This document shows, piece by piece, positions 1-64,000 of a stretch of 64,000 bases of DNA; within the stretch, counting starts at the first letter, position 1; every line of letters begins with the position of its first letter. Origin of the DNA: an uncultured cyanobacterium (GTDB taxonomy: Bacteria; Cyanobacteriota; Cyanobacteriia; PCC-9006; JAAUQQ01); NCBI GenBank assembly GCA_963718615.1, contig OY970368.1, positions 512,001 to 576,000 on the forward strand. The letters are read 5' to 3'. The notes below the pieces were generated by a model. That model worked only from the letters and a program-made list of their open reading frames with translations, did not search any database and had not been told where the DNA came from. Position numbers and translations under genes: made by a program.

Positions 1-143
1 TCCGTTATGTGCGATCGCCGCAGGTCCGAACCAGAGACAGGAAGCTTTCGCTCCGCTAGGACTTGAGCCAGGGCTGACATCCCAATTCCACCTACACCAA
101 TGAAGTGAAAGGGCCTGCCGCTAAAATCGACAGCTTGCATCAT
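1..143 (-). CDS. murC: UDP-N-acetylmuramate--L-alanine ligase, N-terminal part (runs off window)
   Basis: Manual translation [40 protein letters not shown] matches the MurC N-terminal HFIGxGGxGMS...GSD motif. Confidence 0.9.
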
Positions 144-898
144 TTCTGCTCCTCGCATTACCACACCACAGCAAGGTTAAAGACAGGGTCTAGGGTTGAT
201 TGGTTCAGCGACCTAGGTCACCGCCCGTGAAGCGACTCACTTCAATAACATTCAAAGACCTGTCTCAAGATTCTAGGAGTCGGGTGCTTCCTATTCAGGC
301 GATATCATATCAGGGTTTGCTAAATTGCGATAATGATTCGTAACATCGCCCGAAATCGCTCTAAAGAAAGTGTTTTCGGACTTTCAGGCATCAGCAAAGA
401 GGCTCATCTGGCTTGCCATTCTAGACATTCAACCCTGCTAGGTACCCCGAAGGAAGGGAAAGCCGTGAAGGGCAGTGGGCGAATCTGCGACCGTTTTAGA
501 TGACTTTTTTAGATGACTTTGCTGAAACTGTTCCACTAGTCCAATGTCCGTTCCGTCCTGGTTTTCCTCCGGATAAACTAGGTTTTTCTTAAAGGAGACC
601 TGGCAGCGCGCTGGGAAAAGCAAAACAAACAAAGAAGACCCTTGAGACTGAGCAACGGACTCAGCATGACCCGAAGGTTTGTGCTCAGATTAACGAGGGG
701 ATCAAAAATTTGTCTTCGCTAAAATTGCTGAATCCTGACCTGCGGTTTTCCGGCAAGTTTCCGATCAGAGTACTCCTGGGACATCCTGAAAGAGCAGGGT
801 TTTCCTCGGAAAATTCGAGTTCGCTTAACGCAGCCTTTAGGATATGATGAGTGCAATCAATAGGTATTTACACTTGTAGTTAACTGAGGGCTGACGCA

Positions 899-1909
899 GT
901 GATTCGAGTCGCGATCAATGGGTTCGGGCGTATCGGGCGCAATTTTTTGCGTTGCTGGCTGGAGCGTGAAAACAGCAATCTCGATATCGTCGGGATCAAT
1001 AACACGTCTGAGCCTTCAACGGCTGCCCACTTGTTAAAATATGATTCGTTACTGGGTCGTTTAGATGCGGATATCCAAGCGGATCAGCATTCCATGACGA
1101 TCAATGGAAAAACCATTAAATGCGTTTCCGATCGCAATCCACTCAATCTGCCCTGGGGCGATTGGGACGTGGATCTAGTGATCGAATCAACCGGAGTTTT
1201 TGTGACCGAAGAGGGGGCCTCCAAGCACCTTCAAGCGGGCGCTAAGAAAATTTTGATCACAGCCCCTGGCAAAGGCAGTGGGATCGGAACCTATGTCATG
1301 GGCGTTAACCATGAACAGTTCGATCCTAATGAGAAAATCATTAGTAACGCGAGCTGCACCACAAACTGTTTAGCCCCGATTGTCAAAGTTATCCACGAAA
1401 ACTTTGGCATCATCAAAGGCACAATGACCACAACCCACAGTTACACGGGCGACCAGCGATTGCTGGATGCCAGCCACCGCGATCCGCGTCGGGCTCGGGC
1501 TGCAGCGGTCAACATTGTGCCCACAACGACCGGGGCGGCTAAGGCCGTTGCCTTGGTCATCCCTGAGATGAAGGGTCGTCTGAACGGGATCGCCCTGCGG
1601 GTTCCGACCCCTAACGTCTCTGTGGTTGATCTCGTCGTACAAGTCGAGAAGCCAACCATCACCGAACAGGTCAACGAAGCGCTTAAGAAAGCTTCTGAAA
1701 CCACGATGAAGGGTTACCTGGGCTATAACGAACTGCCCCTAGTCTCCATTGACTATCGCAAGACCAACGAATCTTCCATCGTGGATGCAAGCTTAACGCT
1801 GGTCATGGATGGAGATCTCGTGAAGGTCATCGCTTGGTACGATAACGAGTGGGGCTATAGTCAACGGGTGCTTGATTTGGCTGAGCTCGTGGCTGAAAAG
1901 TGGGCCTAG
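899..1909 (+). CDS. gap2: NAD(P)-dependent glyceraldehyde-3-phosphate dehydrogenase (Calvin-cycle type)
   Basis: INGFGRIGR, catalytic [16 protein letters not shown]-loop typical of GapA/Gap2, WYDNEWGYS. Confidence 0.95.
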
Positions 1910-1987
1910 AGCATCTCATTCTATTAGATCTCATTGCCCTAGATTTGATCGCGCATTGCTGCGACGCAGCTGCAAATTAAATACCGC

Positions 1988-2016
1988 AAGGGAGCGAATG
2001 ATCGCTCCCTTTTTTT
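1988..2016 (+). terminator. Rho-independent terminator after gap2
   Basis: AAGGGAGCGA-ATGA-TCGCTCCCTT stem followed by a T run. Confidence 0.8.
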
Positions 2017-2055
2017 CGATCTTGGCTTTTAGATCTTGGCTTAAGGGGCGTTATG

Positions 2056-3099
2056 TCAAAGGAAATGTTGGAAGCCTTGGTCTAGGGTTAAGGGGCGAGA
2101 CTGACCCCGCCCAGCTTTGTCTGGAGCGTTCTCTAGTCTTACCTCCTGGTCCGCTGTAATTTGACCGACGATCGCCAGTCCCGCCCCGCCCACCGCGCAG
2201 AGAGCTTGAGCCGATTGCGCAGGTAAACAAAACACAAGCTCAAAATCTTCCCCTCCATAGAGCGCCCAGTCGAGCGCTACCCGTTGACCCACCCAATCGG
2301 CTAACCCCTCAGGCAAGGGAATCTGGTGGGCTTGGATCCGAGCCCCAACTCCACTGGCTCGACAGAGTTGTACAACGGCATCGGCAAGGCCGTCGCTGCT
2401 ATCCATGGCGCAGCGGGGACGGCGATCGCCCAACTGTTCTAACAGCGGTATTAAATCCAAACGCGGCTGCGGATATTGATGCAGGCGGATCAGGCGCGAT
2501 CGCAATTCCGCTGGACAGGGAGGGCAAGGCACCCGTTCATCCTGCGTTTCACCCTCCGAGTGCAGCAACAGCGCCAGTCCCGCCCGCGACCCACCATGGG
2601 GACCGCTAACCACCACCCAATCGCCAGGTTGAGCTCGGTGACGATATAGCGTTGCCGTCGCTGCGACTTGACCCAGTGCCGTAATCGCTAAGCTGCGGTA
2701 AGGGGCTCGACAAACATCGCCTCCAACAATGGTCATGCCGTAGGGCGAAAGACAGTCCCAAAGACCTTGATAGACCCCTTCGACCCAGGAGATGGGACAG
2801 GTAGGCGGCAGCGATAAACCCACCGTAATGCCAGTGCCGGTAGCCCCCATGGCGGCCAGATCCGAGAGGTTAGCGGCGGCAGCACGCCAGCCGATGGCGT
2901 GGGGGGTGGTGGTGCGATCGCTAAAATGCACCCCTTCCACCAACACATCCGTGGTCACCACCCAGGACCGATCTGGCTCCGGTCTTAACACGGCTGCATC
3001 ATCACCCATCAGATCGGACGGGCAAAAAGACTGGAGCAGGGCCAATAGACCCTGCTCCCCCAAATCGGCGACGGTTAGTGGGGATGGTTCCTCTCTCAC
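2056..3099 (-). CDS. thiL: thiamine-monophosphate kinase
   Basis: GDDAA, TTDVLVEGVHF, NLSDLAAMG, DSSDGL and GGEDFEL motifs. Confidence 0.95.
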   Translation of the reverse strand: MREEPSPLTVADLGEQGLLALLQSFCPSDLMGDDAAVLRPEPDRSWVVTTDVLVEGVHFSDRTTTPHAIGWRAAAANLSDLAAMGATGTGITVGLSLPPTCPISWVEGVYQGLWDCLSPYGMTIVGGDVCRAPYRSLAITALGQVAATATLYRHRAQPGDWVVVSGPHGGSRAGLALLLHSEGETQDERVPCPPCPAELRSRLIRLHQYPQPRLDLIPLLEQLGDRRPRCAMDSSDGLADAVVQLCRASGVGARIQAHQIPLPEGLADWVGQRVALDWALYGGEDFELVFCLPAQSAQALCAVGGAGLAIVGQITADQEVRLENAPDKAGRGQSRPLTLDQGFQHFL

Positions 3100-3167
3100 T
3101 CAGCGTCCCACGCTTAACATTTCACTTTTAACATTTCACGCTTAATGTCTCACCTAGCTGGGCTGCA

Positions 3168-4313
3168 CTAGCTGGGCTGCACCAAATTTTCGGCTCCGTC
3201 GAGCACCCGTGCTTTGACAATCTTGTCCGCCTGGGTCAGTTCCTTCAGGACCGATTTGCCCTCAATTGTGTAACCAAAGGCGGCATAGCGTCCATCAATC
3301 AAATTGAGGCCCGCTGGGGTCATTTCGGGTTCAAAGAGGAAGAAGAAAAATTGGGAAGACCCTAAGTTCTCACTGTCATGGGCCATCCCTACGGTGCCAT
3401 AGGCAGAAAACGGCAGCGCAGGCAGAGCATTGAATAGCCCCAGATCCTCCAGCATTTCTCCGTAAACCGGTTCCTCATCGCCATCAACACGAATCTCCAG
3501 CGGAATCATCCGAGGCGCTTTCGTTTTGGGATCGATAAAGCCCTCTGCGGGTCCCGGCGGATCACCAACCTGGAGAACATAGGATTCATCCGCACGGGTA
3601 AAGGGCAGTCCATCATAAAAGCCCCGCTGGACCAAATCTACGAAGTTCCCCGCCGTCACGGGGGCATTGTAACCATCCACCCTGATCGTCAGTGGCCCCT
3701 GGGTCGTCTCCAGTTCTACGGTGGCTCGCCCCTTGAGTTGAGGCAAATTCTGGTAGTCTGCGGGCACTTCAAAGGGGAATGCTCCAACCATCTGTTCTTC
3801 AACGTCGCCCACGAGATTGAGAACTTTGCGGCGTTCAGTCCAGGACTGTTCACGGTTTTCGTTTTCAACCGCCTCACCTAGGCTAACCAGTTCCTGTTCT
3901 AGGCTTGCCAGCAGTGGCGTCACGCGGTCCACCTGAACCGCTGGCGTGGCGGCGAGAATGGCTTCGCGCTTGCTCGTCAGCGTCGTTGTCGCCTTTTGAG
4001 CCTGTTTGCGCAGGGCTCCCCAGCGACGCGCCCGCAGATTATTGGACATCTCCTCGATGTCCTTTTGAAGCGATCGCATCTCAGAAGACTCCAGGGGAAG
4101 GGCATAGCGCAACAGCGCCCGTCCATCCGTAATGGCATTGCCAGGGGGCAGATTGGCCGCAGCGGGCTGCGGTTGACCGAGGAGAAACCCAACCACAAGC
4201 AGGCTACAAATCCCTACCTGAGCGGGGCGCAGGCGCTTGAATCCTGCCCAGAGCTGACTCAAACCGGAAACGACGCGAAGGACAAGGGACATGAAAGATT
4301 TAGAAATGCTCAT
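3168..4313 (-). CDS. thylakoid-lumen cyclophilin-type peptidyl-prolyl isomerase (TLP40/CYP38-like); start uncertain
   Basis: Signal peptide, LLRYALP helical domain, then cyclophilin domain (APVTAGNF, SSQFFF, DGRYAAFG). Confidence 0.88.
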   Translation of the reverse strand: MSISKSFMSLVLRVVSGLSQLWAGFKRLRPAQVGICSLLVVGFLLGQPQPAAANLPPGNAITDGRALLRYALPLESSEMRSLQKDIEEMSNNLRARRWGALRKQAQKATTTLTSKREAILAATPAVQVDRVTPLLASLEQELVSLGEAVENENREQSWTERRKVLNLVGDVEEQMVGAFPFEVPADYQNLPQLKGRATVELETTQGPLTIRVDGYNAPVTAGNFVDLVQRGFYDGLPFTRADESYVLQVGDPPGPAEGFIDPKTKAPRMIPLEIRVDGDEEPVYGEMLEDLGLFNALPALPFSAYGTVGMAHDSENLGSSQFFFFLFEPEMTPAGLNLIDGRYAAFGYTIEGKSVLKELTQADKIVKARVLDGAENLVQPS

Positions 4314-4501
4314 CTCCTCCATAGTGCCATAGCATCTGGGAGGATAGACCACTCTATAAAACATCCCACCGAGCGGTAAAATGTAGTGCCGATTGTGTCA
4401 TGCTGCTTGGCGCTGCTAAGGGCATCCGCACTAGGCTAGCCCCCTGACCGCTTCTCGGCGACGTTTCTGCAAAACTCGTATTCTCCGCAAGTTTAAGGCT
4501 C

Positions 4502-5065
4502 ATGATTTCAAGCAACGATTTTCGCACCGGCACCACGATCGAGTTGGACGGTTCCGTTTGGCGCGTGGTCGAGTTTTTGCACGTTAAGCCGGGAAAAGGC
4601 TCGGCGTTTGTTCGAACTAAGCTCAAAAATGCTCAGTCGGGCAGCGTTGTAGAGAAAACGTTCCGCGCGGGTGAAATGGTCCCCCAAGCGGTGATCGAAA
4701 AACGGGTGATGCAGCACACCTATAAAGAAGGCGAAGAGTTTGTCTTCATGGATATGGAAACCTATGAAGAAGCTCGGCTGGATGCGAAGCAAATTGGCGA
4801 TCGCGTCAAATACCTCAAAGAAGAAATGGAAGTCAGCGTCGTCAGTTGGAACGACCAGGTGATTGACGTGGACCTGCCCAACTCGGTGGTTTTGGAAGTA
4901 ACGGAAACGGACCCCGGTGTTAAGGGTGACACGGCGACCGGTGGCACCAAGCCCGCCATCGTTGAGACAGGCGCTCAGGTGATGGTGCCGCTTTTCATTA
5001 CGGTGGGCGAGCGAATCAAAGTCGATACCCGCAGCGATGCCTATTTGGGTCGCGAGAATAACTAA
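4502..5065 (+). CDS. efp: elongation factor P
   Basis: [10 protein letters not shown] and [15 protein letters not shown] motifs. Confidence 0.97.
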
Positions 5066-5138
5066 GCGGACCTGTGTTTGTTTCGTTTGCGATCGCCCAG
5101 GGCGCGATTGTTTTTACCAAAACCTAGGGTATCCAACT

Positions 5139-5648
5139 GTGCAATTAGACCTGAACCAAATCCGAGACCTGCTCGTTTCCCTCGACCAAACGGATATTTC
5201 CGAGTTCACCCTCAAGGGCGAGAATTTTGAGATGGTGGTGCGGCGTGGTGCATCGCCCGATGTATCCCTGGCAGCGGTGCCGCCAATGGCTGCTGCTGCG
5301 CCGCTGGTTTCGGCTCCCGTTCCGGCGGCAGTTCCGGCGGCGGCGATCGTTGCTCCTCCGGTCGCGCCTCCATCCGCCCCTGAGCCGGTCGCGCCGCCGG
5401 GAAATTCCAATTGGCTGGAGATTAAGTCTCCGATGGTAGGCACATTTTATACGGCACCGGCACCGGGAGAGTCTGCGTTTGTGGCGGTGGGCGATCGCAT
5501 CAAAATCGGCCAAACCGTTTGCATTCTCGAAGCTATGAAGCTGATGAACGAGCTGGAATCGGAAGTGGAAGGCCAAGTCGTCGAGATTTTGGTAGAGAAT
5601 GGCCAGCCGGTGGAATTTGACCAACCGTTGATGCGGGTTGCGCCCTAG
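5139..5648 (+). CDS. accB: acetyl-CoA carboxylase biotin carboxyl carrier protein (GTG start at 5139)
   Basis: EAMKLMN biotinylation motif, SPMVGTFY, Pro/Ala linker; conserved efp-accB order. Confidence 0.95.
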   Translation: MQLDLNQIRDLLVSLDQTDISEFTLKGENFEMVVRRGASPDVSLAAVPPMAAAAPLVSAPVPAAVPAAAIVAPPVAPPSAPEPVAPPGNSNWLEIKSPMVGTFYTAPAPGESAFVAVGDRIKIGQTVCILEAMKLMNELESEVEGQVVEILVENGQPVEFDQPLMRVAP

Positions 5649-6553
5649 TGAACCGGAGCGGCCTCAGGTCCTGGACAGCGGCGTGGCTGAGCTTCGCCGC
5701 TGTTATTTTGCTGGTTTTGTTAGTTTTTTGGGTTTTACTGGGAGGGTTTGGGGGGCCGGGAATTCGCGCGGCGGTGGGACAAGCGCCGACCGTTACCTCA
5801 CGACCCACTGCTCTGGTGTTTTATCCCGCTGAACAGCTTTTTAACCGTCGGACCCAGCAGTGGCTGGCGGATTTTGCACCGCTAACGGAATTGCTCGAAT
5901 CGGTCAATCGGCTCCCTAGTCTGGCTCGCCCTCTGACGCTGGTGGTGAGGGAGTGCCAGCAGCCGCGACTCACCTATGACGCAGCCTCGCGGCAAATTTC
6001 GCTTTGCTATGGCGTTTTGGCCTATCTGGCCAATCAGTTTGATCACTTGGCCGCCTCTCCCCGTGAACGGCAGTTGGGGGTGTTGGATTCCACCTATGTT
6101 TTGCTAGAGCGGCAGATCGCTCAGATTTTGCTGTCGGATTTATCGGCGTCCGGGGCATGGCAGGCTGGGGGGAAGGCTGGTGGTGGAAAGTCTGGAGGGG
6201 ATGAGGCGATCGCCCTGGATGAACTCACCGCTGTCTTGCCTGCGGTTTTACATCAGTCCCGACAAACAGTGGTGCTTTCGGGCACCCAGTGGCTGTTTAA
6301 CCAGGGTCATCCCCTGGGGCTGTTGCAGGGGCTAGCCACCTTGCAAATGCCTGAGCTGACCCTGGCTAATTACAATCGCCTCATTTGTGCGGCCTACGGT
6401 AGCCATCCGGCGCTGTTTCCATTCTTAGCCTCCGAGGTGCCGCAGCCGACCCAGTTGAATCCTTGTCCAGACATTGCCAGAACTCAGATTCAACATTGGA
6501 CAGACTTACTTCAGCCAGCGTCCCAAGCGGTCCGAAAGCGCGCAACCACTTGA
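5648..6553 (+). CDS. secreted DUF4344 (putative metallopeptidase)-like protein, HExxH apparently degenerate
   Basis: N-terminal hydrophobic signal; C...YD...ISLCY and YNxxxCxxYGxxP segments resemble DUF4344 proteins. Confidence 0.55.
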   Translation: MNRSGLRSWTAAWLSFAAVILLVLLVFWVLLGGFGGPGIRAAVGQAPTVTSRPTALVFYPAEQLFNRRTQQWLADFAPLTELLESVNRLPSLARPLTLVVRECQQPRLTYDAASRQISLCYGVLAYLANQFDHLAASPRERQLGVLDSTYVLLERQIAQILLSDLSASGAWQAGGKAGGGKSGGDEAIALDELTAVLPAVLHQSRQTVVLSGTQWLFNQGHPLGLLQGLATLQMPELTLANYNRLICAAYGSHPALFPFLASEVPQPTQLNPCPDIARTQIQHWTDLLQPASQAVRKRATT

Positions 6554-7932
6554 TCCAGGGCCACGGCACGGGATGCTTTGAACAGAAGGCGATCGCCCGG
6601 TTGCACCTGCTCTACCAATTGAGTCACCAATGGATCGGCAGCATTAAAGATCTGGGTGGGGATTGACCCAGCACCCTGGGCTAGGGCGGTCGCTTCGGCA
6701 GGGTCTGCCAAGATCATTAGCCCATCTAGCTTGAGCGCCGCCGCCCGTTCTCCCACCTGCTGATGAAATTCGAGGGAGCGATCGCCCAATTCCTTCATCG
6801 TCCCCAGCACCGCAATCCGACGTTGCCCCGGTGTATCGGCCAGGAGCTGCAGTGCCGCCTGCATGGATTCTAGGCCCGCATTGTAGGTCTCATCTAAAAT
6901 CACCACATCCCGCGCCAGGTCATAGCGTTGCGCCCGTCCCCCCGGCAGCGTCAGCTTGAGCTGGCGGAGGTTTTGCCAATCAATCCCCAACACCTGAGCC
7001 ACCGCTAGCGCTGCCAAAAAATTGAGCGCATTATGCCGACCGGGCAACGGCAGATCAAACCCGATCTCACCCACCTGGAGCCGTCCAGCGGAGCCCATCG
7101 GCGTCTTGGGGTCCGACAACTTGGGGTCCGACAACAGTGTTCCGTGAATATCCCCCCCTTCCAGTCCAAAGGTCAGTATTTTCCCAGACCAGACTTGGGT
7201 TGCGGTATTGATCAAGCGCTCGTTGTCATAGTTGAGAATGGCAACGCCATCGGGTCGGGTATGTCGGAAGAGTTCGCACTTGGCCTCGGCGATCGCCTGC
7301 TCCGACCCCAATCGTTCAATATGGGCTGTTCCCACATTGGTAATCACCGCGATATCCGGTTCAGCAATTTTCGACAGCAGCTCAATTTCGCCCCGTCCCC
7401 GCATTCCCATCTCAACCACGGCAAACTGATGCTCGTCGCGCAATTCCAATAGCGTCTTGGGCACCCCAATCTCATTGTTGTAATTGGCTTGGGTTTTCAG
7501 TACAGGTCCCTGGGTTTCAAGTACCGCCGCGATTAATTCTTTTGTCGTTGTTTTGCCGACAGACCCTGTAATCGCAACGACGGGGCGTTGAAATTGCTGC
7601 CGCCAAAAATGACCCATTTGTTGATAGGCCACGAGGGTATCAGGTACTTGTAGGAGTATAAAATCTGACTGACTCAAAAGATCGATGCTGGGTTGATATT
7701 GGCTATCGACCATGGCTGCGATCGCCCCCTGTTGTCGAGCCCGTTCTACAAAATCATGGCCATCAAAGCGATCGCCCCGCAGCGCCACAAATAAATCTCC
7801 CGGTCCCAGGCTCCGACTATCCGTTGAGATTTGCCGAATAACGCACCCATCCGCCCGATCCGAGGGAATTGGCGGGTGCGATGTGGCTTGTAATACCGAT
7901 ACTAAATTCGCCAGAGTGAGAGGATGCATCAT
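6511..7932 (-). CDS. murF: UDP-N-acetylmuramoyl-tripeptide--D-Ala-D-Ala ligase
   Basis: TDSR, FDGHDF, ITGSVGKTTTK, NNEIGVP, DETYNA and KASR motifs. Confidence 0.95.
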   Translation of the reverse strand: MMHPLTLANLVSVLQATSHPPIPSDRADGCVIRQISTDSRSLGPGDLFVALRGDRFDGHDFVERARQQGAIAAMVDSQYQPSIDLLSQSDFILLQVPDTLVAYQQMGHFWRQQFQRPVVAITGSVGKTTTKELIAAVLETQGPVLKTQANYNNEIGVPKTLLELRDEHQFAVVEMGMRGRGEIELLSKIAEPDIAVITNVGTAHIERLGSEQAIAEAKCELFRHTRPDGVAILNYDNERLINTATQVWSGKILTFGLEGGDIHGTLLSDPKLSDPKTPMGSAGRLQVGEIGFDLPLPGRHNALNFLAALAVAQVLGIDWQNLRQLKLTLPGGRAQRYDLARDVVILDETYNAGLESMQAALQLLADTPGQRRIAVLGTMKELGDRSLEFHQQVGERAAALKLDGLMILADPAEATALAQGAGSIPTQIFNAADPLVTQLVEQVQPGDRLLFKASRAVALDQVVARFRTAWDAG

Positions 7933-8371
7933 ACAGGTATCGACAGGTATCGTCAAAAAAGTGGAGAACAGGCTAGGAAAAAGCTAGGAAAAGCCAAGGA
8001 AAGCTGCGACAAAAGCGCAGAAATCTTGGGCAGCGGCAAACAAGAATCAGTCTAAAATTACGGATTCTTAAGAAGAAAATTTATCAGTTCTCCAAAAACC
8101 TGTGTTTCATATTAAGAGCTGCTGAAGATTTGTATGCCGTACAGAACTGAATCATAGGAGGTGTATATGGTGGTATGAAGTCTGTTTGTTTTGCCCCCCA
8201 GCCCGCTTCGCCTTGCCCGATTCCTGGGCTTCCTGTGGGACCTAAGCGGTCCTTCGTTTAGAGTCTTCCGTTTAGATTACTTCTTAGATTGTTTCCAACG
8301 GACGTTATGCTAGAAATAGCTGTTTTGTCTGTTGCGATTTGGTATAAAACCGCTCACCTCGGAAAAACATT

Positions 8372-9715
8372 ATGGCGGTTGAGTTTGCTCTCGATACTGG
8401 CCCTCATCGTGCGACCATGGGTGTACTAGACACAGATAGCGGTTACAACAGTCGACAGATTAGTCCTGAAGAACAACAGGTCTATAACTATTTTTTGCGA
8501 CTCGTTGAGGAAACCTCCCCTGAGGAATCCATCCATCATTTTCGTCGGCTGTTGATTGAAGGCGCGGGCTGTCAAGACAGGGAGGTGACTCAGGCGGTAG
8601 AGCGACTCATCCGCTATGGCTCTGCTGAGACTGACTTTGTGTTTCTGCTCAACCGTTGCTGTCATATTTTGATCAACCGTTGGCATTTAAATCTCCGCAG
8701 TACCGGTGCAATTCCGGACTTAATCCGACAGTTTGAAAGCTTACCCAGTCCCTATGGGATGGCAGGGGCGCGATCGCGATCGGCTCACCGTCTCCGAGGG
8801 CTGGTGAAGGGCTTCACCGCGAGCGAACAATATCTCACGCTCCAACGACTCTTACAGGTGGTAGAACAGGCCGCTGAAGGCCAGGACCTAGAAGGGGAAC
8901 GACCGCTTGGGGGATTGATTCATCGCTATCCCTACCTCTATGAGCATTATTTGCTCGATGAATCCAGCACTAACGAGCAGCAGCTCACCATCCAGCGACT
9001 GCAAGCTCAGCATCAGCGACGGTTTGAGCTCGACCTCTCCCAGTACGTTCTCTACCAAGTGCGCTGTGCTCGCGCCTCTCGACAAGGCCCAGAGCAGCTC
9101 ACCCAACTGCAAAAGCGGATGCAGAGCGTGAGCAATCCCACACTGCTGACTAATCCGGACTTGGCCACAGCGGTTAAGCATTTTACCGGCAAGATCGAAG
9201 CGGGCAAAACCTACCGAGACTTAGCCCGAACCTTCAAAGCTCACAGCACCTATGGGCCGACCTATGGCCAGTTCAAGCGCGACCTCTACCAATATCTCGT
9301 GTCTTCGGTGGAACCCGGTTATGGCAGTCGGCGGTTCAATCCCCAGCTTTGTAACTATTTGCAACGTACATTTGCCGATCTGGATCAAAAGCCCTTAAGT
9401 GACTTTTTAATGGTTCGGACCTGTGGTCAACTGCTGAACTTTTTAGTGGTGGAAAGTTCTAACCGGATTGAGCATTTTACCTTTGTCGATTTAATTGGGA
9501 ATTTAGGGGCCACGTTAACCACGGGGCTTTTGCTTAAGATCCTCTTGCTCTGCTCCAAGGTCAAACCTCACCTGGAAAAACGCCTCGCCATCCTGTTTAA
9601 CCATTACGAAGGGGCGACACGCCACTCGGTTCAATGGTTGGTGCAAATCCTCGAAAATCTCAACGTGGCCTTCAGTACTAATTTTGGCAATGCCAATCTG
9701 ACGCTGGTCGTCTAG
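8372..9715 (+). CDS. conserved cyanobacterial hypothetical protein (all-alpha)
   Basis: 447-aa ORF with normal codon use; no recognisable catalytic motif. Confidence 0.75.
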   Translation: MAVEFALDTGPHRATMGVLDTDSGYNSRQISPEEQQVYNYFLRLVEETSPEESIHHFRRLLIEGAGCQDREVTQAVERLIRYGSAETDFVFLLNRCCHILINRWHLNLRSTGAIPDLIRQFESLPSPYGMAGARSRSAHRLRGLVKGFTASEQYLTLQRLLQVVEQAAEGQDLEGERPLGGLIHRYPYLYEHYLLDESSTNEQQLTIQRLQAQHQRRFELDLSQYVLYQVRCARASRQGPEQLTQLQKRMQSVSNPTLLTNPDLATAVKHFTGKIEAGKTYRDLARTFKAHSTYGPTYGQFKRDLYQYLVSSVEPGYGSRRFNPQLCNYLQRTFADLDQKPLSDFLMVRTCGQLLNFLVVESSNRIEHFTFVDLIGNLGATLTTGLLLKILLLCSKVKPHLEKRLAILFNHYEGATRHSVQWLVQILENLNVAFSTNFGNANLTLVV

Positions 9716-9773
9716 GGGATTCGGTAGCGGAGATTCGTTAGCATAGAAGCATCCCTGTCCGGTTTTACTTACC

Positions 9774-11216
9774 GTGGCTGACTTTTCTTCATCCAAAACT
9801 GAATTTTCTGAAACTGAATTTGACGCTCTCGGTCTGGACTTCGAGCAACTCCAGTCAGAACTGCATTATTGTCAGGCCCAGCAGCTTTTGCAGGACTGGG
9901 TGACGCGGCTGGATTTGTCCGAGCGCGAACGCAGCAGCCTCAATCCTTTGTTGGCGAACTTGGCTGACACCCTCGACCGCTTGGAAAACGGCAAAGTTCA
10001 AATTGCGGCGTTTGGGATGGTGGGGCGGGGCAAATCGTCGCTGCTGAATGCACTTGTGGGCCAGCCCGTGTTTCAGACCGGCCCGCTCCATGGCGTCACC
10101 CAGGACATTGGCACATCCCAGTGGTCCCTAGAGCAAATCCCTGTGGCGGGCACCGATACCCAGGTGCAGCAGTTTGGCCTACGGCGAGAGGGACTGGCGA
10201 CGGTGGAGCTGGTGGATACCCCTGGCATTGACGAGGTGAATGGCCAGCAAAGGGAAGCACTGGCTTTGGCGGTGGCGGAGCGGGCGGATTTGATTCTTTT
10301 TGTTGTGACGGGAGATATTACGAGCATTGAATACGAAGCCCTGACAACGCTGCGGCAGGTGAGTAAGCCGATGTTGCTAGTATTCAACAAAATTGACCAA
10401 TATCCCGAAGCCGATCGGCAGGCAATTTACGAAAAAATTCGCGATGACCGGCTGAAGTCCCTGCTATCGCCGGAAGAAATTGTCATGGTGGCTGCGTCGC
10501 CGCTGAAGGTAGAAGCGATGCGTCAGGCCGATGGCCAAATTCAGGTGAAGCGATCGCCCGGTTCCCCCCAAATCAATGCCCTCAAGCAAAAAATTCTTGA
10601 AGTGCTAAACCGCGAAGGTCGGGCATTGGTTGCCCTCAACACGCTGCTGTTTGCCGATGAAGCCAATGGGCAAATTATCGCGCGGAAAATGGCGATTCGC
10701 GATCGCAGTGCGGACCAACTGATCTGGAATGCCACGCTGATGAAAGCTACGGCGATCGCCATCAACCCGGTCACGGTCCTGGATCTGCTCGGTGGAGCAG
10801 CTGTAGATGTGTATTTAATTTTATCGTTGTCGAAGCTCTATGGCATTCCCATGACGGAGCCGGGGGCGATCGCCCTCCTCCAGCGCATTGCCTTGGCCAT
10901 GGGCGGGCTGGGGTTGAGTGAGCTGCTGGCAACGTTGGGGCTGGGGTCGTTGAAAACGCTGTTGGGGGCCGCAATACCTGTGTCGGGGGGGACGAGTATG
11001 GTGCCCTATGTTTCCGTGGCAGCGACGCAAGCGGCGGTGGCCGGGGTTTCGTCCTACGGCATTGGACAAATTACGAAGCAATATTTGGCTCAGGGAGCCA
11101 CCTGGGGAGAGGAGGGGCCGAAGGCAATGGCGATGCGAATTTTGGAATCGTTGGACCAGACGTCAATTTTGAATCGGCTTAAGGTAGAGTTGTCGAGCAA
11201 ACTTAACAATCAATAG
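9774..11216 (+). CDS. Era/MMR_HSR1-like GTPase with C-terminal DUF697 (YcjF-like) domain
   Basis: G1 GMVGRGKS, G3 DTPG, G4 NKID; hydrophobic C-terminal domain. Confidence 0.85.
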   Translation: MADFSSSKTEFSETEFDALGLDFEQLQSELHYCQAQQLLQDWVTRLDLSERERSSLNPLLANLADTLDRLENGKVQIAAFGMVGRGKSSLLNALVGQPVFQTGPLHGVTQDIGTSQWSLEQIPVAGTDTQVQQFGLRREGLATVELVDTPGIDEVNGQQREALALAVAERADLILFVVTGDITSIEYEALTTLRQVSKPMLLVFNKIDQYPEADRQAIYEKIRDDRLKSLLSPEEIVMVAASPLKVEAMRQADGQIQVKRSPGSPQINALKQKILEVLNREGRALVALNTLLFADEANGQIIARKMAIRDRSADQLIWNATLMKATAIAINPVTVLDLLGGAAVDVYLILSLSKLYGIPMTEPGAIALLQRIALAMGGLGLSELLATLGLGSLKTLLGAAIPVSGGTSMVPYVSVAATQAAVAGVSSYGIGQITKQYLAQGATWGEEGPKAMAMRILESLDQTSILNRLKVELSSKLNNQ

Positions 11217-11290
11217 AAATCAATAGTTTAAGGAATTTTCCGAGGCGATCGCGATAGAGTAATTTCAATGCCATTTGGATTGTTTGAGCT

Positions 11291-11845
11291 ATGGATACAA
11301 CGGTATTTCATGGATTTTTTGAAGCCTGTGTAGGTGCTTGGACAACGGAGCGAACCTACCATTATTTGAGTCATCAGGAGGTGGAGCGATCGCGCACGGA
11401 GTTCAAGGTGGAGCGGGTTTCAGCAGCGCTCAAGCGGAAGGTGTTGCAAGACAACCAGTATGGGATGCCGGACAATCTTGAGGCGCTACCGGGATTTCAG
11501 TTGGCGTTTCATACCGTCTCTGAAACGGGAGAGGAAGTGAGCCAGGAGTTGCGGATGCTGTTTGTGATTCGTGGAGAAGCGGATGGCAAGTTAGTGGGGG
11601 ATTATTTGCGCGATCGCGCCTACGAAGAATCCCGTCCCATTGTGTCAGCTTTTCGGTTTGATCCGACGGTGCGGGAGTTGTTGATGACAACGCACTATAC
11701 GCGGACGGTTTCGGTCGATTCAATTACGCTGATTAAGCCAACGTTACGGATTCGCAAGATTTTGAATTATCGGCGTCCGCCGGAGGGTGAACCGTTAACG
11801 GATCTGGGGTTAGTCGGATTTGGGGTTGAGCAAAAGGTCGGTTAG
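11291..11845 (+). CDS. CpcS/CpeS-family phycobiliprotein lyase (CpcV-like)
   Basis: FFxxxxGxWxxERTYHYL, YLRDRAY, FGVEQK pattern. Confidence 0.8.
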   Translation: MDTTVFHGFFEACVGAWTTERTYHYLSHQEVERSRTEFKVERVSAALKRKVLQDNQYGMPDNLEALPGFQLAFHTVSETGEEVSQELRMLFVIRGEADGKLVGDYLRDRAYEESRPIVSAFRFDPTVRELLMTTHYTRTVSVDSITLIKPTLRIRKILNYRRPPEGEPLTDLGLVGFGVEQKVG

Positions 11846-13929
11846 GACGCTGAGGCCGACTCCAGCGCCGCCAGGGCGGTTTGAATCAAAGTGCGAAAAT
11901 GGGGCTGCCGCACATCCACTGGCTGCGCCTCTAGCCGACTGCGACCCAATAGCCCTGTGACCTGGCCTTGTTGAACAGCCAACACATGGCCCCGATCATT
12001 GCGAATGCGCAGTTCTGAGCCCGTTTCCTGATTTTCGAGCACACAGGTGTAGTGGCGATCGCCCAACCAAAAGATCGCGCGTTGGGGTTTAGGGGGGGCA
12101 GAGCGGGGGGTGGGGCGAGACTTGGGTTTGGGTTTGGGGGGGGAAGAGAATTGGAGCGGTTGGAGTGGTTGGATGATTTGGGCTTGGAGGGCTTGGCGTT
12201 GGGCGATCGCCTTCTGTGCCACGCGCATTCCGGCCACTTCTAGTTGCAGTGTCACCTGGTCTTTCCAGCAATTTTCTTTGAGTTTGTAGGCAATATCGAC
12301 GCGATCGGGCAGGGGACAATACTCGGCCCAGCGCCAGACAATGCCGGATAATACATTGCCCTCCTGTTCGAGGGTCAGTTTGACATGGCCTGTGCCGACC
12401 ACCCGCTGGTCTTTGACGCGAACATCTTCGCTCCAGAAAATCGGTTCCGGATTGCCGATGCCCCAGGGATTAAGCTCGTCGATTTGCTGATACAACGCCA
12501 GTGTCAGCTCGGAAAATTCGGCTCGGCTATCAATCCGAACTAACGGTTTGAGCTGCTCCGGCTGAAGCCGTTCTAGGGCAAAGGCCTGAAGCCGAGTTTG
12601 GAAGGCTTCGAAGTTTTCGACCTTGAGCGTGAATCCGCCAGCGGCCTGATGTCCACCGTATTTTTCCAGCCATGGGTCGCAGGACTGGAGCGCTTCAAAT
12701 ACATGGAATTCCGGAATACCTCGGGCGGAACCGCGAATCGTATCGCGTCCTTCATAGGTGGCAATGAACACGGGCATGCCGTAGCGCTCGACCAAGCGGG
12801 AAGCCACAATGCCGATGACACCATGGTGCCAGTTGTCTTGGAGCAGCAGCAAGACGCGGGTTTTGATGGGGTTGAGGTTGCTTTGCTCGCAGAGGGCGAT
12901 CGCCTCTCGCTCAATGTCTTCGCACAATTGCCGCCGGTCCTGGTTCGCGAGTTCGCATGCTTCGGCTTTCTGCCGCGCCACGTTCCAGTCGTCGGTGGTG
13001 AGCAAATCAATGATCACCTGGGGGTCACCGATGCGGCCAATGGCATTGATGCGTGGGCCAAGCCGGAAGCCAATATCCTCAGGTTTAAGACTGCGGTTAC
13101 TGGTGTTGACACCGGAGCTTTCAATCAGCGCCTGAATGCCGGGAATTCGAGACTGGGGCAGTTTGGCCAATCCTTGGCGGAGCCAACGTCGATTAACGCC
13201 AACGAGGGCGGCAAGGTCGGCGATCGTACCGAGGGTAAAGAGTTCCAGAAGTGGATCGATAAATTCTTCCAGGCGACCCAGTTGCTGGGCTAACGAAACC
13301 GCCAGAATATAGGCAACCCCCACCCCGGCCATGCCCGCATAGGCAGAGTCCGGCGGAATCAGCTTGGGATTGAGAATGGCATTGGCGGGCGGAAGTTCGT
13401 CGGGCAACTCGTGGTGGTCGGTAATGATTACGGTTAGCCCTAACTCGCGGGCGCGGGCGATCGGCTCCACGGCGGTGATGCCATTGTCCACGGTCAAAAT
13501 CAGTCGTACACCCTCCCCATGGAAATCTTCGACGATCCGTTCATTGATTCCGTAGCCTTCGGTCATGCGGCTGGGAATGGCATAATCCACGTCGCCGCCC
13601 AAATAGCGCAAAGCCCGCAGCAGCAGCGCCGTGCTGGTCATGCCATCGGCATCGTAGTCGCCGCAAATCGCAATTTTGTCATGGTTCCGAAGCGCTTGCT
13701 CCAGCAACTCAACGCATTCCGCCAGGGCCGGAAACACCTCCAAGGGGTCGGGCAACGGTTGTCGTTCGGGATAGAGAAAAGCTTCAGCGGCTGCGGCGCT
13801 GGTGATCTCGCGGTTGACTAACACAGCGGCGACGAGGGGAGATAGCCCGGTGGTTTGGGCGATCGCCTCCACAATCTCAGGCTGTTCGGGGTAGGGTTGC
13901 CACCGTTGGGTGGGTAGGGGCTGAGCCAT
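11842..13929 (-). CDS. recJ: single-stranded-DNA-specific exonuclease RecJ with C-terminal extension
   Basis: GDYDADG, TDHH, GTIAD, GSARG and GGHQAAGG motifs. Confidence 0.95.
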   Translation of the reverse strand: MAQPLPTQRWQPYPEQPEIVEAIAQTTGLSPLVAAVLVNREITSAAAAEAFLYPERQPLPDPLEVFPALAECVELLEQALRNHDKIAICGDYDADGMTSTALLLRALRYLGGDVDYAIPSRMTEGYGINERIVEDFHGEGVRLILTVDNGITAVEPIARARELGLTVIITDHHELPDELPPANAILNPKLIPPDSAYAGMAGVGVAYILAVSLAQQLGRLEEFIDPLLELFTLGTIADLAALVGVNRRWLRQGLAKLPQSRIPGIQALIESSGVNTSNRSLKPEDIGFRLGPRINAIGRIGDPQVIIDLLTTDDWNVARQKAEACELANQDRRQLCEDIEREAIALCEQSNLNPIKTRVLLLLQDNWHHGVIGIVASRLVERYGMPVFIATYEGRDTIRGSARGIPEFHVFEALQSCDPWLEKYGGHQAAGGFTLKVENFEAFQTRLQAFALERLQPEQLKPLVRIDSRAEFSELTLALYQQIDELNPWGIGNPEPIFWSEDVRVKDQRVVGTGHVKLTLEQEGNVLSGIVWRWAEYCPLPDRVDIAYKLKENCWKDQVTLQLEVAGMRVAQKAIAQRQALQAQIIQPLQPLQFSSPPKPKPKSRPTPRSAPPKPQRAIFWLGDRHYTCVLENQETGSELRIRNDRGHVLAVQQGQVTGLLGRSRLEAQPVDVRQPHFRTLIQTALAALESASAS

Positions 13930-14023
13930 GGTTAATATGCTAAATCAGGGCTGGAGTTTAGGCTTGATCAACCATCGTCCCAACCCAGGATAGGTCCAAC
14001 TGACCAGGTTCAACTTACCGCGA

Positions 14024-14506
14024 TTAGAGCACCGCGAGGCTGCCATCGTCGCGTAAATATACAGAGCGATCGCCCGGTGGCCGAAATCCCGGTGTAATTT
14101 CGATGCGCAGCAGCTGCGGTTTGGGCTGGGTCACCTTGGCCTTGAGCGGCAGCCCCAGGGAATCCCAAAAGACCACGGAGGAGTTGTCGATCGTATCCCC
14201 TCGCCGGGTTAGGCGGAAGCTCCGGGTCGGTGCAACGGGAATGGGATCACTGCCCTGGACTTCTTCGAGTAGGATTAAACCCGCAGTTTGATTCACAACT
14301 TCTACTTCCACGGGTTTCCCCGGCACAAACCGCACGGGTTTGGGGCCGCAGTTAGAAGCACAGGTGCCCGCTTGGGCCGGAGCACTGGGGACCAGCGCGG
14401 CGAAGGAACTGCCCAGCAGCAGCAAGCCCAAACAGGTTCCCCCTAAACCGATTCCCCGTAAACCCAGGCTTCGCATCAACGGATTCAATCGCGTTATTGA
14501 TTGCAT
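14024..14506 (-). CDS. secreted hypothetical protein
   Basis: Signal peptide ending PAQA, CASNC pair, beta-rich mature region; start chosen at MQSITR. Confidence 0.7.
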   Translation of the reverse strand: MQSITRLNPLMRSLGLRGIGLGGTCLGLLLLGSSFAALVPSAPAQAGTCASNCGPKPVRFVPGKPVEVEVVNQTAGLILLEEVQGSDPIPVAPTRSFRLTRRGDTIDNSSVVFWDSLGLPLKAKVTQPKPQLLRIEITPGFRPPGDRSVYLRDDGSLAVL

Positions 14507-14598
14507 GATTGCGCTCCATCCACCGTGAGGTTGCAGTCTTATCATGACGCAAAAATGGGCTCGTTTTCTAGGCAAAACCGGACAGGCCCCCAAAAGAG

Positions 14599-15471
14599 CT
14601 ACGACTGCACAGCCTGAAGCAAATCGCGATGGACGGCTTCGCTGGTGGCAACTACGATTCCTGGCCAGACAAAGCTCGGGCAGTCCTTCAACGGGGGAGG
14701 CGGGTTACCGTCGTGGGTGGTGACGATACAACCGGCTTCCTGGGCGAGGAAGGCGATCGCCGCCCCATCAATAAACTGCGCTCCAGCCAACACAGCGCCA
14801 GCAAATGTGCCATTGAGTAGCCCCGCCGTATTAGGCATGGCGGCTTCCGCCGAATACATCTCGTGCAAGTCGTAAATCTCGTACTGCCCCGCTAGTTTTG
14901 CTCCCGCCGCTCCCATGCCCCCTCCGAGGTAGATGGCGTTTTGTTGAGGGATAATCCTATGGGGTTGACAATCCTCTAAAGCCTCTGTCAGTCGGCCTCG
15001 GAACGTCCCCTCGCCTCGCAGGGCATAAAAATACTGGTCCTGGGCCGGATTAATCAACAGCACCGCCTCAAAGCCATCCCCATTGAGCACATTCAAAATA
15101 ATTTGATAATAGGGATGACCATCTGCATAAAAGCGAGTGCCATCAATAGGATCAAGGGTCACGAGATAATCCCCTTGGGGGCCAAGAGTAATACTTCGGA
15201 AGTATTTAGTGTTAAAAGATTTTTCATGTTCTTCGCCAAAGAAACGTAATTGAGGAAAGTAGCCTAGAAGCAAAACCTCTACAAAGGTTTGAATCGACAA
15301 ATCCGCATCGGTCAGCGCCGAAGCAAAGGGATTATCAGGGTAGTCTTTCTCTGGTTGCTCGGCGATACGGCTTTGGATTTCCTGGGCGTAGGCCGCTGCG
15401 ACTTTGAGATGGGGCAGCAGTGCTGCAATGATTTGGCGAGGGGTGGGTAGGGTGGCGATCGGGTTAGACAT
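14599..15471 (-). CDS. inositol monophosphatase / FIG-superfamily phosphatase
   Basis: LTDAD, FGEE, DPIDGT, DGAA...EAG motifs. Confidence 0.85.
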   Translation of the reverse strand: MSNPIATLPTPRQIIAALLPHLKVAAAYAQEIQSRIAEQPEKDYPDNPFASALTDADLSIQTFVEVLLLGYFPQLRFFGEEHEKSFNTKYFRSITLGPQGDYLVTLDPIDGTRFYADGHPYYQIILNVLNGDGFEAVLLINPAQDQYFYALRGEGTFRGRLTEALEDCQPHRIIPQQNAIYLGGGMGAAGAKLAGQYEIYDLHEMYSAEAAMPNTAGLLNGTFAGAVLAGAQFIDGAAIAFLAQEAGCIVTTHDGNPPPPLKDCPSFVWPGIVVATSEAVHRDLLQAVQS

Positions 15472-15534
15472 AGGAACTGAAGGTTAGGAACTGAAGGTTA
15501 GGAACTGGAAATAACGAAGGCATGTATGGCATCC

Positions 15535-15735
15535 CTAATAATCACTATCTGCCACACAAATGCCCTGACATTTAATGCCATTCGACGCCGTTCGTAAACA
15601 ATGGGGACAGAGCACCTTTTCAGCGGGTGAAACTTGCCGATTGTCTGTCGGCTTATCTATTCGCTGATCTGTTGGCTGATCTTCAATCAAAGTTGAATCT
15701 GCTCCATTCAGCGATCGCTCCCTTTCCTGACTCAT
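15535..15735 (-). CDS. small Cys-rich hypothetical protein
   Basis: 66 aa, C-terminal CPHC-x9-C-x3-C; GAGG RBS; co-oriented with its neighbours. Confidence 0.7.
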   Translation of the reverse strand: MSQERERSLNGADSTLIEDQPTDQRIDKPTDNRQVSPAEKVLCPHCLRTASNGIKCQGICVADSDY

Positions 15736-15753
15736 GCTCCCCTCCTCAAATTA

Positions 15754-16527
15754 CTAACCATTTTGCGGTTGCTCCATTCGCTCCCGCAGACGCTGGGCCG
15801 TGCGCAAAATCTGCCCCGCCAACACCGCCGCCCCAAATCCATTGTCAATATTCATCACTCCCAAACCCGCTGCGCAGGAATTCAACATCCCCAGCAGCGC
15901 CGCTAAACCGCCAAAACTCGCTCCATAGCCTACACTCGTGGGCACCGCAATCACCGGGCAATTCGCCAAGCCCCCCACGACACTGGGCAACGCCCCTTCC
16001 ATCCCCGCCACGACGATTAGCACATCTGCCCGGTCCAAAACCTCGCGGTTATCCAACAGCCGATGAATCCCCGCCACCCCCACATCCCAAAGCCGCTCCA
16101 CTTGAAACCCACAGAGCTCCGCCGTGATTGCCGCCTCCTCCGCAACGGGCAAGTCCGAGGTGCCCGCCGTTAGAATTCCGATAGTGCCCGGTTGGGCGAT
16201 CGCCTGCACTGCCGGAATCGCACAGATCCGCGCCACCTCAAAATACTGTGTTCCCAGCATCTGAGTTTGGATGTCTGCATAAATCGCCGGTCCAACCCGA
16301 GTTGCCATTATCGCCCGCTGTTTACTGGTGCGATCGCGCTGGGCTTTCATAATCTGCGCAATCTGCGCCGCACTTTTGTCCTGTCCCCAAATCACCTCTG
16401 GAAAGCCGGTGCGAATTGCTCGATGGTGGTCTACTTTGGCAAAGTTAGAAACTGCTTCATATTGGGAATGGGGCAAGGATGAATGGGGCAAGGGTAAATG
16501 GGAAAAAGGTTCATCGGTCATGGCCAT
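15754..16527 (-). CDS. larB: LarB/CpmA-family (PurE-like) protein
   Basis: DHHRxxRTGFPEV, AGTSD, DVGVAG, AGMEGALPS, PTSVGYG, IDNGFGA. Confidence 0.9.
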   Translation of the reverse strand: MAMTDEPFSHLPLPHSSLPHSQYEAVSNFAKVDHHRAIRTGFPEVIWGQDKSAAQIAQIMKAQRDRTSKQRAIMATRVGPAIYADIQTQMLGTQYFEVARICAIPAVQAIAQPGTIGILTAGTSDLPVAEEAAITAELCGFQVERLWDVGVAGIHRLLDNREVLDRADVLIVVAGMEGALPSVVGGLANCPVIAVPTSVGYGASFGGLAALLGMLNSCAAGLGVMNIDNGFGAAVLAGQILRTAQRLRERMEQPQNG

Positions 16528-16542
16528 AGGGCTTTAGTCGCT

Positions 16543-18324
16543 CTAATCTAGGACAGTTAGCTGATCGAGGTTCCAAAATGCGCCGCCGATGACTGAATAT
16601 TGGATGCCTTGGATGCGATCGCGCACCGCTTCTAACTCTAGGGGTTTGACCAAATAAATAAACGGCAGTTGTTCCTGGGCAATTTTCTGAAATTCGGTGT
16701 AGATCTTCTTGCGTTTGGCATCATCCAATTCCTGCACACCCGCTGAAAACAGAGCATCAATCTTCTTCTCCCAATCCGAGACTTCCCAACCCGTCAGAGC
16801 CGTATCCCCCGCCTCTGGCCCTTGATTAAACTGATGCAGCGAGCCTTTGCTGTTCCAGATATTAAATCCACTATGGGGTTCCAGGCCACCCCCTCCAAAA
16901 CCACCGACATAGGCTTCCCATTTGCGGGAGGTCAGGGTTTGAAGCACCGTATTAAAGCTCACCACTTGCAGATTAGCCTTGATGCCCAGTGCGGCCAGAT
17001 CTTGACTAATTTGGGCGGCCATATCTACCCTGGCTTTCTCCTCAGACTTCACCAACAGCGTAAATTCAACACGATTGCCCTGTTCATCTAATAATTCATT
17101 TTGATCGTTATATTGAAATCCCGCTTCTAGCAAAAGCTGCTTCGCTTTTTCAGGATTGTAATCGTAGGCCCGAACCCCTTCGTCGACCCCTGCATGAAAG
17201 GGCGTTTGCTGATCGAGGGCGGAGTCTTGAACAGCACCAATGCCCCGAAAGATATTATCCTGCATGCGTTGGCGATCGAGTCCATAGGCTACCGCTTGAC
17301 GAAACTTAGTTTTGTTAAACCAGCGGGATTTCATCGGATTCACTAGGGATTTACCATCTGCATCTTTAGCCTTATTGAGATTAAAGCTGAGATTACGAGA
17401 GCCTAGCTCAGGGCCACCATTATAAATCGTGAATCCACCTCGTTTTTCTTCTTGCTTGAGTAAGGGAAATGCCTCCGGTTTGACCTCTAAATTATCGAGA
17501 TCACCGGAGCGAAAGCGAATCATTTGGTTGGTATCCGACTCAATAATCTGCAACACAATCCGCTCGATGCGTGGTAGGTTGCCGCCCTGCTCATCCTTGC
17601 GCCAGTAGTAGGGATTGGGCTTAAACACCAAGCGTTCGCTAGGACGATAGGACTCGATCATATAGGGGCCATTGCCCACGATCTCCTTCGGGTTTGTATC
17701 CGTTCCCCACATCGTCAAAAATTTAAGATTTCCCTTGGCATCTTTTTCCTGGATCGACGTTTCGAAAATATGCTTAGGCAAAATCGTCACCCCGCTGTTG
17801 CGTAACAGTGGAGCATAGGGTTGCGTGACGGCAATGCGCACCCGCTGATTGTCCACTTTGCTCACCGAGGGATAGCTGCCATCGCCCGTTTGCAGAATGT
17901 CGCGAATGCTGGTCGGGATATTTTCGTTTAGATAAATCTCGTTAAAGGTAAACACCACATCATCCACCGTCAGCGGTGCGCCATCGGACCAACGCAGCCC
18001 CGGACGCAGTTTAAACGTGATGCTCTTCTTATCCTTAGAAATCTCCCAGGATTCAGCCAGACCGGGCTCAATCTCCCCCGTGATGCCGTTGGTTTCTAAC
18101 ATGCCCTGCTGGATTAAGCCAAAAACCGCGTTGCTAAACAGCGAATCGTTGATGGGGGAATTGAAAGTGCTGGGATCGCTGGGGGTTGCCATAATCATTT
18201 CTGGCACCTGCGCCGCTTCGGTGCGAAGCTGCCGTGCCGAGCAACTGCCGATGCCAAGAGCCAGAAGGGCAGCGAGGCTGAAGCTCATCAGGATTGTCCA
18301 AGGGCGATGCAGTTGCTGAATCAT
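16543..18324 (-). CDS. peptide/nickel ABC transporter substrate-binding lipoprotein (family 5)
   Basis: Lipobox GSC, DPSTFN, LAESWEIS, LRWSDG, GNGPY. Confidence 0.9.
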   Translation of the reverse strand: MIQQLHRPWTILMSFSLAALLALGIGSCSARQLRTEAAQVPEMIMATPSDPSTFNSPINDSLFSNAVFGLIQQGMLETNGITGEIEPGLAESWEISKDKKSITFKLRPGLRWSDGAPLTVDDVVFTFNEIYLNENIPTSIRDILQTGDGSYPSVSKVDNQRVRIAVTQPYAPLLRNSGVTILPKHIFETSIQEKDAKGNLKFLTMWGTDTNPKEIVGNGPYMIESYRPSERLVFKPNPYYWRKDEQGGNLPRIERIVLQIIESDTNQMIRFRSGDLDNLEVKPEAFPLLKQEEKRGGFTIYNGGPELGSRNLSFNLNKAKDADGKSLVNPMKSRWFNKTKFRQAVAYGLDRQRMQDNIFRGIGAVQDSALDQQTPFHAGVDEGVRAYDYNPEKAKQLLLEAGFQYNDQNELLDEQGNRVEFTLLVKSEEKARVDMAAQISQDLAALGIKANLQVVSFNTVLQTLTSRKWEAYVGGFGGGGLEPHSGFNIWNSKGSLHQFNQGPEAGDTALTGWEVSDWEKKIDALFSAGVQELDDAKRKKIYTEFQKIAQEQLPFIYLVKPLELEAVRDRIQGIQYSVIGGAFWNLDQLTVLD

Positions 18325-18397
18325 AGAACACTAGACTTAAAACGTTAGACCGAAGGGGAAGAAGCAGTCCGAGAGTGTGCGAGTCATGGGCACCGAG

Positions 18398-19432
18398 TTA
18401 ACTGGTTGATGCTCGTTGAATCATGGACTGTACAGCCAAATTCGTGTTGATAGACATCAGTTCAAGGTCTGGATGACGGTTGGGGAAGACCCGAAAAACT
18501 TCATCAGCAAAGGCTTGCCCGATCGCCTCTACCTCTGAAAAATCAAAAATGACAACTTTGAACTTATCGACCCTAGCGAGCAGTCGTTTGGCTTGCGATC
18601 GCGACACTAGCTGCTCATCCCCATATTGAGCCAATCGTACTGGAACTACAGTTTTGATAAAGCCATAGCCCTCATCTAACGTTGCAGAGAACTGATCAAA
18701 GACAGTCTTACAATCTCGCTGGGTTTGATTCTCTAACCGCATGAGAACCGTAGTACCCAATTGATTCTGAGGATGTTCTAAGATCCAGTCTTCAATGAAG
18801 TTGATTTGGTGAGAGAACGTCACATTGCCCGAAACAACCGCAAATTGATCAAATAGACGCGAACTGAAAAAGATTCCCTGACCCGAATGATGATCTGGGT
18901 CTGTGGTGAGTTTACCTTTGGCAAGTTCCAAAACAGCATGACGCTCATCCAGTAAATTCATTTCGCGCTGAATCTTTCGGAAAATACCTTCACCATCATC
19001 CTGAATGGTAATTTCTGTCGTAGTCACAGTCTGAAGAACTTTTATTTTCACGATTGTCCCGGCAGAATGATCGATCGCATTGTTCAGCATTTCTGTAAAC
19101 CCATAAAACCAAATCTCTACAGCATTGGGAAATAAGCCAATGAGCAGGGGTTTTACCTCTCGGGTCCAGATTATATCCTCAGAGAGGAGAGGTTGAAGGG
19201 GATAGGTCTGCTCCCATTGCAAGCCGATCGGCAAAGCATAGGACCGCTTGCTGCCAGTGCCGGTCGCTTGCAGGTCTCCTTGCTCCACCAAGCGCTTGAG
19301 ATGTTTGTTGGCTGCTTGTCGGGAAATTCCAAAGGTTTGGGCCGTGAACGCAGCGATATCAGTCCCATGTTGCGCCACATGGTTAACAATAAATTGGCGA
19401 ATTGTCTCGCCTCGCTGCCGGGTACCAGCCAT
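18398..19432 (-). CDS. winged-HTH + HATPase_c + DUF4325 (STAS-like) domain protein
   Basis: N-terminal HTH (FGISRQAANKHL), N-box EMLNNAIDHS, G1 DDGEG, GQGIF; C-terminal SRSQAKRL...DFSEVEAIGQAFADE. Confidence 0.8.
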   Translation of the reverse strand: MAGTRQRGETIRQFIVNHVAQHGTDIAAFTAQTFGISRQAANKHLKRLVEQGDLQATGTGSKRSYALPIGLQWEQTYPLQPLLSEDIIWTREVKPLLIGLFPNAVEIWFYGFTEMLNNAIDHSAGTIVKIKVLQTVTTTEITIQDDGEGIFRKIQREMNLLDERHAVLELAKGKLTTDPDHHSGQGIFFSSRLFDQFAVVSGNVTFSHQINFIEDWILEHPQNQLGTTVLMRLENQTQRDCKTVFDQFSATLDEGYGFIKTVVPVRLAQYGDEQLVSRSQAKRLLARVDKFKVVIFDFSEVEAIGQAFADEVFRVFPNRHPDLELMSINTNLAVQSMIQRASTS

Positions 19433-19466
19433 AAAAAGGTCAGGAGAGAAGTGTCAAGCCAGTCAT

Positions 19467-19522
19467 CTGTCAACCTTATCAAAACAAGGCGACAACCTTA
19501 AGCCTAGGGCTGTCAACCTTAT
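19467..19522. promoter_or_regulatory. three phased direct repeats (CTGTCAACCTTAT), putative operator
   Basis: Copies at 19467, 19489 (degenerate) and 19510, spaced 22 and 21 bp, just upstream of the HTH gene start. Confidence 0.55.
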
Positions 19523-19559
19523 GGCGATCGCCCCCTCAGAACAGAAGCCACCCAAGCCC

Positions 19560-20048
19560 CTAAGCCTCTGTTTGCGTGAGCAGCGCCACGGCATAGGCGG
19601 CGATGCCTTCTTCCCGCCCGGTGGGACCCAGTTTTTCGTTCGTGGTGGCTTTGACGCCCACTTGGTCTTCGGCAACCCCAAGCACAAAGGCCAGTTTCGA
19701 GCGCATCGTGCCAATGTGAGGTTTCATCTTGGGCCGTTCAGCGACGATGACGGAATCAATATTGCTGACCTGCCAGCCCTTTTCCTGAATCAGTCCATTG
19801 ACCGCTGCGAGTAATTTTAGACTATCGGCCCCTTTCCACTGGTCATCTGTGGGGGGAAAATAGTGGCCAATATCGCCCAGGCTCAGAGCTCCGAGCATGG
19901 CATCCATGATCGCGTGGGTTAACACATCGGCATCGCTATGGCCTTCGAGACCCAGTTCGTGGGGGAGGGTGACGCCACCGATGATTAAGGGGCGATTGGG
20001 GCCGAGGCGATGAATGTCGTAGCCGTTGCCGATGCGAATCGAGGTCAT
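19560..20048 (-). CDS. ispF: 2-C-methyl-D-erythritol 2,4-cyclodiphosphate synthase
   Basis: Gx[29 protein letters not shown]. Confidence 0.97.
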
Positions 20049-20091
20049 GGATTTAGGAGGAGGAACGCTAAAGCATCACGGAATAACGCCC

Positions 20092-21096
20092 CTATTCTAG
20101 GGTGTTTTGCTCTAGGGTGTTTTGCTCTAGGGAGAAGGGACAGGACTCAGCGTTGGAGGAAGAGCTTGGGGGATTGAGCGATTTGGAGGTTTCCTGGAAA
20201 AGGGCGATCGCCAAATCCCGCACCATCGCTTCATCCTTAAATTGCGCCCCTAGCTTACGTTTTGCAACCTCAACACAAAGACCCATCAAGTCTGCGGAGG
20301 CTTCAACCTGCTGCATCAGAGGAGGAAGGTTGGAGGGGCGTTTTTGCGATCGCAACGCCATCTCCGCCGAAAACGCCGTCGCAATATCCCGAGCCGGGAG
20401 GGCAAAAATGCCGATGCCCAAAAACGCCAAAATTGCGCTGAGAAACTTCCCCAAGGGCGTAATCGGATGGACATCCCCATAGCCAACGGTTGTCAGCGTA
20501 ATCACCCCCCACCACATGGCGGCAGGGATACTGGCAAAGTCCTGGGGCTGAGCATCCCGTTCGATGAAATACATCAGACTGGAGGCAATTACCAGCAGCG
20601 TCATCACCACAAACAAGGTCGTCAGCAACTCATCCCGCTTATCCCGCAGCACCCGAACAAAAATCTGAGTTGATTCGGAGTAGCGAATGAGCTTAAACAA
20701 CCGCAGCAGCCGGAAAAAGGGTCCCAGCAGTGTTGCCCAACCCACCGGCAAGAGGTTGAGCAGATAAAACGGCAAAAAAGCAGCTAAATCCAGGAGCGCA
20801 AAAACCGTGCACCCATAGCGCAGCCGTCCTCGAAGCGGTTGGGCATAGGCTGGATCTTCGACACAGACCCAGAGGCGCAGCAAATACTCCAGGGTGAACG
20901 CGGTGATGATGATGATTTCGGTGGTGCGGAAGGCGATCGCCCCCCCCTGCGCCAAGTCCTCAAAACTCTCCAAAATCAACGCCGCCACGTCGATCGCAAT
21001 TAACCCCGGCACCAAATAGTTATCAATCAACGTCACCGGATCGGCAGGATCCGAGGCGTAGAACATCTGGTAGAGCCGCTGGCGTAGGGTTGGCAC
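20092..21096 (-). CDS. voltage-gated-type potassium channel (6TM ion transporter); GTG start inferred
   Basis: TTVGYGD selectivity filter, S4-like FRLLRLFKLIRY. Confidence 0.88.
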   Translation of the reverse strand: MPTLRQRLYQMFYASDPADPVTLIDNYLVPGLIAIDVAALILESFEDLAQGGAIAFRTTEIIIITAFTLEYLLRLWVCVEDPAYAQPLRGRLRYGCTVFALLDLAAFLPFYLLNLLPVGWATLLGPFFRLLRLFKLIRYSESTQIFVRVLRDKRDELLTTLFVVMTLLVIASSLMYFIERDAQPQDFASIPAAMWWGVITLTTVGYGDVHPITPLGKFLSAILAFLGIGIFALPARDIATAFSAEMALRSQKRPSNLPPLMQQVEASADLMGLCVEVAKRKLGAQFKDEAMVRDLAIALFQETSKSLNPPSSSSNAESCPFSLEQNTLEQNTLE

Positions 21097-21097
21097 A

Positions 21098-21175
21098 GTC
21101 CTTTTGTCCAGAATTTTTGCCCAGAATTTTTGCCCAGTCTTTTTACCCAGAATTTTTCCCAGTCTTTTTGTCCAG
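21098..21175. repeat. six tandem 12-13 nt repeats (CTGGRYAAAAA.. on minus strand)
   Basis: Fills the spacer between the pRiA4b-family stop and the channel start. Confidence 0.8.
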
Positions 21176-21178
21176 TTT

Positions 21179-21739
21179 CTAGAGTTCAGCCAAGGCCGCA
21201 TTCACCGCTTCGAGGTCAAAGCTTTCTGCATTCCATTCTCCGCCCACCCATTCCAATTGATCCTCATGTTCGGGATGTTGCGGGTCTGCCAGGGCTTCTA
21301 GCAGGGAAGCATAGCCCCAGGCACCACCACAGTCTTCCGGAGGACAGGCCCGTTTGCCTTTGATACAGACCGGGTAGGTTTGCTTAGGGTCAACGGGGAG
21401 AATTTTTTCTAGCAAAATTTGATGCTCCCAACCATCGCCAAAATCGTAGGTGTAGCGGAACTTGAAGTTTTCTCCACTCACAACCTTATTGAGTTTGAAC
21501 TTGGCCTCATTTTCCAGATCCTCCATACCCCACTCAGGATCAATAACACCATAGTCCGTGCTACTAATCCGAAAACTATGGAGATGGTAATTTTCCCACC
21601 CCATAACCACTTGAATGATTTCGTGGAGCTGGTCGAGGGGGGTTGTGTTTTTGACTAAAATCCGACGCCAAATCGGCGGGCGAATCTCTTCAAGGGTGAT
21701 TTTGAGCTGATAAATGCTGTTTGAGGCGCGAGAAGCCAT
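21179..21739 (-). CDS. plasmid pRiA4b ORF-3 family protein
   Basis: YQLKITL..PPIWRR, YHLHSF, YDFGDGW, CPPEDCGG. Confidence 0.9.
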   Translation of the reverse strand: MASRASNSIYQLKITLEEIRPPIWRRILVKNTTPLDQLHEIIQVVMGWENYHLHSFRISSTDYGVIDPEWGMEDLENEAKFKLNKVVSGENFKFRYTYDFGDGWEHQILLEKILPVDPKQTYPVCIKGKRACPPEDCGGAWGYASLLEALADPQHPEHEDQLEWVGGEWNAESFDLEAVNAALAEL

Positions 21740-21845
21740 AGGGAATTAGGAGGAAATAAAGAGGGAATTGGGTCAAGAAGGAAGGAAAAAGCGGCAACCA
21801 TCGAATGCTTTTATTTTAACGTTAAGCCCCCCGGCTCAGCCCCTC

Positions 21846-23039
21846 CTAGGACCGTTGACCATGCGTCCCAGGTTCAAAACCACAGGTTTTAGATTGGGGT
21901 TGCAGGCGCGATCGCACCTCCCCCGCCAAAATCTGCGCACTCTCTTCCACCGCCAAGCCCTTAGCCCGTTGGGCCATGTGTTGCAGCAAACCTGAAGCCG
22001 CATCGTCGAGTCGTTCATGCTCGGGTCGTTGATGATAGGAATCCAACAACGTCAAGACTTTGGTTTGCAGCGTTTCTACATCCAAATCCTTCTGCTGACA
22101 AACCCAAGCCGCATCCGCCGCACCAAACACCGCTGCATTGACTGTCTGGTGGTCCTCCGCTGCAAAGGGATAGGGAATTAAAATTGATGGCGTACTGGTG
22201 ATCGCTAACTCCGTCAGCGTTCCGGCCCCCGCTCGACTAATGGCCAAATCTGCCCGGCGAAACAACGCTGCCATATTGTCGTAGAACGGACGGGCAAGAT
22301 AGTGGGGATGTTGCAAACTCTCCCGCTCGGGATCTTGCTCCCCGGTCAGATGAACGATCCAGGCCCCCGCCTCCAGCCAAGCCGGAGCCGCCTGCCGCAC
22401 CATGCGGTTCACCGCCACTGCCCCCTGACTGCCACCCACCACCACAATTAACGGCACATCGTCGGGAATCCCAAACGGCAAGGGCAATTGACTGGCCTCC
22501 AAAAACGCCTGACGAACCGGCGTACCCAAGCATTGGGTCTGAGCCCGAGGCAAATACTTTGCCGCCCCTTCAAACCCCAGCGCCACCAACGTACACCAGG
22601 GACTCAGCCAGCGCGTCACCTTACCAGGGAGGGCGTTGGATTCATGCAAAATCACGGGCAGACCGAGGGAGCGCGCCGCCACGATCGCCGGTCCTGAAAT
22701 ATAGCCCCCGGTGGTAAAGACACCCTGAAACTGACCCGCCTTGAGAATCTGTCGGACCTGAAAGACGCCCCGAATCAGTCGGGCAAAAATTTTGAGGCTC
22801 TGCAAGCTAGGGCGGGTTTGGAAGCCTTCTACTGGGATTTGGTGGAGGGGGTAGCAATCGCCCACCAACTGACCTTCCATCCGATTCGGCACCCCCAACC
22901 ATTCAATGTCATAGTCCGAGAGCTGCTCCGCCAACGCCAACGCCGGAAACACATGGCCCCCTGTCCCACTCGCCGCAATCAGCAGTCGAGGCCGAACCGA
23001 AGAAAGAAGAGGAGAAACAGCGGTGGATGCAGCATTCAT
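21846..23039 (-). CDS. murG: undecaprenyldiphospho-muramoylpentapeptide GlcNAc transferase
   Basis: GTGGHVFP, GGY, HESN, GGSQGA, SRAGA, HQxxNA. Confidence 0.95.
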   Translation of the reverse strand: MNAASTAVSPLLSSVRPRLLIAASGTGGHVFPALALAEQLSDYDIEWLGVPNRMEGQLVGDCYPLHQIPVEGFQTRPSLQSLKIFARLIRGVFQVRQILKAGQFQGVFTTGGYISGPAIVAARSLGLPVILHESNALPGKVTRWLSPWCTLVALGFEGAAKYLPRAQTQCLGTPVRQAFLEASQLPLPFGIPDDVPLIVVVGGSQGAVAVNRMVRQAAPAWLEAGAWIVHLTGEQDPERESLQHPHYLARPFYDNMAALFRRADLAISRAGAGTLTELAITSTPSILIPYPFAAEDHQTVNAAVFGAADAAWVCQQKDLDVETLQTKVLTLLDSYHQRPEHERLDDAASGLLQHMAQRAKGLAVEESAQILAGEVRSRLQPQSKTCGFEPGTHGQRS

Positions 23040-23289
23040 AGTCGGGAATCCGATTGAGTACATCTAGGATATGGGAGGATACGCAACATTACCCGCCCCC
23101 TTGAGGTCCTGAAAACAGGGGATGCCTCCCAAGATTTCGAAGGGCGAGGTCCCAGCTTGGGCGTCCGCCGAAGTAAGGACTAGAATATCCCTTAGGCCAT
23201 CGCCCTTGATAGGACTTCCTTGAGATAGGGCATTCAAACGGGGGCATCCCGGCTCCAGATTATTCTATTTCTGTAGAGGTAACGCGTTC

Positions 23290-24171
23290 ATGACCGCATG
23301 GCAACAGATTCGGCAAGGTGTCGTTTTATCCCAATCCCACCGGGGTTCTGACCCTCGGCCTGGGGTCAAACTGGGCCTGTGGGTAGGGCTGCTGAGCATT
23401 CTGTTGGGCTGGGGACTGGAACCCGGAATCGTCCAGGCCCAGGGTGCCGAAAAAGCCCCTGCGCCCAAAGCCCCGGCCATGGTGGTGAGCCTATTGGCCC
23501 AAATGGATCAAGCTGCAAGTCAGCAAAATCTGGCCCAGTTCGTTCAAGCCTATAGTCCTAATTTTCGTCACGAGGACGGCTTTGATAAACAGGCCCTCGC
23601 TCAATCCCTAGAACGGTTTTGGAATCAGTATCCCAATCTGACCTATCAAACCGAACTGGTGAGCTGGACCAACCAAGAGCAAGGGGGCGTTGCCGAAACC
23701 CTGACCCGCATTACTGGCAGCCGTCAAGAAAATGGTCGGGAATTTAGGCTACAGGCCCAGCTCCGGAGCCGCCAAACCTTTGAAGGCGATCGCCTCGTCC
23801 GTCAGGAAGTCCTCTCGGAAGAAAGCACGGTGACCACGGGCGCAAACCCGCCCCAACTGACGGTCAATCTGCCCAACCAAGTCAAAGCCGGGGGAGCATT
23901 TGATTTTGATGTGATTGTCAACGAACCCCTCAAGAGCGATTTGCTGCTGGGGGGTGTTCTCGATGAACCTGTCAGTGCCGACCTGTCTCACAGGCCCGGC
24001 AAGGTTGAAGTGCAGCCGTTAATCGATGGCAAAACAGGAACCGGTCCGGGTGGGCTATTTAAGGTAGGCCGCGCCCCCCGCGAGGCTAAAGATCGCTGGA
24101 TCTCTGCGGTGATTGTCCGCAAAGACGGGATTACGATGGTCAGCCGCCGATTGAATGTGGTTGCGCCGTAA
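23290..24171 (+). CDS. secreted NTF2/SnoaL-like domain protein
   Basis: Signal peptide; YSPNFxHxDG segment and NTF2-like pattern common in cyanobacteria next to murG. Confidence 0.65.
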   Translation: MTAWQQIRQGVVLSQSHRGSDPRPGVKLGLWVGLLSILLGWGLEPGIVQAQGAEKAPAPKAPAMVVSLLAQMDQAASQQNLAQFVQAYSPNFRHEDGFDKQALAQSLERFWNQYPNLTYQTELVSWTNQEQGGVAETLTRITGSRQENGREFRLQAQLRSRQTFEGDRLVRQEVLSEESTVTTGANPPQLTVNLPNQVKAGGAFDFDVIVNEPLKSDLLLGGVLDEPVSADLSHRPGKVEVQPLIDGKTGTGPGGLFKVGRAPREAKDRWISAVIVRKDGITMVSRRLNVVAP

Positions 24172-24176
24172 CGTCC

Positions 24177-25181
24177 ATGCCCCTCAGCCCTTGGTACGCG
24201 ATTAATTTATCGTTGCTGTTTCCAGGGCTGGGGCAGTGGCAGATAGGTCGGCCCTGGCGAGGATTGCTGTGGGGGGCGATCGCCCTTTGCCTCCTCGGCT
24301 TGATTTTCTGGGCTTTCCTCAGTCCCAACGGCAATATCCAGGTGGGGGCCGGGGCGTTGGGTATGGGCTTCGTCCTCTGGGTCTTTAGCCTCATCGACAC
24401 CCACGCCTGCTGGGTGAGCGATCAAGCGACCGCGCGCGTCCAGAAAGAAGCCCAAAACCGCCGCGCCGATCCCTGGTTTGCCATTTTTCTTTCTCACCTA
24501 CTCCCCGGCCTGGGCCAAGTCTATCGGGGCCAATGGGGCTTGGGGCTAGGTTTGTTACTGTTGACCCTTGTCTTTTGCTCTTGGCTCTATCGAGACCTCA
24601 GCTTTGGGGGTGCGATTTTGACAGCCTTGGCCTGCGCGCAACTGTCAGCGTCCCTCTTGGAACAACGATCGCAACGCTGGGGAATTCAGTTGGCGATCGC
24701 CATCCTCCTCGCCCGAGGGCTACTCCTGGGTTCCATGCCCCTCGTGCATCACTTCGTTGAACCCTTCACCGTGCCCAGCGAGTCCATGTACCCGACGCTA
24801 ACCGCAGGCGATCGCATTCTCGTCACCAAGCGATCGGACTATCAGCCCCAGCCGGGAGATATCGTCGTGTTTCAAAATCCCACAGCGAAGCGTGAGCAAT
24901 TTTTTGTCAAACGGGTGGTGGGGATACCGGGCGATCGCATCCTTGTGGAACAGGGCCAAACCTGGCGCAATGGTCAGTCCCTAGTAGAACCCTATTTAGA
25001 CCGTTTACCCGACTATCGCTGGGAACCAGAGCCGGTTCCCCCACGCCATCTCCTTGTTCTGGGAGACAACCGCAACGAAAGCTACGATTCCCACGTCTGG
25101 GGCTTTTTGCCTGCCAGCAAGATTGTTGGTCGAGCCTATCGCATTAGCTGGCCACCGGAACGGAACCGGCCCTTGCCTTAA
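24177..25181 (+). CDS. lepB: signal peptidase I with extended N-terminal membrane region
   Basis: SESMYPTL, FVKRVVGIPGD, GDNRNESYDSH. Confidence 0.88.
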   Translation: MPLSPWYAINLSLLFPGLGQWQIGRPWRGLLWGAIALCLLGLIFWAFLSPNGNIQVGAGALGMGFVLWVFSLIDTHACWVSDQATARVQKEAQNRRADPWFAIFLSHLLPGLGQVYRGQWGLGLGLLLLTLVFCSWLYRDLSFGGAILTALACAQLSASLLEQRSQRWGIQLAIAILLARGLLLGSMPLVHHFVEPFTVPSESMYPTLTAGDRILVTKRSDYQPQPGDIVVFQNPTAKREQFFVKRVVGIPGDRILVEQGQTWRNGQSLVEPYLDRLPDYRWEPEPVPPRHLLVLGDNRNESYDSHVWGFLPASKIVGRAYRISWPPERNRPLP

Positions 25182-25705
25182 AACCGCCAGCCCACCCCCG
25201 TTTGAATCGAAACCGCCGTATCTCCGTCTTTTTTACCCCCGTCGTAGGCATCAAAGGCAAAAACCGCATTGCCAAAGACCACGAGCTTAGTATTGGGGAT
25301 CATAAAATCCACACCGGGCTGGATCACAAACGACGATTTATCGCCAACGACGCTACCATCCGTCGCCAAGGAAATTCCAGCCCCCACATAGGGCTCAAGC
25401 TGCCAAGACACCGGAAAATCGTAGGACACCGTCGGGACTAGCGCGAGACTATCGCGATCGATAAAGGCCTGGGCTCGAAACGAGATCGGGGCCTTGAGCA
25501 CGTCATAGCGAGCCGAGACCACCCCCGCCAAATCCAGCTGCCCCCCATCTTGTCCTTCCACCCCAAGGGCACCCCCAACCCCGATATAGCTGCCGTAGGC
25601 CGGTTGGGCAGCGGCAGGCTTTGCCAGCGCCCCATTCAGCACCCCACCCAGCGACGTGACAGCCGTGAGGATGGTAAGTAACCATCCAATTCCGCGACAG
25701 TTCAT
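25178..25705 (-). CDS. small outer-membrane beta-barrel-like protein
   Basis: Signal peptide, alternating beta strands, PYVGAG, C-terminal GVGWRF. Confidence 0.75.
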   Translation of the reverse strand: MNCRGIGWLLTILTAVTSLGGVLNGALAKPAAAQPAYGSYIGVGGALGVEGQDGGQLDLAGVVSARYDVLKAPISFRAQAFIDRDSLALVPTVSYDFPVSWQLEPYVGAGISLATDGSVVGDKSSFVIQPGVDFMIPNTKLVVFGNAVFAFDAYDGGKKDGDTAVSIQTGVGWRF

Positions 25706-26034
25706 TGACTTCTCCCAGTAGCGTTCAACAGCGTTTCTCAAAAATGCCCCCTTAATTTAACCCAAGATTTTCAGATGACCAGATTTTTATGGACGTGACA
25801 GTCTGCAAACAGCCACAGCCCCCCACAGAATCACCGGAGATTGCGTAACTCTAGAGTGAGAGCGTGAATCTCTCTCTAGAGAGTCACATCCAGCAGAGTC
25901 TCATCCAGCAAAGCCTCATCGCCACTATCCCCAAAGGACCAGGCAGATCTTGAAGCCAGCGTTCTTCTCAGACTCTGATTGATTCTCGTTCCGTTAGCGC
26001 CCAACTCCAGCCCTGTGACCAGGGGGTCAGTCCT

Positions 26035-26511
26035 ATGGCAAACCCATCTTCAACCCAATCTCGTCATTCCTCCGCTTGGGGCCGTCATTGGCGGCGATCG
26101 CTAGGAACCCTAGCCCTGGTCCTGGGACTCACCCCGCTGGCCCAAGCAGCCCCCACTGTGATTGGGGAAAATCCACCGGCAACCCTCGAACTGCAAGGGG
26201 TGTCTGGGGGCGTCTCTTTGATGAGCGATTGCAATGCACCCCTGCCTCAACAATCTACCCAGGAAATTCAGCTCACGGACGCCTTTACCAAACAGTCCGG
26301 ATTTCTACGATTTTCCCTGGAAGCAGGCGGTGCACCCCTGTTGATCTTAGAGGGTCCCGCAGGACGATTTTGCGCCCTAGGGAACGGTTCCGCCCAGGAA
26401 CAGGCTGAGGTCTCCGGCTATTGGTTGCCTGGACTCTATAAAGTTTATGTGGGCGATCGCAATCACCAAAGCGGTCCCTACAAACTGTCGATTTTGAGTA
26501 GCCAGAACTGA
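26035..26511 (+). CDS. secreted hypothetical protein (PPC-like beta fold)
   Basis: Signal peptide AQA, two Cys, GxWxPGxYxVYVG. Confidence 0.65.
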   Translation: MANPSSTQSRHSSAWGRHWRRSLGTLALVLGLTPLAQAAPTVIGENPPATLELQGVSGGVSLMSDCNAPLPQQSTQEIQLTDAFTKQSGFLRFSLEAGGAPLLILEGPAGRFCALGNGSAQEQAEVSGYWLPGLYKVYVGDRNHQSGPYKLSILSSQN

Positions 26512-26834
26512 CCTTAGCCAACCCAGTCCATCCACCCCTGAGACGAGTTCCCTCATCAATTCTCAATCGGTGATATATCCCTCCGCAAACGAGGCAGAAT
26601 GGATAAAGGGAAGGACCCAGCAAACATCGTCGTCGAAAGGCGACTTCAGTGCTCCCACAATCCCCCTCACTCGATCTGTCTTTCCAATCCTTACCGACAT
26701 CCGGAATTTGCAAACTCGGTGCGCAACCTTTACATAAAGTCCGTATCAAGTGTATAAATTGATGCTTCTCATTCAAGAAATCCCTTGTTAAGCTATGCGC
26801 ACCGAACTACTGAACCTCTACAGGATGATGCCCT

Positions 26835-27530
26835 ATGGCTACAGTAGCTCCTTCTCCTTACACCGCCACCCAAATGACTGCTTGGTTGCGCGGCTTACTC
26901 TCCATTGCTTGGGCCGATGGCGATTTTGATGCCGAAGAAAAAAGCCTCATTGACGCCCTGACCCGTGAAGATCTAGCCCCTTGCCTCGACGTAGACCGCT
27001 TTGATCCCATCCAGGGAAACGAGCTGGCGGACGCCCTGGGGAGTGATCCCAGAGTTCGAGAGAATTTTTTACGAACCGCAGTCATGGTTGCATTGGCCGA
27101 CGGTGTTTATTCGAGTCCTGAAGATCGAATGTTAGAGCAATTTTGTCAGAGTTTAGAGTTAGATAGTTCCGCGCTCCAAGCGCTGCGTTCAACCTTAGTC
27201 GAACCCCTAGAAGTCGCCCCGGCTGCGCCGATGTCTGCGCTTCGGCCCCCTAGCGACTTGAATAAGCGAGGGCTGGATGTCTTGAAGCCCGCTCGGGTGT
27301 TGCTGGATGGGTTAGAAGTGGATGATCCCCGCATTGCCCGGTTTCTCTGCAAGCTGATCCCGTCCCAATGTCCCTTTGAGCGGGATGTCAAACTGTTTGG
27401 CCGCAAGGTGGTCCATATTCCCCCCTTGTGCAAACTCAATCCCCTTTACGATCAGCTCGTGGGCCTGCGGTTCCGTGCACTTTGCTACCTGGCCGATGAT
27501 CTGGGTGAAGACGTGAGCGAGTACTGCTAG
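26835..27530 (+). CDS. TerB-like + Mo-dependent nitrogenase C-terminal domain protein
   Basis: IAWADG and VALADG TerB motifs; IPSQCPFERD...IPPLCKLNP. Confidence 0.88.
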   Translation: MATVAPSPYTATQMTAWLRGLLSIAWADGDFDAEEKSLIDALTREDLAPCLDVDRFDPIQGNELADALGSDPRVRENFLRTAVMVALADGVYSSPEDRMLEQFCQSLELDSSALQALRSTLVEPLEVAPAAPMSALRPPSDLNKRGLDVLKPARVLLDGLEVDDPRIARFLCKLIPSQCPFERDVKLFGRKVVHIPPLCKLNPLYDQLVGLRFRALCYLADDLGEDVSEYC

Positions 27531-27657
27531 ACAACCCATCCACGTTGAGAACTGCGTTTTTCCGGAGGGACATGGCATGCCATGTCCCTTAATCATGGGT
27601 AGGGCATGAGTAGGTCATGGCTGGGGATTTAGTCTTTGTGGGGATCAAGAGCCAAAC

Positions 27658-29490
27658 ATGCAAGAGCTGACGACAGAAGTACTGGTGGTTGGGGGCGGAA
27701 CGGGGGGAACAGCAGCCGCAATTCAGGCGGCTCGGCGCGGTGCCCAGACGATTCTCGTCAGCGAAGGCCCTTGGCTAGGCGGCATGCTCACCAGCGCTGG
27801 CGTCAGCGTCCCCGATGGCAATGAACTGGTGGCGTTCCAAACCGGCATTTGGGGTCAGTTTTTGCGGGAACTGAGCCAACGACAACCCGAAGGATTAGAC
27901 CATAGTTGGGTCAGTTGCTTTGCCTACGATCCCCAAATCGGAGCCGAGATTTTTGCCGATTGGGTAGCTGCCCTGCCTAGTTTGACCTGGATTAGAGGCC
28001 AGAAGGCGATCGCCCTCAGCCTGTCCTCCCAACCCCCGAACCCCCGAACCCCCGAACCCCCCATCACCGTCCAATTCCCCGACTACCAAATCACCTCCCA
28101 AATCCTCCTCGACGGCACCGAACTCGGCAACCTGCTAGAACTCGGCCAAATCCCCCACCGCTGGGGCTGGGAACCCCAGGAGCAGTGGCAAGAACCCAGT
28201 GCCCCAACCCAGGTGGAGCTAGAGACTGATCCCTGGTTTGCCCGCTACCCGGTTCAGTCCCCCACTTGGGTGGTGGTGATGCAAGACTACGGCCCAGAGG
28301 CCCAGGCACCGCTGATCCCCGCCCCAGCGTTTGATGTAGAGCCAACCTTTGCCGGAGCCTGGGATCGCTACGGACCGGAAAAATTTTTGAACTATGGAAA
28401 ACTGCCCGGCGATCGCTTCATGATCAACTGGCCGATCCAGGGCAACGATTACGGCTTTGGCCTAGAACGACTTCGGGGCTCCCAGTTAGATTGGGAGACT
28501 TGGGCCAAGGAGGCGATCGCCCAATCCCAAGGCTTTGCTGCTTACATTCAGGGCCATATCGGTCGCCGTTACGGTCTCGCCACCCACTGTTTTCCATCCC
28601 AGGCAATCGGCGGCGGTGCCTATGGGCTCCAGCCCTACTATCGCGAAGGGCGACGGCTGATCGGGATGACCACGGTCACAGAACAGGATCTTTTACCCGT
28701 GGCGGGTGGATTCCGAGCAGCGCTTCCCCGCGACGGTTCGGGACAGGTGAGCGCGATCGCCATCGGCAACTACCCCAACGATCATCACTACCCCGAACGA
28801 GAAATCCAACTCGCCCCCAAGGCCCGACGCTGGGGCGGTCGTTGGACTGGCACACCCTTTACGATTCCCTTCGGCGCTTTGATTCCTGAAACCGTCGATG
28901 GTTTTCTCGCCTGCGAAAAAAATATTTCCGTCTCCCACATGGCCAACGGTGCGACCCGACTTCAGCCCACGGTTTTAGGCATTGGCCAAGCCGCAGGCAT
29001 GGCTGCCGCCCTTTGTATCGAGCGCCACTGTCAACCCCGCGATTTACCGATGCGAGTCTTACAGGAAGCTTTGTTGGGCGATCGCCAAGCCCCCAGCGCC
29101 CTCATCCCCCTCTTCAACCTCCCTCCCGATCATCCCGATTGGCAAACCATCCAACAGCACTATCTCAACCATCCTGACGACTATCCCCTGCGCGCCGAAC
29201 ACCCGGTCCCAGAACCGGCCTCAGTCCTAATCCCCCCCATCACCCCATCACCCCATCACCCCATCACCCCATCACCCTTCTTCCAACACCAAGACTCCCT
29301 CCTCCAAGCCAACGCCACCGGCTACCGCCTCCACCATCCCGATTACCCCGAAGGGCTACCGCTGATCACACTCCGGCCCGAAGTCGAGGAAAGGATGAGA
29401 CTGCTACAACCGGGTCAGAAAATTGCGATCGCCGGTCAGCTCAACCGGTCTGGCCCCTGGGTGCGGGTTGAGCGTTTGGAAATGCTCTAA
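27658..29490 (+). CDS. FAD-dependent oxidoreductase
   Basis: VVGGGTGG, LGGMLT, YYREGRR, SHMANGATRLQP. Confidence 0.85.
   Translation: MQELTTEVLVVGGGTGGTAAAIQAARRGAQTILVSEGPWLGGMLTSAGVSVPDGNELVAFQTGIWGQFLRELSQRQPEGLDHSWVSCFAYDPQIGAEIFADWVAALPSLTWIRGQKAIALSLSSQPPNPRTPEPPITVQFPDYQITSQILLDGTELGNLLELGQIPHRWGWEPQEQWQEPSAPTQVELETDPWFARYPVQSPTWVVVMQDYGPEAQAPLIPAPAFDVEPTFAGAWDRYGPEKFLNYGKLPGDRFMINWPIQGNDYGFGLERLRGSQLDWETWAKEAIAQSQGFAAYIQGHIGRRYGLATHCFPSQAIGGGAYGLQPYYREGRRLIGMTTVTEQDLLPVAGGFRAALPRDGSGQVSAIAIGNYPNDHHYPEREIQLAPKARRWGGRWTGTPFTIPFGALIPETVDGFLACEKNISVSHMANGATRLQPTVLGIGQAAGMAAALCIERHCQPRDLPMRVLQEALLGDRQAPSALIPLFNLPPDHPDWQTIQQHYLNHPDDYPLRAEHPVPEPASVLIPPITPSPHHPITPSPFFQHQDSLLQANATGYRLHHPDYPEGLPLITLRPEVEERMRLLQPGQKIAIAGQLNRSGPWVRVERLEML
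29235..29274 (+). repeat. STRR-like octamer tandem (CCCCATCA x5) inside the oxidoreductase
   Basis: Five perfect copies encoding PITPSPHHPITPS. Confidence 0.85.
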
Positions 29491-29547
29491 AAACAAATAC
29501 TCTAAAAACCTTAATTCTTAAGACCAGCCCAAGACCAATCTAAGACG

Positions 29548-30198
29548 TCAAGCCTTCAGGCGTTGGAGCGCGAGTTGGGCGCGGGCTTGGACGGCGATCG
29601 CCTCATCTTCAGCAACCGTTTTTGCGAGGCGGGCTTGGATGGGCGATCGCTGCTCAGCAATTCTCTCGTCCAGTTCTAGACCCAAGGCTTCCAATCCCGT
29701 CACTGCCGCATAGCGCACCACCCACTCATGGTCATCGCAAACTTTGACGAGGGTCTCTAGGGCAAGCGTCTGGGCCGCAGGAACTTCCCCAGCGGCAAAC
29801 AGTTGCCAGCACAACTTTCCGACCCCCCTAGCTGCTGCTCGCCGAACGCTTAGGGCAAAATCATCGATCGCCGCTTTAATCAGCAGGTCCATGCCGCGCG
29901 GATCGCCAATGCCTGCCAAGGCTCGCAGCGCCCAGGCCCGAGCGCCGTAGTTGTAGCCATCCAGCAGTTCCATCAAGGGCAAGACGGCAGGTTCCCCAAT
30001 AGCAATCAAACCATCCACGGCGGCCACGGCGGCACCGGGGTTGTTATAGCCCAAGACGGTGATCAGCGTGGGAACAGCCTCTGGCAGCTGAGTCGCGGCA
30101 ATATCTTCCACGGCAAAGCGAACGGCATCGGCGGTGCTGGCGCGATCGAGTTGGAGGAGGAGGGGCTGGAGGGTGTTGGGGCTGGCAGAGGCGTTCAT
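29548..30198 (-). CDS. cpcF: phycocyanin alpha-subunit phycocyanobilin lyase CpcF (HEAT repeats)
   Basis: LGYNNPGAAVAAVDGL, DGYNYGARAWA, DFALSVRRAAA, EWVVRYAA. Confidence 0.85.
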   Translation of the reverse strand: MNASASPNTLQPLLLQLDRASTADAVRFAVEDIAATQLPEAVPTLITVLGYNNPGAAVAAVDGLIAIGEPAVLPLMELLDGYNYGARAWALRALAGIGDPRGMDLLIKAAIDDFALSVRRAAARGVGKLCWQLFAAGEVPAAQTLALETLVKVCDDHEWVVRYAAVTGLEALGLELDERIAEQRSPIQARLAKTVAEDEAIAVQARAQLALQRLKA

Positions 30199-30566
30199 CG
30201 TATGCAATTGCAAGAGTGAGCAGCAAGCGTGAGCAGTGTTTCCAGCTTACCGAAAAGTGTTTGGGTTTGACGCGATCGTCCCTTGAGCAATAGAGCGATC
30301 GCCAAATCCCGAAGACTCGTCACCGTTACTCCATCCTTATATCAAACAGGCAACATTGATCAAACAAGGATCAAACCAGCCAAAGTACCCACGAGGGTAC
30401 GTTCAAAATTAATCCCCAGATTTACTGTAGGAGGTAAGTAGAAATAAGGTCAAAAGATTGGTAATCCATCAAGAAATCTGGCTGATGTCTAGACCTTTTG
30501 ATCGAAGATACATGCCTCGTTTTGCCTTATTTCTTCTCTAACACTTCTCTAAACTAGGATACCATC

Positions 30567-31178
30567 ATGGCTAACTTGTCATTGCGAGTGCGCGAAGTTA
30601 AGTGCGTGGACGAAACGGGAGGTAACCGATTTACCGAAATTGGAAAAGATGATATCTACCTCGCTGCTGTTACCCTTGATTCACAGTATAGGGTTCGAAA
30701 AATCCCTCCTTTCAAGGTTGGAGGCTTTGATGATGGTGATAAGAAAACTTATTCGCCACCGAAGGCTGTAGCTTCTTTTGACCTACCGAATGATCGTTTT
30801 CCCCACAATGTTCTCGTCAACCTCGTTTTGATTGAAAAAGATAGTGGCAATCAAATTGATCCTTTTCTAGACAAGCTTGCAGCAAAAACAAAGGCCGCTG
30901 CTGATGATGCTAGAGCCAAAGCCAAAGCCAAAGCTGATGCGGTCGGCGGAACGGCTAAAGCCGATGACGGCGACAGTGGGATTTGGAAGGCTGTTGTTGA
31001 AGTTCTTGTTGTCGTTGGCAAAGAGATCTTTAAGGAAATTCGGAAAGATGATATTTTTCCACCTGTTCCGATTCGAGGAACTTTCACCTCTCCCAAAGTT
31101 GATGGACGTGAATACGTCGCGACCTTTAAGGGACATGATGGACATTATCGAGTTACTTACGATTGGTTCATCTCCTAA
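30567..31178 (+). CDS. hypothetical protein, AT-richer than flanks
   Basis: 203-aa ORF with AGGA RBS; beta-rich ends around an Ala/Lys-rich helix. Confidence 0.75.
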   Translation: MANLSLRVREVKCVDETGGNRFTEIGKDDIYLAAVTLDSQYRVRKIPPFKVGGFDDGDKKTYSPPKAVASFDLPNDRFPHNVLVNLVLIEKDSGNQIDPFLDKLAAKTKAAADDARAKAKAKADAVGGTAKADDGDSGIWKAVVEVLVVVGKEIFKEIRKDDIFPPVPIRGTFTSPKVDGREYVATFKGHDGHYRVTYDWFIS

Positions 31179-31317
31179 GCTTGAACTCTGATTAGCGCTC
31201 ATGGCCACGCCTTCCTGGAATGGGTTAGATAATGGGCAGCACCTTTGGGTAATAGGGCAGATTCGTCACCCCGGTAGAATAGGGAATGCTCAACCACGCT
31301 CCTAGGCCCATTTACCG

Positions 31318-32217
31318 ATGCTGCATTTCTCTAAAGCCCGTTCCTGGTTTATGGTCATTCTTGTGCTAGCCGCCTTGGTAGGCTGTGGCGATCGCCAATC
31401 TCTAACCCCCACAGCCTCCAGCCCCAATCCCAACGCCAATCCCACCCCCCCCGACCCCCTCAGTCCAGCCTCTGACCCAACCCCCACAGAGTCAATATCC
31501 GTTACCACCGCCCCTAGCACCAACGCTCCTAGCACTAACGCTCCGGCCCTCGCCCTTGGCCAATATTGCTACACCACCCAAACCCAAACCCTATCCCAAG
31601 CCCTGCGCCTCAATCTTGCCGCCGATGGCTCCGTCACCGGAGATAGTGTTGCCACGGTCCAAAACGATGCAGCGGCATACTACACCAGCTATCGTCAGCA
31701 ATTTTCTGGCCAACTCAGTGCAAACCAACTCGCCGCCAATATAACCACCTGGATCGAATACGACGTTCAAAAAACCACCGCAACCTGGCGCGTCACCGCA
31801 GACCAGATCAAGACCGATCGTGAAACCCTCACCGCAGTAGACTGTGCAACCGTCAAAGAGCGTTTCGCGGGTCCCAATGGCCTAGAAGCGAATGATTTAC
31901 TAGATGGGGCTCAAAACGTCCATCGTCAAGTCGTGCAGTTTGAGCCCGGTGCTTCCTCGGCGGTACTGGAAGGGGCTGTGGTGCGGGGCGATCGCGATCT
32001 CTACATCCTCGGAGCCCAGGGAGGCCAAACCATGAACCTGGCGATCGCCTCCACCGAAGACAACGCTGTTTTTGACGTGGTTTCCCCCAATGGCACGATT
32101 CTTCTCACCGAAGCAAGCAATCAGCAGGTGCCCCTACCCACCACAGGCGATTACCAAGTCATTGTGGGAGGAACCCGAGGCAATGCAACCTACAAGCTAA
32201 CGGTGGAGATCCGCTAG
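31318..32217 (+). CDS. lipoprotein with C-terminal PPC-like beta-sandwich
   Basis: Lipobox LVGC, Pro/Thr linker, YxLxAxxGQ...LPxTGDY...GNATY. Confidence 0.75.
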   Translation: MLHFSKARSWFMVILVLAALVGCGDRQSLTPTASSPNPNANPTPPDPLSPASDPTPTESISVTTAPSTNAPSTNAPALALGQYCYTTQTQTLSQALRLNLAADGSVTGDSVATVQNDAAAYYTSYRQQFSGQLSANQLAANITTWIEYDVQKTTATWRVTADQIKTDRETLTAVDCATVKERFAGPNGLEANDLLDGAQNVHRQVVQFEPGASSAVLEGAVVRGDRDLYILGAQGGQTMNLAIASTEDNAVFDVVSPNGTILLTEASNQQVPLPTTGDYQVIVGGTRGNATYKLTVEIR

Positions 32218-32870
32218 TCCTCCATCTGAGACGCATGGGGAATCGCCGGGACATCGACCGGGTCAAAGCAAACATTAGCCGCTTGCACTTGACGATACAA
32301 CTTTATTCGACTGCGGTGGGGTTGCCAGCCCCAAAGCAACTTCGCAATGCCATCCCAAATCGTCACCCAGGCGAAAATAGTCCAAGCCTGTCCCCAAAGC
32401 TGGATCGAAAATCCATTGGGTGGCGGAAAATCGTAAGCACCAGACTGAATCAGCACGGTCACTACCCCCGCGCCGAGACTCATTAACAACAGCCCATTGC
32501 GCAGGACTTCCAGCAGCGTGCGCTGTTCTCGCGTTTCTAGGTTACTAAAAAAGTTTTTGAGATTACAGCGAGCCGTATCGCATTGCATCGCCTCAGTCTC
32601 TTGGGCAATTTTGAGATGTATATCAAACCGATCGCTACTGACTTGGCCAATGCGATACAACAGCGAGTCCACAAACTCAGGATTGAGCCGTCGATAGGGC
32701 TGCTCCACCGCACCGTCAAAGCGATCAAACAGCGCCTCTAATTCGGGCAGGACAAATGTCAAAACGGTTTGTCCGTCTTGGCTCTCCGTAAGACCCGCCT
32801 CGCTCAGACTCAAGGGCGATCGCGGACGGGTCTCTCGTCTCCACGGAAATAGGGCGCGGGTTCGCTGCAT
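32214..32870 (-). CDS. hypothetical membrane protein (2 C-terminal TM helices)
   Basis: 218-aa ORF starting directly after the panC/cmk stop; two hydrophobic segments. Confidence 0.65.
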   Translation of the reverse strand: MQRTRALFPWRRETRPRSPLSLSEAGLTESQDGQTVLTFVLPELEALFDRFDGAVEQPYRRLNPEFVDSLLYRIGQVSSDRFDIHLKIAQETEAMQCDTARCNLKNFFSNLETREQRTLLEVLRNGLLLMSLGAGVVTVLIQSGAYDFPPPNGFSIQLWGQAWTIFAWVTIWDGIAKLLWGWQPHRSRIKLYRQVQAANVCFDPVDVPAIPHASQMED

Positions 32871-32872
32871 TG

Positions 32873-34492
32873 CTAGGCGTCGATCCGAGTGCGATCGCCC
32901 AAACCGTGATACAGCCTAACAATCTTATCGGTCACTTCTTCAATCGTCAGACCATCCGTGAGCAGCTCAATGGCATCCCCCGCTTTTTTCAACGGCGACA
33001 CCGCGCGAGTGCTGTCTTTGCGATCCCGCTCAAAGATCTGCTGTTCCAAGACCTCCAAGGCCGGGGGCTCTTGGCCTTGTTCTAGCAGATCCGCCTGCCG
33101 CCGCCGCGCTCGCTCTTGAATTGTGGCCGTTAGGAAGATTTTGAGCTCTGCTTCGGGAAATACGGTGGTCCCGATGTCTCGACCTTCAGCCACAATGCCC
33201 CCCTGACGACCATATTCCTGCTGTTGGCGCACAAGCTGCTGCCGCACGAGGGGCTGAGCTGCGATCGTCGAAACCTTTTGGCTAATTCGGGTGGTGCGAA
33301 TCTCCTGGGTCACTTCCCGATCATCGACCCAAACGCGCGTGAGCTGCTGGGTGGGATCCTCTGTCGCCGTGAGCTGCGGAAACTCGAAGCGGATCTGGCT
33401 AGTGGCCATCCGTTCTGCCACTGCGGCCTCATCCTCCAGGGAAAGACCGGCATCCAGCACAAGCCAAGTCACGGCCCGATACATCGCCCCTGTATCCAGA
33501 TAGCGCAGCCCGAGAGCCTGGGCCACCCGTCGCGTCACGGTAGACTTGCCTGCTCCCGCTGGGCCATCGATGGCCACGGTAGCTTGGCGCTGCACGAGCA
33601 GCAGATTGTCAATTAAGCGGGCGGGTCCCACTTGAGCTGCGATCGCCAACAGTCCGACCTCCTGAATCTTGTCTAAAGGCTGTAAGGTTTCAGGATGCAC
33701 CAGTTCGATGTACTCGACCGCTAGAGCGGATCCAGGGGGTTGCCCCGATGGGGATGGCCCAACCTGAGTCTGCCGGAAAAATTCGCAGCGAGCCGCTTCA
33801 ATCAACGCTGAGGCATGCCGCTCTCCATTGTGAAACAATTTCTGCGCCTTTTGTAATCCTCGCGACAATGCTAAAGCTTGCTTTTTTTCCTCTTCGGATA
33901 AATAAGTATTCCGGGAACTCAAGGCCAATCCTGTGACTTCTCGCACAATCGGACAGCCAATAATTTCTCCAGGCAAATTTAAATCTTGACTCAGCCGCCG
34001 CAAAATCGCCAACTGCTGGGCATCCTTTTGGCCAAAATAGGCGCGGGTCGGTCGAACAATATTTAAGAGTTTCGTGACAACGGTGGCGACCCCCTGGAAA
34101 TGACCTGGACGCGATCGCCCACACAGTCCCGAGGTCATCGACACCGGCGGCACCACCTGGGTCAAAGAGGTCTGGGGGCCAGGACCGGCTTCACTGCCAT
34201 AGATCGCCGCCACCGTTGGCATAAAAAGAATATTTACCCCTGCCGCTTCGCAGAGAGTCTGATCCGCCGCGAGGCTGCGGGGATATTTGGCCAGATCTTC
34301 CTGGGGGCCAAACTGCAGCGGATTGACAAAAATCGAGACCACCACCAGGGCATTTTCCTGGCGAGCGCGATCGATCAAACTCCGATGTCCTGCATGGAGC
34401 GCCCCCATGGTGGGCACAAACCCGATGGAATCCCGATCCGGGTTTAGCTCAAGATAGCGCTGCAAAGCCGCGACAGTGGTGAAACAGCGCAC
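32873..34492 (-). CDS. panC/cmk: bifunctional pantoate--beta-alanine ligase / cytidylate kinase
   Basis: VPTMGALHAGH, RPGHF, ALSSRN, RLIDN, then IDGPAGAGKS, DTGAMYR, EGRDIG. Confidence 0.95.
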   Translation of the reverse strand: MRCFTTVAALQRYLELNPDRDSIGFVPTMGALHAGHRSLIDRARQENALVVVSIFVNPLQFGPQEDLAKYPRSLAADQTLCEAAGVNILFMPTVAAIYGSEAGPGPQTSLTQVVPPVSMTSGLCGRSRPGHFQGVATVVTKLLNIVRPTRAYFGQKDAQQLAILRRLSQDLNLPGEIIGCPIVREVTGLALSSRNTYLSEEEKKQALALSRGLQKAQKLFHNGERHASALIEAARCEFFRQTQVGPSPSGQPPGSALAVEYIELVHPETLQPLDKIQEVGLLAIAAQVGPARLIDNLLLVQRQATVAIDGPAGAGKSTVTRRVAQALGLRYLDTGAMYRAVTWLVLDAGLSLEDEAAVAERMATSQIRFEFPQLTATEDPTQQLTRVWVDDREVTQEIRTTRISQKVSTIAAQPLVRQQLVRQQQEYGRQGGIVAEGRDIGTTVFPEAELKIFLTATIQERARRRQADLLEQGQEPPALEVLEQQIFERDRKDSTRAVSPLKKAGDAIELLTDGLTIEEVTDKIVRLYHGLGDRTRIDA

Positions 34493-34640
34493 AGGCCTTC
34501 TCCGTTTTGACAATCCAAAAACAATAAATTCCCAAAATGATCAATTGCAACTGCTCCCAACGCCGCCATGGCCTCAGGAGCAGTTACGTCTCATCTATAT
34601 TAGGGCGTCATTGGGGGGTCAATGGAAAAGCCCTAGGGCG

Positions 34641-34701
34641 CTAGTTCAAGGTTCTAGTTCAAGGTGCTAGTTCAAGGCGCTAGTTCAAGGTGTTAATTCA
34701 A
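34641..34701. repeat. five 13-nt tandem repeats of the rlpA terminal codons
   Basis: CTAGTTCAA at 34641, 34654, 34667, 34680 and TTAATTCAA at 34693. Confidence 0.9.
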
Positions 34702-35760
34702 AACGTCGAGACGAACCGGAGCGACTCCTGCATTGGTGAGGCCAATGTAGTCAGCAGCGCCTGCGGAGAGGTCGATGACGCGATCGCCCGCATAAGGACC
34801 CCGGTCATTGATCCGCACCGTCACCGCAGAGCCGTTGTTGAGGTTGGTGACCCGCACCAAGGTCCCAAAGGGCAAATAGCGGTGAGCCGCTGTCATGGCG
34901 TATTGGTTAAAGACCTCGCCACTAGCGCTCTGGTTGCCGTGGAAGCCTGGACCATACCAAGAGGCCCAGCCCTTCTGATAGAACGAGCCTGCCGCTGCGA
35001 CCATCGCGGGTTTGGACACCGCTTTCGGCAAATTGGCCACCACCTTCAAGGGCTCTGCCGCGCTTTGCCCCAACAATCGCCGGAAGCGATTGGTCGCCTG
35101 TAACGCATCCTCGGTGCGGGTGCCGGTGCTGTCCGGCAAAATCACCTGTTCGTCTAGGGTGACCAGAGTATCATCCCCCATCTGAACCAGATACTTTTCG
35201 TCGTCCCACTTCACGGAAATCTTGCGGGCGTCCACCTCACCGGAGCGTCCCAGTTGGTTCAGTCTCGCCGCAATTTGGCTCGCTTTCCAGAGCGGATCAT
35301 GGGAATTTTCGGCAGAATTTTCGGCCTTGCCTGCCGCTAATTTGCGGGTTTCGGTGGCATCCTTGGTATCCTGGGTCGCTGGGGTCACAGCCTCAGCAGC
35401 GGTGGTGGATGGGGAGGATTCTTGACCCAGGAAGGTTAGAACTGGAATATCCCGAACGTAGAGTGTAGCGGCAGGCCGGGAATCGAGGGTGTGGGAAAAA
35501 ACTTTAGCGATCGCAGTAGAAGTTGCAGTTTTGGAGACTTTAGATTGATCCGAAGCGGGTTCTCCAACTTTGACTGCGATGGAGGAGGAATCGTCCGTTG
35601 AGGAATTGGAAACTTTCTCTTGAAGCTGTACGTCTGCGGGCTTATCCGCTCGTACTTCTTCGGCTTCGACTTCGACGGGACTGATCCCGTTAACCGTTAC
35701 CCAGCTGACCGCAGATGCGAAAAGTGCGATAACGACATTGCCCAAACGTTTATATTTCAT
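34693..35760 (-). CDS. rlpA: septal ring lytic transglycosylase RlpA family protein
   Basis: ASWYG, TAAHR, LPFGT, INDRGP, IDLS. Confidence 0.92.
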   Translation of the reverse strand: MKYKRLGNVVIALFASAVSWVTVNGISPVEVEAEEVRADKPADVQLQEKVSNSSTDDSSSIAVKVGEPASDQSKVSKTATSTAIAKVFSHTLDSRPAATLYVRDIPVLTFLGQESSPSTTAAEAVTPATQDTKDATETRKLAAGKAENSAENSHDPLWKASQIAARLNQLGRSGEVDARKISVKWDDEKYLVQMGDDTLVTLDEQVILPDSTGTRTEDALQATNRFRRLLGQSAAEPLKVVANLPKAVSKPAMVAAAGSFYQKGWASWYGPGFHGNQSASGEVFNQYAMTAAHRYLPFGTLVRVTNLNNGSAVTVRINDRGPYAGDRVIDLSAGAADYIGLTNAGVAPVRLDVLN

Positions 35761-36479
35761 AGTCTCTGCTTGAGTTCACCAGGGGGGTCACGGTCTTTGC
35801 CAAGCCCAGAAGCGGATTGACTCAAGTCACTGAACAATGCGGAGCAAAGTGCAAAGATGCTTGAGCAGCGATCGCTAAGGGCACAGGGAATTGAGCAAAG
35901 CCCCTGAAATCAAGTTCTCGGTGGCGTCGAGAGGAGAATCCTCCCGAATCAATTCGAAAGCGTGATCTCAGAACGGACCCTTCTTGTTGCGGACCTTTGT
36001 TACAGAACTTCACGACCTTACCACGAAGTTTTTGCCCTGAACATCGGGGGATTTGCGTGGGCATTCTCTGCAAAAAGTCAATTAAATAGGGTTAGTAAAA
36101 TCGCCAAAGCTTAAGCAAGCCTTAATTTCAGCGATTTTTTGAGGATCATCCGTGAAACGGGATAAATCCTTGGTTTTGTCAGTGAAAAAACGGAAATTCA
36201 AATTTCTGTGACGTTTCAAATTCCTGATTTCATCGTGGTTTGCAGCCTCTTTCCGTGAAAAGTGTTCGATTCCATACCAGGAATTATCTTTTCGGTTTAG
36301 TAAAGATTTGATCGAGAAGATTTAGGTTGATTAAGTCGGTCAATCAAGGGGGTGTGAAAACCTGCTGACCTAGAAGGCTTGCTCTCGGTCAATCTCCCTA
36401 GGCACAATAGAACGTTGCCATCGGCTTGGAGAGGCCGACGGAGAATGCCGATTCAGGAGATCAAGGGAGATTAAGGAAG

Positions 36480-37508
36480 ATGGACTATCGGGCTGCGGGG
36501 GTAGATGTGGAGGCAGGACGTCAGTTTGTCTCTCGCATCAAGGAGATGGTGGCCCAAACCTATCGACCGGGGGTGCTCGGCGGATTAGGGGGATTCGGTG
36601 GGCTATTCGAGCTTCCTGGGGGGTATCGGCAACCGGTGTTGGTCTCGGGGACGGATGGGGTTGGAACGAAACTGAAGTTGGCCCATCAGCTCGATCGCCA
36701 TGAAACCGTCGGGATTGATCTCGTCGCAATGTGCGTCAATGATGTCTTAACCTGTGGTGCAGAGCCGCTGTTTTTTCTGGACTACATCGCCACGGGGAAG
36801 CTCAACGAAGAGCAGTTAGCAGCGGTGGTGAGTGGCATTGCCCAGGGGTGTAAGGCATCGGGTTGTGCGCTATCCGGGGGCGAAACGGCGGAGATGCCGG
36901 GATTTTATGGTCCGGGAGAATATGATCTGGCGGGGTTTTGCGTGGCGATCGTTGAGAAATCCGAGATTCTAGATGGATCCCAGGTTCAGGTGGGGGATGT
37001 GGCGATCGCCCTCCCCAGCAGCGGTGTCCATAGCAATGGCTACAGTCTGGTCCGCAAAATTGTGGAGACTCAAGGACTAGCCTGGACCGATAGAGTGGAA
37101 GCCTTCGGCCCGCAAACCCTCGGGGAGGTTTTTCTGACGCCAACCCAGCTTTACGTCCAGCCCGTTCTCCAGGCCCTGAAGGAAAAACTACCCATTCACG
37201 CCATGGCCCACATTACCGGCGGTGGTTTACCGGAGAATTTGCCCCGCTGTTTGGGGGAAGGCAAGAGCGTTCAGGTGAATGGGGATTCCTGGGAAATTCC
37301 CCGTGTCTTTCAGTGGCTGCAATCTGCCGGTCAGGTTCCAGCGGCAGCGATGTTTGAGACCTTTAATATGGGCGTGGGGTATGTGGTGATCGTGCCGCCG
37401 GAGGCTTTGGAGAGGGCGATCGCTTTCTTCCAAGCCCAAGGTCTCGCCGCCTGGCACCTTGGCGAAGTTATCCCTGGCAATGGCGAAATTCGGGGGCTTC
37501 CCAGTTAG
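36480..37508 (+). CDS. purM: phosphoribosylformylglycinamidine cyclo-ligase
   Basis: Yxx[35 protein letters not shown]. Confidence 0.97.
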
Positions 37509-37539
37509 AAATCACCCATGCAAAAACGCTAATTCAAAA

Positions 37540-37611
37540 AGGCGGCACCCAGATTCGAACTGGGGGATGAGGGTTTTGCAGACCCTTGCCTTACCACTTG
37601 GCTATGCCGCC
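37540..37611 (-). tRNA. trnC: tRNA-Cys (GCA)
   Basis: GGCGGCATAGCCAAGTGGTAAGGC-AGGGTCTGCAAAACCCT-...CCCAGTTCGAATCTGGG-TGCCGCC-T cloverleaf; CCA not encoded. Confidence 0.97.
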
Positions 37612-37663
37612 ATGCCTCTTCGGCTCCTAATATAACAGATGCTGCACAACAGATCATCTTCCT

Positions 37664-39019
37664 ATGTCATCGGCGTCTCTCTCTTCTCCTTCGCGGTTGC
37701 TGTGTTTGAGCAATGGCCATGGGGAGGACCAAATTGCGGTTCGCATTCTTCAAGCCCTTCAAACTCAGCCACAAGCACCAGAGATGGTCGCGATGCCGAT
37801 GGTGGGGAATGGCCATGCCTATCAAAACGCGGGGATACCTCTAATTGGCCCGAGCAAAACGCTGCCCTCGGGGGGGTTTATCTACATGGATGGGCGACAG
37901 TTGGCGAAGGACGTCCAAGGGGGATTGTTAGGACTCTTGGGAGAGCAATGGCGGGCGGTGCGGCAGTGGCGGGATGGCGGGCAGGGTAGCTCTAACAACA
38001 GGGGGAGACCGGGGGGCGCTTTAATCCTGGCGGTGGGGGATATTGTGCCGCTCCTGTTGGGCTGGTTCAGCGGGGTGCCCTATGCCTTTGTGGGAACGGC
38101 GAAGTCGGATTATTACCTACGGGATGAAATTGGACCGCTAAAGCGTCAGGGCGTGATGGCAAAACTGGAGTCGCGATCGCCCTCGGTCTATTTGCCTTGG
38201 GAGCGTTGGCTCATGTCTCGCTCTCGCTGTCGGGCCGTGTTTCCGCGCGATCGCCTCACCGCCCAAACCCTCAAACGCTGGAAAATTCCGGTGTTTGATT
38301 TGGGAAATCCGATGATGGACGGTTTGGAACCGGAGCATCCAGAGGTGTTGCAGTATCCGTTTGAACGGGACAGTCTGAAGTTGCTGCTACTACCGGGCTC
38401 TCGTCCTCCGGAGGTCTATCGCAATTGGGAGTTGGTTTTGGAGGCGGTTAAGGCGTTGGTGCATCAACAGCGATCGCCCTGGGATTTAGGCGGTGCCGAT
38501 CGTCCGCTAGTTTTTCTGGGAGCAATGACGCCGGGATTAGATTTGGAGGCCTTGACCCAAACGGTACAGATACAGGGATGGTTGCCCCTGTCGGATGAGG
38601 GCGATCGCTTTGGGCCGCTGTTACCGGAAGGAGCGAGGGTCTTTGGGCGACGGCAGCATCGGCTGTTGTTGAGTCAACAGAGTTATGGGGATTATTTGCA
38701 ACTGGCGGATGGGGCGATCGCCATGGCGGGTACCGCAACGGAGCAGTTTGTCGGGTTAGGAAAACCGGCAATTATTATTCCGGGTCAGGGGCCTCAGTTT
38801 ACAGCGGCATTTGCGGAGGCGCAGACGCGGCTGTTGGGATCTTCGGTGCTGTTGGTGGAACAACCTTCGCGGGTGCCGGAGAGATTGGACGCATTGATGC
38901 AGAATCCAGATTGGTTGCGGGCGATCGCAGAGAATGGCAAGCGACGCATGGGGGAACCGGGTGCGGCAAGGCGGATTGCGAAAGAGTTGTTAACGCCTAG
39001 GGTTCAAACCCTAGGCTAA
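37664..39019 (+). CDS. lipid-A-disaccharide synthase-related glycosyltransferase (cyanobacterial family)
   Basis: SNGHGED, LPSGGF, GNPMMD, LLPGSR, MAGTATEQ. Confidence 0.85.
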   Translation: MSSASLSSPSRLLCLSNGHGEDQIAVRILQALQTQPQAPEMVAMPMVGNGHAYQNAGIPLIGPSKTLPSGGFIYMDGRQLAKDVQGGLLGLLGEQWRAVRQWRDGGQGSSNNRGRPGGALILAVGDIVPLLLGWFSGVPYAFVGTAKSDYYLRDEIGPLKRQGVMAKLESRSPSVYLPWERWLMSRSRCRAVFPRDRLTAQTLKRWKIPVFDLGNPMMDGLEPEHPEVLQYPFERDSLKLLLLPGSRPPEVYRNWELVLEAVKALVHQQRSPWDLGGADRPLVFLGAMTPGLDLEALTQTVQIQGWLPLSDEGDRFGPLLPEGARVFGRRQHRLLLSQQSYGDYLQLADGAIAMAGTATEQFVGLGKPAIIIPGQGPQFTAAFAEAQTRLLGSSVLLVEQPSRVPERLDALMQNPDWLRAIAENGKRRMGEPGAARRIAKELLTPRVQTLG

Positions 39020-39145
39020 ATGCTTAAACCGGTTGAAACCGATTCCCAAGGCTGCTGATCAGCTCTGGAGTCCATTTTAACGGACTTTCGCGGTTAGCCT
39101 TGGAATTTATTCCTTGGCGGTTTAGGGCTGGCTGCAAGATCTGAG
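38993..39145. repeat. composite REP-like palindromic element
   Basis: Hairpins GCCTAGGG/CCCTAGGC, CGGTT/AACCG, AGTCC/GGACT and imperfect GCCTTGGAAT/ATTCCTTGGC, arranged as a degenerate inverted pair. Confidence 0.65.
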
Positions 39146-39228
39146 TTGCCCTAGCCCACTCCAGCCGATTTCGGGGAATTCTAAAGCAATGAAGGTGCGC
39201 TACCCCTGTCCTGATTTTTCACCTTCTG

Positions 39229-40722
39229 ATGCTGTCCCGAATCCCTACCCCTTCAGCAGAGCCACTCCTGCGCCGGACTTTACAAGAGATCTGGGGCTAT
39301 TCAGACTTTCGCTCCCCCCAGCGCGAAATTATGCAGGCCATCCTCGAACAGCGAGATGTACTAGCAATTCTACCGACCGGCGCAGGCAAGTCTTTGTGCT
39401 TTCAGCTGCCTGCCATCGTGCGTCCGGGGCTGACGCTGGTGCTTTCGCCCCTGGTGGCACTGATGGAAAATCAGGTCCAAGAGCTGCGGGACAAAGGGGT
39501 TGCAGCGGGACTACTCCATAGTCAGATTTCCTCAACCCAGCGCCGCCAAGTGCTCAAAGCCTTGGACGATCAGCGCCTTAAACTGCTCTACGTCTCGCCA
39601 GAAACCCTGCTGAGTCGGAACCTTTGGCTACGGCTGTGCAATGCCGATCTGAAGCTTAACGGCATCGTCCTCGATGAAGCCCATTGCCTGGTGCAGTGGG
39701 GCAGCAGCTTTCGGCCCGCCTACGAGCGCTTGGGTGCCGTGCGGCGATCGCTCATGGCCCAGCGTCGGAATGGTGAATTTTTGCCCATTGCTGCGTTTAC
39801 CGCCACGGCGGATTTGCCAACCCAGCGATTGCTGATCAAAACTCTCCAGCTCCAGCGACCCGAAATTTTCCAGCAAAATATTTATCGTTCCAATCTCAAT
39901 CTCACCATCCAAACCGTTTGGACCCCTCGCCAACGCCGTCAGCAGACGCTGCGCTTTATCCGCAGTCGCGGCAAACAATCGGGTTTGATCTATGTCCGCA
40001 CCCGACGCGAGAGCGAATCTCTGGCTGAGGAACTGCGCGGCCAAGGCCTCAATACCGTGGCTTACCATGGGGGGTTGGGCGATCGCCGTCGTCGCCAAAT
40101 TGAACAAGACTGGCTCTGTAACCGCCTTCCCTTTGTGATCTGCACCTCCGCCTTTGGCATGGGAATCAACAAAGCCAACGTTCGCTGGATTTTGCACTAT
40201 CAAATGCCCTTGCTGCTTTCGGAATATGTCCAAGAAGTCGGACGGGGCGGGCGGGATGGCTTTGCCGCAGAAGCCCTGGCCTTAGTGAGCGAGCCCAGCG
40301 GGATCCTGGAACCGAGCGATCGCCAACGGGATCAGTTTTTTACCCAGCAAATCACCCAGCAAACCCAAACGGCGCGATCGCTCCTCCAGCAGCTCCCGGC
40401 TCAAGGTTCGGTAGAGGAGATCGAGCGACGGTTTCCTGAGGGGGCGATCGCCCTGGCGCTGCTGCACCGACTCGGCAAGGTTCGCTGGATTGATCCCTTT
40501 CACTATCGCCTCGCGGTTGGGTCCAGAAAGCTTGCTTCCCAGACGGGAACGCTACACCATAGCGCTACCACCCGCAGCTATATCCAGCGCCGCCAGTGTC
40601 GTTGGCAAACGCTGCTCACTAGCTTTGGTTGCGATCCCATGCCCCAAGACTGTGGCCATTGCGATGTTTGTCGTCAGCGTCAGGGCCTTAAAGCTGAAAC
40701 CTTTCTTCAAGCTCCGGCCTAA
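39229..40722 (+). CDS. recQ: RecQ-family ATP-dependent DNA helicase (short form, no HRDC)
   Basis: LPTGAGKS, DEAH, TATA, AFGMG, QEVGRGGRDG, C-terminal CRW...CGHCDVC. Confidence 0.9.
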   Translation: MLSRIPTPSAEPLLRRTLQEIWGYSDFRSPQREIMQAILEQRDVLAILPTGAGKSLCFQLPAIVRPGLTLVLSPLVALMENQVQELRDKGVAAGLLHSQISSTQRRQVLKALDDQRLKLLYVSPETLLSRNLWLRLCNADLKLNGIVLDEAHCLVQWGSSFRPAYERLGAVRRSLMAQRRNGEFLPIAAFTATADLPTQRLLIKTLQLQRPEIFQQNIYRSNLNLTIQTVWTPRQRRQQTLRFIRSRGKQSGLIYVRTRRESESLAEELRGQGLNTVAYHGGLGDRRRRQIEQDWLCNRLPFVICTSAFGMGINKANVRWILHYQMPLLLSEYVQEVGRGGRDGFAAEALALVSEPSGILEPSDRQRDQFFTQQITQQTQTARSLLQQLPAQGSVEEIERRFPEGAIALALLHRLGKVRWIDPFHYRLAVGSRKLASQTGTLHHSATTRSYIQRRQCRWQTLLTSFGCDPMPQDCGHCDVCRQRQGLKAETFLQAPA

Positions 40723-40817
40723 AACGCCTCCTGATACAGGCTTGACATCTAACTTCAACTCATTTTCCTCATTAGGAAATTAAAATTAGGAAATCGAAAA
40801 GTTTTAAGACAGTTTTT

Positions 40818-40831
40818 GTAGTTTTCTATAC
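40818..40831. promoter_or_regulatory. candidate NtcA box
   Basis: GTA-GTTTTCTA-TAC (GTA-N8-TAC) in an AT-rich intergenic region; no clean -10 element at the usual distance. Confidence 0.35.
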
Positions 40832-41201
40832 TTCCTTTTTGAGGCGATCGCGATATTGACGTTTTCAAATGAGGTAGTCCGATTGAATAACGGTGAATAA
40901 CGGACAGAAAACGATAGAGCACTATTGAGTGAGCTCAAACTCCCTATTTTGCTTGGGTTTACAGTCTGAGATTTTTCTCTACCCTACGATTTAAGAGCAC
41001 TACCGCCTCATTCAACCCTGATTAGAATTCTGTATCATTTGGATGCAATATTTTTTCTTTTTACGAATTTATTTTTCGCTTTATACCAAGAATTACCGAT
41101 ATAGTTTGATTAGGGCACTGGCTCTTCCCATGAGTCCGATTCATAACCTAGGAGTCCGAGGAGTCAGTCGTTTAGCCTCTTCTCTAACCGATATTATTGA
41201 T

Positions 41202-41666
41202 ATGACTCTCCTAAGCCTTGACCGAGCGGCTGCATTACTGAATCAAACCCTCGAAAATCGATTATTAGGTGTAGCCCGCTATACACACTATGCACTTATG
41301 GTCTCCGGCCAGGATCGTCTCAGACTGGCCAACTTTTTTACAGACTTAGCCAGTCAATCCTTGCAAGATGCCCAGGGCGTTAGTCGATGGCTCATGGCAT
41401 TGAATGAACGGCCTCGCCTGGACCTACCGGCGCTAACGGAGCCTAGTCGGCAATCCACCCAGGAAATGCTGCTGCGTGCTCTCCATCACGAGCGTAAACT
41501 TTTTAACTTGTACCAAGGCTTTCTCGCTGAATCGCGATTTCTCAACCCGTCTCTCACGCCCTTTGTCCAAAGCATGAGCGCCAGCACCGCCGCCAAAACC
41601 GATGAGCTCGGGCGAATGCTAGAGCAGTTCGAATCCTGTGTTTTGGCCTCGCCGCACGCCAGCTAA
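41202..41666 (+). CDS. bacterioferritin/ferritin-like protein with degenerate ferroxidase site
   Basis: GVARYTHYALMVSG..R...FF and LxHE match the cyanobacterial ferritin-like family; start at ATG 41202 inferred. Confidence 0.7.
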   Translation: MTLLSLDRAAALLNQTLENRLLGVARYTHYALMVSGQDRLRLANFFTDLASQSLQDAQGVSRWLMALNERPRLDLPALTEPSRQSTQEMLLRALHHERKLFNLYQGFLAESRFLNPSLTPFVQSMSASTAAKTDELGRMLEQFESCVLASPHAS

Positions 41667-41733
41667 GCTAGAAAACAGCCCTTTTGAGCAAAAAAGCAAG
41701 TTCATGAATGAGCAAGATGAGCAGGCTGAATTT

Positions 41734-42291
41734 ATGGTGAGCCGTCGTACCGTACTGGGCTGGGGGGCTGGGTTAGGGATATCGATGGGGATGCTGGGTT
41801 GTGTGGGGCTGGGTTGGCCTGCTGGGGCGATCGCCCTAGGCGGCAAGCTCCCTCCCCTCGGAGAACCCGCCCCTGAGTTCACGCTCCCCACGAACACCGG
41901 AGATGGCGAAATTTCCCTCAGTGATTATCGGGGGCAGTGGGTGGTCCTGTATTTTTATCCCAAGGATTTCACCTCCGGCTGTACCCTCGAAGCCCAACGC
42001 TTTCAGCGGGACCTGTCTCAATATTTGGAGCGCAATGCCCAGATCATCGGGATTAGTGCCGATGATATTGATTCCCACGCCGAATTTTGTGAAGCCGAGG
42101 GACTCCGGTTTCCTCTGTTGGCCGATACGACCGGCACCGTCAGCAAAGCCTACGGCTCCTGGATCGCACCCTATTCCCGTCGGCATACATTCATCGTTGA
42201 CCCCGAGGGAATTCTGCGGAAGGTCTTCCTCGGGGTTTTGCCTGCAATTCACAGTCAAGAGGTCCTGGCCAAGCTTGATGAATTACGCTGA
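41734..42291 (+). CDS. peroxiredoxin Q/BCP with Tat signal peptide
   Basis: SRRTVL twin-Arg signal, YFYPKDFTSGCT peroxidatic motif. Confidence 0.9.
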   Translation: MVSRRTVLGWGAGLGISMGMLGCVGLGWPAGAIALGGKLPPLGEPAPEFTLPTNTGDGEISLSDYRGQWVVLYFYPKDFTSGCTLEAQRFQRDLSQYLERNAQIIGISADDIDSHAEFCEAEGLRFPLLADTTGTVSKAYGSWIAPYSRRHTFIVDPEGILRKVFLGVLPAIHSQEVLAKLDELR

Positions 42292-42304
42292 TTAGACTAG
42301 ACCT

Positions 42305-43453
42305 CTAGACGAGGGTAGGCTGGCACAATTCGCTCGATAGCGCCTGTTCCTGCTGGCTCATCTCCATGATGCTGCCCTGAAGAATTTGGCGACAGGTCAA
42401 GCCTTGGTTGTAGAGCCGTAGCCAGCGCTGGGCTGTGTTGCCCTGGTCCAGAATCGTCTTGAGCGGCGAGAGGAAACAGCGGAACCCTTGCTCCTCGGCG
42501 ATCGGCAATAATTCGGCATAGAGGCTGCGGATCCAGTCCTTGGCAATAATTTTTCGCCCATCCTCCCAGTGACGCAGCGTCGCATCCAGACTATCCTTGG
42601 CCACCGCCATTTCGTTGGCCGTGGCGATCGCCAGCAAATCCTCAGCGCGGTGACTCGCGGGTAGGCGACTGCACTCCAGCGGGTCAAGCCCCGGATCGGC
42701 CAAAAGCTGATGGAGTCGAGCTTCTAACAAGGCTGTAATGGCCAGCAGCGAGAGGGGATCCGTGACCAAATCACAGATCCGCAGTTCGAGGCGGTTGAGG
42801 TCGTAGGGACGGCGATCGCCATTGGGCCGCACCGACACCCACAAATGCCGCACATTCTGCATGGTGCCTAGTTCGAGCTGCCGTTCCACCCAGCGAATAT
42901 GGTCGATATGGCTTTCAAACAGGGGCACCTGGTCCGGCGTTTGGGGAAACATCTGCCAGCGGGTGGAGTGATATCCCGTTGGCAGACCATCCAAAAAGGG
43001 AGACGAAGCACTCAGGGCCAAATACAGCGGGGCTTCCAGCCGCAGCAACCGACAGGCCCGCATTAGCGCTTCGGGGTCATCGATGCCCACATTGATGTGG
43101 ATACTGGCGGTGACAACGCGGGTGCCGTAGGTCTGTTCGATGTAGTCGTGATAGGGATGGGATGGGTCGGAGCGAAAAAAGCGGTGGCTATCCCCCAAGG
43201 AAAGCGTGCTGCCGGGCAAGATGGTGTAGTCCCCGAGGGATTTGAGATAGCGGCGGAGCTGAAGTCGAGGCGTTACCAGGTCGCAGAGTAGTCGATCGTA
43301 GCGATCGCGAGGCGGCGTAATGTATTCGACATTGCGACTGTCCGGCTCCTTCACAAAATTGGGGAGATCTGCCGTAATACGATCGGACAGACCCACGATG
43401 TCACCATCGGGCGTGCCAGTGTAGGCTTCGACTTCAAATCCTTTTAACAGCAC
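42305..43453 (-). CDS. gshA: glutamate--cysteine ligase, cyanobacterial type
   Basis: KGFEVE, EPDSRNVEY, ASIHIN, SASSPF, RLELRICD. Confidence 0.92.
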   Translation of the reverse strand: MLLKGFEVEAYTGTPDGDIVGLSDRITADLPNFVKEPDSRNVEYITPPRDRYDRLLCDLVTPRLQLRRYLKSLGDYTILPGSTLSLGDSHRFFRSDPSHPYHDYIEQTYGTRVVTASIHINVGIDDPEALMRACRLLRLEAPLYLALSASSPFLDGLPTGYHSTRWQMFPQTPDQVPLFESHIDHIRWVERQLELGTMQNVRHLWVSVRPNGDRRPYDLNRLELRICDLVTDPLSLLAITALLEARLHQLLADPGLDPLECSRLPASHRAEDLLAIATANEMAVAKDSLDATLRHWEDGRKIIAKDWIRSLYAELLPIAEEQGFRCFLSPLKTILDQGNTAQRWLRLYNQGLTCRQILQGSIMEMSQQEQALSSELCQPTLV

Positions 43454-43556
43454 CGCATGATCCTCGTTAACTGCGAAGTGAATAGGGAGGGAAAGTGAAT
43501 CGGGACAGCAACCGTAGGATGAAGGGCGTTCATCCCCAGAAACGGGCCTAAACGCT

Positions 43557-43943
43557 CTAGCCCTCTTTTTGATTTTGCAAACGCTCCAGCTCTTCCCGCA
43601 GGGCAGCCACCTGAGCGGTTAGCGCTTTCAGATCTGCTTCTATCTCTAAATTGGCAGAGGGCACAACCGCCACCGTAGTATCCACGGTTTTGTAGCCAGC
43701 CCCCGGTGCGCCAGTCCAGCCCTGCTGAGCCAGCCAAGCATCAACAAAACTGCGGGCTTCCTGTTCGGTCACCGCGCCTTTGGCTTCCCATTCCTGGGCC
43801 AGTTGGTCAAAGTCGGTGGTGAGCTTGCGCATCGTTTCATCCCATTTGCGGGAGTCTTGCACACTCTCGACGAGCGAGGTCGTTGCGCCGAGGGCTGTAT
43901 GGAAGCCCTTTTGCAAAGTTGCGGTCAACGGGTCGGGATTCAT
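43557..43943 (-). CDS. conserved coiled-coil hypothetical protein (phasin-like)
   Basis: QKGFxxxLGA, KGxxTExEAR, C-terminal coiled coil. Confidence 0.7.
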   Translation of the reverse strand: MNPDPLTATLQKGFHTALGATTSLVESVQDSRKWDETMRKLTTDFDQLAQEWEAKGAVTEQEARSFVDAWLAQQGWTGAPGAGYKTVDTTVAVVPSANLEIEADLKALTAQVAALREELERLQNQKEG

Positions 43944-44030
43944 AGCGCCTGATTCCATGAAAGCTGGTTCGATCTTATCGCACCCGCCCAGAGTCGGGCT
44001 TTACGGAAACTACAACTGGTTTGATTCAAT

Positions 44031-44369
44031 TCAAATTTGCTCTAAAAACAGGTTGAGGTCTTCGATCACACGGGTGAGCTCCGCTTCCGTACTCAGACGA
44101 ATCCGCTCATCCCGCAGGGTTACTAGCAGCTTGGCCGCAAAGGGGCTCGGCCAAATATTGGGATTGCAAAACAGCTCCAGGAATACCTCGCCTCGGTGAC
44201 AGTATTCCATGGCAGGCTGAGGTGAGGCCTTTTTGCCAGTCCCGGCGGCGGCGACGGCTTTGAGTCCGGTCATGAGGTCGTTCAGGGCAGTCTTGAGGTC
44301 CTGGGCCGCGTCCGGCGGGAAGGCAAAACTAACGGAGCCAGTTTCCAGATTAAGGGTGAGTTGAGTCAT
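44031..44369 (-). CDS. conserved cyanobacterial hypothetical protein
   Basis: FLELFCNPNIWPSPFAAK motif, 112 aa. Confidence 0.75.
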   Translation of the reverse strand: MTQLTLNLETGSVSFAFPPDAAQDLKTALNDLMTGLKAVAAAGTGKKASPQPAMEYCHRGEVFLELFCNPNIWPSPFAAKLLVTLRDERIRLSTEAELTRVIEDLNLFLEQI

Positions 44370-44561
44370 GGGAATATTGCTAGGGGATAAACGATGGGGA
44401 TAACTCGGGGAGTGCTTGGGGGAAATCGCCCGTCTCTAACTAGATTGTCTGTGAAGATTGTCAACCCGTGCGGTCATCCCCGGATAAGATACGGATTCAC
44501 ACCATTCTCGAACGTAGGTCTCTAGATAAAATTGAAGCGGCCAGGAGCGAGGGAAGACGCC

Positions 44562-46109
44562 ATGGGGATTGACGAACAACTATCCAAATTGCTCAAGCGA
44601 CCGGTGTTGACCGGGGGTTTGGGGTTGGCGACCGGACTTTGGGTTTTGAATAGTTTGGGCAATAGCCTGGGCGGTTCGGCGTCCCACGGGGATGGCTTTG
44701 GCTTGACAGGAACTGTGGCGATCGCCGCTGGGGTCTGGTGGCTTCATCGCCGGTCGCAAGCGACACCCAACCTCGACCTGCCCGCGCTCCATCCGTCTCA
44801 ACTCAATCGGGCCGATGTGGAACAGGCGATCGCCCAAACCCAACTCACCCTCGATCAACTCGGTGCGGAACTGGCCCCCGACAATCAGCAGCTTATTCCC
44901 GCCGAGATTTTTCCTAAGCTCCACAATACCCTGGCTCAATTGACCGCCGAACTCGATCGCCAAGACCTGCGCCTGGGCGTAGTTGGAAGCCAAGGAGTGG
45001 GCAAAACGACGCTGCTGGAAGTCTTGGCGCAACAGTGGAAACCCGAGTCAGTCAGCAAACTTCAGCTCCTTGATACCCCGCCCCTCTTTCGAGCCCTTAC
45101 CCTTGCCCGTTCCACGGACCCAGCCCTAGAGTCAGGACTCGACTGGAGCATTCCCCAGGGAGTTTTGGAGGCCGACGCCGTGCTTTTTGTCACCGCAGGG
45201 GACCTAGCCGATACGGAGTTTCGCTGCTTGCGGTGGCTCCAGCCCCAGGTTTCACGCCTTTTTGTTGTGCTCAATAAACAGGATCAGCGGTTGCCCCAGG
45301 AGCAGGCCCTGCTAGTGGGACGATTGCGATCGCACCTCAAAGACATCCTCCCAGCCGGAGATGTGGTGGCGATCGCGGCCAAGCCCTCCCCTCTCACGGT
45401 TATTCAACCCCAGGCCGATGGTTCGGTGCGGCAGGAGCAGGTGATTCAGGAGGCGAATTTGGCGCTGTTGAGCGATCGCCTCAATCAGTTGTTGATCGAA
45501 GAACCCGTGCAGCCCTTGATTTGGCAAACGGTAAAAACGCGGGCCGAACAGCTCGAAGCCGAAGCCAAGGACTGGCTCAATACCCTGCGCCGCGCCAAGT
45601 CGATGAAAGTTGTTGAGCAATATCAATGGGTTTCCGCAGGGGCTGCGTTTGTCAATCCGCTCCCGAGTTTGGATCTGTTGGCCACGGCGGCGGTGAGCAG
45701 TCAACTGATTCTGGATCTCTCGAAGATTTATCAGCAGCCGCTTTCGGTGGAGCATGCCAAGACCCTGGCGATCGCCCTCGCTGAGATGCTAATCAAACTC
45801 GGCCTGGTGGAAGTTTCCACCCAGCTTTTGGGCACCGTTCTCAAAACCAACGGCCTTACCTACGTCGCCGGGGGCATGATCCAAGGGGCCAGTGCCGCCT
45901 ATCTAACGCGGGTGGTGGGATTGAGTTTGATGGACTATTTCCAAGAGCTCGCGATCACAGGCGAAGCCCCAGAACCCCAGACGCTGGAGCGGCTCAAGCA
46001 AGCTTTACAAAAAACGTTTCAAGCCAGCCGTCAAACCAATCTGGTGCAGGTCTTGGCGATGCAGGCGTTGCAGCGCCTCAAGCCCGAGAAGGAGTTTGTC
46101 GGCAGTTAG
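44562..46109 (+). CDS. membrane-anchored GTPase-like protein with DUF697 domain
   Basis: N-terminal TM segments, G1 GSQGVGKT, DTPP, NKQD, NPLPSLDLLA. Confidence 0.8.
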   Translation: MGIDEQLSKLLKRPVLTGGLGLATGLWVLNSLGNSLGGSASHGDGFGLTGTVAIAAGVWWLHRRSQATPNLDLPALHPSQLNRADVEQAIAQTQLTLDQLGAELAPDNQQLIPAEIFPKLHNTLAQLTAELDRQDLRLGVVGSQGVGKTTLLEVLAQQWKPESVSKLQLLDTPPLFRALTLARSTDPALESGLDWSIPQGVLEADAVLFVTAGDLADTEFRCLRWLQPQVSRLFVVLNKQDQRLPQEQALLVGRLRSHLKDILPAGDVVAIAAKPSPLTVIQPQADGSVRQEQVIQEANLALLSDRLNQLLIEEPVQPLIWQTVKTRAEQLEAEAKDWLNTLRRAKSMKVVEQYQWVSAGAAFVNPLPSLDLLATAAVSSQLILDLSKIYQQPLSVEHAKTLAIALAEMLIKLGLVEVSTQLLGTVLKTNGLTYVAGGMIQGASAAYLTRVVGLSLMDYFQELAITGEAPEPQTLERLKQALQKTFQASRQTNLVQVLAMQALQRLKPEKEFVGS

Positions 46110-46230
46110 GGTTTTGTTTTCGATTGAGATTTTTCGACATCGCGGCGGTATCTCTGCATAAAGGTTAGGCGATCGCCCTAGAAATGGTGGAGCACAGGCT
46201 CACAGCTAACCAATCTTCTAGGTAAACACC

Positions 46231-47163
46231 ATGACTTTTATTCCAGGAACCAACGTCAACGATGTTCTCAACGGTAGCGGTCTCAGCGATGTCATCTATG
46301 GTTATGGCGGCAACGATGTGATTTCCGGTGGCGGCGGTCAAGATTATATGGATGGCGGCAGCGGCATCGATACCGTCGACTACACCTACTGGAACGGCGG
46401 TGGCACCTACAACCTGAGCACAGGTGTTGCCAGCTTTGTCGGCTTCTACAACGAAACCATTCTCAACTTTGAAAACATCAATACCGGAGCCGGTAACGAT
46501 GTGATTTACGGTTCTGCTCTCGCCAACGTCATCAAAGCGGGTGCAGGCAATGACTCCATCTATGCCGGTGCAGGCAATGATTCGCTTTACGGCGAAGCTG
46601 GCAATGACTATATGGATGGCTGGACCGGCGATGACTACATGGATGGTGGCGCTGGTAATGACACCATGTACGGCTACACCGGCAATGACTATATGGATGG
46701 CTGGACCGGTAACGACTCCATGTATGGCGAAGACGGTAATGACACGCTGCTCGGCTATTCCGGCGATGACTACCTCAGCGGCGGCAATGGCAATGACACG
46801 CTGAAGGGCGAAGCTGGGAACGACAAACTTTTTGGCGGCGCGGGGGCAGACAAGCTCTATGGCTCTGTTTCCACGGCGATGAATACCTATGAATATGACG
46901 AGATGACCGGCGGCGCGGGGGCAGATGTCTTTGTTCTGGGAGCTTCCTATGGCAGCTTCTATCAAGGAGCAGGATATGCCACACTCAAGGATTTCCATTG
47001 GGGTGAAGGCGACAAGATTCAGGTGTATGGTTCAACCAGTAACTACACGCTGAATCAGTCCTGGGATGGCAGCAAGTGGAACACGGATATTCTCAAGAAT
47101 GGGGATTTGATCGGGGTTGCCCAAGGAGCCTATGTGATCCAGGCAGACTTGGTTGTGGCCTAG
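46231..47163 (+). CDS. RTX/hemolysin-type calcium-binding repeat protein
   Basis: Many GGxGxD nonapeptides (GGAGND, GGNGND, GGAGAD); no Sec signal. Confidence 0.9.
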   Translation: MTFIPGTNVNDVLNGSGLSDVIYGYGGNDVISGGGGQDYMDGGSGIDTVDYTYWNGGGTYNLSTGVASFVGFYNETILNFENINTGAGNDVIYGSALANVIKAGAGNDSIYAGAGNDSLYGEAGNDYMDGWTGDDYMDGGAGNDTMYGYTGNDYMDGWTGNDSMYGEDGNDTLLGYSGDDYLSGGNGNDTLKGEAGNDKLFGGAGADKLYGSVSTAMNTYEYDEMTGGAGADVFVLGASYGSFYQGAGYATLKDFHWGEGDKIQVYGSTSNYTLNQSWDGSKWNTDILKNGDLIGVAQGAYVIQADLVVA

Positions 47164-47287
47164 AGGAGGTCTAAGACCGGTTCCGCAATCAGTTCTGAGA
47201 TTCAGTTCTGAGATTCGGTTCTAAGAAATCGCCCCCCTTATTCCTCACCCTGAGGGCAGGGGGGTGAGAATGTCTTAAACGCCACCC

Positions 47288-47974
47288 TTAGGCATAAAGC
47301 AAATCGTACTGGGGCAGGGTTTCTGTCTCGGCGAGGCCCGCCACAACCCAGTCCTGCAAAGCCGGTAGGGCTAAAATCACATCCCGATATTGGGCCTCCA
47401 GTGGGCTTAATTCAACGTCATAGGTGATAAATCTCAGGGCAACGGGGGCATACATGGCATCGGCGATCGAAAAGGCTCCACACAAAAACTCACCCGATTC
47501 CCCAAACCGCGATCGACAATCCGTCCAAATCTGCCGCACCCGCGCAATATCCGACTCGCTCTCCGGCGTCCGCCCTTTCCCCGGAAAACGGGCTTTGCAG
47601 TTCATCGGCATCTGTTGCCGCAACGCCAAGAAGCCTGAATGCATTTCGGCACTGATACAGCGCGCCACCGTCCTTGCTTCTAGGGTTTCAGGCCACCAAA
47701 ATTTCTCCGCATCCCGCTCTGCCAAGTACTCCAGAATCGCCAAGGAATCCCAGATGAGGCGATCGCCATCCTGCAAAATCGGCACCCGCCCTGCCGGAGA
47801 ATATTCGCAAATCACTGCCGCCGAACCTGGCTGATAGAGCGGAATCCGGATCTCTTCAAACTCCACCCCCATTTGCTTCATCGCCAACCAGGGGCGCAGG
47901 GACCAGGACGAGTAGTTTTTATTGCCAATCATCAGCGTCAGCATTGCATCGTTTTCCATTGCATCGTTTTCCAT
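47288..47974 (-). CDS. glutathione S-transferase family protein (alternative starts at 47959 and 47944)
   Basis: GNKNYSSWSLRPW, VPIL, WDSLAI, EMHSGF, FSIADAMY. Confidence 0.92.
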   Translation of the reverse strand: MENDAMENDAMLTLMIGNKNYSSWSLRPWLAMKQMGVEFEEIRIPLYQPGSAAVICEYSPAGRVPILQDGDRLIWDSLAILEYLAERDAEKFWWPETLEARTVARCISAEMHSGFLALRQQMPMNCKARFPGKGRTPESESDIARVRQIWTDCRSRFGESGEFLCGAFSIADAMYAPVALRFITYDVELSPLEAQYRDVILALPALQDWVVAGLAETETLPQYDLLYA

Positions 47975-47986
47975 TGCATCGTTCTC
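47942..47986. repeat. 15-nt triplication of the GST translation-start region
   Basis: CATTGCATCGTTTTC x2 + CATTGCATCGTTCTC. Confidence 0.9.
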
Positions 47987-48054
47987 CCAGAAGGCTTTCA
48001 GTCCCCGTCACCTTAATCAGTCTGGCCTCTGGCAATCAAGCGATCGCCCGCATC

Positions 48055-48078
48055 CTATCCATCAGTTTCATTCATAGC
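48055..48078. promoter_or_regulatory. putative LysR binding site between divergent GST and LysR genes
   Basis: T-N11-A (48062-48074) within CTATCCATCAGTTTCATTCATAG. Confidence 0.4.
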
Positions 48079-48159
48079 TTTCATTCAAGCGCCCCGTTTC
48101 TCTCCTTCCTGCGCTCCACTATGCTGAGAATGCGCCCTATCTCATGCGTTGCCCGCCCC

Positions 48160-49092
48160 ATGAACCTCTCCCAAATCCGCGCCGTGATTGCCGTCGCTGA
48201 GCAGAAAAACTTCAGCGCGGCTGCCCTGGAATTGGGTCTTTCGCAATCCGCAGTCAGCCACGCGATCGCCACTTTAGAACAGGAACTGGGTGTGACGTTG
48301 TTTAGTCGCGGTCGGTATGGAGCGGTGTTAACGCCAGCGGGCGATCGCATTGTTCAGCAAGCCCGCTTGGTCCTCAATCATTTAAATAACATGACCCTCG
48401 AAGCCTATAAACATCGAGGGTTGGAGGGTGGGGAGGTTCGTGTCGCCACCTTTCGCAGCGTTGCCACCCATCTGTTACCTCAGGTGATTGTCCAGTTTAA
48501 CCAGCAGTTCCCCGACATTACGGTCACGCTCATTGAGCGGGAACATTACATCGCGATCGAGCATTGTCTACGCCATGGAGAAGCTGATATTGGCTTTACC
48601 TATCACACCGCAGAAACGAACGATTTAGAAACTTTTGAAGTTATTCACGACGAATACCTTGCCCTTTTCCCACCGACAATTCAGGCTCCCCCGGAAAGAC
48701 TAACCTGGGAAGATTTTACAACGATGCCAATTTTACTGGTTCCTTGTTTACCCTGCGGAATCGGTCTGCATCAGCACCTCACGCAACATGCTCCGCAGTT
48801 AGCCACGAATAGTTCCATTCGAGAAGACTCGACTGCTGTTAGCATGATCCACCGAGGGCTCGCCATCGGCATTTTTCCTTGGCTGGCAGCAGAACCAATT
48901 CCCCCCGTAATTCACCGCCGTTCGCTTCCCGTCCCTCATAAGCGAGTCATCATTGCAGCCCGCGTAATCGATCGGCTTCATTCTCCTGCAGTTTTTGCCT
49001 TTTGGGAAGAATTGCAGCGTCATGCTCCGTTTCCCCATCGATTATTAGCATCCCAGGGCCCTATCGAACCTCATCCCATCAAACTAAATTGA
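48160..49092 (+). CDS. LysR-family transcriptional regulator
   Basis: MNLSQI...NFSAAALELGLSQSAVSHAIATLEQELG..LFxR HTH; substrate-binding domain. Confidence 0.93.
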   Translation: MNLSQIRAVIAVAEQKNFSAAALELGLSQSAVSHAIATLEQELGVTLFSRGRYGAVLTPAGDRIVQQARLVLNHLNNMTLEAYKHRGLEGGEVRVATFRSVATHLLPQVIVQFNQQFPDITVTLIEREHYIAIEHCLRHGEADIGFTYHTAETNDLETFEVIHDEYLALFPPTIQAPPERLTWEDFTTMPILLVPCLPCGIGLHQHLTQHAPQLATNSSIREDSTAVSMIHRGLAIGIFPWLAAEPIPPVIHRRSLPVPHKRVIIAARVIDRLHSPAVFAFWEELQRHAPFPHRLLASQGPIEPHPIKLN

Positions 49093-50557
49093 AATCCTCT
49101 AGTCGAATTCGTTTGACTTGTCGAGCATATTTCCAGGTAAAATCAGGCCAGTTATTAATCACTTTACCCGATTCATTTTTGTACCAGCTTTGACAGCTAG
49201 AGCTCCACACCAGTCGCTGCATATCCTCTTGTAGCTTGGCGTTATGGTTGGCCATCACCTCTGACTTAACATCTAAATATTTTAGATTTTTTTGCTTGAT
49301 GAGCTGTAGCAATTGAACAATATAGTCAACCTGTTTTTCAATCATATAAACAATTGAACTATGCCCTAATCCCGTATTCGGCCCAAAGAGCAGAAAGAAA
49401 TTAGGAAAACCAGAAACCATCATGCCAAAATAAGCCTCTGGACCCATTTTCCAAGCCTGGGAAAGCATTTTTCCAGCCACCCCTTCTAGCTGGATGGGAT
49501 GCAAAAATGCATTAGATTTAAAGCCTGTACCAAAAATAATCACATCCACAGGATACTGCTTACCATCCGCTGTAATAATTTCCTTTGGAGTGACTTTGGC
49601 TATCCCATGACTAATGACCTCAACAGTTGGTCGGGCTAAAACTTCATAATAATCATTGGAAAGCAAGATCCGTTTACAGCCAACGGTATATTCGGGTAAT
49701 AACGAATCGTCAAGATTTACTTTTTTTAGTCGACTTAAGATTTTCTGAGTTAGCCTTTGCTGAAATAGTTTTCCGGAAAGCGTCCCCTGGAGAAAAACTC
49801 TAAATCGCATCTCTAAGGTCCAATAAATCCAAAAACGGCGCAGCGCTGGAGCCCAAGGAAAATGATGATTCAACCACTGCTCAACGGACGAGAAGTTATT
49901 GTTGCCTTTTGTCGCAACCCACTGGGGCGATCGCTGAAAAATATAGGTTTTAGCCGCTTTTTCCGCAACCGGGGGAACAAATTGAACGGCACTAGCCGCA
50001 TTACCCACCACAGCCACCGTTTTGCCCTGCAAATCACATTGATGATCCCAGCGCGCTGAATGAAACTGAGTTCCGGCAAATTGGTTCAATCCTTCGATGG
50101 CAGGTATGGAAGGATGATGCAGTTGTCCACAGGCCGAAACCAAAAACTTGGTGTAAAAGATTTGCCCCTGAGAGGTTATCACTTGCCATTGACCATCCGT
50201 CTCTTGAAAAACCGCTTGAGCAATTTCAGTTTTAAACTTGATATGGGCATAGAGCCCATATTTGCTGGCACAATGTTCCAAATACTCTAGAATTTCAGCC
50301 TGCTCGGCATAGCGAAATGACCAATCTTTCTTTTGCTCAAAGGAGTAGGAGTACAAAAAAGAAGGCACATCACAGGCAGAACCTGGATAATGATTATCTC
50401 GCCAAGTTCCTCCAACTCGGCTTTCCTTCTCGCAGATTATAAAATTATCGATCCCTGCTTGCTTCAGACGAATGCCCATGCATAAACCAGCAAACCCAGA
50501 ACCAATAACAACAGCATCTAGAGTACTGATTGAACTAGTAGAGTCATTAGAAATCAT
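49079..50557 (-). CDS. type I Baeyer-Villiger / flavin-containing monooxygenase
   Basis: GSGFAG, GGTWxxNxYPG, BVMO fingerprint FAGTQFHSARW, GNAASA. Confidence 0.9.
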   Translation of the reverse strand: MISNDSTSSISTLDAVVIGSGFAGLCMGIRLKQAGIDNFIICEKESRVGGTWRDNHYPGSACDVPSFLYSYSFEQKKDWSFRYAEQAEILEYLEHCASKYGLYAHIKFKTEIAQAVFQETDGQWQVITSQGQIFYTKFLVSACGQLHHPSIPAIEGLNQFAGTQFHSARWDHQCDLQGKTVAVVGNAASAVQFVPPVAEKAAKTYIFQRSPQWVATKGNNNFSSVEQWLNHHFPWAPALRRFWIYWTLEMRFRVFLQGTLSGKLFQQRLTQKILSRLKKVNLDDSLLPEYTVGCKRILLSNDYYEVLARPTVEVISHGIAKVTPKEIITADGKQYPVDVIIFGTGFKSNAFLHPIQLEGVAGKMLSQAWKMGPEAYFGMMVSGFPNFFLLFGPNTGLGHSSIVYMIEKQVDYIVQLLQLIKQKNLKYLDVKSEVMANHNAKLQEDMQRLVWSSSCQSWYKNESGKVINNWPDFTWKYARQVKRIRLEDFNLV

Positions 50558-50591
50558 GAATAAATATAGATCCTAGTAAAGATTTAGCGCG

Positions 50592-51488
50592 TCAATTCGA
50601 TGGATCAGAGGGAAACTCGGTCATCAACCAATCCACTAACAGCTTTTGGTATGTTTCTGTACATTCTGCAAAAAACATATGACCCACCCCCGGCAATAAC
50701 GTTAAGGTCGTATTCGGAACCTCCTGAGCGATCGCCAGGGCCTGTTGCATCGGGATAAGAGGGTCTTGCTCACCCGCAACAACAGCCAATGGGGCCTGAA
50801 TCTTTTGCAACAAAGGGCCAATATCCATCTCTCTCAGCCCCGCAAACAAATAGAGCAAATGATCTAAATTGTGCCGAGCTGCATCAAGTCGCATAGGCTC
50901 TAAGGTTTCTGACAAGACGGAAGCCTTAAAATAAGCACGACGGTTCGCTGCATTCAAGGCAGATGCAATTCGGTATCTGCGCGAATTAGAGGCACCAAAA
51001 CGGAGGATCCCCTTAAATAATAAACGACCCGGCAGAGGACCACAAGCTAGCTTTTGTAAAAAACCAAACAAGCCAGTCCAGGCTCCCTGATAAAACCCTG
51101 AAATGCAGAGGACAGAGCGAATTTGCTGGGGTCTCAGAGCTGCCAAAAGCAAGGCAGCAAAGGCTCCTGTAGAATGGCCCACGACCATAACGGGCTGATT
51201 ACCTACAAGCTGACCAATCGCCGTGCCTAAAACCTGTGCAAACATTTCCGGTGTCACACGGGCTGGGCCGAAGTCCTCGGGAGCGATCGCCGGAAAATGT
51301 CCAGGCAAACTCAGGGAGTACCAAGGATAGTTCTGCCGAATTTCTGCCGGTAGACTCGGGGGCCAAAAGTGGATCGAAGCCGTGATGCCATGTAAAAAAA
51401 TAATGGGAGGACCAGGCTTGCTGGGGTTGCCCGCGATCGCGACCAAGCGATGTTTTTCTACTTCCAACTCGATAAGATGCTGTTCCAT
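50592..51488 (-). CDS. alpha/beta-fold hydrolase (esterase-like)
   Basis: FLHG oxyanion loop, GHSTG nucleophile elbow, GEQD, GVGH. Confidence 0.88.
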   Translation of the reverse strand: MEQHLIELEVEKHRLVAIAGNPSKPGPPIIFLHGITASIHFWPPSLPAEIRQNYPWYSLSLPGHFPAIAPEDFGPARVTPEMFAQVLGTAIGQLVGNQPVMVVGHSTGAFAALLLAALRPQQIRSVLCISGFYQGAWTGLFGFLQKLACGPLPGRLLFKGILRFGASNSRRYRIASALNAANRRAYFKASVLSETLEPMRLDAARHNLDHLLYLFAGLREMDIGPLLQKIQAPLAVVAGEQDPLIPMQQALAIAQEVPNTTLTLLPGVGHMFFAECTETYQKLLVDWLMTEFPSDPSN

Positions 51489-51548
51489 CGGGATTTAGTG
51501 CCAATCTAAGATAATAGAAAAACGCTCACGGATCCCTATTGTGAGACC

Positions 51549-53354
51549 CTATTGCTGATCGCTCAAATCCTGTTCAGATAGACCTAAGACGCTATTTCTA
51601 ATACCAAAAACATTGGTCGGATCGTTGGCATCTTTAAGCTTTTTGATCAAGCTTAAACTGGTCGGCGAGACCGTATCTTTTAGAAAATCCTTACGAAGCT
51701 TACCAACACCGTGGTGATGGGAAATAGAGCCCCCATTTTTTAGAATAGTTTGCCGCAGCGCATAGTGAATTTTATTCAGGATTTCTTCAGCATGGGGAAC
51801 ATCTTTGGCGTAGAAGCCATTCATAAAGTATATACAGACACCAGTATGATAGATTTGCGAAATTCGATAGGATAAAAACGGAGAACCCGGAAGATTGTGC
51901 TGTTGATGCTGCACTTGTAATTCTTCTCGGACCTGATGCACAACTTCATGAATCTTGCTCCAAGGAACTGTTGTTTCGAAGGTTTCACCTAGAATATGGA
52001 GCGAAGCTAGAAAGTCCCGAATATAGGCGATCGCAAACGTCAGATTGTATCCCCGTTTGCCATTAGTTGAACCACCGGAAACAGCTCCAAATTTTTTAGC
52101 CAGTTGATTAATACTTGTTTTTTGATACGCGACTTCTGGGGCAGTCCCCTCCATCACCAAGGTTGCTGCCACCATCTCACGCGGTTCAAACTTAAGAACA
52201 TCATGGAGATAGAAAAACTTTGCTTTATTCTTCCACTTTGCTTTAGGAGTTTCAGTTGATCTTAACGCTTGTCCAAACTGAAACTGTCCATTGTCAACCA
52301 GGCGAACACTGGCCGGTATAAAGTTAGTTTGTGACAGTTCTCGTAAAAACTCAACCCCTTTTGCTAAGGTGGGAAATACTAAGGAACCATAATGCTGAAC
52401 ATCGGGTAATCGATGGATTCGAATAATGGCTTTGGTGATGAGGCCCAAATTCCCTTCACTACCAAAGAGCAGTTGCTGCAATTGCATCCCCATCGACATA
52501 CGTGGACAAGCGATTTTTTGCTCAACCAGTCCCATAGGGGTAAGCAACGTAACACTCTCCACAACCTCTTCAATATTGCCATAGCGGTTTTTTTTCATGC
52601 CGCTAGCATTGGTCGAAATCCATCCCCCTAAGGTCGAGAGCTCTAGGCTATCGGGCTCATGACCACAGGTAAAACCTGCCTCTTTTAGGGTTTCTTCTAA
52701 CTGAGTTCCAGTAATCCCTGCTTGCACACAGGCTTGCATGTTTTTAGCATCAATCCATTCCACTTTATTCATTCTTTTGGTGTTGACGGCAACGATCATG
52801 CGCGTCTCCTCAGCGGGCAACATTAAAGCCCCACTGACACAGGTTCTGCCCCCAACGGGAACCAAACAGACATCAAACTGAAGCGCCAACTGAATCAATT
52901 GCTCGGCATCTGATTCTGATTCACAGAAAAAAACCATATCTACCCCACGGGGCAGTTGCTCAAAAAGCACTGGAAAAATTTCTTCCGCACCAGCTTGTCC
53001 GTGACTATGGCTCAGCCGCACAGAATCATCAAACGTGTAGGTATGCGGCGGAAAATGCTTTGCGATCGCCTCACAAAATCCTTCATTGCAGTGGGGAGGC
53101 GCGATGGGCTTCTCTTGCACCTCTGTCCGCAGGTCATTGAGATCCAAGGATACCCCTAGCCCCTTCTCTAGATAGGGCAAAAGATAGGGCATAGAATAGC
53201 CGCAAATCTGATAACGATCGCCAGTGAGGCTAACCTCACGCGTCTCAGGATTAACTACAAATTCCGTGTCTGAATATCCCCAACGATGCGACCAAAGCCC
53301 GCTGCCGTCCGACTGAGAGAGGTTTTCCATTTCCGAATTTTGAGTTTTGAACAT
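51549..53354 (-). CDS. alkyl-dihydroxyacetonephosphate synthase-like FAD-linked enzyme
   Basis: GHEPDSLELSTLGGW, ASGMKKNRYGNIE, GSEGNLG, ASVRLVDN, GETFETTVPW, CIYF, GGSISHHHGVGK. Confidence 0.88.
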   Translation of the reverse strand: MFKTQNSEMENLSQSDGSGLWSHRWGYSDTEFVVNPETREVSLTGDRYQICGYSMPYLLPYLEKGLGVSLDLNDLRTEVQEKPIAPPHCNEGFCEAIAKHFPPHTYTFDDSVRLSHSHGQAGAEEIFPVLFEQLPRGVDMVFFCESESDAEQLIQLALQFDVCLVPVGGRTCVSGALMLPAEETRMIVAVNTKRMNKVEWIDAKNMQACVQAGITGTQLEETLKEAGFTCGHEPDSLELSTLGGWISTNASGMKKNRYGNIEEVVESVTLLTPMGLVEQKIACPRMSMGMQLQQLLFGSEGNLGLITKAIIRIHRLPDVQHYGSLVFPTLAKGVEFLRELSQTNFIPASVRLVDNGQFQFGQALRSTETPKAKWKNKAKFFYLHDVLKFEPREMVAATLVMEGTAPEVAYQKTSINQLAKKFGAVSGGSTNGKRGYNLTFAIAYIRDFLASLHILGETFETTVPWSKIHEVVHQVREELQVQHQQHNLPGSPFLSYRISQIYHTGVCIYFMNGFYAKDVPHAEEILNKIHYALRQTILKNGGSISHHHGVGKLRKDFLKDTVSPTSLSLIKKLKDANDPTNVFGIRNSVLGLSEQDLSDQQ

Positions 53355-53544
53355 AGCTTATTTATTTAGGATGAATGCGTTATTGAAGATAAAAGCTTTC
53401 GAACTGTAGCATGAGGGCTTTTAAAATATTATGCTGGGCGCTTTGAGAATACAGAGTCTTTTTTAGCAGATCCTTAGATTCTTTTTCAACAGAGCTCCGT
53501 AAAATACAATAACCCTATAGTCGCAAAATTCAAGGACCGAGTGC

Positions 53545-54207
53545 TCAACGAACCATGATTTTCTGCGAGCCCGTAAAGGTTCGATAGTGAGGCTGATCGG
53601 CGATCGCAAGCAACTCAGAGTCACCTTTGCTATCGCCATAGGCATAAAGATAATATTGCTGCAAATCACCTAACAAAGCTGTTAAACGAATAACCTTTTC
53701 TTTTCCATAACAACTATCTCCGAGCAGTTTTCCCGTGATTTTATCCTGTTCAACCGCGAGCTGAGTCGCAATGACATCGTTAATGCCGAGCCTTATTGCC
53801 CAAGGTCGAAGATAAACCTCTAAGTTTGCACTGACCACCACCACACGATGCCCTTGAGCTTGATGCCAAGCCAATCGCTCCATCGCCTGGGAATTGAGTA
53901 ATTTGGGCAATGTCACCTCAGAAAACTGAGCCGCCGCTGCTTGTAGGTCTGGCAATGACCAGCCTCGAAAATATTGGGTAACGAGGGTTTCTTTGATAAA
54001 GTGGTTTGAGCAACGACCTAAAACATAGGAAATCACGGCACGGCGTTTCTTCAACAAACCTTGACGCATTTTTTGGGCTGTACAAGCCGACTTCACAAAC
54101 GGTAAAAACGAGTCTTTCCGGGTCAATGTGCCATCAAAATCAAAGACCGCGATGGTCGGTCGCTGAACGAGATTCGACATGGAAATAGAAGGCGAAGAAT
54201 CTAGCAT
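53545..54207 (-). CDS. HAD-IB family phosphatase
   Basis: FDFDGTLT, VVSA, GKEK, YGDSKGD. Confidence 0.9.
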   Translation of the reverse strand: MLDSSPSISMSNLVQRPTIAVFDFDGTLTRKDSFLPFVKSACTAQKMRQGLLKKRRAVISYVLGRCSNHFIKETLVTQYFRGWSLPDLQAAAAQFSEVTLPKLLNSQAMERLAWHQAQGHRVVVVSANLEVYLRPWAIRLGINDVIATQLAVEQDKITGKLLGDSCYGKEKVIRLTALLGDLQQYYLYAYGDSKGDSELLAIADQPHYRTFTGSQKIMVR

Positions 54208-54244
54208 GAACGGCTAGGGTAAAGAATTTTGTAGATTGTATAGC

Positions 54245-55033
54245 TTACAGGGTTTGGGCAAGCGGTAATGGCTGAGATGAAGTATCAGCATTCGCCATCT
54301 CCTCAATTCTAGAACGAATTTCGTCCACAATCTCGCGGCAGAGTCTTCGATTGCTCTCGACCTCCAATCTCGCTTGATAGGGCGCAATATCAATCGGACG
54401 ACCAAACTGAATACGAATAGGATGTCGTTTGGGAAAATGCGCCCCTTTAGGAAAAGCCTGAAAACTTCCTTCAATATGAACCGGTATAATTGAGACATTG
54501 AGCTGCATTGCCAAAAAACCAGTCCCGAGCTTAAACGGCTGTAGTTTCCCTGTTTTTGAGCGTGTCCCCTCCGGAAATAGCAAGATCATTTTATTTTGAG
54601 CGACAAGATCCTGACAAGACTTAAGCGCATCTGTCGAATGGCCCTGTCGCTGAAAGGGGATCATGTTTAAAACATGTTGGCAAATTTTCCCTTTGATAGG
54701 ATGATCAAAGAAATAATCCTTGGCTGCCAAGCTATAGACCTGATTCATATAGCGATTTGCTGCGGCAATAGTTGCTGGCCCATCCAAATGACTAGAATGG
54801 TTGGCCGCCAAGAGAACAGGTTGATCCTTAGGAAGGTTATCTAAACCTTCGATTTTAAGCTGAAACCACATGCGCAGAATAAACTGGCACATGTACCAAA
54901 TCAAAGCCTGTAGGACAGGATTAAGAATTCTTTGAAATAAGACAATACTTAATTTTTGATGAAGATTAGGAGCTAACCCAAAATTTGCCGAAAGCGTAGT
55001 CTTCAGGGGAACCATCAATTTTAAGGGAAGCAT
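54245..55033 (-). CDS. glycerolipid (PlsC/LPLAT-family) acyltransferase
   Basis: NHSSHLD, FPEGTRS, PFKLG. Confidence 0.9.
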   Translation of the reverse strand: MLPLKLMVPLKTTLSANFGLAPNLHQKLSIVLFQRILNPVLQALIWYMCQFILRMWFQLKIEGLDNLPKDQPVLLAANHSSHLDGPATIAAANRYMNQVYSLAAKDYFFDHPIKGKICQHVLNMIPFQRQGHSTDALKSCQDLVAQNKMILLFPEGTRSKTGKLQPFKLGTGFLAMQLNVSIIPVHIEGSFQAFPKGAHFPKRHPIRIQFGRPIDIAPYQARLEVESNRRLCREIVDEIRSRIEEMANADTSSQPLPLAQTL

Positions 55034-55279
55034 CAATTTATTTTTTATCCGTTCAAAAGTGATTCGATCTTGTCCAGATAGACCCTTTTCTCATCGATAA
55101 TCTAGCTTAGCCAAATTTCGAAACGGTTGCCTGCAAAGGCAAACATCAAAGCCTAACACAATATTCCTATGTGAGACTTTACTGGCAATCAGGCGCTAGT
55201 TTTCCTGCAAAACGTCGACTTGTTGAAATCCTCACAGAATCGTCTTTCAATTGAAGCGAGAGTAAAGTTTTGCTCAGTA

Positions 55280-56251
55280 TCAAGTCAAATTTTTTCTCAC
55301 CCAGTCGCCGGTTGTAGCCATTCCTTCTTCTAGATTAATTTGAGGCTGATACCCTAGCCGATGACGTGCTTTTTCGATCGAATAGGGATAACGTCGTGTA
55401 GAAATATCAATTGTGTCCGCAGTGGCTCCTATTTTGTTATTAGGAAAAAGTTTTAAGATTATTTTTGCCAGTATTGCAGGAGCTGAAGGGTATTTTGGTA
55501 AATTTTCGATTTTTGCGAGTCTTTGATAATAGTCTTTCCAAGTCGTTTCACAGCCATCGGTGATATTGAAGGCTTCACCATAGGCTTCCTGCTCAAGGGC
55601 AAGAAAGATAGCGTCCACTAAATTGTCCACATAGACGTGGTTCATGACGCCTCGACCATTATTGAGCAGGAAGAACTTACGCGATCGCATCATCTCCAAA
55701 GGACGAATCACCCAGGGCACAGAGCGAGGACCATAGACATCTCCCGCTCGGATGACAATGACCCCAAAGTCCGGTGGGTTGTTGAGGGCTAGAACTTGCT
55801 GATCAGATTCTAGTTTTGTGAGGCAGTAAGGATTTTTACCCTGATAAAACGGTCCAGACTCCGTTACATACTTGGGATATCGAACCCCATAAACCACCAC
55901 GCTAGAAAGCTGAACAAAGGCTTTAACCTTGGCCTGTTTTGCAGCATGGGCCATCGTTAAAGTGCCTTCTACATTCACTTTGCGGAACTCCGCTAGGTCC
56001 CCTTCTTCTTTTACGATCGCAGCCGTATGAATAACCAGATCTATATCCTTACAAGCCCTGTGGGCAATTTCTGGATCAGTCACGCTACCTGCGATCATTT
56101 CGATGCCAAGCCGTCCTGCCAAATCGCTGGTATCTGGCGATCGCTGTAGTCCTCTAACCTTGATGCCTCTGGCTACAGCCAACTCCGCAATTCGCTGTCC
56201 AATACAACCACCAATACCCGTAATCAACAGAGTTTTATGACTTAGGTCCAT
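55280..56251 (-). CDS. extended SDR (3-beta-HSD / NAD-dependent epimerase-like reductase)
   Basis: TGIGGCIG, HTAA, LSS, YCLTK, VYGP. Confidence 0.85.
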   Translation of the reverse strand: MDLSHKTLLITGIGGCIGQRIAELAVARGIKVRGLQRSPDTSDLAGRLGIEMIAGSVTDPEIAHRACKDIDLVIHTAAIVKEEGDLAEFRKVNVEGTLTMAHAAKQAKVKAFVQLSSVVVYGVRYPKYVTESGPFYQGKNPYCLTKLESDQQVLALNNPPDFGVIVIRAGDVYGPRSVPWVIRPLEMMRSRKFFLLNNGRGVMNHVYVDNLVDAIFLALEQEAYGEAFNITDGCETTWKDYYQRLAKIENLPKYPSAPAILAKIILKLFPNNKIGATADTIDISTRRYPYSIEKARHRLGYQPQINLEEGMATTGDWVRKNLT

Positions 56252-56458
56252 AAATAACCACAATTAATGATTAAGACTCAAAGCACGTCCCAACACGTAC
56301 CAATATGACAAGAAATATAGCCCTGTATTACACATGCAGAGTGTAACATAGAGAACCAGGGAGAACCAAGGAGTTCCATTTGCTGACTCCTTGGTCGTTC
56401 CATCTCAGCAAACGGTTCGATCGTCCACCCAAGATCAAATGACAATCAGGAATGACAA

Positions 56459-56986
56459 TCAGGTTCGTTCCTTGATTGCCTGAATGACTTGAGCCGTGCA
56501 ATCTTCTAGACTGGTTTCCTGGGTCTTGCACTCCACCTCAGGATTGAGAGGGGGCTCATAGGGATCATCAATGCCAGTGAACTGCTTAATCTCTCCAGCC
56601 CGCGCTTTTTTGTATAAACCCTTGACATCCCGTGCTTCGCAGACTTCCAAGGGAGTACTGACATAGACCTCAATAAAGGCATCAATCTGAGCCCGGATCT
56701 CTTCTCGAATCGCACGGTAGGGCGAAATCACCGGCACCAGCACAATGACGCCGTTTCGAGCTAGGAGTTTGGTGACAAATCCAATCCGGCGGATATTCGT
56801 GTCCCGGTCTTCTTTACTAAACCCAAGGTCTTTCGTCAGTCCTTCGCGGACGATGTCACCATCAAGGACCTCTACTCGATATCCTTGCGATCGCAGTTGT
56901 TGCTCGACTTCAGCGCAAATCGTTGATTTTCCAGAACCGCTTAAACCTGTAAACCAAACTGCAAGACCTTTATGAAAATTGCTCAT
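56459..56986 (-). CDS. cysC: adenylyl-sulfate kinase
   Basis: WFTGLSGSGKST, LDGD, RDVKGLY, FTGIDDPYE. Confidence 0.95.
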   Translation of the reverse strand: MSNFHKGLAVWFTGLSGSGKSTICAEVEQQLRSQGYRVEVLDGDIVREGLTKDLGFSKEDRDTNIRRIGFVTKLLARNGVIVLVPVISPYRAIREEIRAQIDAFIEVYVSTPLEVCEARDVKGLYKKARAGEIKQFTGIDDPYEPPLNPEVECKTQETSLEDCTAQVIQAIKERT

Positions 56987-57382
56987 GCCCTACCTAGAAA
57001 ATCTACGGGGTTAAATTGTGTTCTGTAATTTTATCTGAAAACGTCAGACGTCTAACTTCGCCTTGAATTCAGGGTTATCAGATTGAAGATTCGGTAAACC
57101 CAGGTAAAACTACGGGCTTCGGATGTATCTCCATGATATTTTGATGCAAGGCAAGACCCAAATGCCAATTGATATTACGTCCTAATTATGAAGCTTTTGT
57201 AAGGCTTTTCTGCCCTCAATGATGAAATTCTGACTGATTTTCTAATGGGATTGCCTAAAGTGGGACTCTCATAGGAGATCATATGCAGGGACAGATACGT
57301 TGATTATTAATTACGATGCAGCACAATTGCATTTAGATATATCTTATACATCAGCCTGATGCAGGCTTAGGGAAGCAGTCTA

Positions 57383-58234
57383 ATGAAAGTAGCTATTCTT
57401 GCAGGTGGTCTGGGAACGCGGCTAGAGGAAGAAACCACAGAAAAACCAAAGCCAATGGTTGAGATCGGTGGAAAACCGATCCTGTGGCACATTATGAAGC
57501 ACTATTCCCATCATGGGTTTGATGACTTTGCGATCGCCCTAGGCTACAAAGCAGAAGTCATCAAAAAATACATGGTGGACTATTGTTCCCTCAATAGTAA
57601 TCTTACGGTCAACCTCCGCAACGGCACCGTCCAGCGCCACGATGGCAACAGCCCCAACTGGAATATTGACTTGATCGATACGGGACTCCATACCAATACC
57701 GGGGGACGCATCAAGCGCTTGGCTCCTTACCTCGGTAATGAAACCTTCATGTTGACCTGGGGGGATGGGGTTTCCGATCTGGACATCAATCAGTTGCTGG
57801 CATTCCATCGTTCCCATGGTAAACTCGCGACCCTCACAGCGGTTCATCCCCCTGCTCGGTTTGGCCATTTGGATCTTAATGGGGCTCAGGTGACGGAATT
57901 TTCTGAAAAGCCCCAAACCCGTGAAGGATGGATTAATGGTGCCTTTTTTGTCCTAGAGCCTGGTATTTTTGACTATATTGACAGTGACGCAACCCAATGG
58001 GAAAAAGAACCGCTGGAGCGTCTAGCCCAAGATGGACAACTCATGGCCTATCAGTACCGAGGCTTCTGGCAATGTATGGATACCTTGCGGGATAAGCGCC
58101 GCCTAGAAAGTCTGTGGGCATCGGGAAACGCACCTTGGAAAACGTGGGAGGAAAAGGATGAGAGTCTTACTAACCGGGCATCTGGGATACATTGGAACCG
58201 TAATGGTTCCCCTGTTGCTCGCCAAGGGGCATGA
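57383..58234 (+). CDS. rfbF: glucose-1-phosphate cytidylyltransferase
   Basis: LAGGLGTRLxEET..PKPM, TGGRIKR, INGAFF, GFWQCMDT.RD, APWK. Confidence 0.92.
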   Translation: MKVAILAGGLGTRLEEETTEKPKPMVEIGGKPILWHIMKHYSHHGFDDFAIALGYKAEVIKKYMVDYCSLNSNLTVNLRNGTVQRHDGNSPNWNIDLIDTGLHTNTGGRIKRLAPYLGNETFMLTWGDGVSDLDINQLLAFHRSHGKLATLTAVHPPARFGHLDLNGAQVTEFSEKPQTREGWINGAFFVLEPGIFDYIDSDATQWEKEPLERLAQDGQLMAYQYRGFWQCMDTLRDKRRLESLWASGNAPWKTWEEKDESLTNRASGIHWNRNGSPVARQGA

Positions 58235-59180
58235 GGTTGTTGGCCTCGACAGCGATCTCTTTCGCGGCAGTACCTTTGGGGGGGGGATTTGCCCCATTCC
58301 AGAACTGCGGAAAGATATTCGGGACGCTGTCGCAGCGGATCTAGAGGGCTTCGACGCAGTGCTTCACTTGGCCGGGTTATCCAACGATCCCCTCGGTCAT
58401 TTTAATCCTCAGCTCACGGATGAAATTAACCATCTCGCGACGGTACGGCTAGCGGAATTGGCCAAAGCCGCAGGGGTATCTCGGTTTGTGTTTTCTTCCT
58501 CTTGCAGCAACTATGGCGCGGGCGGGCAGGACTGGCTGACGGAGGACTCCCCCCTCAATCCGATGACCCCCTACGGTCGGTCCAAGGTTGACTCAGAGCA
58601 TTCGCTCAACCAGATGGCGGACGATCGCTTTAGTCCCACCCATCTGCGCAATGCCACGGCCTTTGGAGCCTCTCCCCGAATTCGCTTTGACCTGGTGCTG
58701 AATAATCTGATGGCTTGGGCTTTCACCACAGGTCGGGTCTATATCAAAAGCGACGGCACACCTTGGCGACCGATTGTGCATATCGAAGACATTGGTCGAG
58801 CCTTTATTGCGGTCATGGAAGCCCCTCGGGACAAGGTCCATGGTGAAGCCTTTAATGTGGGCCGTAATCAGGATAATTATCGCGTGCGCGAGATTGCCAA
58901 CATTGTCCAAGCCACGGTACCGGGCTGCGAAATTGAGTATGCGCCCGATGGCGGACCGGGGCCGAGCTGCTACCGCGTGGATTGCAGCAAGATCCAACGG
59001 GTGTTGCCGGAGTTTCAGCCCCAGTGGGATGCTTGCAAAGGGGCAAAACAACTTTATGAAACCTTCCAGAAAGTGGGGTTAACCCTCGAAGAATTTGAGG
59101 GACCAAAATACAGCCGAATCGCTCATGTGCGATCGCTCCTGCAATCCGGCAGTCTAGGAGATCAGCTCCGCTGGCGCTAG
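58158..59180 (+). CDS. NAD-dependent nucleotide-sugar epimerase/oxidoreductase (SDR)
   Basis: TGHLGYIG, HLAGLSND, SSCSNYG, YGRSK. Confidence 0.88.
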   Translation: MRVLLTGHLGYIGTVMVPLLLAKGHEVVGLDSDLFRGSTFGGGICPIPELRKDIRDAVAADLEGFDAVLHLAGLSNDPLGHFNPQLTDEINHLATVRLAELAKAAGVSRFVFSSSCSNYGAGGQDWLTEDSPLNPMTPYGRSKVDSEHSLNQMADDRFSPTHLRNATAFGASPRIRFDLVLNNLMAWAFTTGRVYIKSDGTPWRPIVHIEDIGRAFIAVMEAPRDKVHGEAFNVGRNQDNYRVREIANIVQATVPGCEIEYAPDGGPGPSCYRVDCSKIQRVLPEFQPQWDACKGAKQLYETFQKVGLTLEEFEGPKYSRIAHVRSLLQSGSLGDQLRWR

Positions 59181-59237
59181 CGCCATTCATCTATATAAAC
59201 CTCATAAACCTTCTATAACTATCCCTCTCACCCTTCT

Positions 59238-60467
59238 ATGGATAATCCCAACGTCGCCTGTCACGCCTGCAAAAATCCCCAGCTTGATTTGATTCTTTCC
59301 TTTGGAAAGACCCCCCTAGCGGACGCGCTGCTATCCGCTACCCAGTTGCAGGAGCCAGAAATTTTTGCGCCGCTGGACTTAGCCTTTTGCCCCCAATGCG
59401 GATTGGTTCAAATTACCGAAGTTATCGATCCAGAAATTCTCTTTTGCCGAGACTATCCTTACTATTCGTCCGTTTCCAAATCCTTGATGGAGCACTTTGA
59501 AGCGAGTGCTAAGGCCCTCATCTTGGCTAGAAATTTGACGCAAGCGAGCCTCGTGGTTGAAGCCGCCAGCAATGATGGTTACTTACTCAAACACTTTGCC
59601 CAATCGGGAATTCCGGTTCTGGGCATCGACCCCGCTGAGGGGCCGGTTCAAGTGGCTCAGGCCGCTGGGATTCCGACGCTCCGCACTTTTTTTGGTGAAG
59701 AACTTGCCCAGCAGTTGCGCCAAGCGGGCAAGCGGGTGGATGTCTTTTTGGCCAATAATGTTTTGGCCCATGTACCTGATCTCAATGGCTTTGTCGCAGG
59801 GATTTCTCTACTCCTCAAAGACAGCGGCGTCGCGGTGATTGAAGCACCCTATGTCGTCGATTTGGTGGAGCAAGGCGAATTCGATACGATTTACCATCAG
59901 CACCTTTGCTATTTCTCTGTCACCGCCCTGGATCGGCTCTTCCGTCGCCATGGGCTCTTTCTCAACCGGATCGAACGCACTTCTATCCATGGGGGCTCGC
60001 TGCGGCTTTTTGTGGAACCCCGAGAGGCGGTGGAAGCATCGGTAACGGCGCTCTTGCAAATGGAACAGGCGCAGGGGGTCGATCGACTCGATTATTATCA
60101 TGATTTTGCAGCGCGGGTGGCGATGATTAAGCGATCGCTCCTCACCCTCCTTCAAGATCTCAAACATCAGGGTAAACGCATTGCGGCCTACGGCGCAGCG
60201 GCAAAGGCGACCACCCTCTTGGCCTACATCGGTCTGGATCAGCAGTATCTAGACTACGTGGTTGATCTCAATCCCTATAAACACGGACGCTATATGGGCG
60301 GCAACCATTTACCAATTTTCCCACCTAGCAAACTCCTGGAAGATCAGCCGGATTACGTATTGATTTTGGCCTGGAACTTTGCAGAGGAAATTATGCGACA
60401 GCAATCTACCTATCGTGACCAAGGGGGACGCTTTATCGTGCCAATTCCTGAGCCCCAGATTATCTAA
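59238..60467 (+). CDS. NDP-hexose C-methyltransferase-family protein (Zn-finger + SAM domain)
   Basis: CHAC...[46 protein letters not shown]. Confidence 0.87.
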
Positions 60468-60553
60468 CTTATCTAACTCTAACCCTCACCGATCTGGCTC
60501 AGCGCCACTGCGAACCGATTCAGCCTCTCCACTCAATTCTAGGAGCTCTGCCC

Positions 60554-61780
60554 ATGACTGTTGCGTCTGCCTCTGCGCCCCATCTCAGCACTTCGGACAA
60601 TGATCGCCCCATCTCCTGCCCCAACTGCGGCCATGATGACCTCACGCCGTTCTACGAAGTCCTAGATGTGCCGGTCCATAGCTGTTTGATGATGCCAAGC
60701 CCCGCCGCAGCTCTAGACTTTCCACGGGGTGATGTCAAGCTAGCCGTTTGCAACCACTGCGGTTTTATTACCAATACGGCATTTGATGCCAAGTGGTCTG
60801 CCTATGCTCCCAATTATGAGGACCAACAGAGCTATTCACCGACCTTTAATCAATTTGCCCAGGACCTCGCCCAGCGGTTAATCGACAAGTACGATTTGCA
60901 CAATAAAGACATCGTTGAAATTGGCTGTAGCAAAGGCGACTTTCTTTTGTTGCTCTGCGAATTGGGCAATAACCGTGGTGTTGGCATTGACCCATCGGTT
61001 GTCCCTAGACGGGTGCAAAGTGAGGCCGCCGATCGCGTCACCTTTATCCAAGACTACTACTCCGAAAAGCATGCCGAATATGTCGGCGATTTTATCTGTT
61101 GTCGCCACACCCTAGAACATATTCAGCCCACACAAGAATTCCTCAAAACCGTACGGCAGTCCATTGGCGATCGCCTGCATATCAACGTATTTTTTGAAAT
61201 TCCTGAAACCCTGCGTGTGCTTCGAGACCAAGCCTTCGAAGACATCTACTATGAGCACTGCTCGTACTTCACGCCGGGTTCCTTGGCCCGACTGTTTCGA
61301 GCCTGTGGGTTTGAAATCACGGACCTCTACCTAGGCTATGGGGACCAGTACTTGCTGATTGAAGCCCAACCCATGGCCACGCCTTCCACAACCCTTCATG
61401 CCCTTGAGGAAAGCCCTGAAGCTACAGTCCAGGAAGTTCAAAACTTCGTACATAAAATCACAGAGAAGTTGAACTATTGGAAAGATCACTTAGCAACTAT
61501 GCAGCGCCAGGGAAAACGCGTTGTGGTTTGGGGCTCAGGCTCAAAATGCGTTGCGTTCCTGACAACGCTCAATACCCTGGACCAAGTGCAACATGTGATC
61601 GACATCAATCCCCACCGTCACGGCCAATTTATTCCAGGGATTGGCAAGGAGATCAAGCCCCCAACGTTTTTGAAAACCTATCAACCCGATGAGATTATTG
61701 TCATGAATGGGATCTACTGCGCTGAAATCCAGCAAATGCTAGACGAAATGGGCGTTCAAGCTCAGCTTACCCCTTTATAA
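60554..61780 (+). CDS. second C-methyltransferase-family protein (divergent paralog)
   Basis: CPNC...CNHCG, EIGCSKG, HTLEHI, DIYYEH, WGSGSK. Confidence 0.82.
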   Translation: MTVASASAPHLSTSDNDRPISCPNCGHDDLTPFYEVLDVPVHSCLMMPSPAAALDFPRGDVKLAVCNHCGFITNTAFDAKWSAYAPNYEDQQSYSPTFNQFAQDLAQRLIDKYDLHNKDIVEIGCSKGDFLLLLCELGNNRGVGIDPSVVPRRVQSEAADRVTFIQDYYSEKHAEYVGDFICCRHTLEHIQPTQEFLKTVRQSIGDRLHINVFFEIPETLRVLRDQAFEDIYYEHCSYFTPGSLARLFRACGFEITDLYLGYGDQYLLIEAQPMATPSTTLHALEESPEATVQEVQNFVHKITEKLNYWKDHLATMQRQGKRVVVWGSGSKCVAFLTTLNTLDQVQHVIDINPHRHGQFIPGIGKEIKPPTFLKTYQPDEIIVMNGIYCAEIQQMLDEMGVQAQLTPL

Positions 61781-62083
61781 CAGTCACCAATCTTTAATTT
61801 TATGAATCCTTAACAGAGGCCCGAGCTGGTATGTACTTAACGTAAAGGGAAAAGCATTAGATCGGGATTTCCACTAGAATGATCTATGAATTGAACCATT
61901 CAATAATGCCACCATCAATCTCAATCCTACCTCAAAATCTTTGATTGGTTTATTTCAGTACATCCCGGTCTAATCAGGCGTTATCTGTAAACTTACACTT
62001 CTGACTAAAATACCGATCCTCTATGTTTCTGATTGAGAGACATATGCTGTTGGCCTGAGTCAGAAAGGAATACTTATTTAACT

Positions 62084-63379
62084 ATGCGAGTTGTCATTTT
62101 AACGGTTGGCTCAAGGGGTGACATTCAACCCTGTCTCGCCCTAGGATTGGGGCTCAAAGCTGCCGGTCATCAGGTTTGCATTGCGACCGAGCGAATTTAC
62201 CAGGAGTGGCTGACCCAAGAAGGATTGGAGTATGCCTACCTCCCAGGGGATACTAAAAAGCGTCTGGCGGATGAACCTTGGTTTAAATTACTAGAAGAAA
62301 CGCGCGATCGCCCCATTCTATCGGCCTATCGTGCCTATCGTGAGTTTCTCTTACCAACACTACGGGAGCTGCTCGATGCCGCCTGGGACGCCTGCCAAGG
62401 GGCAGACGCAATTATTGGCCTACCCACGGTCTATGCCGGTAGCCACATTGCCGAGAAGCTAGGAATTCCCTTCTTTGGCACTTGGACCTGCCCCTTCACC
62501 CCTACCCGATATTTTCCCCATTCCTGGTCCCGTCTCGCCCAGCAACAGTGGCTAGGTGGAACACTCAATCGGTTTACCTATTGGGTTCCTCAGTTTCTCG
62601 ATCAGAAAATGTTGATGGGGACCATTAACCAATGGCGCAAAGAGACCTTGAATCTGCCTAAAATGGGTGAAAATGGCGTCAATACCAGTTCCTTCCCGAC
62701 GCTTTATGGATTTAGTCCCAGCGTCGTCTCCCCGCCTCCAGACTGGGATAACAATGTTCATGTAACGGGCTACTGGCTGCTCAATCGCATCAGCTCGGTG
62801 CAGCCCCCCGAAGACTTAGTTAACTTTATTGCGGCAGGCTCCCCACCGGTTTACATCGGTTTTGGGAGTATTGGCGATCGCCATGCCACACACACCATTC
62901 AAACCGCAATTGATGCGGTGATCAAAAGCGGTCAACGGGCCGTTCTAGAAACAGGATGGGCACAGTTAAATCAACTCAATTTACCCCCACAGGTTTTTAA
63001 GTTAGATTCTGGCAGAGTTCCTCATGCTTGGCTCTTTCCCCGCATGGCAGCGTTAGTCCACCATGGCGGCGCAGGTACCACCGGTCAGGGGTTGCGCAAC
63101 GGCAAGCCAACGGTCGTTATTTATCAAAAATTTACGGATTACTGTTTCTGGGGACAACGCATTGCCGCATTGGGTGTTGGTCCTGAACCGATTTATATTG
63201 GTGATGTCACCGTCAATTCCCTCGCCCAGGCCATTGAAACCATGGTAACGGACGCCAACATGCAGAAGCGCGCAGCTCTACTAGGTGGACAAATTCGAGA
63301 CGAAGATGGTGTTGCTCGGGCGATCGAGCTCTTTCATCAGCATGCTAATCACCCAAAAGCCACCTATACCTATGCCTAA
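62084..63379 (+). CDS. GT1 glycosyltransferase (sterol glucosyltransferase / GT28_N-like)
   Basis: GSRGDIQP, VYIGFGS, PHAWLF, HHGGAGTT. Confidence 0.9.
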   Translation: MRVVILTVGSRGDIQPCLALGLGLKAAGHQVCIATERIYQEWLTQEGLEYAYLPGDTKKRLADEPWFKLLEETRDRPILSAYRAYREFLLPTLRELLDAAWDACQGADAIIGLPTVYAGSHIAEKLGIPFFGTWTCPFTPTRYFPHSWSRLAQQQWLGGTLNRFTYWVPQFLDQKMLMGTINQWRKETLNLPKMGENGVNTSSFPTLYGFSPSVVSPPPDWDNNVHVTGYWLLNRISSVQPPEDLVNFIAAGSPPVYIGFGSIGDRHATHTIQTAIDAVIKSGQRAVLETGWAQLNQLNLPPQVFKLDSGRVPHAWLFPRMAALVHHGGAGTTGQGLRNGKPTVVIYQKFTDYCFWGQRIAALGVGPEPIYIGDVTVNSLAQAIETMVTDANMQKRAALLGGQIRDEDGVARAIELFHQHANHPKATYTYA

Positions 63380-63478
63380 GCGTAAAGATTGCATGAATGA
63401 CCTGAGTGAATGACGTTGCTACAGACCTTCACGACATAACATAATTTCGTTGCACCTAGGCCATTTTTTGGAAACTCC

Positions 63479-64000
63479 ATGAGTCACTTCGACACCATAT
63501 CAAAAAAGGCATTGTTCGTCGTTGCTCATCAAGATGACGAAGTTTTTATTGTGTCTAGGATCAACAAACATTTAAGCGAGGGCGATCGAATCTTTGTTAT
63601 CTGGACTGCAGCATCCTATCAAAAAGGAGAAACCTTTAAAAATACGAGAATCCAAGAGTCAAAGACTCTGATGAAAAAGCTCGCAATTCCCGAAGATCAA
63701 TTTGATTTCCTCATGTATCCCGATGGTTCAACCCATCTCCACATTCCCAATCTCATTGCAGACTTAAAGCAAAGAATTCAGTTCATTCAACCCGATACGG
63801 TTTATATTCCAGCCTATGAGGGAGGGCACATTGACCATGACACAGCGCATTACTGCGTGGTTCAAGCCATCCGTCAGCTCAATTCCAGTATAGAAATCTA
63901 CGAATTTCCAGAATACAGCGGCTATGGAACTCCACTGGGCCTACTGCCGCTTCGAATGCGCCGCTACCCCGAGACACTAAAGACCCAATGTAGAACGCTC
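63479..64000 (+). CDS. PIG-L/LmbE-family deacetylase, N-terminal part (runs off window)
   Basis: Manual translation MSHFDTISKKALFVVAHQDDE...RIQES...YPDG...YEGGHIDHD shows the HxDD and HxDH metal motifs. Confidence 0.85.
   Translation, partial: MSHFDTISKKALFVVAHQDDEVFIVSRINKHLSEGDRIFVIWTAASYQKGETFKNTRIQESKTLMKKLAIPEDQFDFLMYPDGSTHLHIPNLIADLKQRIQFIQPDTVYIPAYEGGHIDHDTAHYCVVQAIRQLNSSIEIYEFPEYSGYGTPLGLLPLRMRRYPETLKTQCRTL

Follow-up and report, generated by a model that had tools for sequence, protein, structure and literature searches.

We examined a 64,000-nucleotide stretch of DNA from an uncultured cyanobacterium (the window) and found that it holds the left third of a gene cluster of about 45 kb, which runs from window position 49079 to genome position 605426. 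A sequence-only reading had proposed an ether-glycolipid cluster with two divergent arms. All 13 genes that it named have the place, order and domains that it gave them, and its expectation that the cluster continues beyond the window was borne out by about 29 kb of further cluster sequence. In the list of open reading frames, the leftward arm lies on the minus strand and the rightward arm on the plus strand:

47944..49092, plus strand, LysR-family regulator (Pfam HTH_1 and LysR_substrate)
49079..50557, minus strand, type I Baeyer-Villiger monooxygenase (BVMO), 492 aa (Pfam FMO-like, Pyr_redox_3)
50592..51488, minus strand, alpha/beta-fold hydrolase or esterase, 298 aa (Abhydrolase_6 and Abhydrolase_1)
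51549..53354, minus strand, alkyl-dihydroxyacetonephosphate synthase (AGPS), 601 aa (FAD_binding_4 and FAD-oxidase_C; 4bby)
53545..54207, minus strand, HAD-IB phosphatase, 220 aa (TIGR01490, 152 bits, cut-off 98)
54245..55036, minus strand, PlsC-type acyltransferase, 263 aa (PF01553; NHxxxxD)
55280..56263, minus strand, extended SDR (SDR1), 327 aa (Epimerase and 3Beta_HSD)
56459..56986, minus strand, adenylyl-sulfate kinase CysC (PRK00889, 287 bits, above cut-off)
56987..57382, no strand, divergent cysC/rfbF intergenic region, 396 bp (from gene positions)
57383..58234, plus strand, glucose-1-phosphate cytidylyltransferase RfbF (TIGR02623, 378 bits, cut-off 300)
58158..59180, plus strand, extended SDR (SDR2), 340 aa (6vo6, E 4e-32)
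59238..60467, plus strand, NDP-hexose 3-C-methyltransferase of the TylC3, KijD1, TcaB9 type (CMT1; Methyltransf_13, Methyltransf_23, Methyltransf_14)
60554..61780, plus strand, second C-methyltransferase-like protein (CMT2; Methyltransf_23, partial Methyltransf_14)
62033..63379, plus strand, GT1 glycosyltransferase, sterol-glucosyltransferase type (Glyco_transf_28 and EryCIII-like_C)
63479..64000, plus strand, PIG-L/LmbE-family de-N-acetylase, 5' part (PF02585)

Outside the window lie the rest of the PIG-L gene (263 aa at full length, gene end at genome position 576270), two GT2 glycosyltransferases, an MFS exporter, three sulfotransferases, two O-methyltransferases and an hgl/pfa-type polyketide synthase (PKS) accompanied by a discrete ACP and a thioester reductase. 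G+C content drops from about 0.55 to 0.41-0.50 over most of the cluster. The PKS genes (0.53-0.58) differ from the AGPS module, GT2, PIG-L and sulfotransferase genes (0.38-0.47), and this mosaic reflects piecemeal assembly. The LysR gene has a genome-like G+C content (0.519), is convergent with the BVMO gene and overlaps its 3' end by 14 nt; it is possibly a local regulator and the left border of the cluster. The 396-bp region between cysC and rfbF presumably carries the promoters of both arms, and a consensus promoter scan of this region returned sites no more commonly than in shuffled sequences.

The gene at 51549..53354 had been called "AGPS-like" and, judging from our alignments, is a true alkyl-DHAP synthase orthologue. 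Its product matches guinea-pig AGPS (4bby) over residues 23-587 with an E value of 2.2e-144; the top-scoring FAD oxidase other than AGPS reaches 2.9e-18. The catalytic residues R351, Y509 and H546-548 (HHH) are invariant in seven of seven aligned homologues, and the gene is present in one copy in the genome. The predicted reaction forms the ether bond by putting a fatty alcohol in place of the acyl group on acyl-DHAP.

We propose that the PlsC-type acyltransferase (motifs NHSSHLD and FPEGTR) is a DHAP acyltransferase, and its sequence suggests that it belongs with ether-lipid enzymes. Among longer proteins, those closest to it are AT domains in ElbD-like and FAR-AT fusions; each of the 120 longer relatives among the matches listed is an AT domain joined to an adenylation domain, a FAR-type reductase domain or both (ElbD/FARAT). 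The gene adjoins AGPS in three genomes (G459, G525 and G574) and in 38 of 80 metagenomic AGPS loci. In G459, whose record is a MAG contig with about 4.5x coverage per its name, the gene carries a frameshift. A highly unlikely alternative is that these enzymes make no ether here, the acyltransferase instead attaching a fatty acid to a PKS diol as an ester, or the flavoenzyme working as an oxidase. Such a role would fit genome G633, which lacks AGPS and encodes a FAAL-ACP-AT protein with a 46% identical AT domain beside its PKS, and a passage of PMC9131029 states that how ElbD-type enzymes work is still unresolved. The identity of about 50% to mammalian AGPS across 565 residues, the retention of all catalytic residues and the widespread AT-AGPS pairing in metagenomic loci argue against it.

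The HAD-IB phosphatase (motifs DFDGT and GDSKGD) is proposed to act on alkyl-glycerol-3-phosphate. Its clade is tied to lipids: 11 of its 12 longer relatives carry a fused lipid-membrane domain, which is LPG_synthase_TM in 10 cases and UbiA in one, and the gene adjoins AGPS in G525, L054 and L062. SDR1, which shows weak OleD and HpnA matches, is a candidate alkyl-DHAP ketoreductase, with aldehyde reductase or sugar 4-keto reductase as alternative roles. SDR1 and HAD form a single 560-aa ORF in G459 (a Rosetta-stone link). SDR1 homologues (50-59%) also occur in AGPS-less PKS clusters, and a classical SDR follows AGPS in 52 of 80 metagenomic operons, so the ketoreductase assignment is ambiguous. 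The earlier claim that the left arm supplies the ether-lipid steps is partly supported: a real AGPS, an acyltransferase, a ketoreductase candidate and a phosphatase are present.

That claim also passed over the fatty-alcohol source, which lies outside the window. We predict that the alcohol needed by AGPS comes from the PKS-linked thioester reductase (TIGR01746, 355 bits, cut-off 213), the cluster's only alcohol-forming reductase; its one paralogue in the genome is far off, at 5.30 Mb. The discrete ACP (PF00550) carries a GLDS motif, and the PKS comprises KS-AT-4xACP, FabG, KR-DH, KS-CLF-AT and a PfaD enoyl reductase (TIGR02814, 650 bits). Elsewhere, AGPS is independently paired with reductive-release enzymes: G525 encodes a FAAL-ACAD-ACP-TR protein beside PlsC-HAD-AGPS, and among non-photosynthetic members of the phylum a FAR-like gene adjoins AGPS at 13 of 14 loci.

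We compared the left arm with MXAN_1676-1675-1674 of M. xanthus and with the eukaryotic peroxisomal pathway (GNPAT, AGPS, FAR, acyl/alkyl-DHAP reductase). The available parts of PMC9131029 and PMC13012113 describe AGPS and elb ether-lipid operons of M. xanthus with AGPS, FAR, AT, an NAD-epimerase-family protein and HAD, the HAD phosphohydrolase being part of the elb operon; the left arm contains the same kit of AGPS, acyltransferase, ketoreductase candidate and phosphatase. Unlike these systems, the cluster has no FAR-AT fusion, its alcohol is proposed to derive from PKS, ACP and thioester reductase instead of FAR acting on fatty acyl-CoA, its genes are embedded among those for glycosylation, methylation and sulfation, and its host is an oxygenic cyanobacterium. 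The myxobacterial ElbD pathway (elbA-E) shares HAD and NAD-epimerase-family partners, as far as PMC9131029 describes them, and among longer proteins the acyltransferase most resembles the AT part of ElbD-like FAR-adenylation-ACP-AT proteins. In contrast to elbA-E, the cluster lacks an ElbD-like multidomain protein, and we attribute ether-bond formation to AGPS. A search for PEDS1/CarF gave no match in this genome and likewise none in control genomes. Each module of the cluster is of a known kind. Because bacterial AGPS ether-lipid operons are already known, only the combination is new: no description of an AGPS module with a sugar/sulfation arm and a PKS was found in the literature searched. 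The sequence-only reading likewise knew of no described cluster of this make-up.

The right arm is predicted to make a modified sugar. The start of SDR2 overlaps rfbF, an overlap kept in G459, and SDR2 is presumed from its sequence to be a CDP-hexose C4 oxidase or epimerase. We rejected a canonical 4,6-dehydratase, given its weak match to TIGR02622 and the genome's true RfbG at 3.00 Mb, where a canonical RfbF-RfbG-CMT set resides. CMT1 matches the 3-C-methyltransferase 4rv9 with an E value of 2e-84. The zinc-binding N-domain was not detected in CMT2 by domain search; CMT2 copies are 78% identical in G459 and 65% identical in G633. GT1 is most similar to the yeast sterol glucosyltransferase 5xvm (E 2e-70), and its predicted acceptor is a lipophilic alcohol. 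Transfer of GlcNAc to a lipid followed by de-N-acetylation occurs in hopanoid (HpnI/HpnK) and GPI (PIG-A/PIG-L) synthesis. Here, a GT2 that is weakly HpnI- and GT21-like adjoins the PIG-L-family deacetylase, which suggests a lipid polyol bearing GlcN as head group. HpnI is its best NCBIfam match at 84 bits, far below the cut-off of 310, and hopanoid and inositol genes are absent from the cluster.

Sulfation, previously raised as a possibility, gained support from the three sulfotransferases directly past the window end. CysC is the only strong APS kinase of the genome and is predicted to supply them with PAPS. The G459 cluster contains an 82% identical CysC and also a SulP permease. Cyanobacterial exopolysaccharides can be sulfated, and RfbF and C-methyltransferase genes recur in the set at 3.00 Mb, so we considered whether the right arm and the sulfotransferases work towards a sulfated polysaccharide or O-antigen and have no link to the neighbouring lipid cluster. 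We regard this as very improbable. Among the domains found, none marks a polymerase, flippase or export gene for a polysaccharide, the closest relative of GT1 has a lipid acceptor, the resemblance of GT2, weak as it is, is to HpnI and GT21, and in G459, G633 and G676 the arm accompanies PKS genes of the hgl type.

The two arms occur together again in a second genus. G459 retains 26 of 30 listed genes, from BVMO through the HglE-like gene (a query set that left out the discrete ACP), in shuffled order; BVMO, hydrolase, the sulfotransferase ST1 and LysR have no homologue in its cluster. The AGPS-module genes are split between two sites, interspersed with the tailoring and PKS genes: the SDR1::HAD fusion lies within the same co-directional array as these genes, and AGPS-PlsC lies at the opposite end of the cluster.

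Homologous PKS clusters are also present in other families of the class. The RfbF-SDR2-CMT1-CMT2-GT1 arm occurs with the same PKS type in the cyanobacteria G633 and G676, both without AGPS, and five further genomes carry GT2, SDR1 or a sulfotransferase alongside the PKS. Across these seven clusters, we found GT2 in all, SDR1 in three, GT1 with the CDP-sugar arm in two and a sulfotransferase in one; AGPS, HAD, CysC and PIG-L were found in none. Whole-genome searches of G633, G676, G677, G011 and G032 returned no AGPS orthologue, only FAD oxidases with 25-27% identity. PIG-L was found only where AGPS is also present, in this cluster (G000) and in that of G459. The PKS product can thus be glycosylated without a glycerol ether, and AGPS, PlsC and HAD are a lineage-specific add-on. 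The sugars that had been proposed to go onto an alkyl-glycerol may instead decorate the PKS alcohol.

The AGPS module may therefore feed a second product. In this main rival reading, which we consider rather unlikely, neighbouring sub-clusters yield a PKS alcohol glycosylated at C-1 (like heterocyst glycolipids and their analogues with a C24 1,3-diol), methylated and sulfated, and a separate, ordinary alkyl (plasmanyl-type) glycerolipid that PlsC-AGPS-HAD make from a fatty alcohol and that serves the membrane or acts as a co-lipid. The AGPS-less clusters and the unequal G+C of PKS and AGPS module fit two products. PlsC-AGPS-SDR operons also stand alone in the 80 metagenomic loci: as far as the available flanks extend, many contigs being short, none is accompanied by a sugar, sulfotransferase or PKS gene. 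In addition, hgl islands of non-heterocytous cyanobacteria are reported to yield tetracosane-1,3-diol and its glycosides (main text of PMC11804610). Against two products, the cluster's only alcohol-forming reductase is PKS-linked and its paralogue distant, G459 keeps SDR1::HAD co-directional with PKS and tailoring genes and AGPS-PlsC in the same cluster, and PIG-L and CysC occur only in AGPS-bearing clusters.

We see a slightly better than even chance that an ether bond joins a PKS-derived alcohol to glycerol and that the product is then glycosylated, methylated and sulfated. The cluster points to an undescribed sulfated ether glycolipid, and we infer the substrates, the order of steps and a single product for all cluster genes. 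In this pathway, the hgl/pfa-type PKS would build a long saturated acyl chain, probably hydroxylated, which the discrete ACP and thioester reductase would free as a fatty alcohol. The PlsC-type enzyme would acylate DHAP, AGPS would exchange the acyl group for the PKS alcohol to give 1-O-alkyl-DHAP, an SDR (SDR1, or the classical SDR299) would reduce the ketone, and the HAD-IB phosphatase would release 1-O-alkylglycerol. GT2 and the sterol-GT-like GT1 would glycosylate the free hydroxyls, GT1 using a CDP-activated C-methyl-branched hexose from RfbF, SDR2, CMT1 and CMT2, and PIG-L would convert GlcNAc to GlcN. Two O-methyltransferases and three PAPS-dependent sulfotransferases, with PAPS from the cluster's CysC, would finish the product for export by the MFS protein. 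The hgl islands share the PKS architecture, PfaD-type enoyl reductase and terminal reductase; this cluster adds AGPS, PlsC, HAD, CysC, PIG-L and three sulfotransferases, and has MFS export, with hgdBC-type ABC genes not seen. PMC11804610 calls the products of hgl islands enigmatic, and its main text does not contain the words "ether" or "sulfotransferase".

The BVMO and hydrolase genes had been counted as part of the left arm. Their absence from the G459 cluster indicates an accessory pair outside the core, seen in this strain only. The BVMO contains the motifs GSGFAG and FAGTQFHSARWD and the type I fingerprint F-x-G-x-x-x-H-x-x-x-W-D, and has no paralogue in the genome. The hydrolase gene lies 34 nt from BVMO and 60 nt from AGPS. 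Together, the two enzymes could possibly turn a ketone in the chain into an ester and, from that, an alcohol.

The gene called AGPS-like in the sequence-only reading appears to be more than that. Its 601-aa product is a VAO-type protein with an N-terminal extension, in which Pfam places FAD_binding_4 and FAD-oxidase_C domains (residues 139-277 and 317-583). The protein matches guinea-pig alkyl-DHAP synthase (4bby) across residues 23-587 with an E value of 2.2e-144, and 2uuu with 1.2e-80; the top flavoenzyme match other than an AGPS is glycolate oxidase (E 2.9e-18). The catalytic residues of AGPS, in guinea-pig numbering, are Arg419, Tyr578, and His615-617 (the HHH loop). They correspond to R351, Y509, and H546-548 here and are invariant in all seven aligned sequences. 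We assign the gene product as a predicted alkyl-DHAP synthase (EC 2.5.1.26), and an ether lipid of some kind derived from alkyl-DHAP is probably its eventual product.

The AGPS gene lies in a closed genome of 6.10 Mb (G+C 0.523). Thirteen genes between 49079 and 64000 had been proposed as an ether-glycolipid cluster, and each is an uninterrupted ORF at the position and with the domains claimed for it (Pfam, NCBIfam). The cluster was expected to continue past the window. It runs to near genome position 605426, which makes it three times larger than the part first seen.

Genes of the cluster (coordinates are window positions)
49079-50557, minus strand: flavin monooxygenase with a type I Baeyer-Villiger fingerprint (BVMO)
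50592-51488, minus strand: alpha/beta hydrolase
51549-53354, minus strand: AGPS
53545-54207, minus strand: HAD-IB phosphatase (HAD), DFDGT kept
54245-55036, minus strand: PlsC-type acyltransferase (PlsC), NHxxxxD and FPEGTR kept
55280-56263, minus strand: extended SDR (SDR1; PF01370, 1e-35), two genes from AGPS
56459-56986, minus strand: cysC
Rightward arm, in order: rfbF (TIGR02623, 378 bits, cut-off 300), a second extended SDR (SDR2), two C-methyltransferases (CMT1 and CMT2), glycosyltransferase GT1, start of PIG-L
Past the window, in order: rest of PIG-L, glycosyltransferase GT2 (similar to GT21 and weakly to HpnI), hyp253, MFS transporter, sulfotransferase ST1
Past ST1, minus strand: sulfotransferase ST2, SAM methyltransferase, TylF-type O-methyltransferase, sulfotransferase ST3
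Next past ST3: GT2 paralogue (SPQ for DSD), classical SDR (SDR299), thioester reductase, ACP, PfaD
Next past PfaD: KS-CLF-AT protein, KR-DH protein, FabG, 2137-aa KS-AT-4xACP protein

Two small ORFs lie between the right end of the cluster and dnaB. The G+C content is mosaic, at 0.53-0.58 in the PKS genes versus 0.38-0.47 in the AGPS module, GT2, PIG-L, and the sulfotransferases. Scanning 48500-64000 for promoters and terminators returned 19 and 18 candidate sites, respectively, compared with 19.8 and 17.1 in shuffled sequences.

We compared the AGPS module with known ether-lipid genes. The acyltransferase is a stand-alone protein of 263 aa. In all 120 listed relatives longer than it, as read from the table of matches, the acyltransferase is one domain of a protein that also has adenylation domains, FAR-type reductase domains, or both; by domain content these proteins have the ElbD and FAR-AT architectures known from ether-lipid enzymes. 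The HAD phosphatase has 12 longer relatives, comprising ten fusions to LPG_synthase_TM, one to UbiA, and one to SDR1. The MXAN_1676-1674 and elbA-E operons of Myxococcus xanthus are described as carrying AGPS, FAR, AT, an NAD-epimerase-family protein, and HAD, and genetic evidence supports MXAN_1676 and elbD (PMC9131029, PMC13012113; further sources are a sponge-symbiont preprint, 10.64898/2026.06.23.733905, and PMC13159169). Our cluster resembles the myxobacterial type in having an extended SDR nearby, since SDR1 belongs to the same NAD-dependent epimerase/dehydratase family. The two differ in that FAR and AT form one protein beside AGPS in the M. xanthus-type operon, whereas no FAR-AT fusion lies beside AGPS in our cluster, where the thioester reductase is encoded separately, at a distance of 22 kb, together with a dedicated ACP. 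Searching this genome for PEDS1/CarF (PF10520) gave no match, and the control genomes likewise gave none.

Type I Baeyer-Villiger monooxygenases are recognized by a pair of Rossmann motifs together with the fingerprint FxGxxxHxxxW[P/D]. The translated flavin monooxygenase contains GSGFAG, FAGTQFHSARWD, and VVGNAASA and has an FMO-like Pfam match, and we classify it by these motifs as a putative type I enzyme. By chemical reasoning only, the BVMO-esterase pair of the cluster could convert a chain ketone to an ester and then to an alcohol. The adjacent alpha/beta hydrolase has a weak Patatin match (E 3.8e-5).

The leftward arm had been proposed to give an alkyl-glycerol. AGPS, PlsC, HAD, and an SDR are all there, but the source of the fatty alcohol is outside the window and was missing from that account. 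Reductive release by the PKS-linked thioester reductase (TIGR01746, 355 bits, cut-off 213) would provide this alcohol for AGPS. A discrete ACP (GLDS motif, PF00550) and a PfaD-family enoyl reductase (TIGR02814, 650 bits, cut-off 449) are also encoded, and the presence of both PfaD and a terminal thioester reductase is as in the heterocyst-glycolipid (hgl) islands. Such islands have been defined by clustered homologues of at least 7 of the 19 hgl-island genes of Anabaena PCC 7120 (PMC11804610). Our own prediction of a heterocyst-glycolipid/PUFA-type synthase rests on domain architecture (KS-AT-4xACP, KR-DH, KS-CLF-AT, PfaD, ACP and thioester reductase, SDR) and on homology to PKS clusters in seven other Cyanobacteriia. 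A thioester-reductase paralogue (39%) is found elsewhere in the genome at ~5,302,878, near FabG-like genes.

The rightward arm and the genes beyond it code for candidate sugar-modifying and sulfating enzymes. CMT1 contains PF08421 (the zinc-binding N-domain), PF13489, and PF08484 and matches 4rv9 (E 2e-84), which points to an NDP-hexose 3-C-methyltransferase of the TylC3/TcaB9 type; Pfam detected no zinc-binding N-domain in CMT2. We considered SDR2 as a CDP-glucose 4,6-dehydratase and rejected the assignment. Its TIGR02622 match (E 9.7e-5) falls under the cut-off, a genome-wide search lists no such enzyme at genome positions 570158-571180, and the true RfbG lies at 3.00 Mb. Among solved structures SDR2 resembles 6vo6, which we take to be a nucleotide-sugar C4 dehydrogenase. 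The canonical set at about 3,001,466-3,006,000 comprises RfbG (TIGR02622, 481 bits), a CMT1 paralogue (46%), and an RfbF (40%), and RfbF and SDR2 homologues (54% and 46% identity) occur as another pair at about 149,471-152,700. GT1 is nearest to sterol glucosyltransferase (5xvm, E 2e-70), and ST1 is weakly like hydroxysteroid/alcohol sulfotransferases. PIG-L matched none of the solved structures at E <= 0.01. An O-antigen or exopolysaccharide role for the rightward arm was given low weight.

Two further genes were initially without a name. The product of hyp253 (L002:2975-3736, on a stretch past the window) is conserved but has no Pfam or NCBIfam match, and its atlas matches are to unnamed clusters only. 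That of hyp438 (L002:10353-11669, minus strand, 438 aa) is not an unknown protein; it is the GT2 paralogue (26% identity, E 2e-28), and the SPQ in place of DSD suggests that it may be catalytically inactive. Additional paralogues, two of GT2 (42-43% identity) and one of a sulfotransferase (40-44%), occur at about 5,658,713, 5,681,351, and 5,898,499 and, like the thioester-reductase paralogue, may mark further lipid-tailoring loci.

We somewhat favor reading the cluster as one pathway. The PKS and the ACP-thioester reductase would release a long-chain (hydroxy)alcohol, PlsC would produce acyl-DHAP, and AGPS would exchange the groups to give 1-O-alkyl-DHAP, which an SDR and HAD would convert to an alkylglycerol. 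GT2 together with PIG-L would install glucosamine, and GT1 would add a CDP-derived C-methyl hexose. O-methylation, sulfation, and export by the MFS transporter would follow. Which hydroxyl carries which sugar is something we infer.

The sequence-only reading had joined the two arms into a single cluster, and they do occur together in a second genus. The MAG Synechococcales cyanobacterium CRU_2_2 (G459), from the same family and another genus, has, at 48-86% identity, 26 of 30 queried genes, a set that spans BVMO to the HglE-like gene and excludes the discrete ACP; they again lie beside dnaB, in shuffled order. Its cluster includes a counterpart of hyp438 (56% identity) and lacks BVMO, the hydrolase, ST1, and LysR. 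AGPS, PlsC (frameshifted in this low-coverage record), and cysC form one cluster end. SDR1 and HAD are a single fused 560-aa ORF (L039:3041-4723, minus strand), which shares one run of co-directional genes with the O-methyltransferases, ST3, the thioester reductase, and the PKS. Adjoining this fusion, inside the cluster, is a gene for a STAS-domain SulP sulfate permease (L039:1377-2903, minus strand). About 2 kb beyond AGPS, where our genome has the hydrolase and BVMO, G459 encodes a patatin-like phospholipase (L037:1279-2400, minus strand). The bordering dnaB carries an intein in G459 (L040:9695-11689, minus strand, 664 aa, Intein_splicing domain) and none in the genome under study (L003:18378-19793, minus strand, 471 aa).

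GT2 homologues are present in 27 of 400 other Cyanobacteriia, and all seven examined adjoin hgl/pfa-type PKS genes. One genome (G633) has CMT2, CMT1, SDR2, RfbF, GT1, two GT2s, four SDR1 paralogues, both O-methyltransferases, a FAAL-ACP-AT protein, the reductase, and PKS genes; another (G676) has GT1-RfbF-SDR2 with PKS. None of the seven PKS stretches examined contains AGPS, HAD, CysC, or PIG-L, and five of these genomes, searched whole, yielded no AGPS orthologue and only FAD oxidases of 25-27% identity. The sugar arm is therefore associated with the PKS where AGPS is missing, which indicates that this association is the older one, and AGPS, PlsC, HAD, CysC, and PIG-L are, by their distribution, predicted additions in the lineage of our genome and G459. 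The same pattern would fit a cluster with two products, sulfated heterocyst-glycolipid analogues and a separate alkyl glycerolipid, and tetracosane-1,3-diol and its glycosides are reported products of non-heterocytous cyanobacteria with hgl islands (PMC11804610). We regard two products as the main alternative and as less likely than one. In favor of one pathway, G459 keeps the AGPS, tailoring, and PKS genes in one cluster, with SDR1 and HAD fused in the PKS array, and the cluster cysC is the sole strong APS kinase of the genome under study.

The single-pathway reading extends, tentatively, to a new lipid class. AGPS, usually an enzyme of membrane ether lipids, might have been recruited in one lineage of oxygenic cyanobacteria into a heterocyst-glycolipid-type PKS pathway, such that a very-long-chain, PKS-derived (hydroxy)alcohol would be ether-linked to glycerol and then decorated with glucosamine, a doubly C-methylated hexose, O-methylation, and multiple sulfation. 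The glycerolipids of cyanobacteria are considered to be ester-linked. AGPS operons in bacteria and hgl islands in cyanobacteria have each been described before. In full-text literature searches, we came across no account of an AGPS from an oxygenic cyanobacterium, or of one within a PKS/glycosylation/sulfation cluster; the supplements of PMC11804610 may include the island of this genome. The hgl islands of non-heterocytous cyanobacteria, found in 35 of 2,279 genomes, have been called enigmatic, and neither "ether" nor "sulfotransferase" occurs in the main text, as distinct from the supplements, of that paper (PMC11804610). If our proposal is true, the animal/myxobacterial AGPS route can take a polyketide-derived alcohol, and one of these "enigmatic" islands (PMC11804610) gains a product. 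The predicted sulfated ether glycolipid would be chemically stable and could serve as a biomarker. It might also be a cyanobacterial source of the non-isoprenoid alkylglycerol ethers of microbial mats and sediments.

AGPS is rare among Cyanobacteriia. It was detected in 5 of 400 other sampled genomes of the class, and the 22 positives in a phylum-wide sample of 400 all fall outside it. Searching genome contigs with the single AGPS protein returned only the locus on the G459 contig. G525 has another cyanobacterial AGPS cluster, of a different kind, where PlsC-HAD-AGPS diverges from a neighboring gene for a 1697-aa FAAL-ACAD-ACP-thioester-reductase protein (L031:7219-12312, minus strand; ACAD, acyl-CoA dehydrogenase domain). 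A DegT-type aminotransferase gene accompanies PlsC-HAD-AGPS there, and a TetR regulator gene and an IS fragment adjoin. In G574, PlsC and AGPS are side by side. Among non-photosynthetic members of the phylum (AGPS 41-46% identical), a FAR-like gene directly follows AGPS at 13 of 14 loci, and an SDR1-like gene is near AGPS at two of six extended loci.

We also collected 80 AGPS loci from metagenomes (49-60% identity). AGPS is preceded by a PlsC homologue in 38 and followed by a classical SDR in 52, and HAD is present in two; sugar, sulfotransferase, and PKS homologues were found in none of the 80, many of which are on short contigs. FastTree analysis of 100 AGPS sequences (4 of 104 matches were dropped for being under 450 aa or containing stops) groups the five Cyanobacteriia with three metagenomic sequences at a support of 89, without bootstrap. 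The tree includes no eukaryotic or myxobacterial sequences, and no donor is drawn from it. Another group of FAD-linked oxidases from non-photosynthetic phylum members (L020-L024), 28-31% identical to AGPS, forms a separate clade. PlsC and a classical SDR both flank AGPS in 34 of the 80 metagenomic loci (L047-L126), which form one well-supported clade. Metagenomes often contain this compact PlsC-AGPS-SDR arrangement, and contig names mark many of these metagenomes as marine. The arrangement appears to be an ether-lipid operon that is widespread in bacteria and whose reductase is a classical rather than an extended SDR.

Follow-up and report, generated by a model that had tools for sequence, protein, structure and literature searches.

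An alkyl-DHAP synthase homologue linked to polyketide, sugar and sulfation genes in a cyanobacterium

Does the alkyl-DHAP synthase (AGPS) homologue of an uncultured cyanobacterium belong to the true AGPS family, and what might such an enzyme make among the genes that surround it? The gene lies in the window, that is, the whole analyzed stretch of 64,000 nucleotides, of a genome that is itself cyanobacterial (its 6.1-Mb contig is complete and yields 19 matches to phycobilisome families). It starts with ATG and encodes 601 amino acids with zero internal stops (Table 1). The sequence-only reading had left its position on the minus strand unmentioned. That reading had described a eukaryote-like AGPS with intact catalytic signatures, and all the motifs that it quoted were found in the translation: GHEPDSLELSTLGGW (residues 231-245), ASGMKKNRYGNIE (250-262), ASVRLVDN (348-355), GETFETTVPW (456-465), CIYF (507-510) and SHHHGVGKLRK (545-555). 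This agreement is far above chance.

Both FAD domains are present (PF01565, 5.2e-32; PF02913, 1.6e-35). The phmmer search against PDB sequences matched guinea-pig AGPS (4bby) with an E-value of 2.2e-144 across residues 23-587 and Dictyostelium AGPS (2uuu) with 1.2e-80, whereas the best match of the next family, glycolate oxidase and lactate dehydrogenases, had an E-value of 2.9e-18. The two domains are also found in GlcD and D-lactate-dehydrogenase-type FAD oxidases, but the protein can hardly be an oxidase of this type: it scores 137.6 bits with the GlcD model TIGR00387 (cut-off 567.9) and 53.9 with NF008408 (cut-off 897), the GlcD-like paralogues from its own genome are 24-28% identical to it and are separated from it in the tree, and AGPS-specific residues are present. 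By its sequence, the protein is a true relative of AGPS; like the sequence-only reading, the analysis sets it apart from GlcD and D-lactate dehydrogenases.

The predicted substrate-binding arginine, active-site tyrosine and histidine triad were also retained. R351, R446 and Y509 of the window protein align with R352, R447 and Y508 of the Dictyostelium enzyme, which are important by mutagenesis according to a figure legend of a review (PMC3509576, Figure 5); the Cavia counterparts of the two arginines and the catalytic tyrosine are R419, R515 and Y578. In the mutant entries 4bc7 and 4bca, the substituted positions are precisely an Arg and a Tyr that are unchanged in the window protein. H546-H548 align with residues 615-617 of the Cavia protein, which we take to be the HHH loop over the flavin. 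Across 21 aligned homologues R351, Y509 and H546-548 never vary, and at least 90% of them have R446. Compared with eukaryotic AGPS/ADPS (EC 2.5.1.26; 4bby, 2uuu), the protein shares a full-length alignment, two FAD domains and the Arg/Arg/Tyr/HHH set, but it has no peroxisomal context, its first 22 residues are unmatched, and its partners are separate small proteins with an extra phosphatase among them.

The phylogeny that had been suggested as a check (a quick search with SH-aLRT support only, Myxococcota being represented by MAG homologues) placed the window protein inside the AGPS family. A group of 76 rows, including three eukaryotic sequences, is split from the GlcD-like paralogues of the same genome (95* branch, length 3.12); one row (L014), a wrong ORF that joins the outgroup with a branch length of 10, was disregarded. 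The protein belongs to a cyanobacterial clade nested among other bacterial sequences, and it shares a clade with the AGPS of Dulcicalothrix desertica PCC 7102, genome G525 and a Pleurocapsa MAG (SH-aLRT 96), while the two named eukaryotes branch near the tree base, distant from it. Because it sits in a bacterial clade, the protein is not specially eukaryote-like, and the earlier label has to be dropped; for the same reason we rejected recent acquisition from eukaryotes.

Bacterial AGPS had been thought to be known mainly from myxobacteria. This holds for biochemistry, the Myxococcus xanthus enzyme being the only bacterial AGPS tested according to the portions of the literature covered, but not for distribution: homologues in many bacterial phyla are already in print, as far as the same portions go, and we found at least 596 bacterial loci. 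A cyanobacterial copy is indeed rare (five of the 401 sampled genomes of the class), although not unique, since named strains and MAGs of Dulcicalothrix, Merismopedia, Planktothrix, Nostoc and others also carry one. Orthologues of AGPS, the thioester reductase and the SDR described below are all absent from five genomes of the family's other genus. The literature searched does not discuss cyanobacteria as producers of AGPS-type ether lipids, and its supplementary AGPS and hgl tables may name these genomes.

Overlooked by the sequence-only reading, the operon and the surrounding cluster are the more interesting part of the locus (Table 1). The genes for an extended SDR, an acyltransferase (AT), an HAD phosphatase and AGPS share one strand and are spaced 37 to 243 bp apart, and catalytic motifs are present in AT, HAD and SDR alike. 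The closest solved structure to AT is PlsC (5kym, 3.6e-13); in view of this resemblance, a DHAP-specific role is no more than a possibility. The top NCBIfam match of the SDR is the lipid keto-reductase OleD (1e-29, under its cut-off).

Table 1. Genes of the window assigned to the AGPS operon, its flanks and the adjoining sugar genes; roles given as putative are predictions.
Feature	Coordinates	Strand	Evidence
Type I Baeyer-Villiger/flavin monooxygenase (BVMO), 492 aa, ends the minus-strand run	49079..50557	-	PF00743 5e-20; FAGTQFHSARWD motif
Alpha/beta-hydrolase, 298 aa, just downstream of AGPS (60-bp gap)	50592..51488	-	PF12697, PF00561
AGPS (alkyl-DHAP synthase) homologue, 601 aa	51549..53354	-	PF01565 + PF02913, PDB 4bby, tree
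HAD-IB phosphatase, 220 aa; putative alkyl-glycerol-phosphate phosphatase	53545..54207	-	PF12710 2.2e-38; TIGR01490 152 bits (cut-off 98.3); DFDGT
PlsC/GPAT-family acyltransferase (AT), 263 aa, TTG start uncertain; putative DHAP or sn-2 acyltransferase	54245..55036	-	PF01553 2.9e-27; HSSHLD, FPEGTR
Extended SDR (NAD-dependent epimerase/dehydratase family), 327 aa; putative 1-alkyl-DHAP keto-reductase	55280..56263	-	PF01370 1e-35; TGIGGCIG, YCLTK
APS kinase (PAPS supply), 175 aa	56459..56986	-	PF01583 2.6e-67; NF002059 287.5 bits (cut-off 244)
Glucose-1-phosphate cytidylyltransferase (CDP-sugar supply)	57383..58234	+	TIGR02623 378 bits (cut-off 300); G403 counterpart 82% identical
NAD-dependent sugar epimerase/dehydratase	58158..59180	+	PF01370 5.4e-41; G403 counterpart 86% identical
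Sugar C-methyltransferase	59238..60467	+	PF08484, PF08421; G403 counterpart 75% identical
Second methyltransferase, C-methyltransferase C-terminal domain	60554..61780	+	PF13489, PF08484; G403 counterpart 78% identical
GT1 (EryCIII/MGT-like) glycosyltransferase	62033..63379	+	PF03033, PF06722; G403 counterpart 69% identical
PIG-L family deacetylase, overruns the window end	63479..64000	+	PF02585

In M. xanthus, according to the parts of the literature covered, the AGPS operon MXAN_1676-1675-1674 includes a FAR-GNPAT gene and a NAD-epimerase-family gene, and AGPS is accompanied, as here, by acyltransferase and fatty-acyl reductase functions and by a NAD-epimerase-family SDR; the likeness concerns the operon as described, the sequences in our tree being Myxococcota MAG homologues. 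Unlike in M. xanthus, FAR and AT are unfused in the window locus, a stand-alone thioester reductase is found beside a polyketide synthase (PKS), and there are also an HAD phosphatase and genes for sugars and sulfation.

The BVMO (PtlE model 3.8e-68, under the cut-off) and the alpha/beta-hydrolase, which directly follow AGPS, could point to breakdown or remodelling of ether lipids by AGPS together with the BVMO and the esterase, or the AGPS-like enzyme could perform different chemistry, for example of the iron-sulfur-linked YgcU type. We regard both as very improbable. Neither an Fe-S subunit nor a GlpABC-type or kinase partner was found within the AGPS operon, the neighbors of AGPS being HAD and the alpha/beta-hydrolase, and about half of the positions are identical in the HMMER alignment with true AGPS, whereas the divergent sister group of the tree reaches 30-34%. 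The partners (AT, reductase, phosphatase) are biosynthetic, and the cluster of a sister genus (genome G403) contains no counterpart of either the BVMO or the hydrolase.

The neighborhoods of 80 other bacterial AGPS loci were compared by phmmer (78 for the nearest-neighbor counts). In 22 of the 80, an AT homologue lies no more than 6 kb from AGPS; in 55 no operon partner was found near AGPS by phmmer, although Pfam revealed missed partners in some of these. The operon context of AGPS is not universal. The nearest neighbor of AGPS is AT, alone or fused, in 17 of the 78 loci and a classical SDR in 25. Searches of the 80 loci with the window SDR, alpha/beta-hydrolase, APS kinase and sugar genes (tblastn, phmmer) returned almost nothing, and Pfam on neighbor genes was needed to reveal SDR and AT partners. 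The window SDR bears only a remote likeness to epimerase-type domains that accompany AGPS elsewhere: it is 24% identical to the fusion domain beside AGPS in Nitrospira and has no match to the epimerase-type gene beside AGPS in Chloracidobacterium.

Three cyanobacterial cassettes resemble the window locus in that AT, HAD and a thioester reductase accompany AGPS: those of Dulcicalothrix desertica PCC 7102 (L028) and G525 (L104), where HAD adjoins AGPS, and that of the Pleurocapsa MAG (L021). Their reductases are 46-51% identical to the stand-alone thioester reductase of this genome but, unlike in the window locus, belong to FAAL-ACP-thioester-reductase genes that lie beside AT, HAD and AGPS and provide loading. 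At the Pleurocapsa locus, phospholipid head-group genes (CdsA, CDP-alcohol phosphatidyltransferase, PS decarboxylase) replace the sugar and sulfate genes of the window cluster.

Around the operon extends a cluster of about 44 kb, which reaches about 29 kb past the window end, up to a PfaA-like PKS. Besides a Pfa/hgl-type PKS, an ACP and a thioester reductase, it contains glycosyltransferases, three sulfotransferases, an MFS transporter, APS kinase and CDP-sugar genes. The Pfa/hgl assignment means matches to Pfa-family models above cut-off (TIGR02813 for PfaA, 2001 vs 1010; TIGR02814 for PfaD, 650 vs 449); four PP-binding stretches were found in the PKS cluster. The thioester reductase (TIGR01746, 355 vs cut-off 213) neighbors the PKS and its ACP, at a distance of about 22 kb from AGPS. 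The acyl-ACP reductase of the alkane pathway (TIGR04058) has no match in this genome, whereas the Synechococcus control was matched; the CarF/PEDS1 vinyl-ether desaturase model (PF10520) has no match either, a result that carries no weight, its control likewise matching in no genome.

From BVMO to the PfaA-like PKS, 26 of the 30 genes recur, in a different order, on one G403 contig. APS kinase (82% identical) adjoins AT-AGPS there too, the AT gene being split into two overlapping ORFs, and SDR and HAD form one fusion protein of 560 aa, which is 17 kb away from AGPS-AT and surrounded by genes for methyltransferase, sulfotransferase and PKS. Because only one sister genus supports it, the linkage of AGPS to the thioester reductase is effectively a single evolutionary observation.

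According to the parts of PMC11804610 covered, hgl-like islands of non-heterocytous cyanobacteria yield long-chain 1,3-diols and their glycosides, and their products in such strains are termed 'enigmatic biosynthetic products'. These islands resemble the window cluster in combining a Pfa-type PKS, an ACP and a thioester reductase, which make long-chain alcohols, with subsequent glycosylation, the comparison being drawn through Pfa-family models alone and not through Anabaena hgl sequences. The window cluster differs in that the text of PMC11804610 contains no occurrence of 'ether' or 'sulfotransferase' and does not mention AGPS.

Taken as a whole, the locus is probably explained by a functional FAD-dependent AGPS that works in an operon-encoded pathway on a PKS-derived alcohol, followed by sugar and sulfate decoration. 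Like its eukaryotic counterpart, AGPS would bind 1-acyl-DHAP, release the fatty acid by way of a flavin-DHAP adduct and put a fatty alcohol in its place, 1-O-alkyl-DHAP being the product. The PlsC-type acyltransferase could supply acyl-DHAP or act later in sn-2 acylation, the extended SDR would reduce the 2-keto group, and the HAD phosphatase would remove the phosphate to yield 1-O-alkylglycerol. The alcohol would most likely come from the thioester reductase of the same conserved cluster, which may release the product of the Pfa/hgl-type PKS from the ACP. Glycosyltransferases, methylated CDP-sugar genes, APS kinase and the three sulfotransferases might then decorate the ether lipid, and the MFS transporter might export it. 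The predicted cluster product is a glycosylated, sulfated 1-O-alkylglycerol lipid. What is observed here is that the protein belongs to the AGPS family, that its catalytic residues are conserved, and that the genes are linked in a conserved cluster; all substrates, the sequence of reactions, the polyketide source of the alcohol and the final lipid are inferred.

Products of the hgl type are C24 or longer. Alcohols of this length may be too long for the window AGPS, the tunnel of the Dictyostelium enzyme accommodating about 16 carbons according to the part of the review covered (PMC3509576). This tunnel length would fit a self-contained membrane ether-lipid pathway with ordinary C16-C18 fatty alcohols; in that case the genes for PKS, sugar and sulfate would form an independent cluster that happens to be adjacent. 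The FAAL-ACP-reductase genes at the other cyanobacterial AGPS loci, which would load ordinary fatty acids, and the resemblance of the Pleurocapsa locus to a phospholipid pathway agree with such a separation, as does the GC3 of the AGPS module, which is lower (0.40-0.49) than that of the PKS genes (0.60-0.66). Nevertheless, we consider it rather unlikely. The window locus has no FAAL-ACP-reductase, and the sole close reductase homologue is beside the PKS and ACP; in G403 the SDR-HAD fusion is located among tailoring and PKS genes; and APS kinase adjoins the module in both genera, with the sulfotransferases in the same cluster. The low GC of the module had suggested a foreign island, but the low-GC stretch takes in many of the cluster's tailoring genes, and the same genes have normal GC3 in the sister genus; composition alone is therefore no proof of recent foreign origin.

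Returning to the preferred pathway with a PKS-derived alcohol, we suggest tentatively, as a possibility somewhat short of an even chance, that a small non-heterocystous cyanobacterial lineage joined an ether module of the eukaryote/myxobacterium type to an hgl/Pfa-type PKS, the long-chain alcohol from the PKS being ether-anchored to glycerol and furnished with methylated sugars and sulfate. AGPS homologues themselves are common in bacteria, and the genomic context is the new part. If the proposal is true, the PKS-ether-sugar-sulfate lipid would represent a class not described from cyanobacteria, and this would be the first AGPS recruited into a specialized-metabolite cluster. Bacterial ether lipids serve as environmental biomarkers and are relevant to the 'lipid divide' between bacteria and archaea. 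The complete cassette of reductase, acyltransferase, AGPS, keto-reductase and phosphatase in several cyanobacterial genera would be a testable source of 1-O-alkylglycerols in mats and sediments. Where it is united with an hgl-like PKS cluster, it suggests a specific candidate for one of the island products called 'enigmatic' in the parts of PMC11804610 covered.

The alkyl-DHAP synthase (AGPS) gene of the window is a single minus-strand ORF, and the plus strand opposite it is full of stops. All the AGPS motifs quoted in the sequence-only reading were found in its translation, in which Pfam detected both FAD-linked oxidase superfamily domains. A search of all PDB sequences returned guinea-pig AGPS as the top match, with an E-value of 2.2e-144 over residues 23-587. 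Dictyostelium AGPS followed at E 1.2e-80, whereas the next-best matches, glycolate oxidase and lactate dehydrogenases, had E-values of 2.9e-18 and weaker. With 137.6 bits, the protein falls short of the 567.9-bit cut-off of the curated GlcD model, and the tree described below sets the AGPS family apart from the GlcD-like paralogues of the same genome by a starred branch 3.12 long. These data bear out the earlier assignment to the AGPS type and not to GlcD. No second AGPS copy was found in the genome, the nearest paralogues being GlcD-like (28% and 24% identity).

The catalytic residues were compared with PDB entries of two mutants, each one residue away from the wild type. Entry 4bca has CIFF in place of CIYF and 4bc7 has ASIHL in place of ASIRL; the window protein carries the wild-type residue in both cases (Y509 and R351, respectively). 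In the alignment, R351, R446 and Y509 correspond to positions 349, 444 and 505 of the Dictyostelium chain, that is, with an offset of 3, to the published R352, R447 and Y508. According to the available part of a review (PMC3509576), mutagenesis showed these residues to be catalytically important, Tyr508 is the likely base, the reaction starts with proton abstraction and goes through an N5-flavin adduct that first releases the fatty acid and then takes up the alcohol, and the tunnel of the Dictyostelium enzyme accommodates about C16. R351, Y509 and H546-H548 are invariant across 21 aligned homologues, and R446 is present in at least 90% of them.

The phylogeny comprised 79 rows and was computed by a quick IQ-TREE run with SH-aLRT supports only; row L014 is a wrong ORF and should be disregarded. 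The window protein falls inside the AGPS family, in a clade of 18 rows (support 96) that unites all photosynthetic-cyanobacterial sequences with a short contig of a "Pseudomonadota" MAG and nests among sequences from Acidobacteriota, Marinimicrobia and Chloroflexota. The named eukaryotes Pharyngomonas and Lagenidium branch near the base of the tree, and homologues from genomes of the same phylum but another class form a distinct clade. Given this placement, the protein belongs to the AGPS family proper, but the earlier description of it as eukaryote-like does not hold. The "Pseudomonadota" contig (L032) is 6.5 kb long, with an IS110-type transposase flanking its AGPS gene; its position inside the cyanobacterial clade reflects either a mis-binned contig or transfer.

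The source genome is cyanobacterial, a complete chromosome of 6.1 Mb in which phycobilisome families have 19 matches. At least 120 homologues, with identities of 55-73%, were listed by a word-indexed search. Their sources are the cyanobacteria Merismopedia, Pseudanabaena, Nostoc, Planktothrix, Symploca and Cyanothece, as well as Acidobacteriota, Anaerolineae and Marinimicrobia; in JGI annotation, many of them bear the name AGPS. With one genome per species, at least 596 AGPS loci were found, the best 80 of which span more than ten phyla. Many cluster representatives (P0137, P0147, P0151, P0158 and others) are giant fusions of 2100-2700 aa with a C-terminal AGPS domain. AGPS homologues have been reported from Acidobacteriota, Poribacteria, Latescibacterota, Desulfobacterota, Chloroflexota, Marinisomatota, Myxococcota and others, while MXAN_1676 of M. 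xanthus is the only enzyme experimentally tied to ether lipids in the available parts of these sources (a PNAS paper and its preprint, Science Advances, a sponge-symbiont preprint, Environmental Microbiology). The earlier statement that AGPS-type ether-lipid synthesis in bacteria is mainly known from myxobacteria thus applies, as far as these sources go, to the experimental evidence but not to the distribution of the gene. AGPS is present in five of 401 genomes (5 of 169 genera) of a class-level sample, including the genome studied here, and in 14 of 401 genomes of a phylum-wide sample, where the 13 others all lie outside the class (41-46% identity). In the sister genus g156 both genomes have the gene, one full-length (71% identity) and one truncated by a contig end; in the other genus of the family, g157, it was found in none of five genomes, which are 62-88% complete.

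On the minus strand, the AGPS gene is preceded by genes for APS kinase, an extended SDR, a PF01553 acyltransferase and a HAD-IB phosphatase, and followed by genes for an alpha/beta-hydrolase and a flavin monooxygenase, with intergenic gaps of 34 to 243 bp. The operon encodes no iron-sulfur partner of AGPS. Scans for consensus promoters and terminators at the operon were no richer than those of shuffled sequence. Catalytic motifs are intact in the acyltransferase (HSSHLD and FPEGTR), the HAD phosphatase (DFDGT) and the SDR (TGIGGCIG and YCLTK). The SDR belongs to the epimerase/dehydratase family, its top named model being the OleD lipid keto-reductase, under the cut-off. The closest solved relative of the acyltransferase is PlsC, so its predicted substrate may be either DHAP or the sn-2 position. 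The monooxygenase carries FxGxxxHxxxWD, as FAGTQFHSARWD, which we take to be the Baeyer-Villiger fingerprint of type I enzymes (BVMO). Together with the hydrolase acting as an esterase, it could convert a PKS ketone via an ester to an alcohol. FMO-like genes also occur near AGPS in Chloracidobacterium (L096) and Actinomycetota (L066), at 26% identity. Elsewhere in the window, an RTX protein gene has an antisense ORF (see the table).

Features in and around the AGPS cluster and in related loci
Feature	Location	Strand	Length	Remarks
AGPS	window 51549..53354	-	601 aa	
BVMO and alpha/beta-hydrolase	window 49079-51488	-		directly after AGPS
RTX calcium-binding repeat protein	window 46231-47163	+		7 repeat stretches
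ORF antisense to RTX gene	window 46165-46998	-	277 aa	no family match
Low-GC3 region, window	window 49000-57400			AGPS module and most tailoring genes GC3 0.35-0.50; flanks/PKS 0.60-0.69
Low-GC3 region, same genome	561-588 kb			as above
Protein between PKS block and AGPS operon	L113:9353-10669	-	438 aa	no Pfam/NCBIfam match; 57% identity in G403
Protein between PKS block and AGPS operon	L113:1975-2736	+	253 aa	no Pfam/NCBIfam match; 74% identity in G403
SDR-HAD fusion of G403	L115:7041-8723	-	560 aa	SDR residues 15-237, HAD 357-540
AGPS-adjacent acyltransferase of G403	L019:6520-7373	-	97 and 195 aa	two overlapping ORFs
Cyanobacterial AGPS homologue L102	G574:C52:20512-22230			one in-frame TGA within match

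Only one full-length thioester reductase of the genome is a stand-alone protein; it has 481 aa, is encoded about 22 kb away from AGPS and shares 46-51% identity with the AGPS-adjacent reductase domains of other cyanobacteria. Its neighbours are a 115-aa ACP, a PfaD enoyl reductase, a KS/CLF/AT protein, a KR-DH protein, an SDR and a PfaA-type protein of 2137 aa that contains four ACP domains; scores exceeded the cut-offs of the models for PfaA, PfaD and thioester reductase. The stretch from this PKS block to the AGPS operon holds genes for CDP-glucose synthase, a sugar epimerase/dehydratase, two C-methyltransferase-type proteins, GT1 and GT2 glycosyltransferases, a PIG-L deacetylase, an MFS transporter, three sulfotransferases, two further methyltransferases and two proteins without family match.

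The sister-genus genome G403 has 26 of the 30 cluster genes on one contig, in changed order and with 52-86% identity; the monooxygenase, the hydrolase, one sulfotransferase and a classical SDR are missing from its cluster, which has an extra sulfate permease. There the SDR and HAD, separate genes in the window, are fused, which speaks for reduction being followed directly by dephosphorylation. The fusion lies 17 kb from AGPS and the acyltransferase, amid methyltransferase, sulfotransferase and PKS genes, which argues that the ether module and the PKS and tailoring genes form one cluster. The split of the G403 acyltransferase may be a frameshift or a draft-assembly error. In the five incomplete g157 genomes, close counterparts of the thioester reductase and SDR are absent, like AGPS, which would fit the whole cluster having been gained or lost together; the linkage evidence comes from two related genera. 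GC3 of the AGPS module is 0.40-0.49 versus 0.60-0.66 in the PKS genes, while the G403 orthologues of low-GC3 genes have normal GC3 (AGPS 0.589); the low GC is therefore no proof of foreign origin.

For 78 other loci, the ORFs closest to AGPS on either side (147 proteins, three long ones having been excluded for size) were analyzed with Pfam. A classical SDR adjoins AGPS in 25 loci and a PF01553 acyltransferase in 17: 13 stand-alone upstream, one downstream and three in fusions that also contain FAR, AMP-ligase or ACP domains. FAR-type domains and HAD were each found in three loci. By phmmer, 22 of 80 loci had an acyltransferase homologue (AT) within 6 kb. Six further cyanobacterial loci were inspected: G525 has a FAAL-ACAD-ACP-thioester-reductase gene divergent from AT-HAD-AGPS; in Dulcicalothrix PCC 7102, AGPS-HAD is divergent from genes for FAAL-ACP-AT and FAAL-ACP-reductase; in a Pleurocapsa MAG (L021), genes for PS decarboxylase, CdsA, CDP-alcohol phosphatidyltransferase, an SDR and a fatty-acid desaturase flank FAAL-ACP-reductase, AT and AGPS; G574 has AT-AGPS; an SDR lies near AGPS in a Caldora MAG; and in G495 AGPS is truncated by the contig end. 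Therefore, the eukaryotic-pathway triad of reductase, acyltransferase and AGPS recurs in the cyanobacterial clade. The Pleurocapsa locus looks like an ether-phospholipid (plasmanyl-PE-like) cluster, unexpected in cyanobacteria. A PF00487 desaturase lies beside AGPS in three cyanobacterial-clade loci (L021, L105 of G574 and L032) and could be a candidate for vinyl-ether formation.

From family membership and gene linkage we infer the following pathway. The PKS would supply an acyl-ACP, which the thioester reductase would convert to a long-chain alcohol; the acyltransferase would form acyl-DHAP, AGPS 1-O-alkyl-DHAP, the SDR 1-O-alkyl-glycerol-3-phosphate and the HAD phosphatase 1-O-alkylglycerol; glycosylation, sugar methylation and sulfation, with APS kinase as the PAPS source, would precede export. 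In the available part of PMC11804610, the hgl-like islands of non-heterocytous cyanobacteria lack hglT and their products are called "enigmatic"; tetracosane-1,3-diol and its glycosides are linked to the islands of two strains, which makes a PKS-derived primary alcohol plausible; that part mentions neither ethers nor sulfotransferases.

The AGPS gene is thus a new family member in a phylum where AGPS is rare and where our literature searches found no paper discussing it. It sits in a predicted complete ether-lipid module that is combined with a cluster of Pfa/hgl-type PKS, glycosylation and sulfation genes, and this setting is a variant of a known pathway type.
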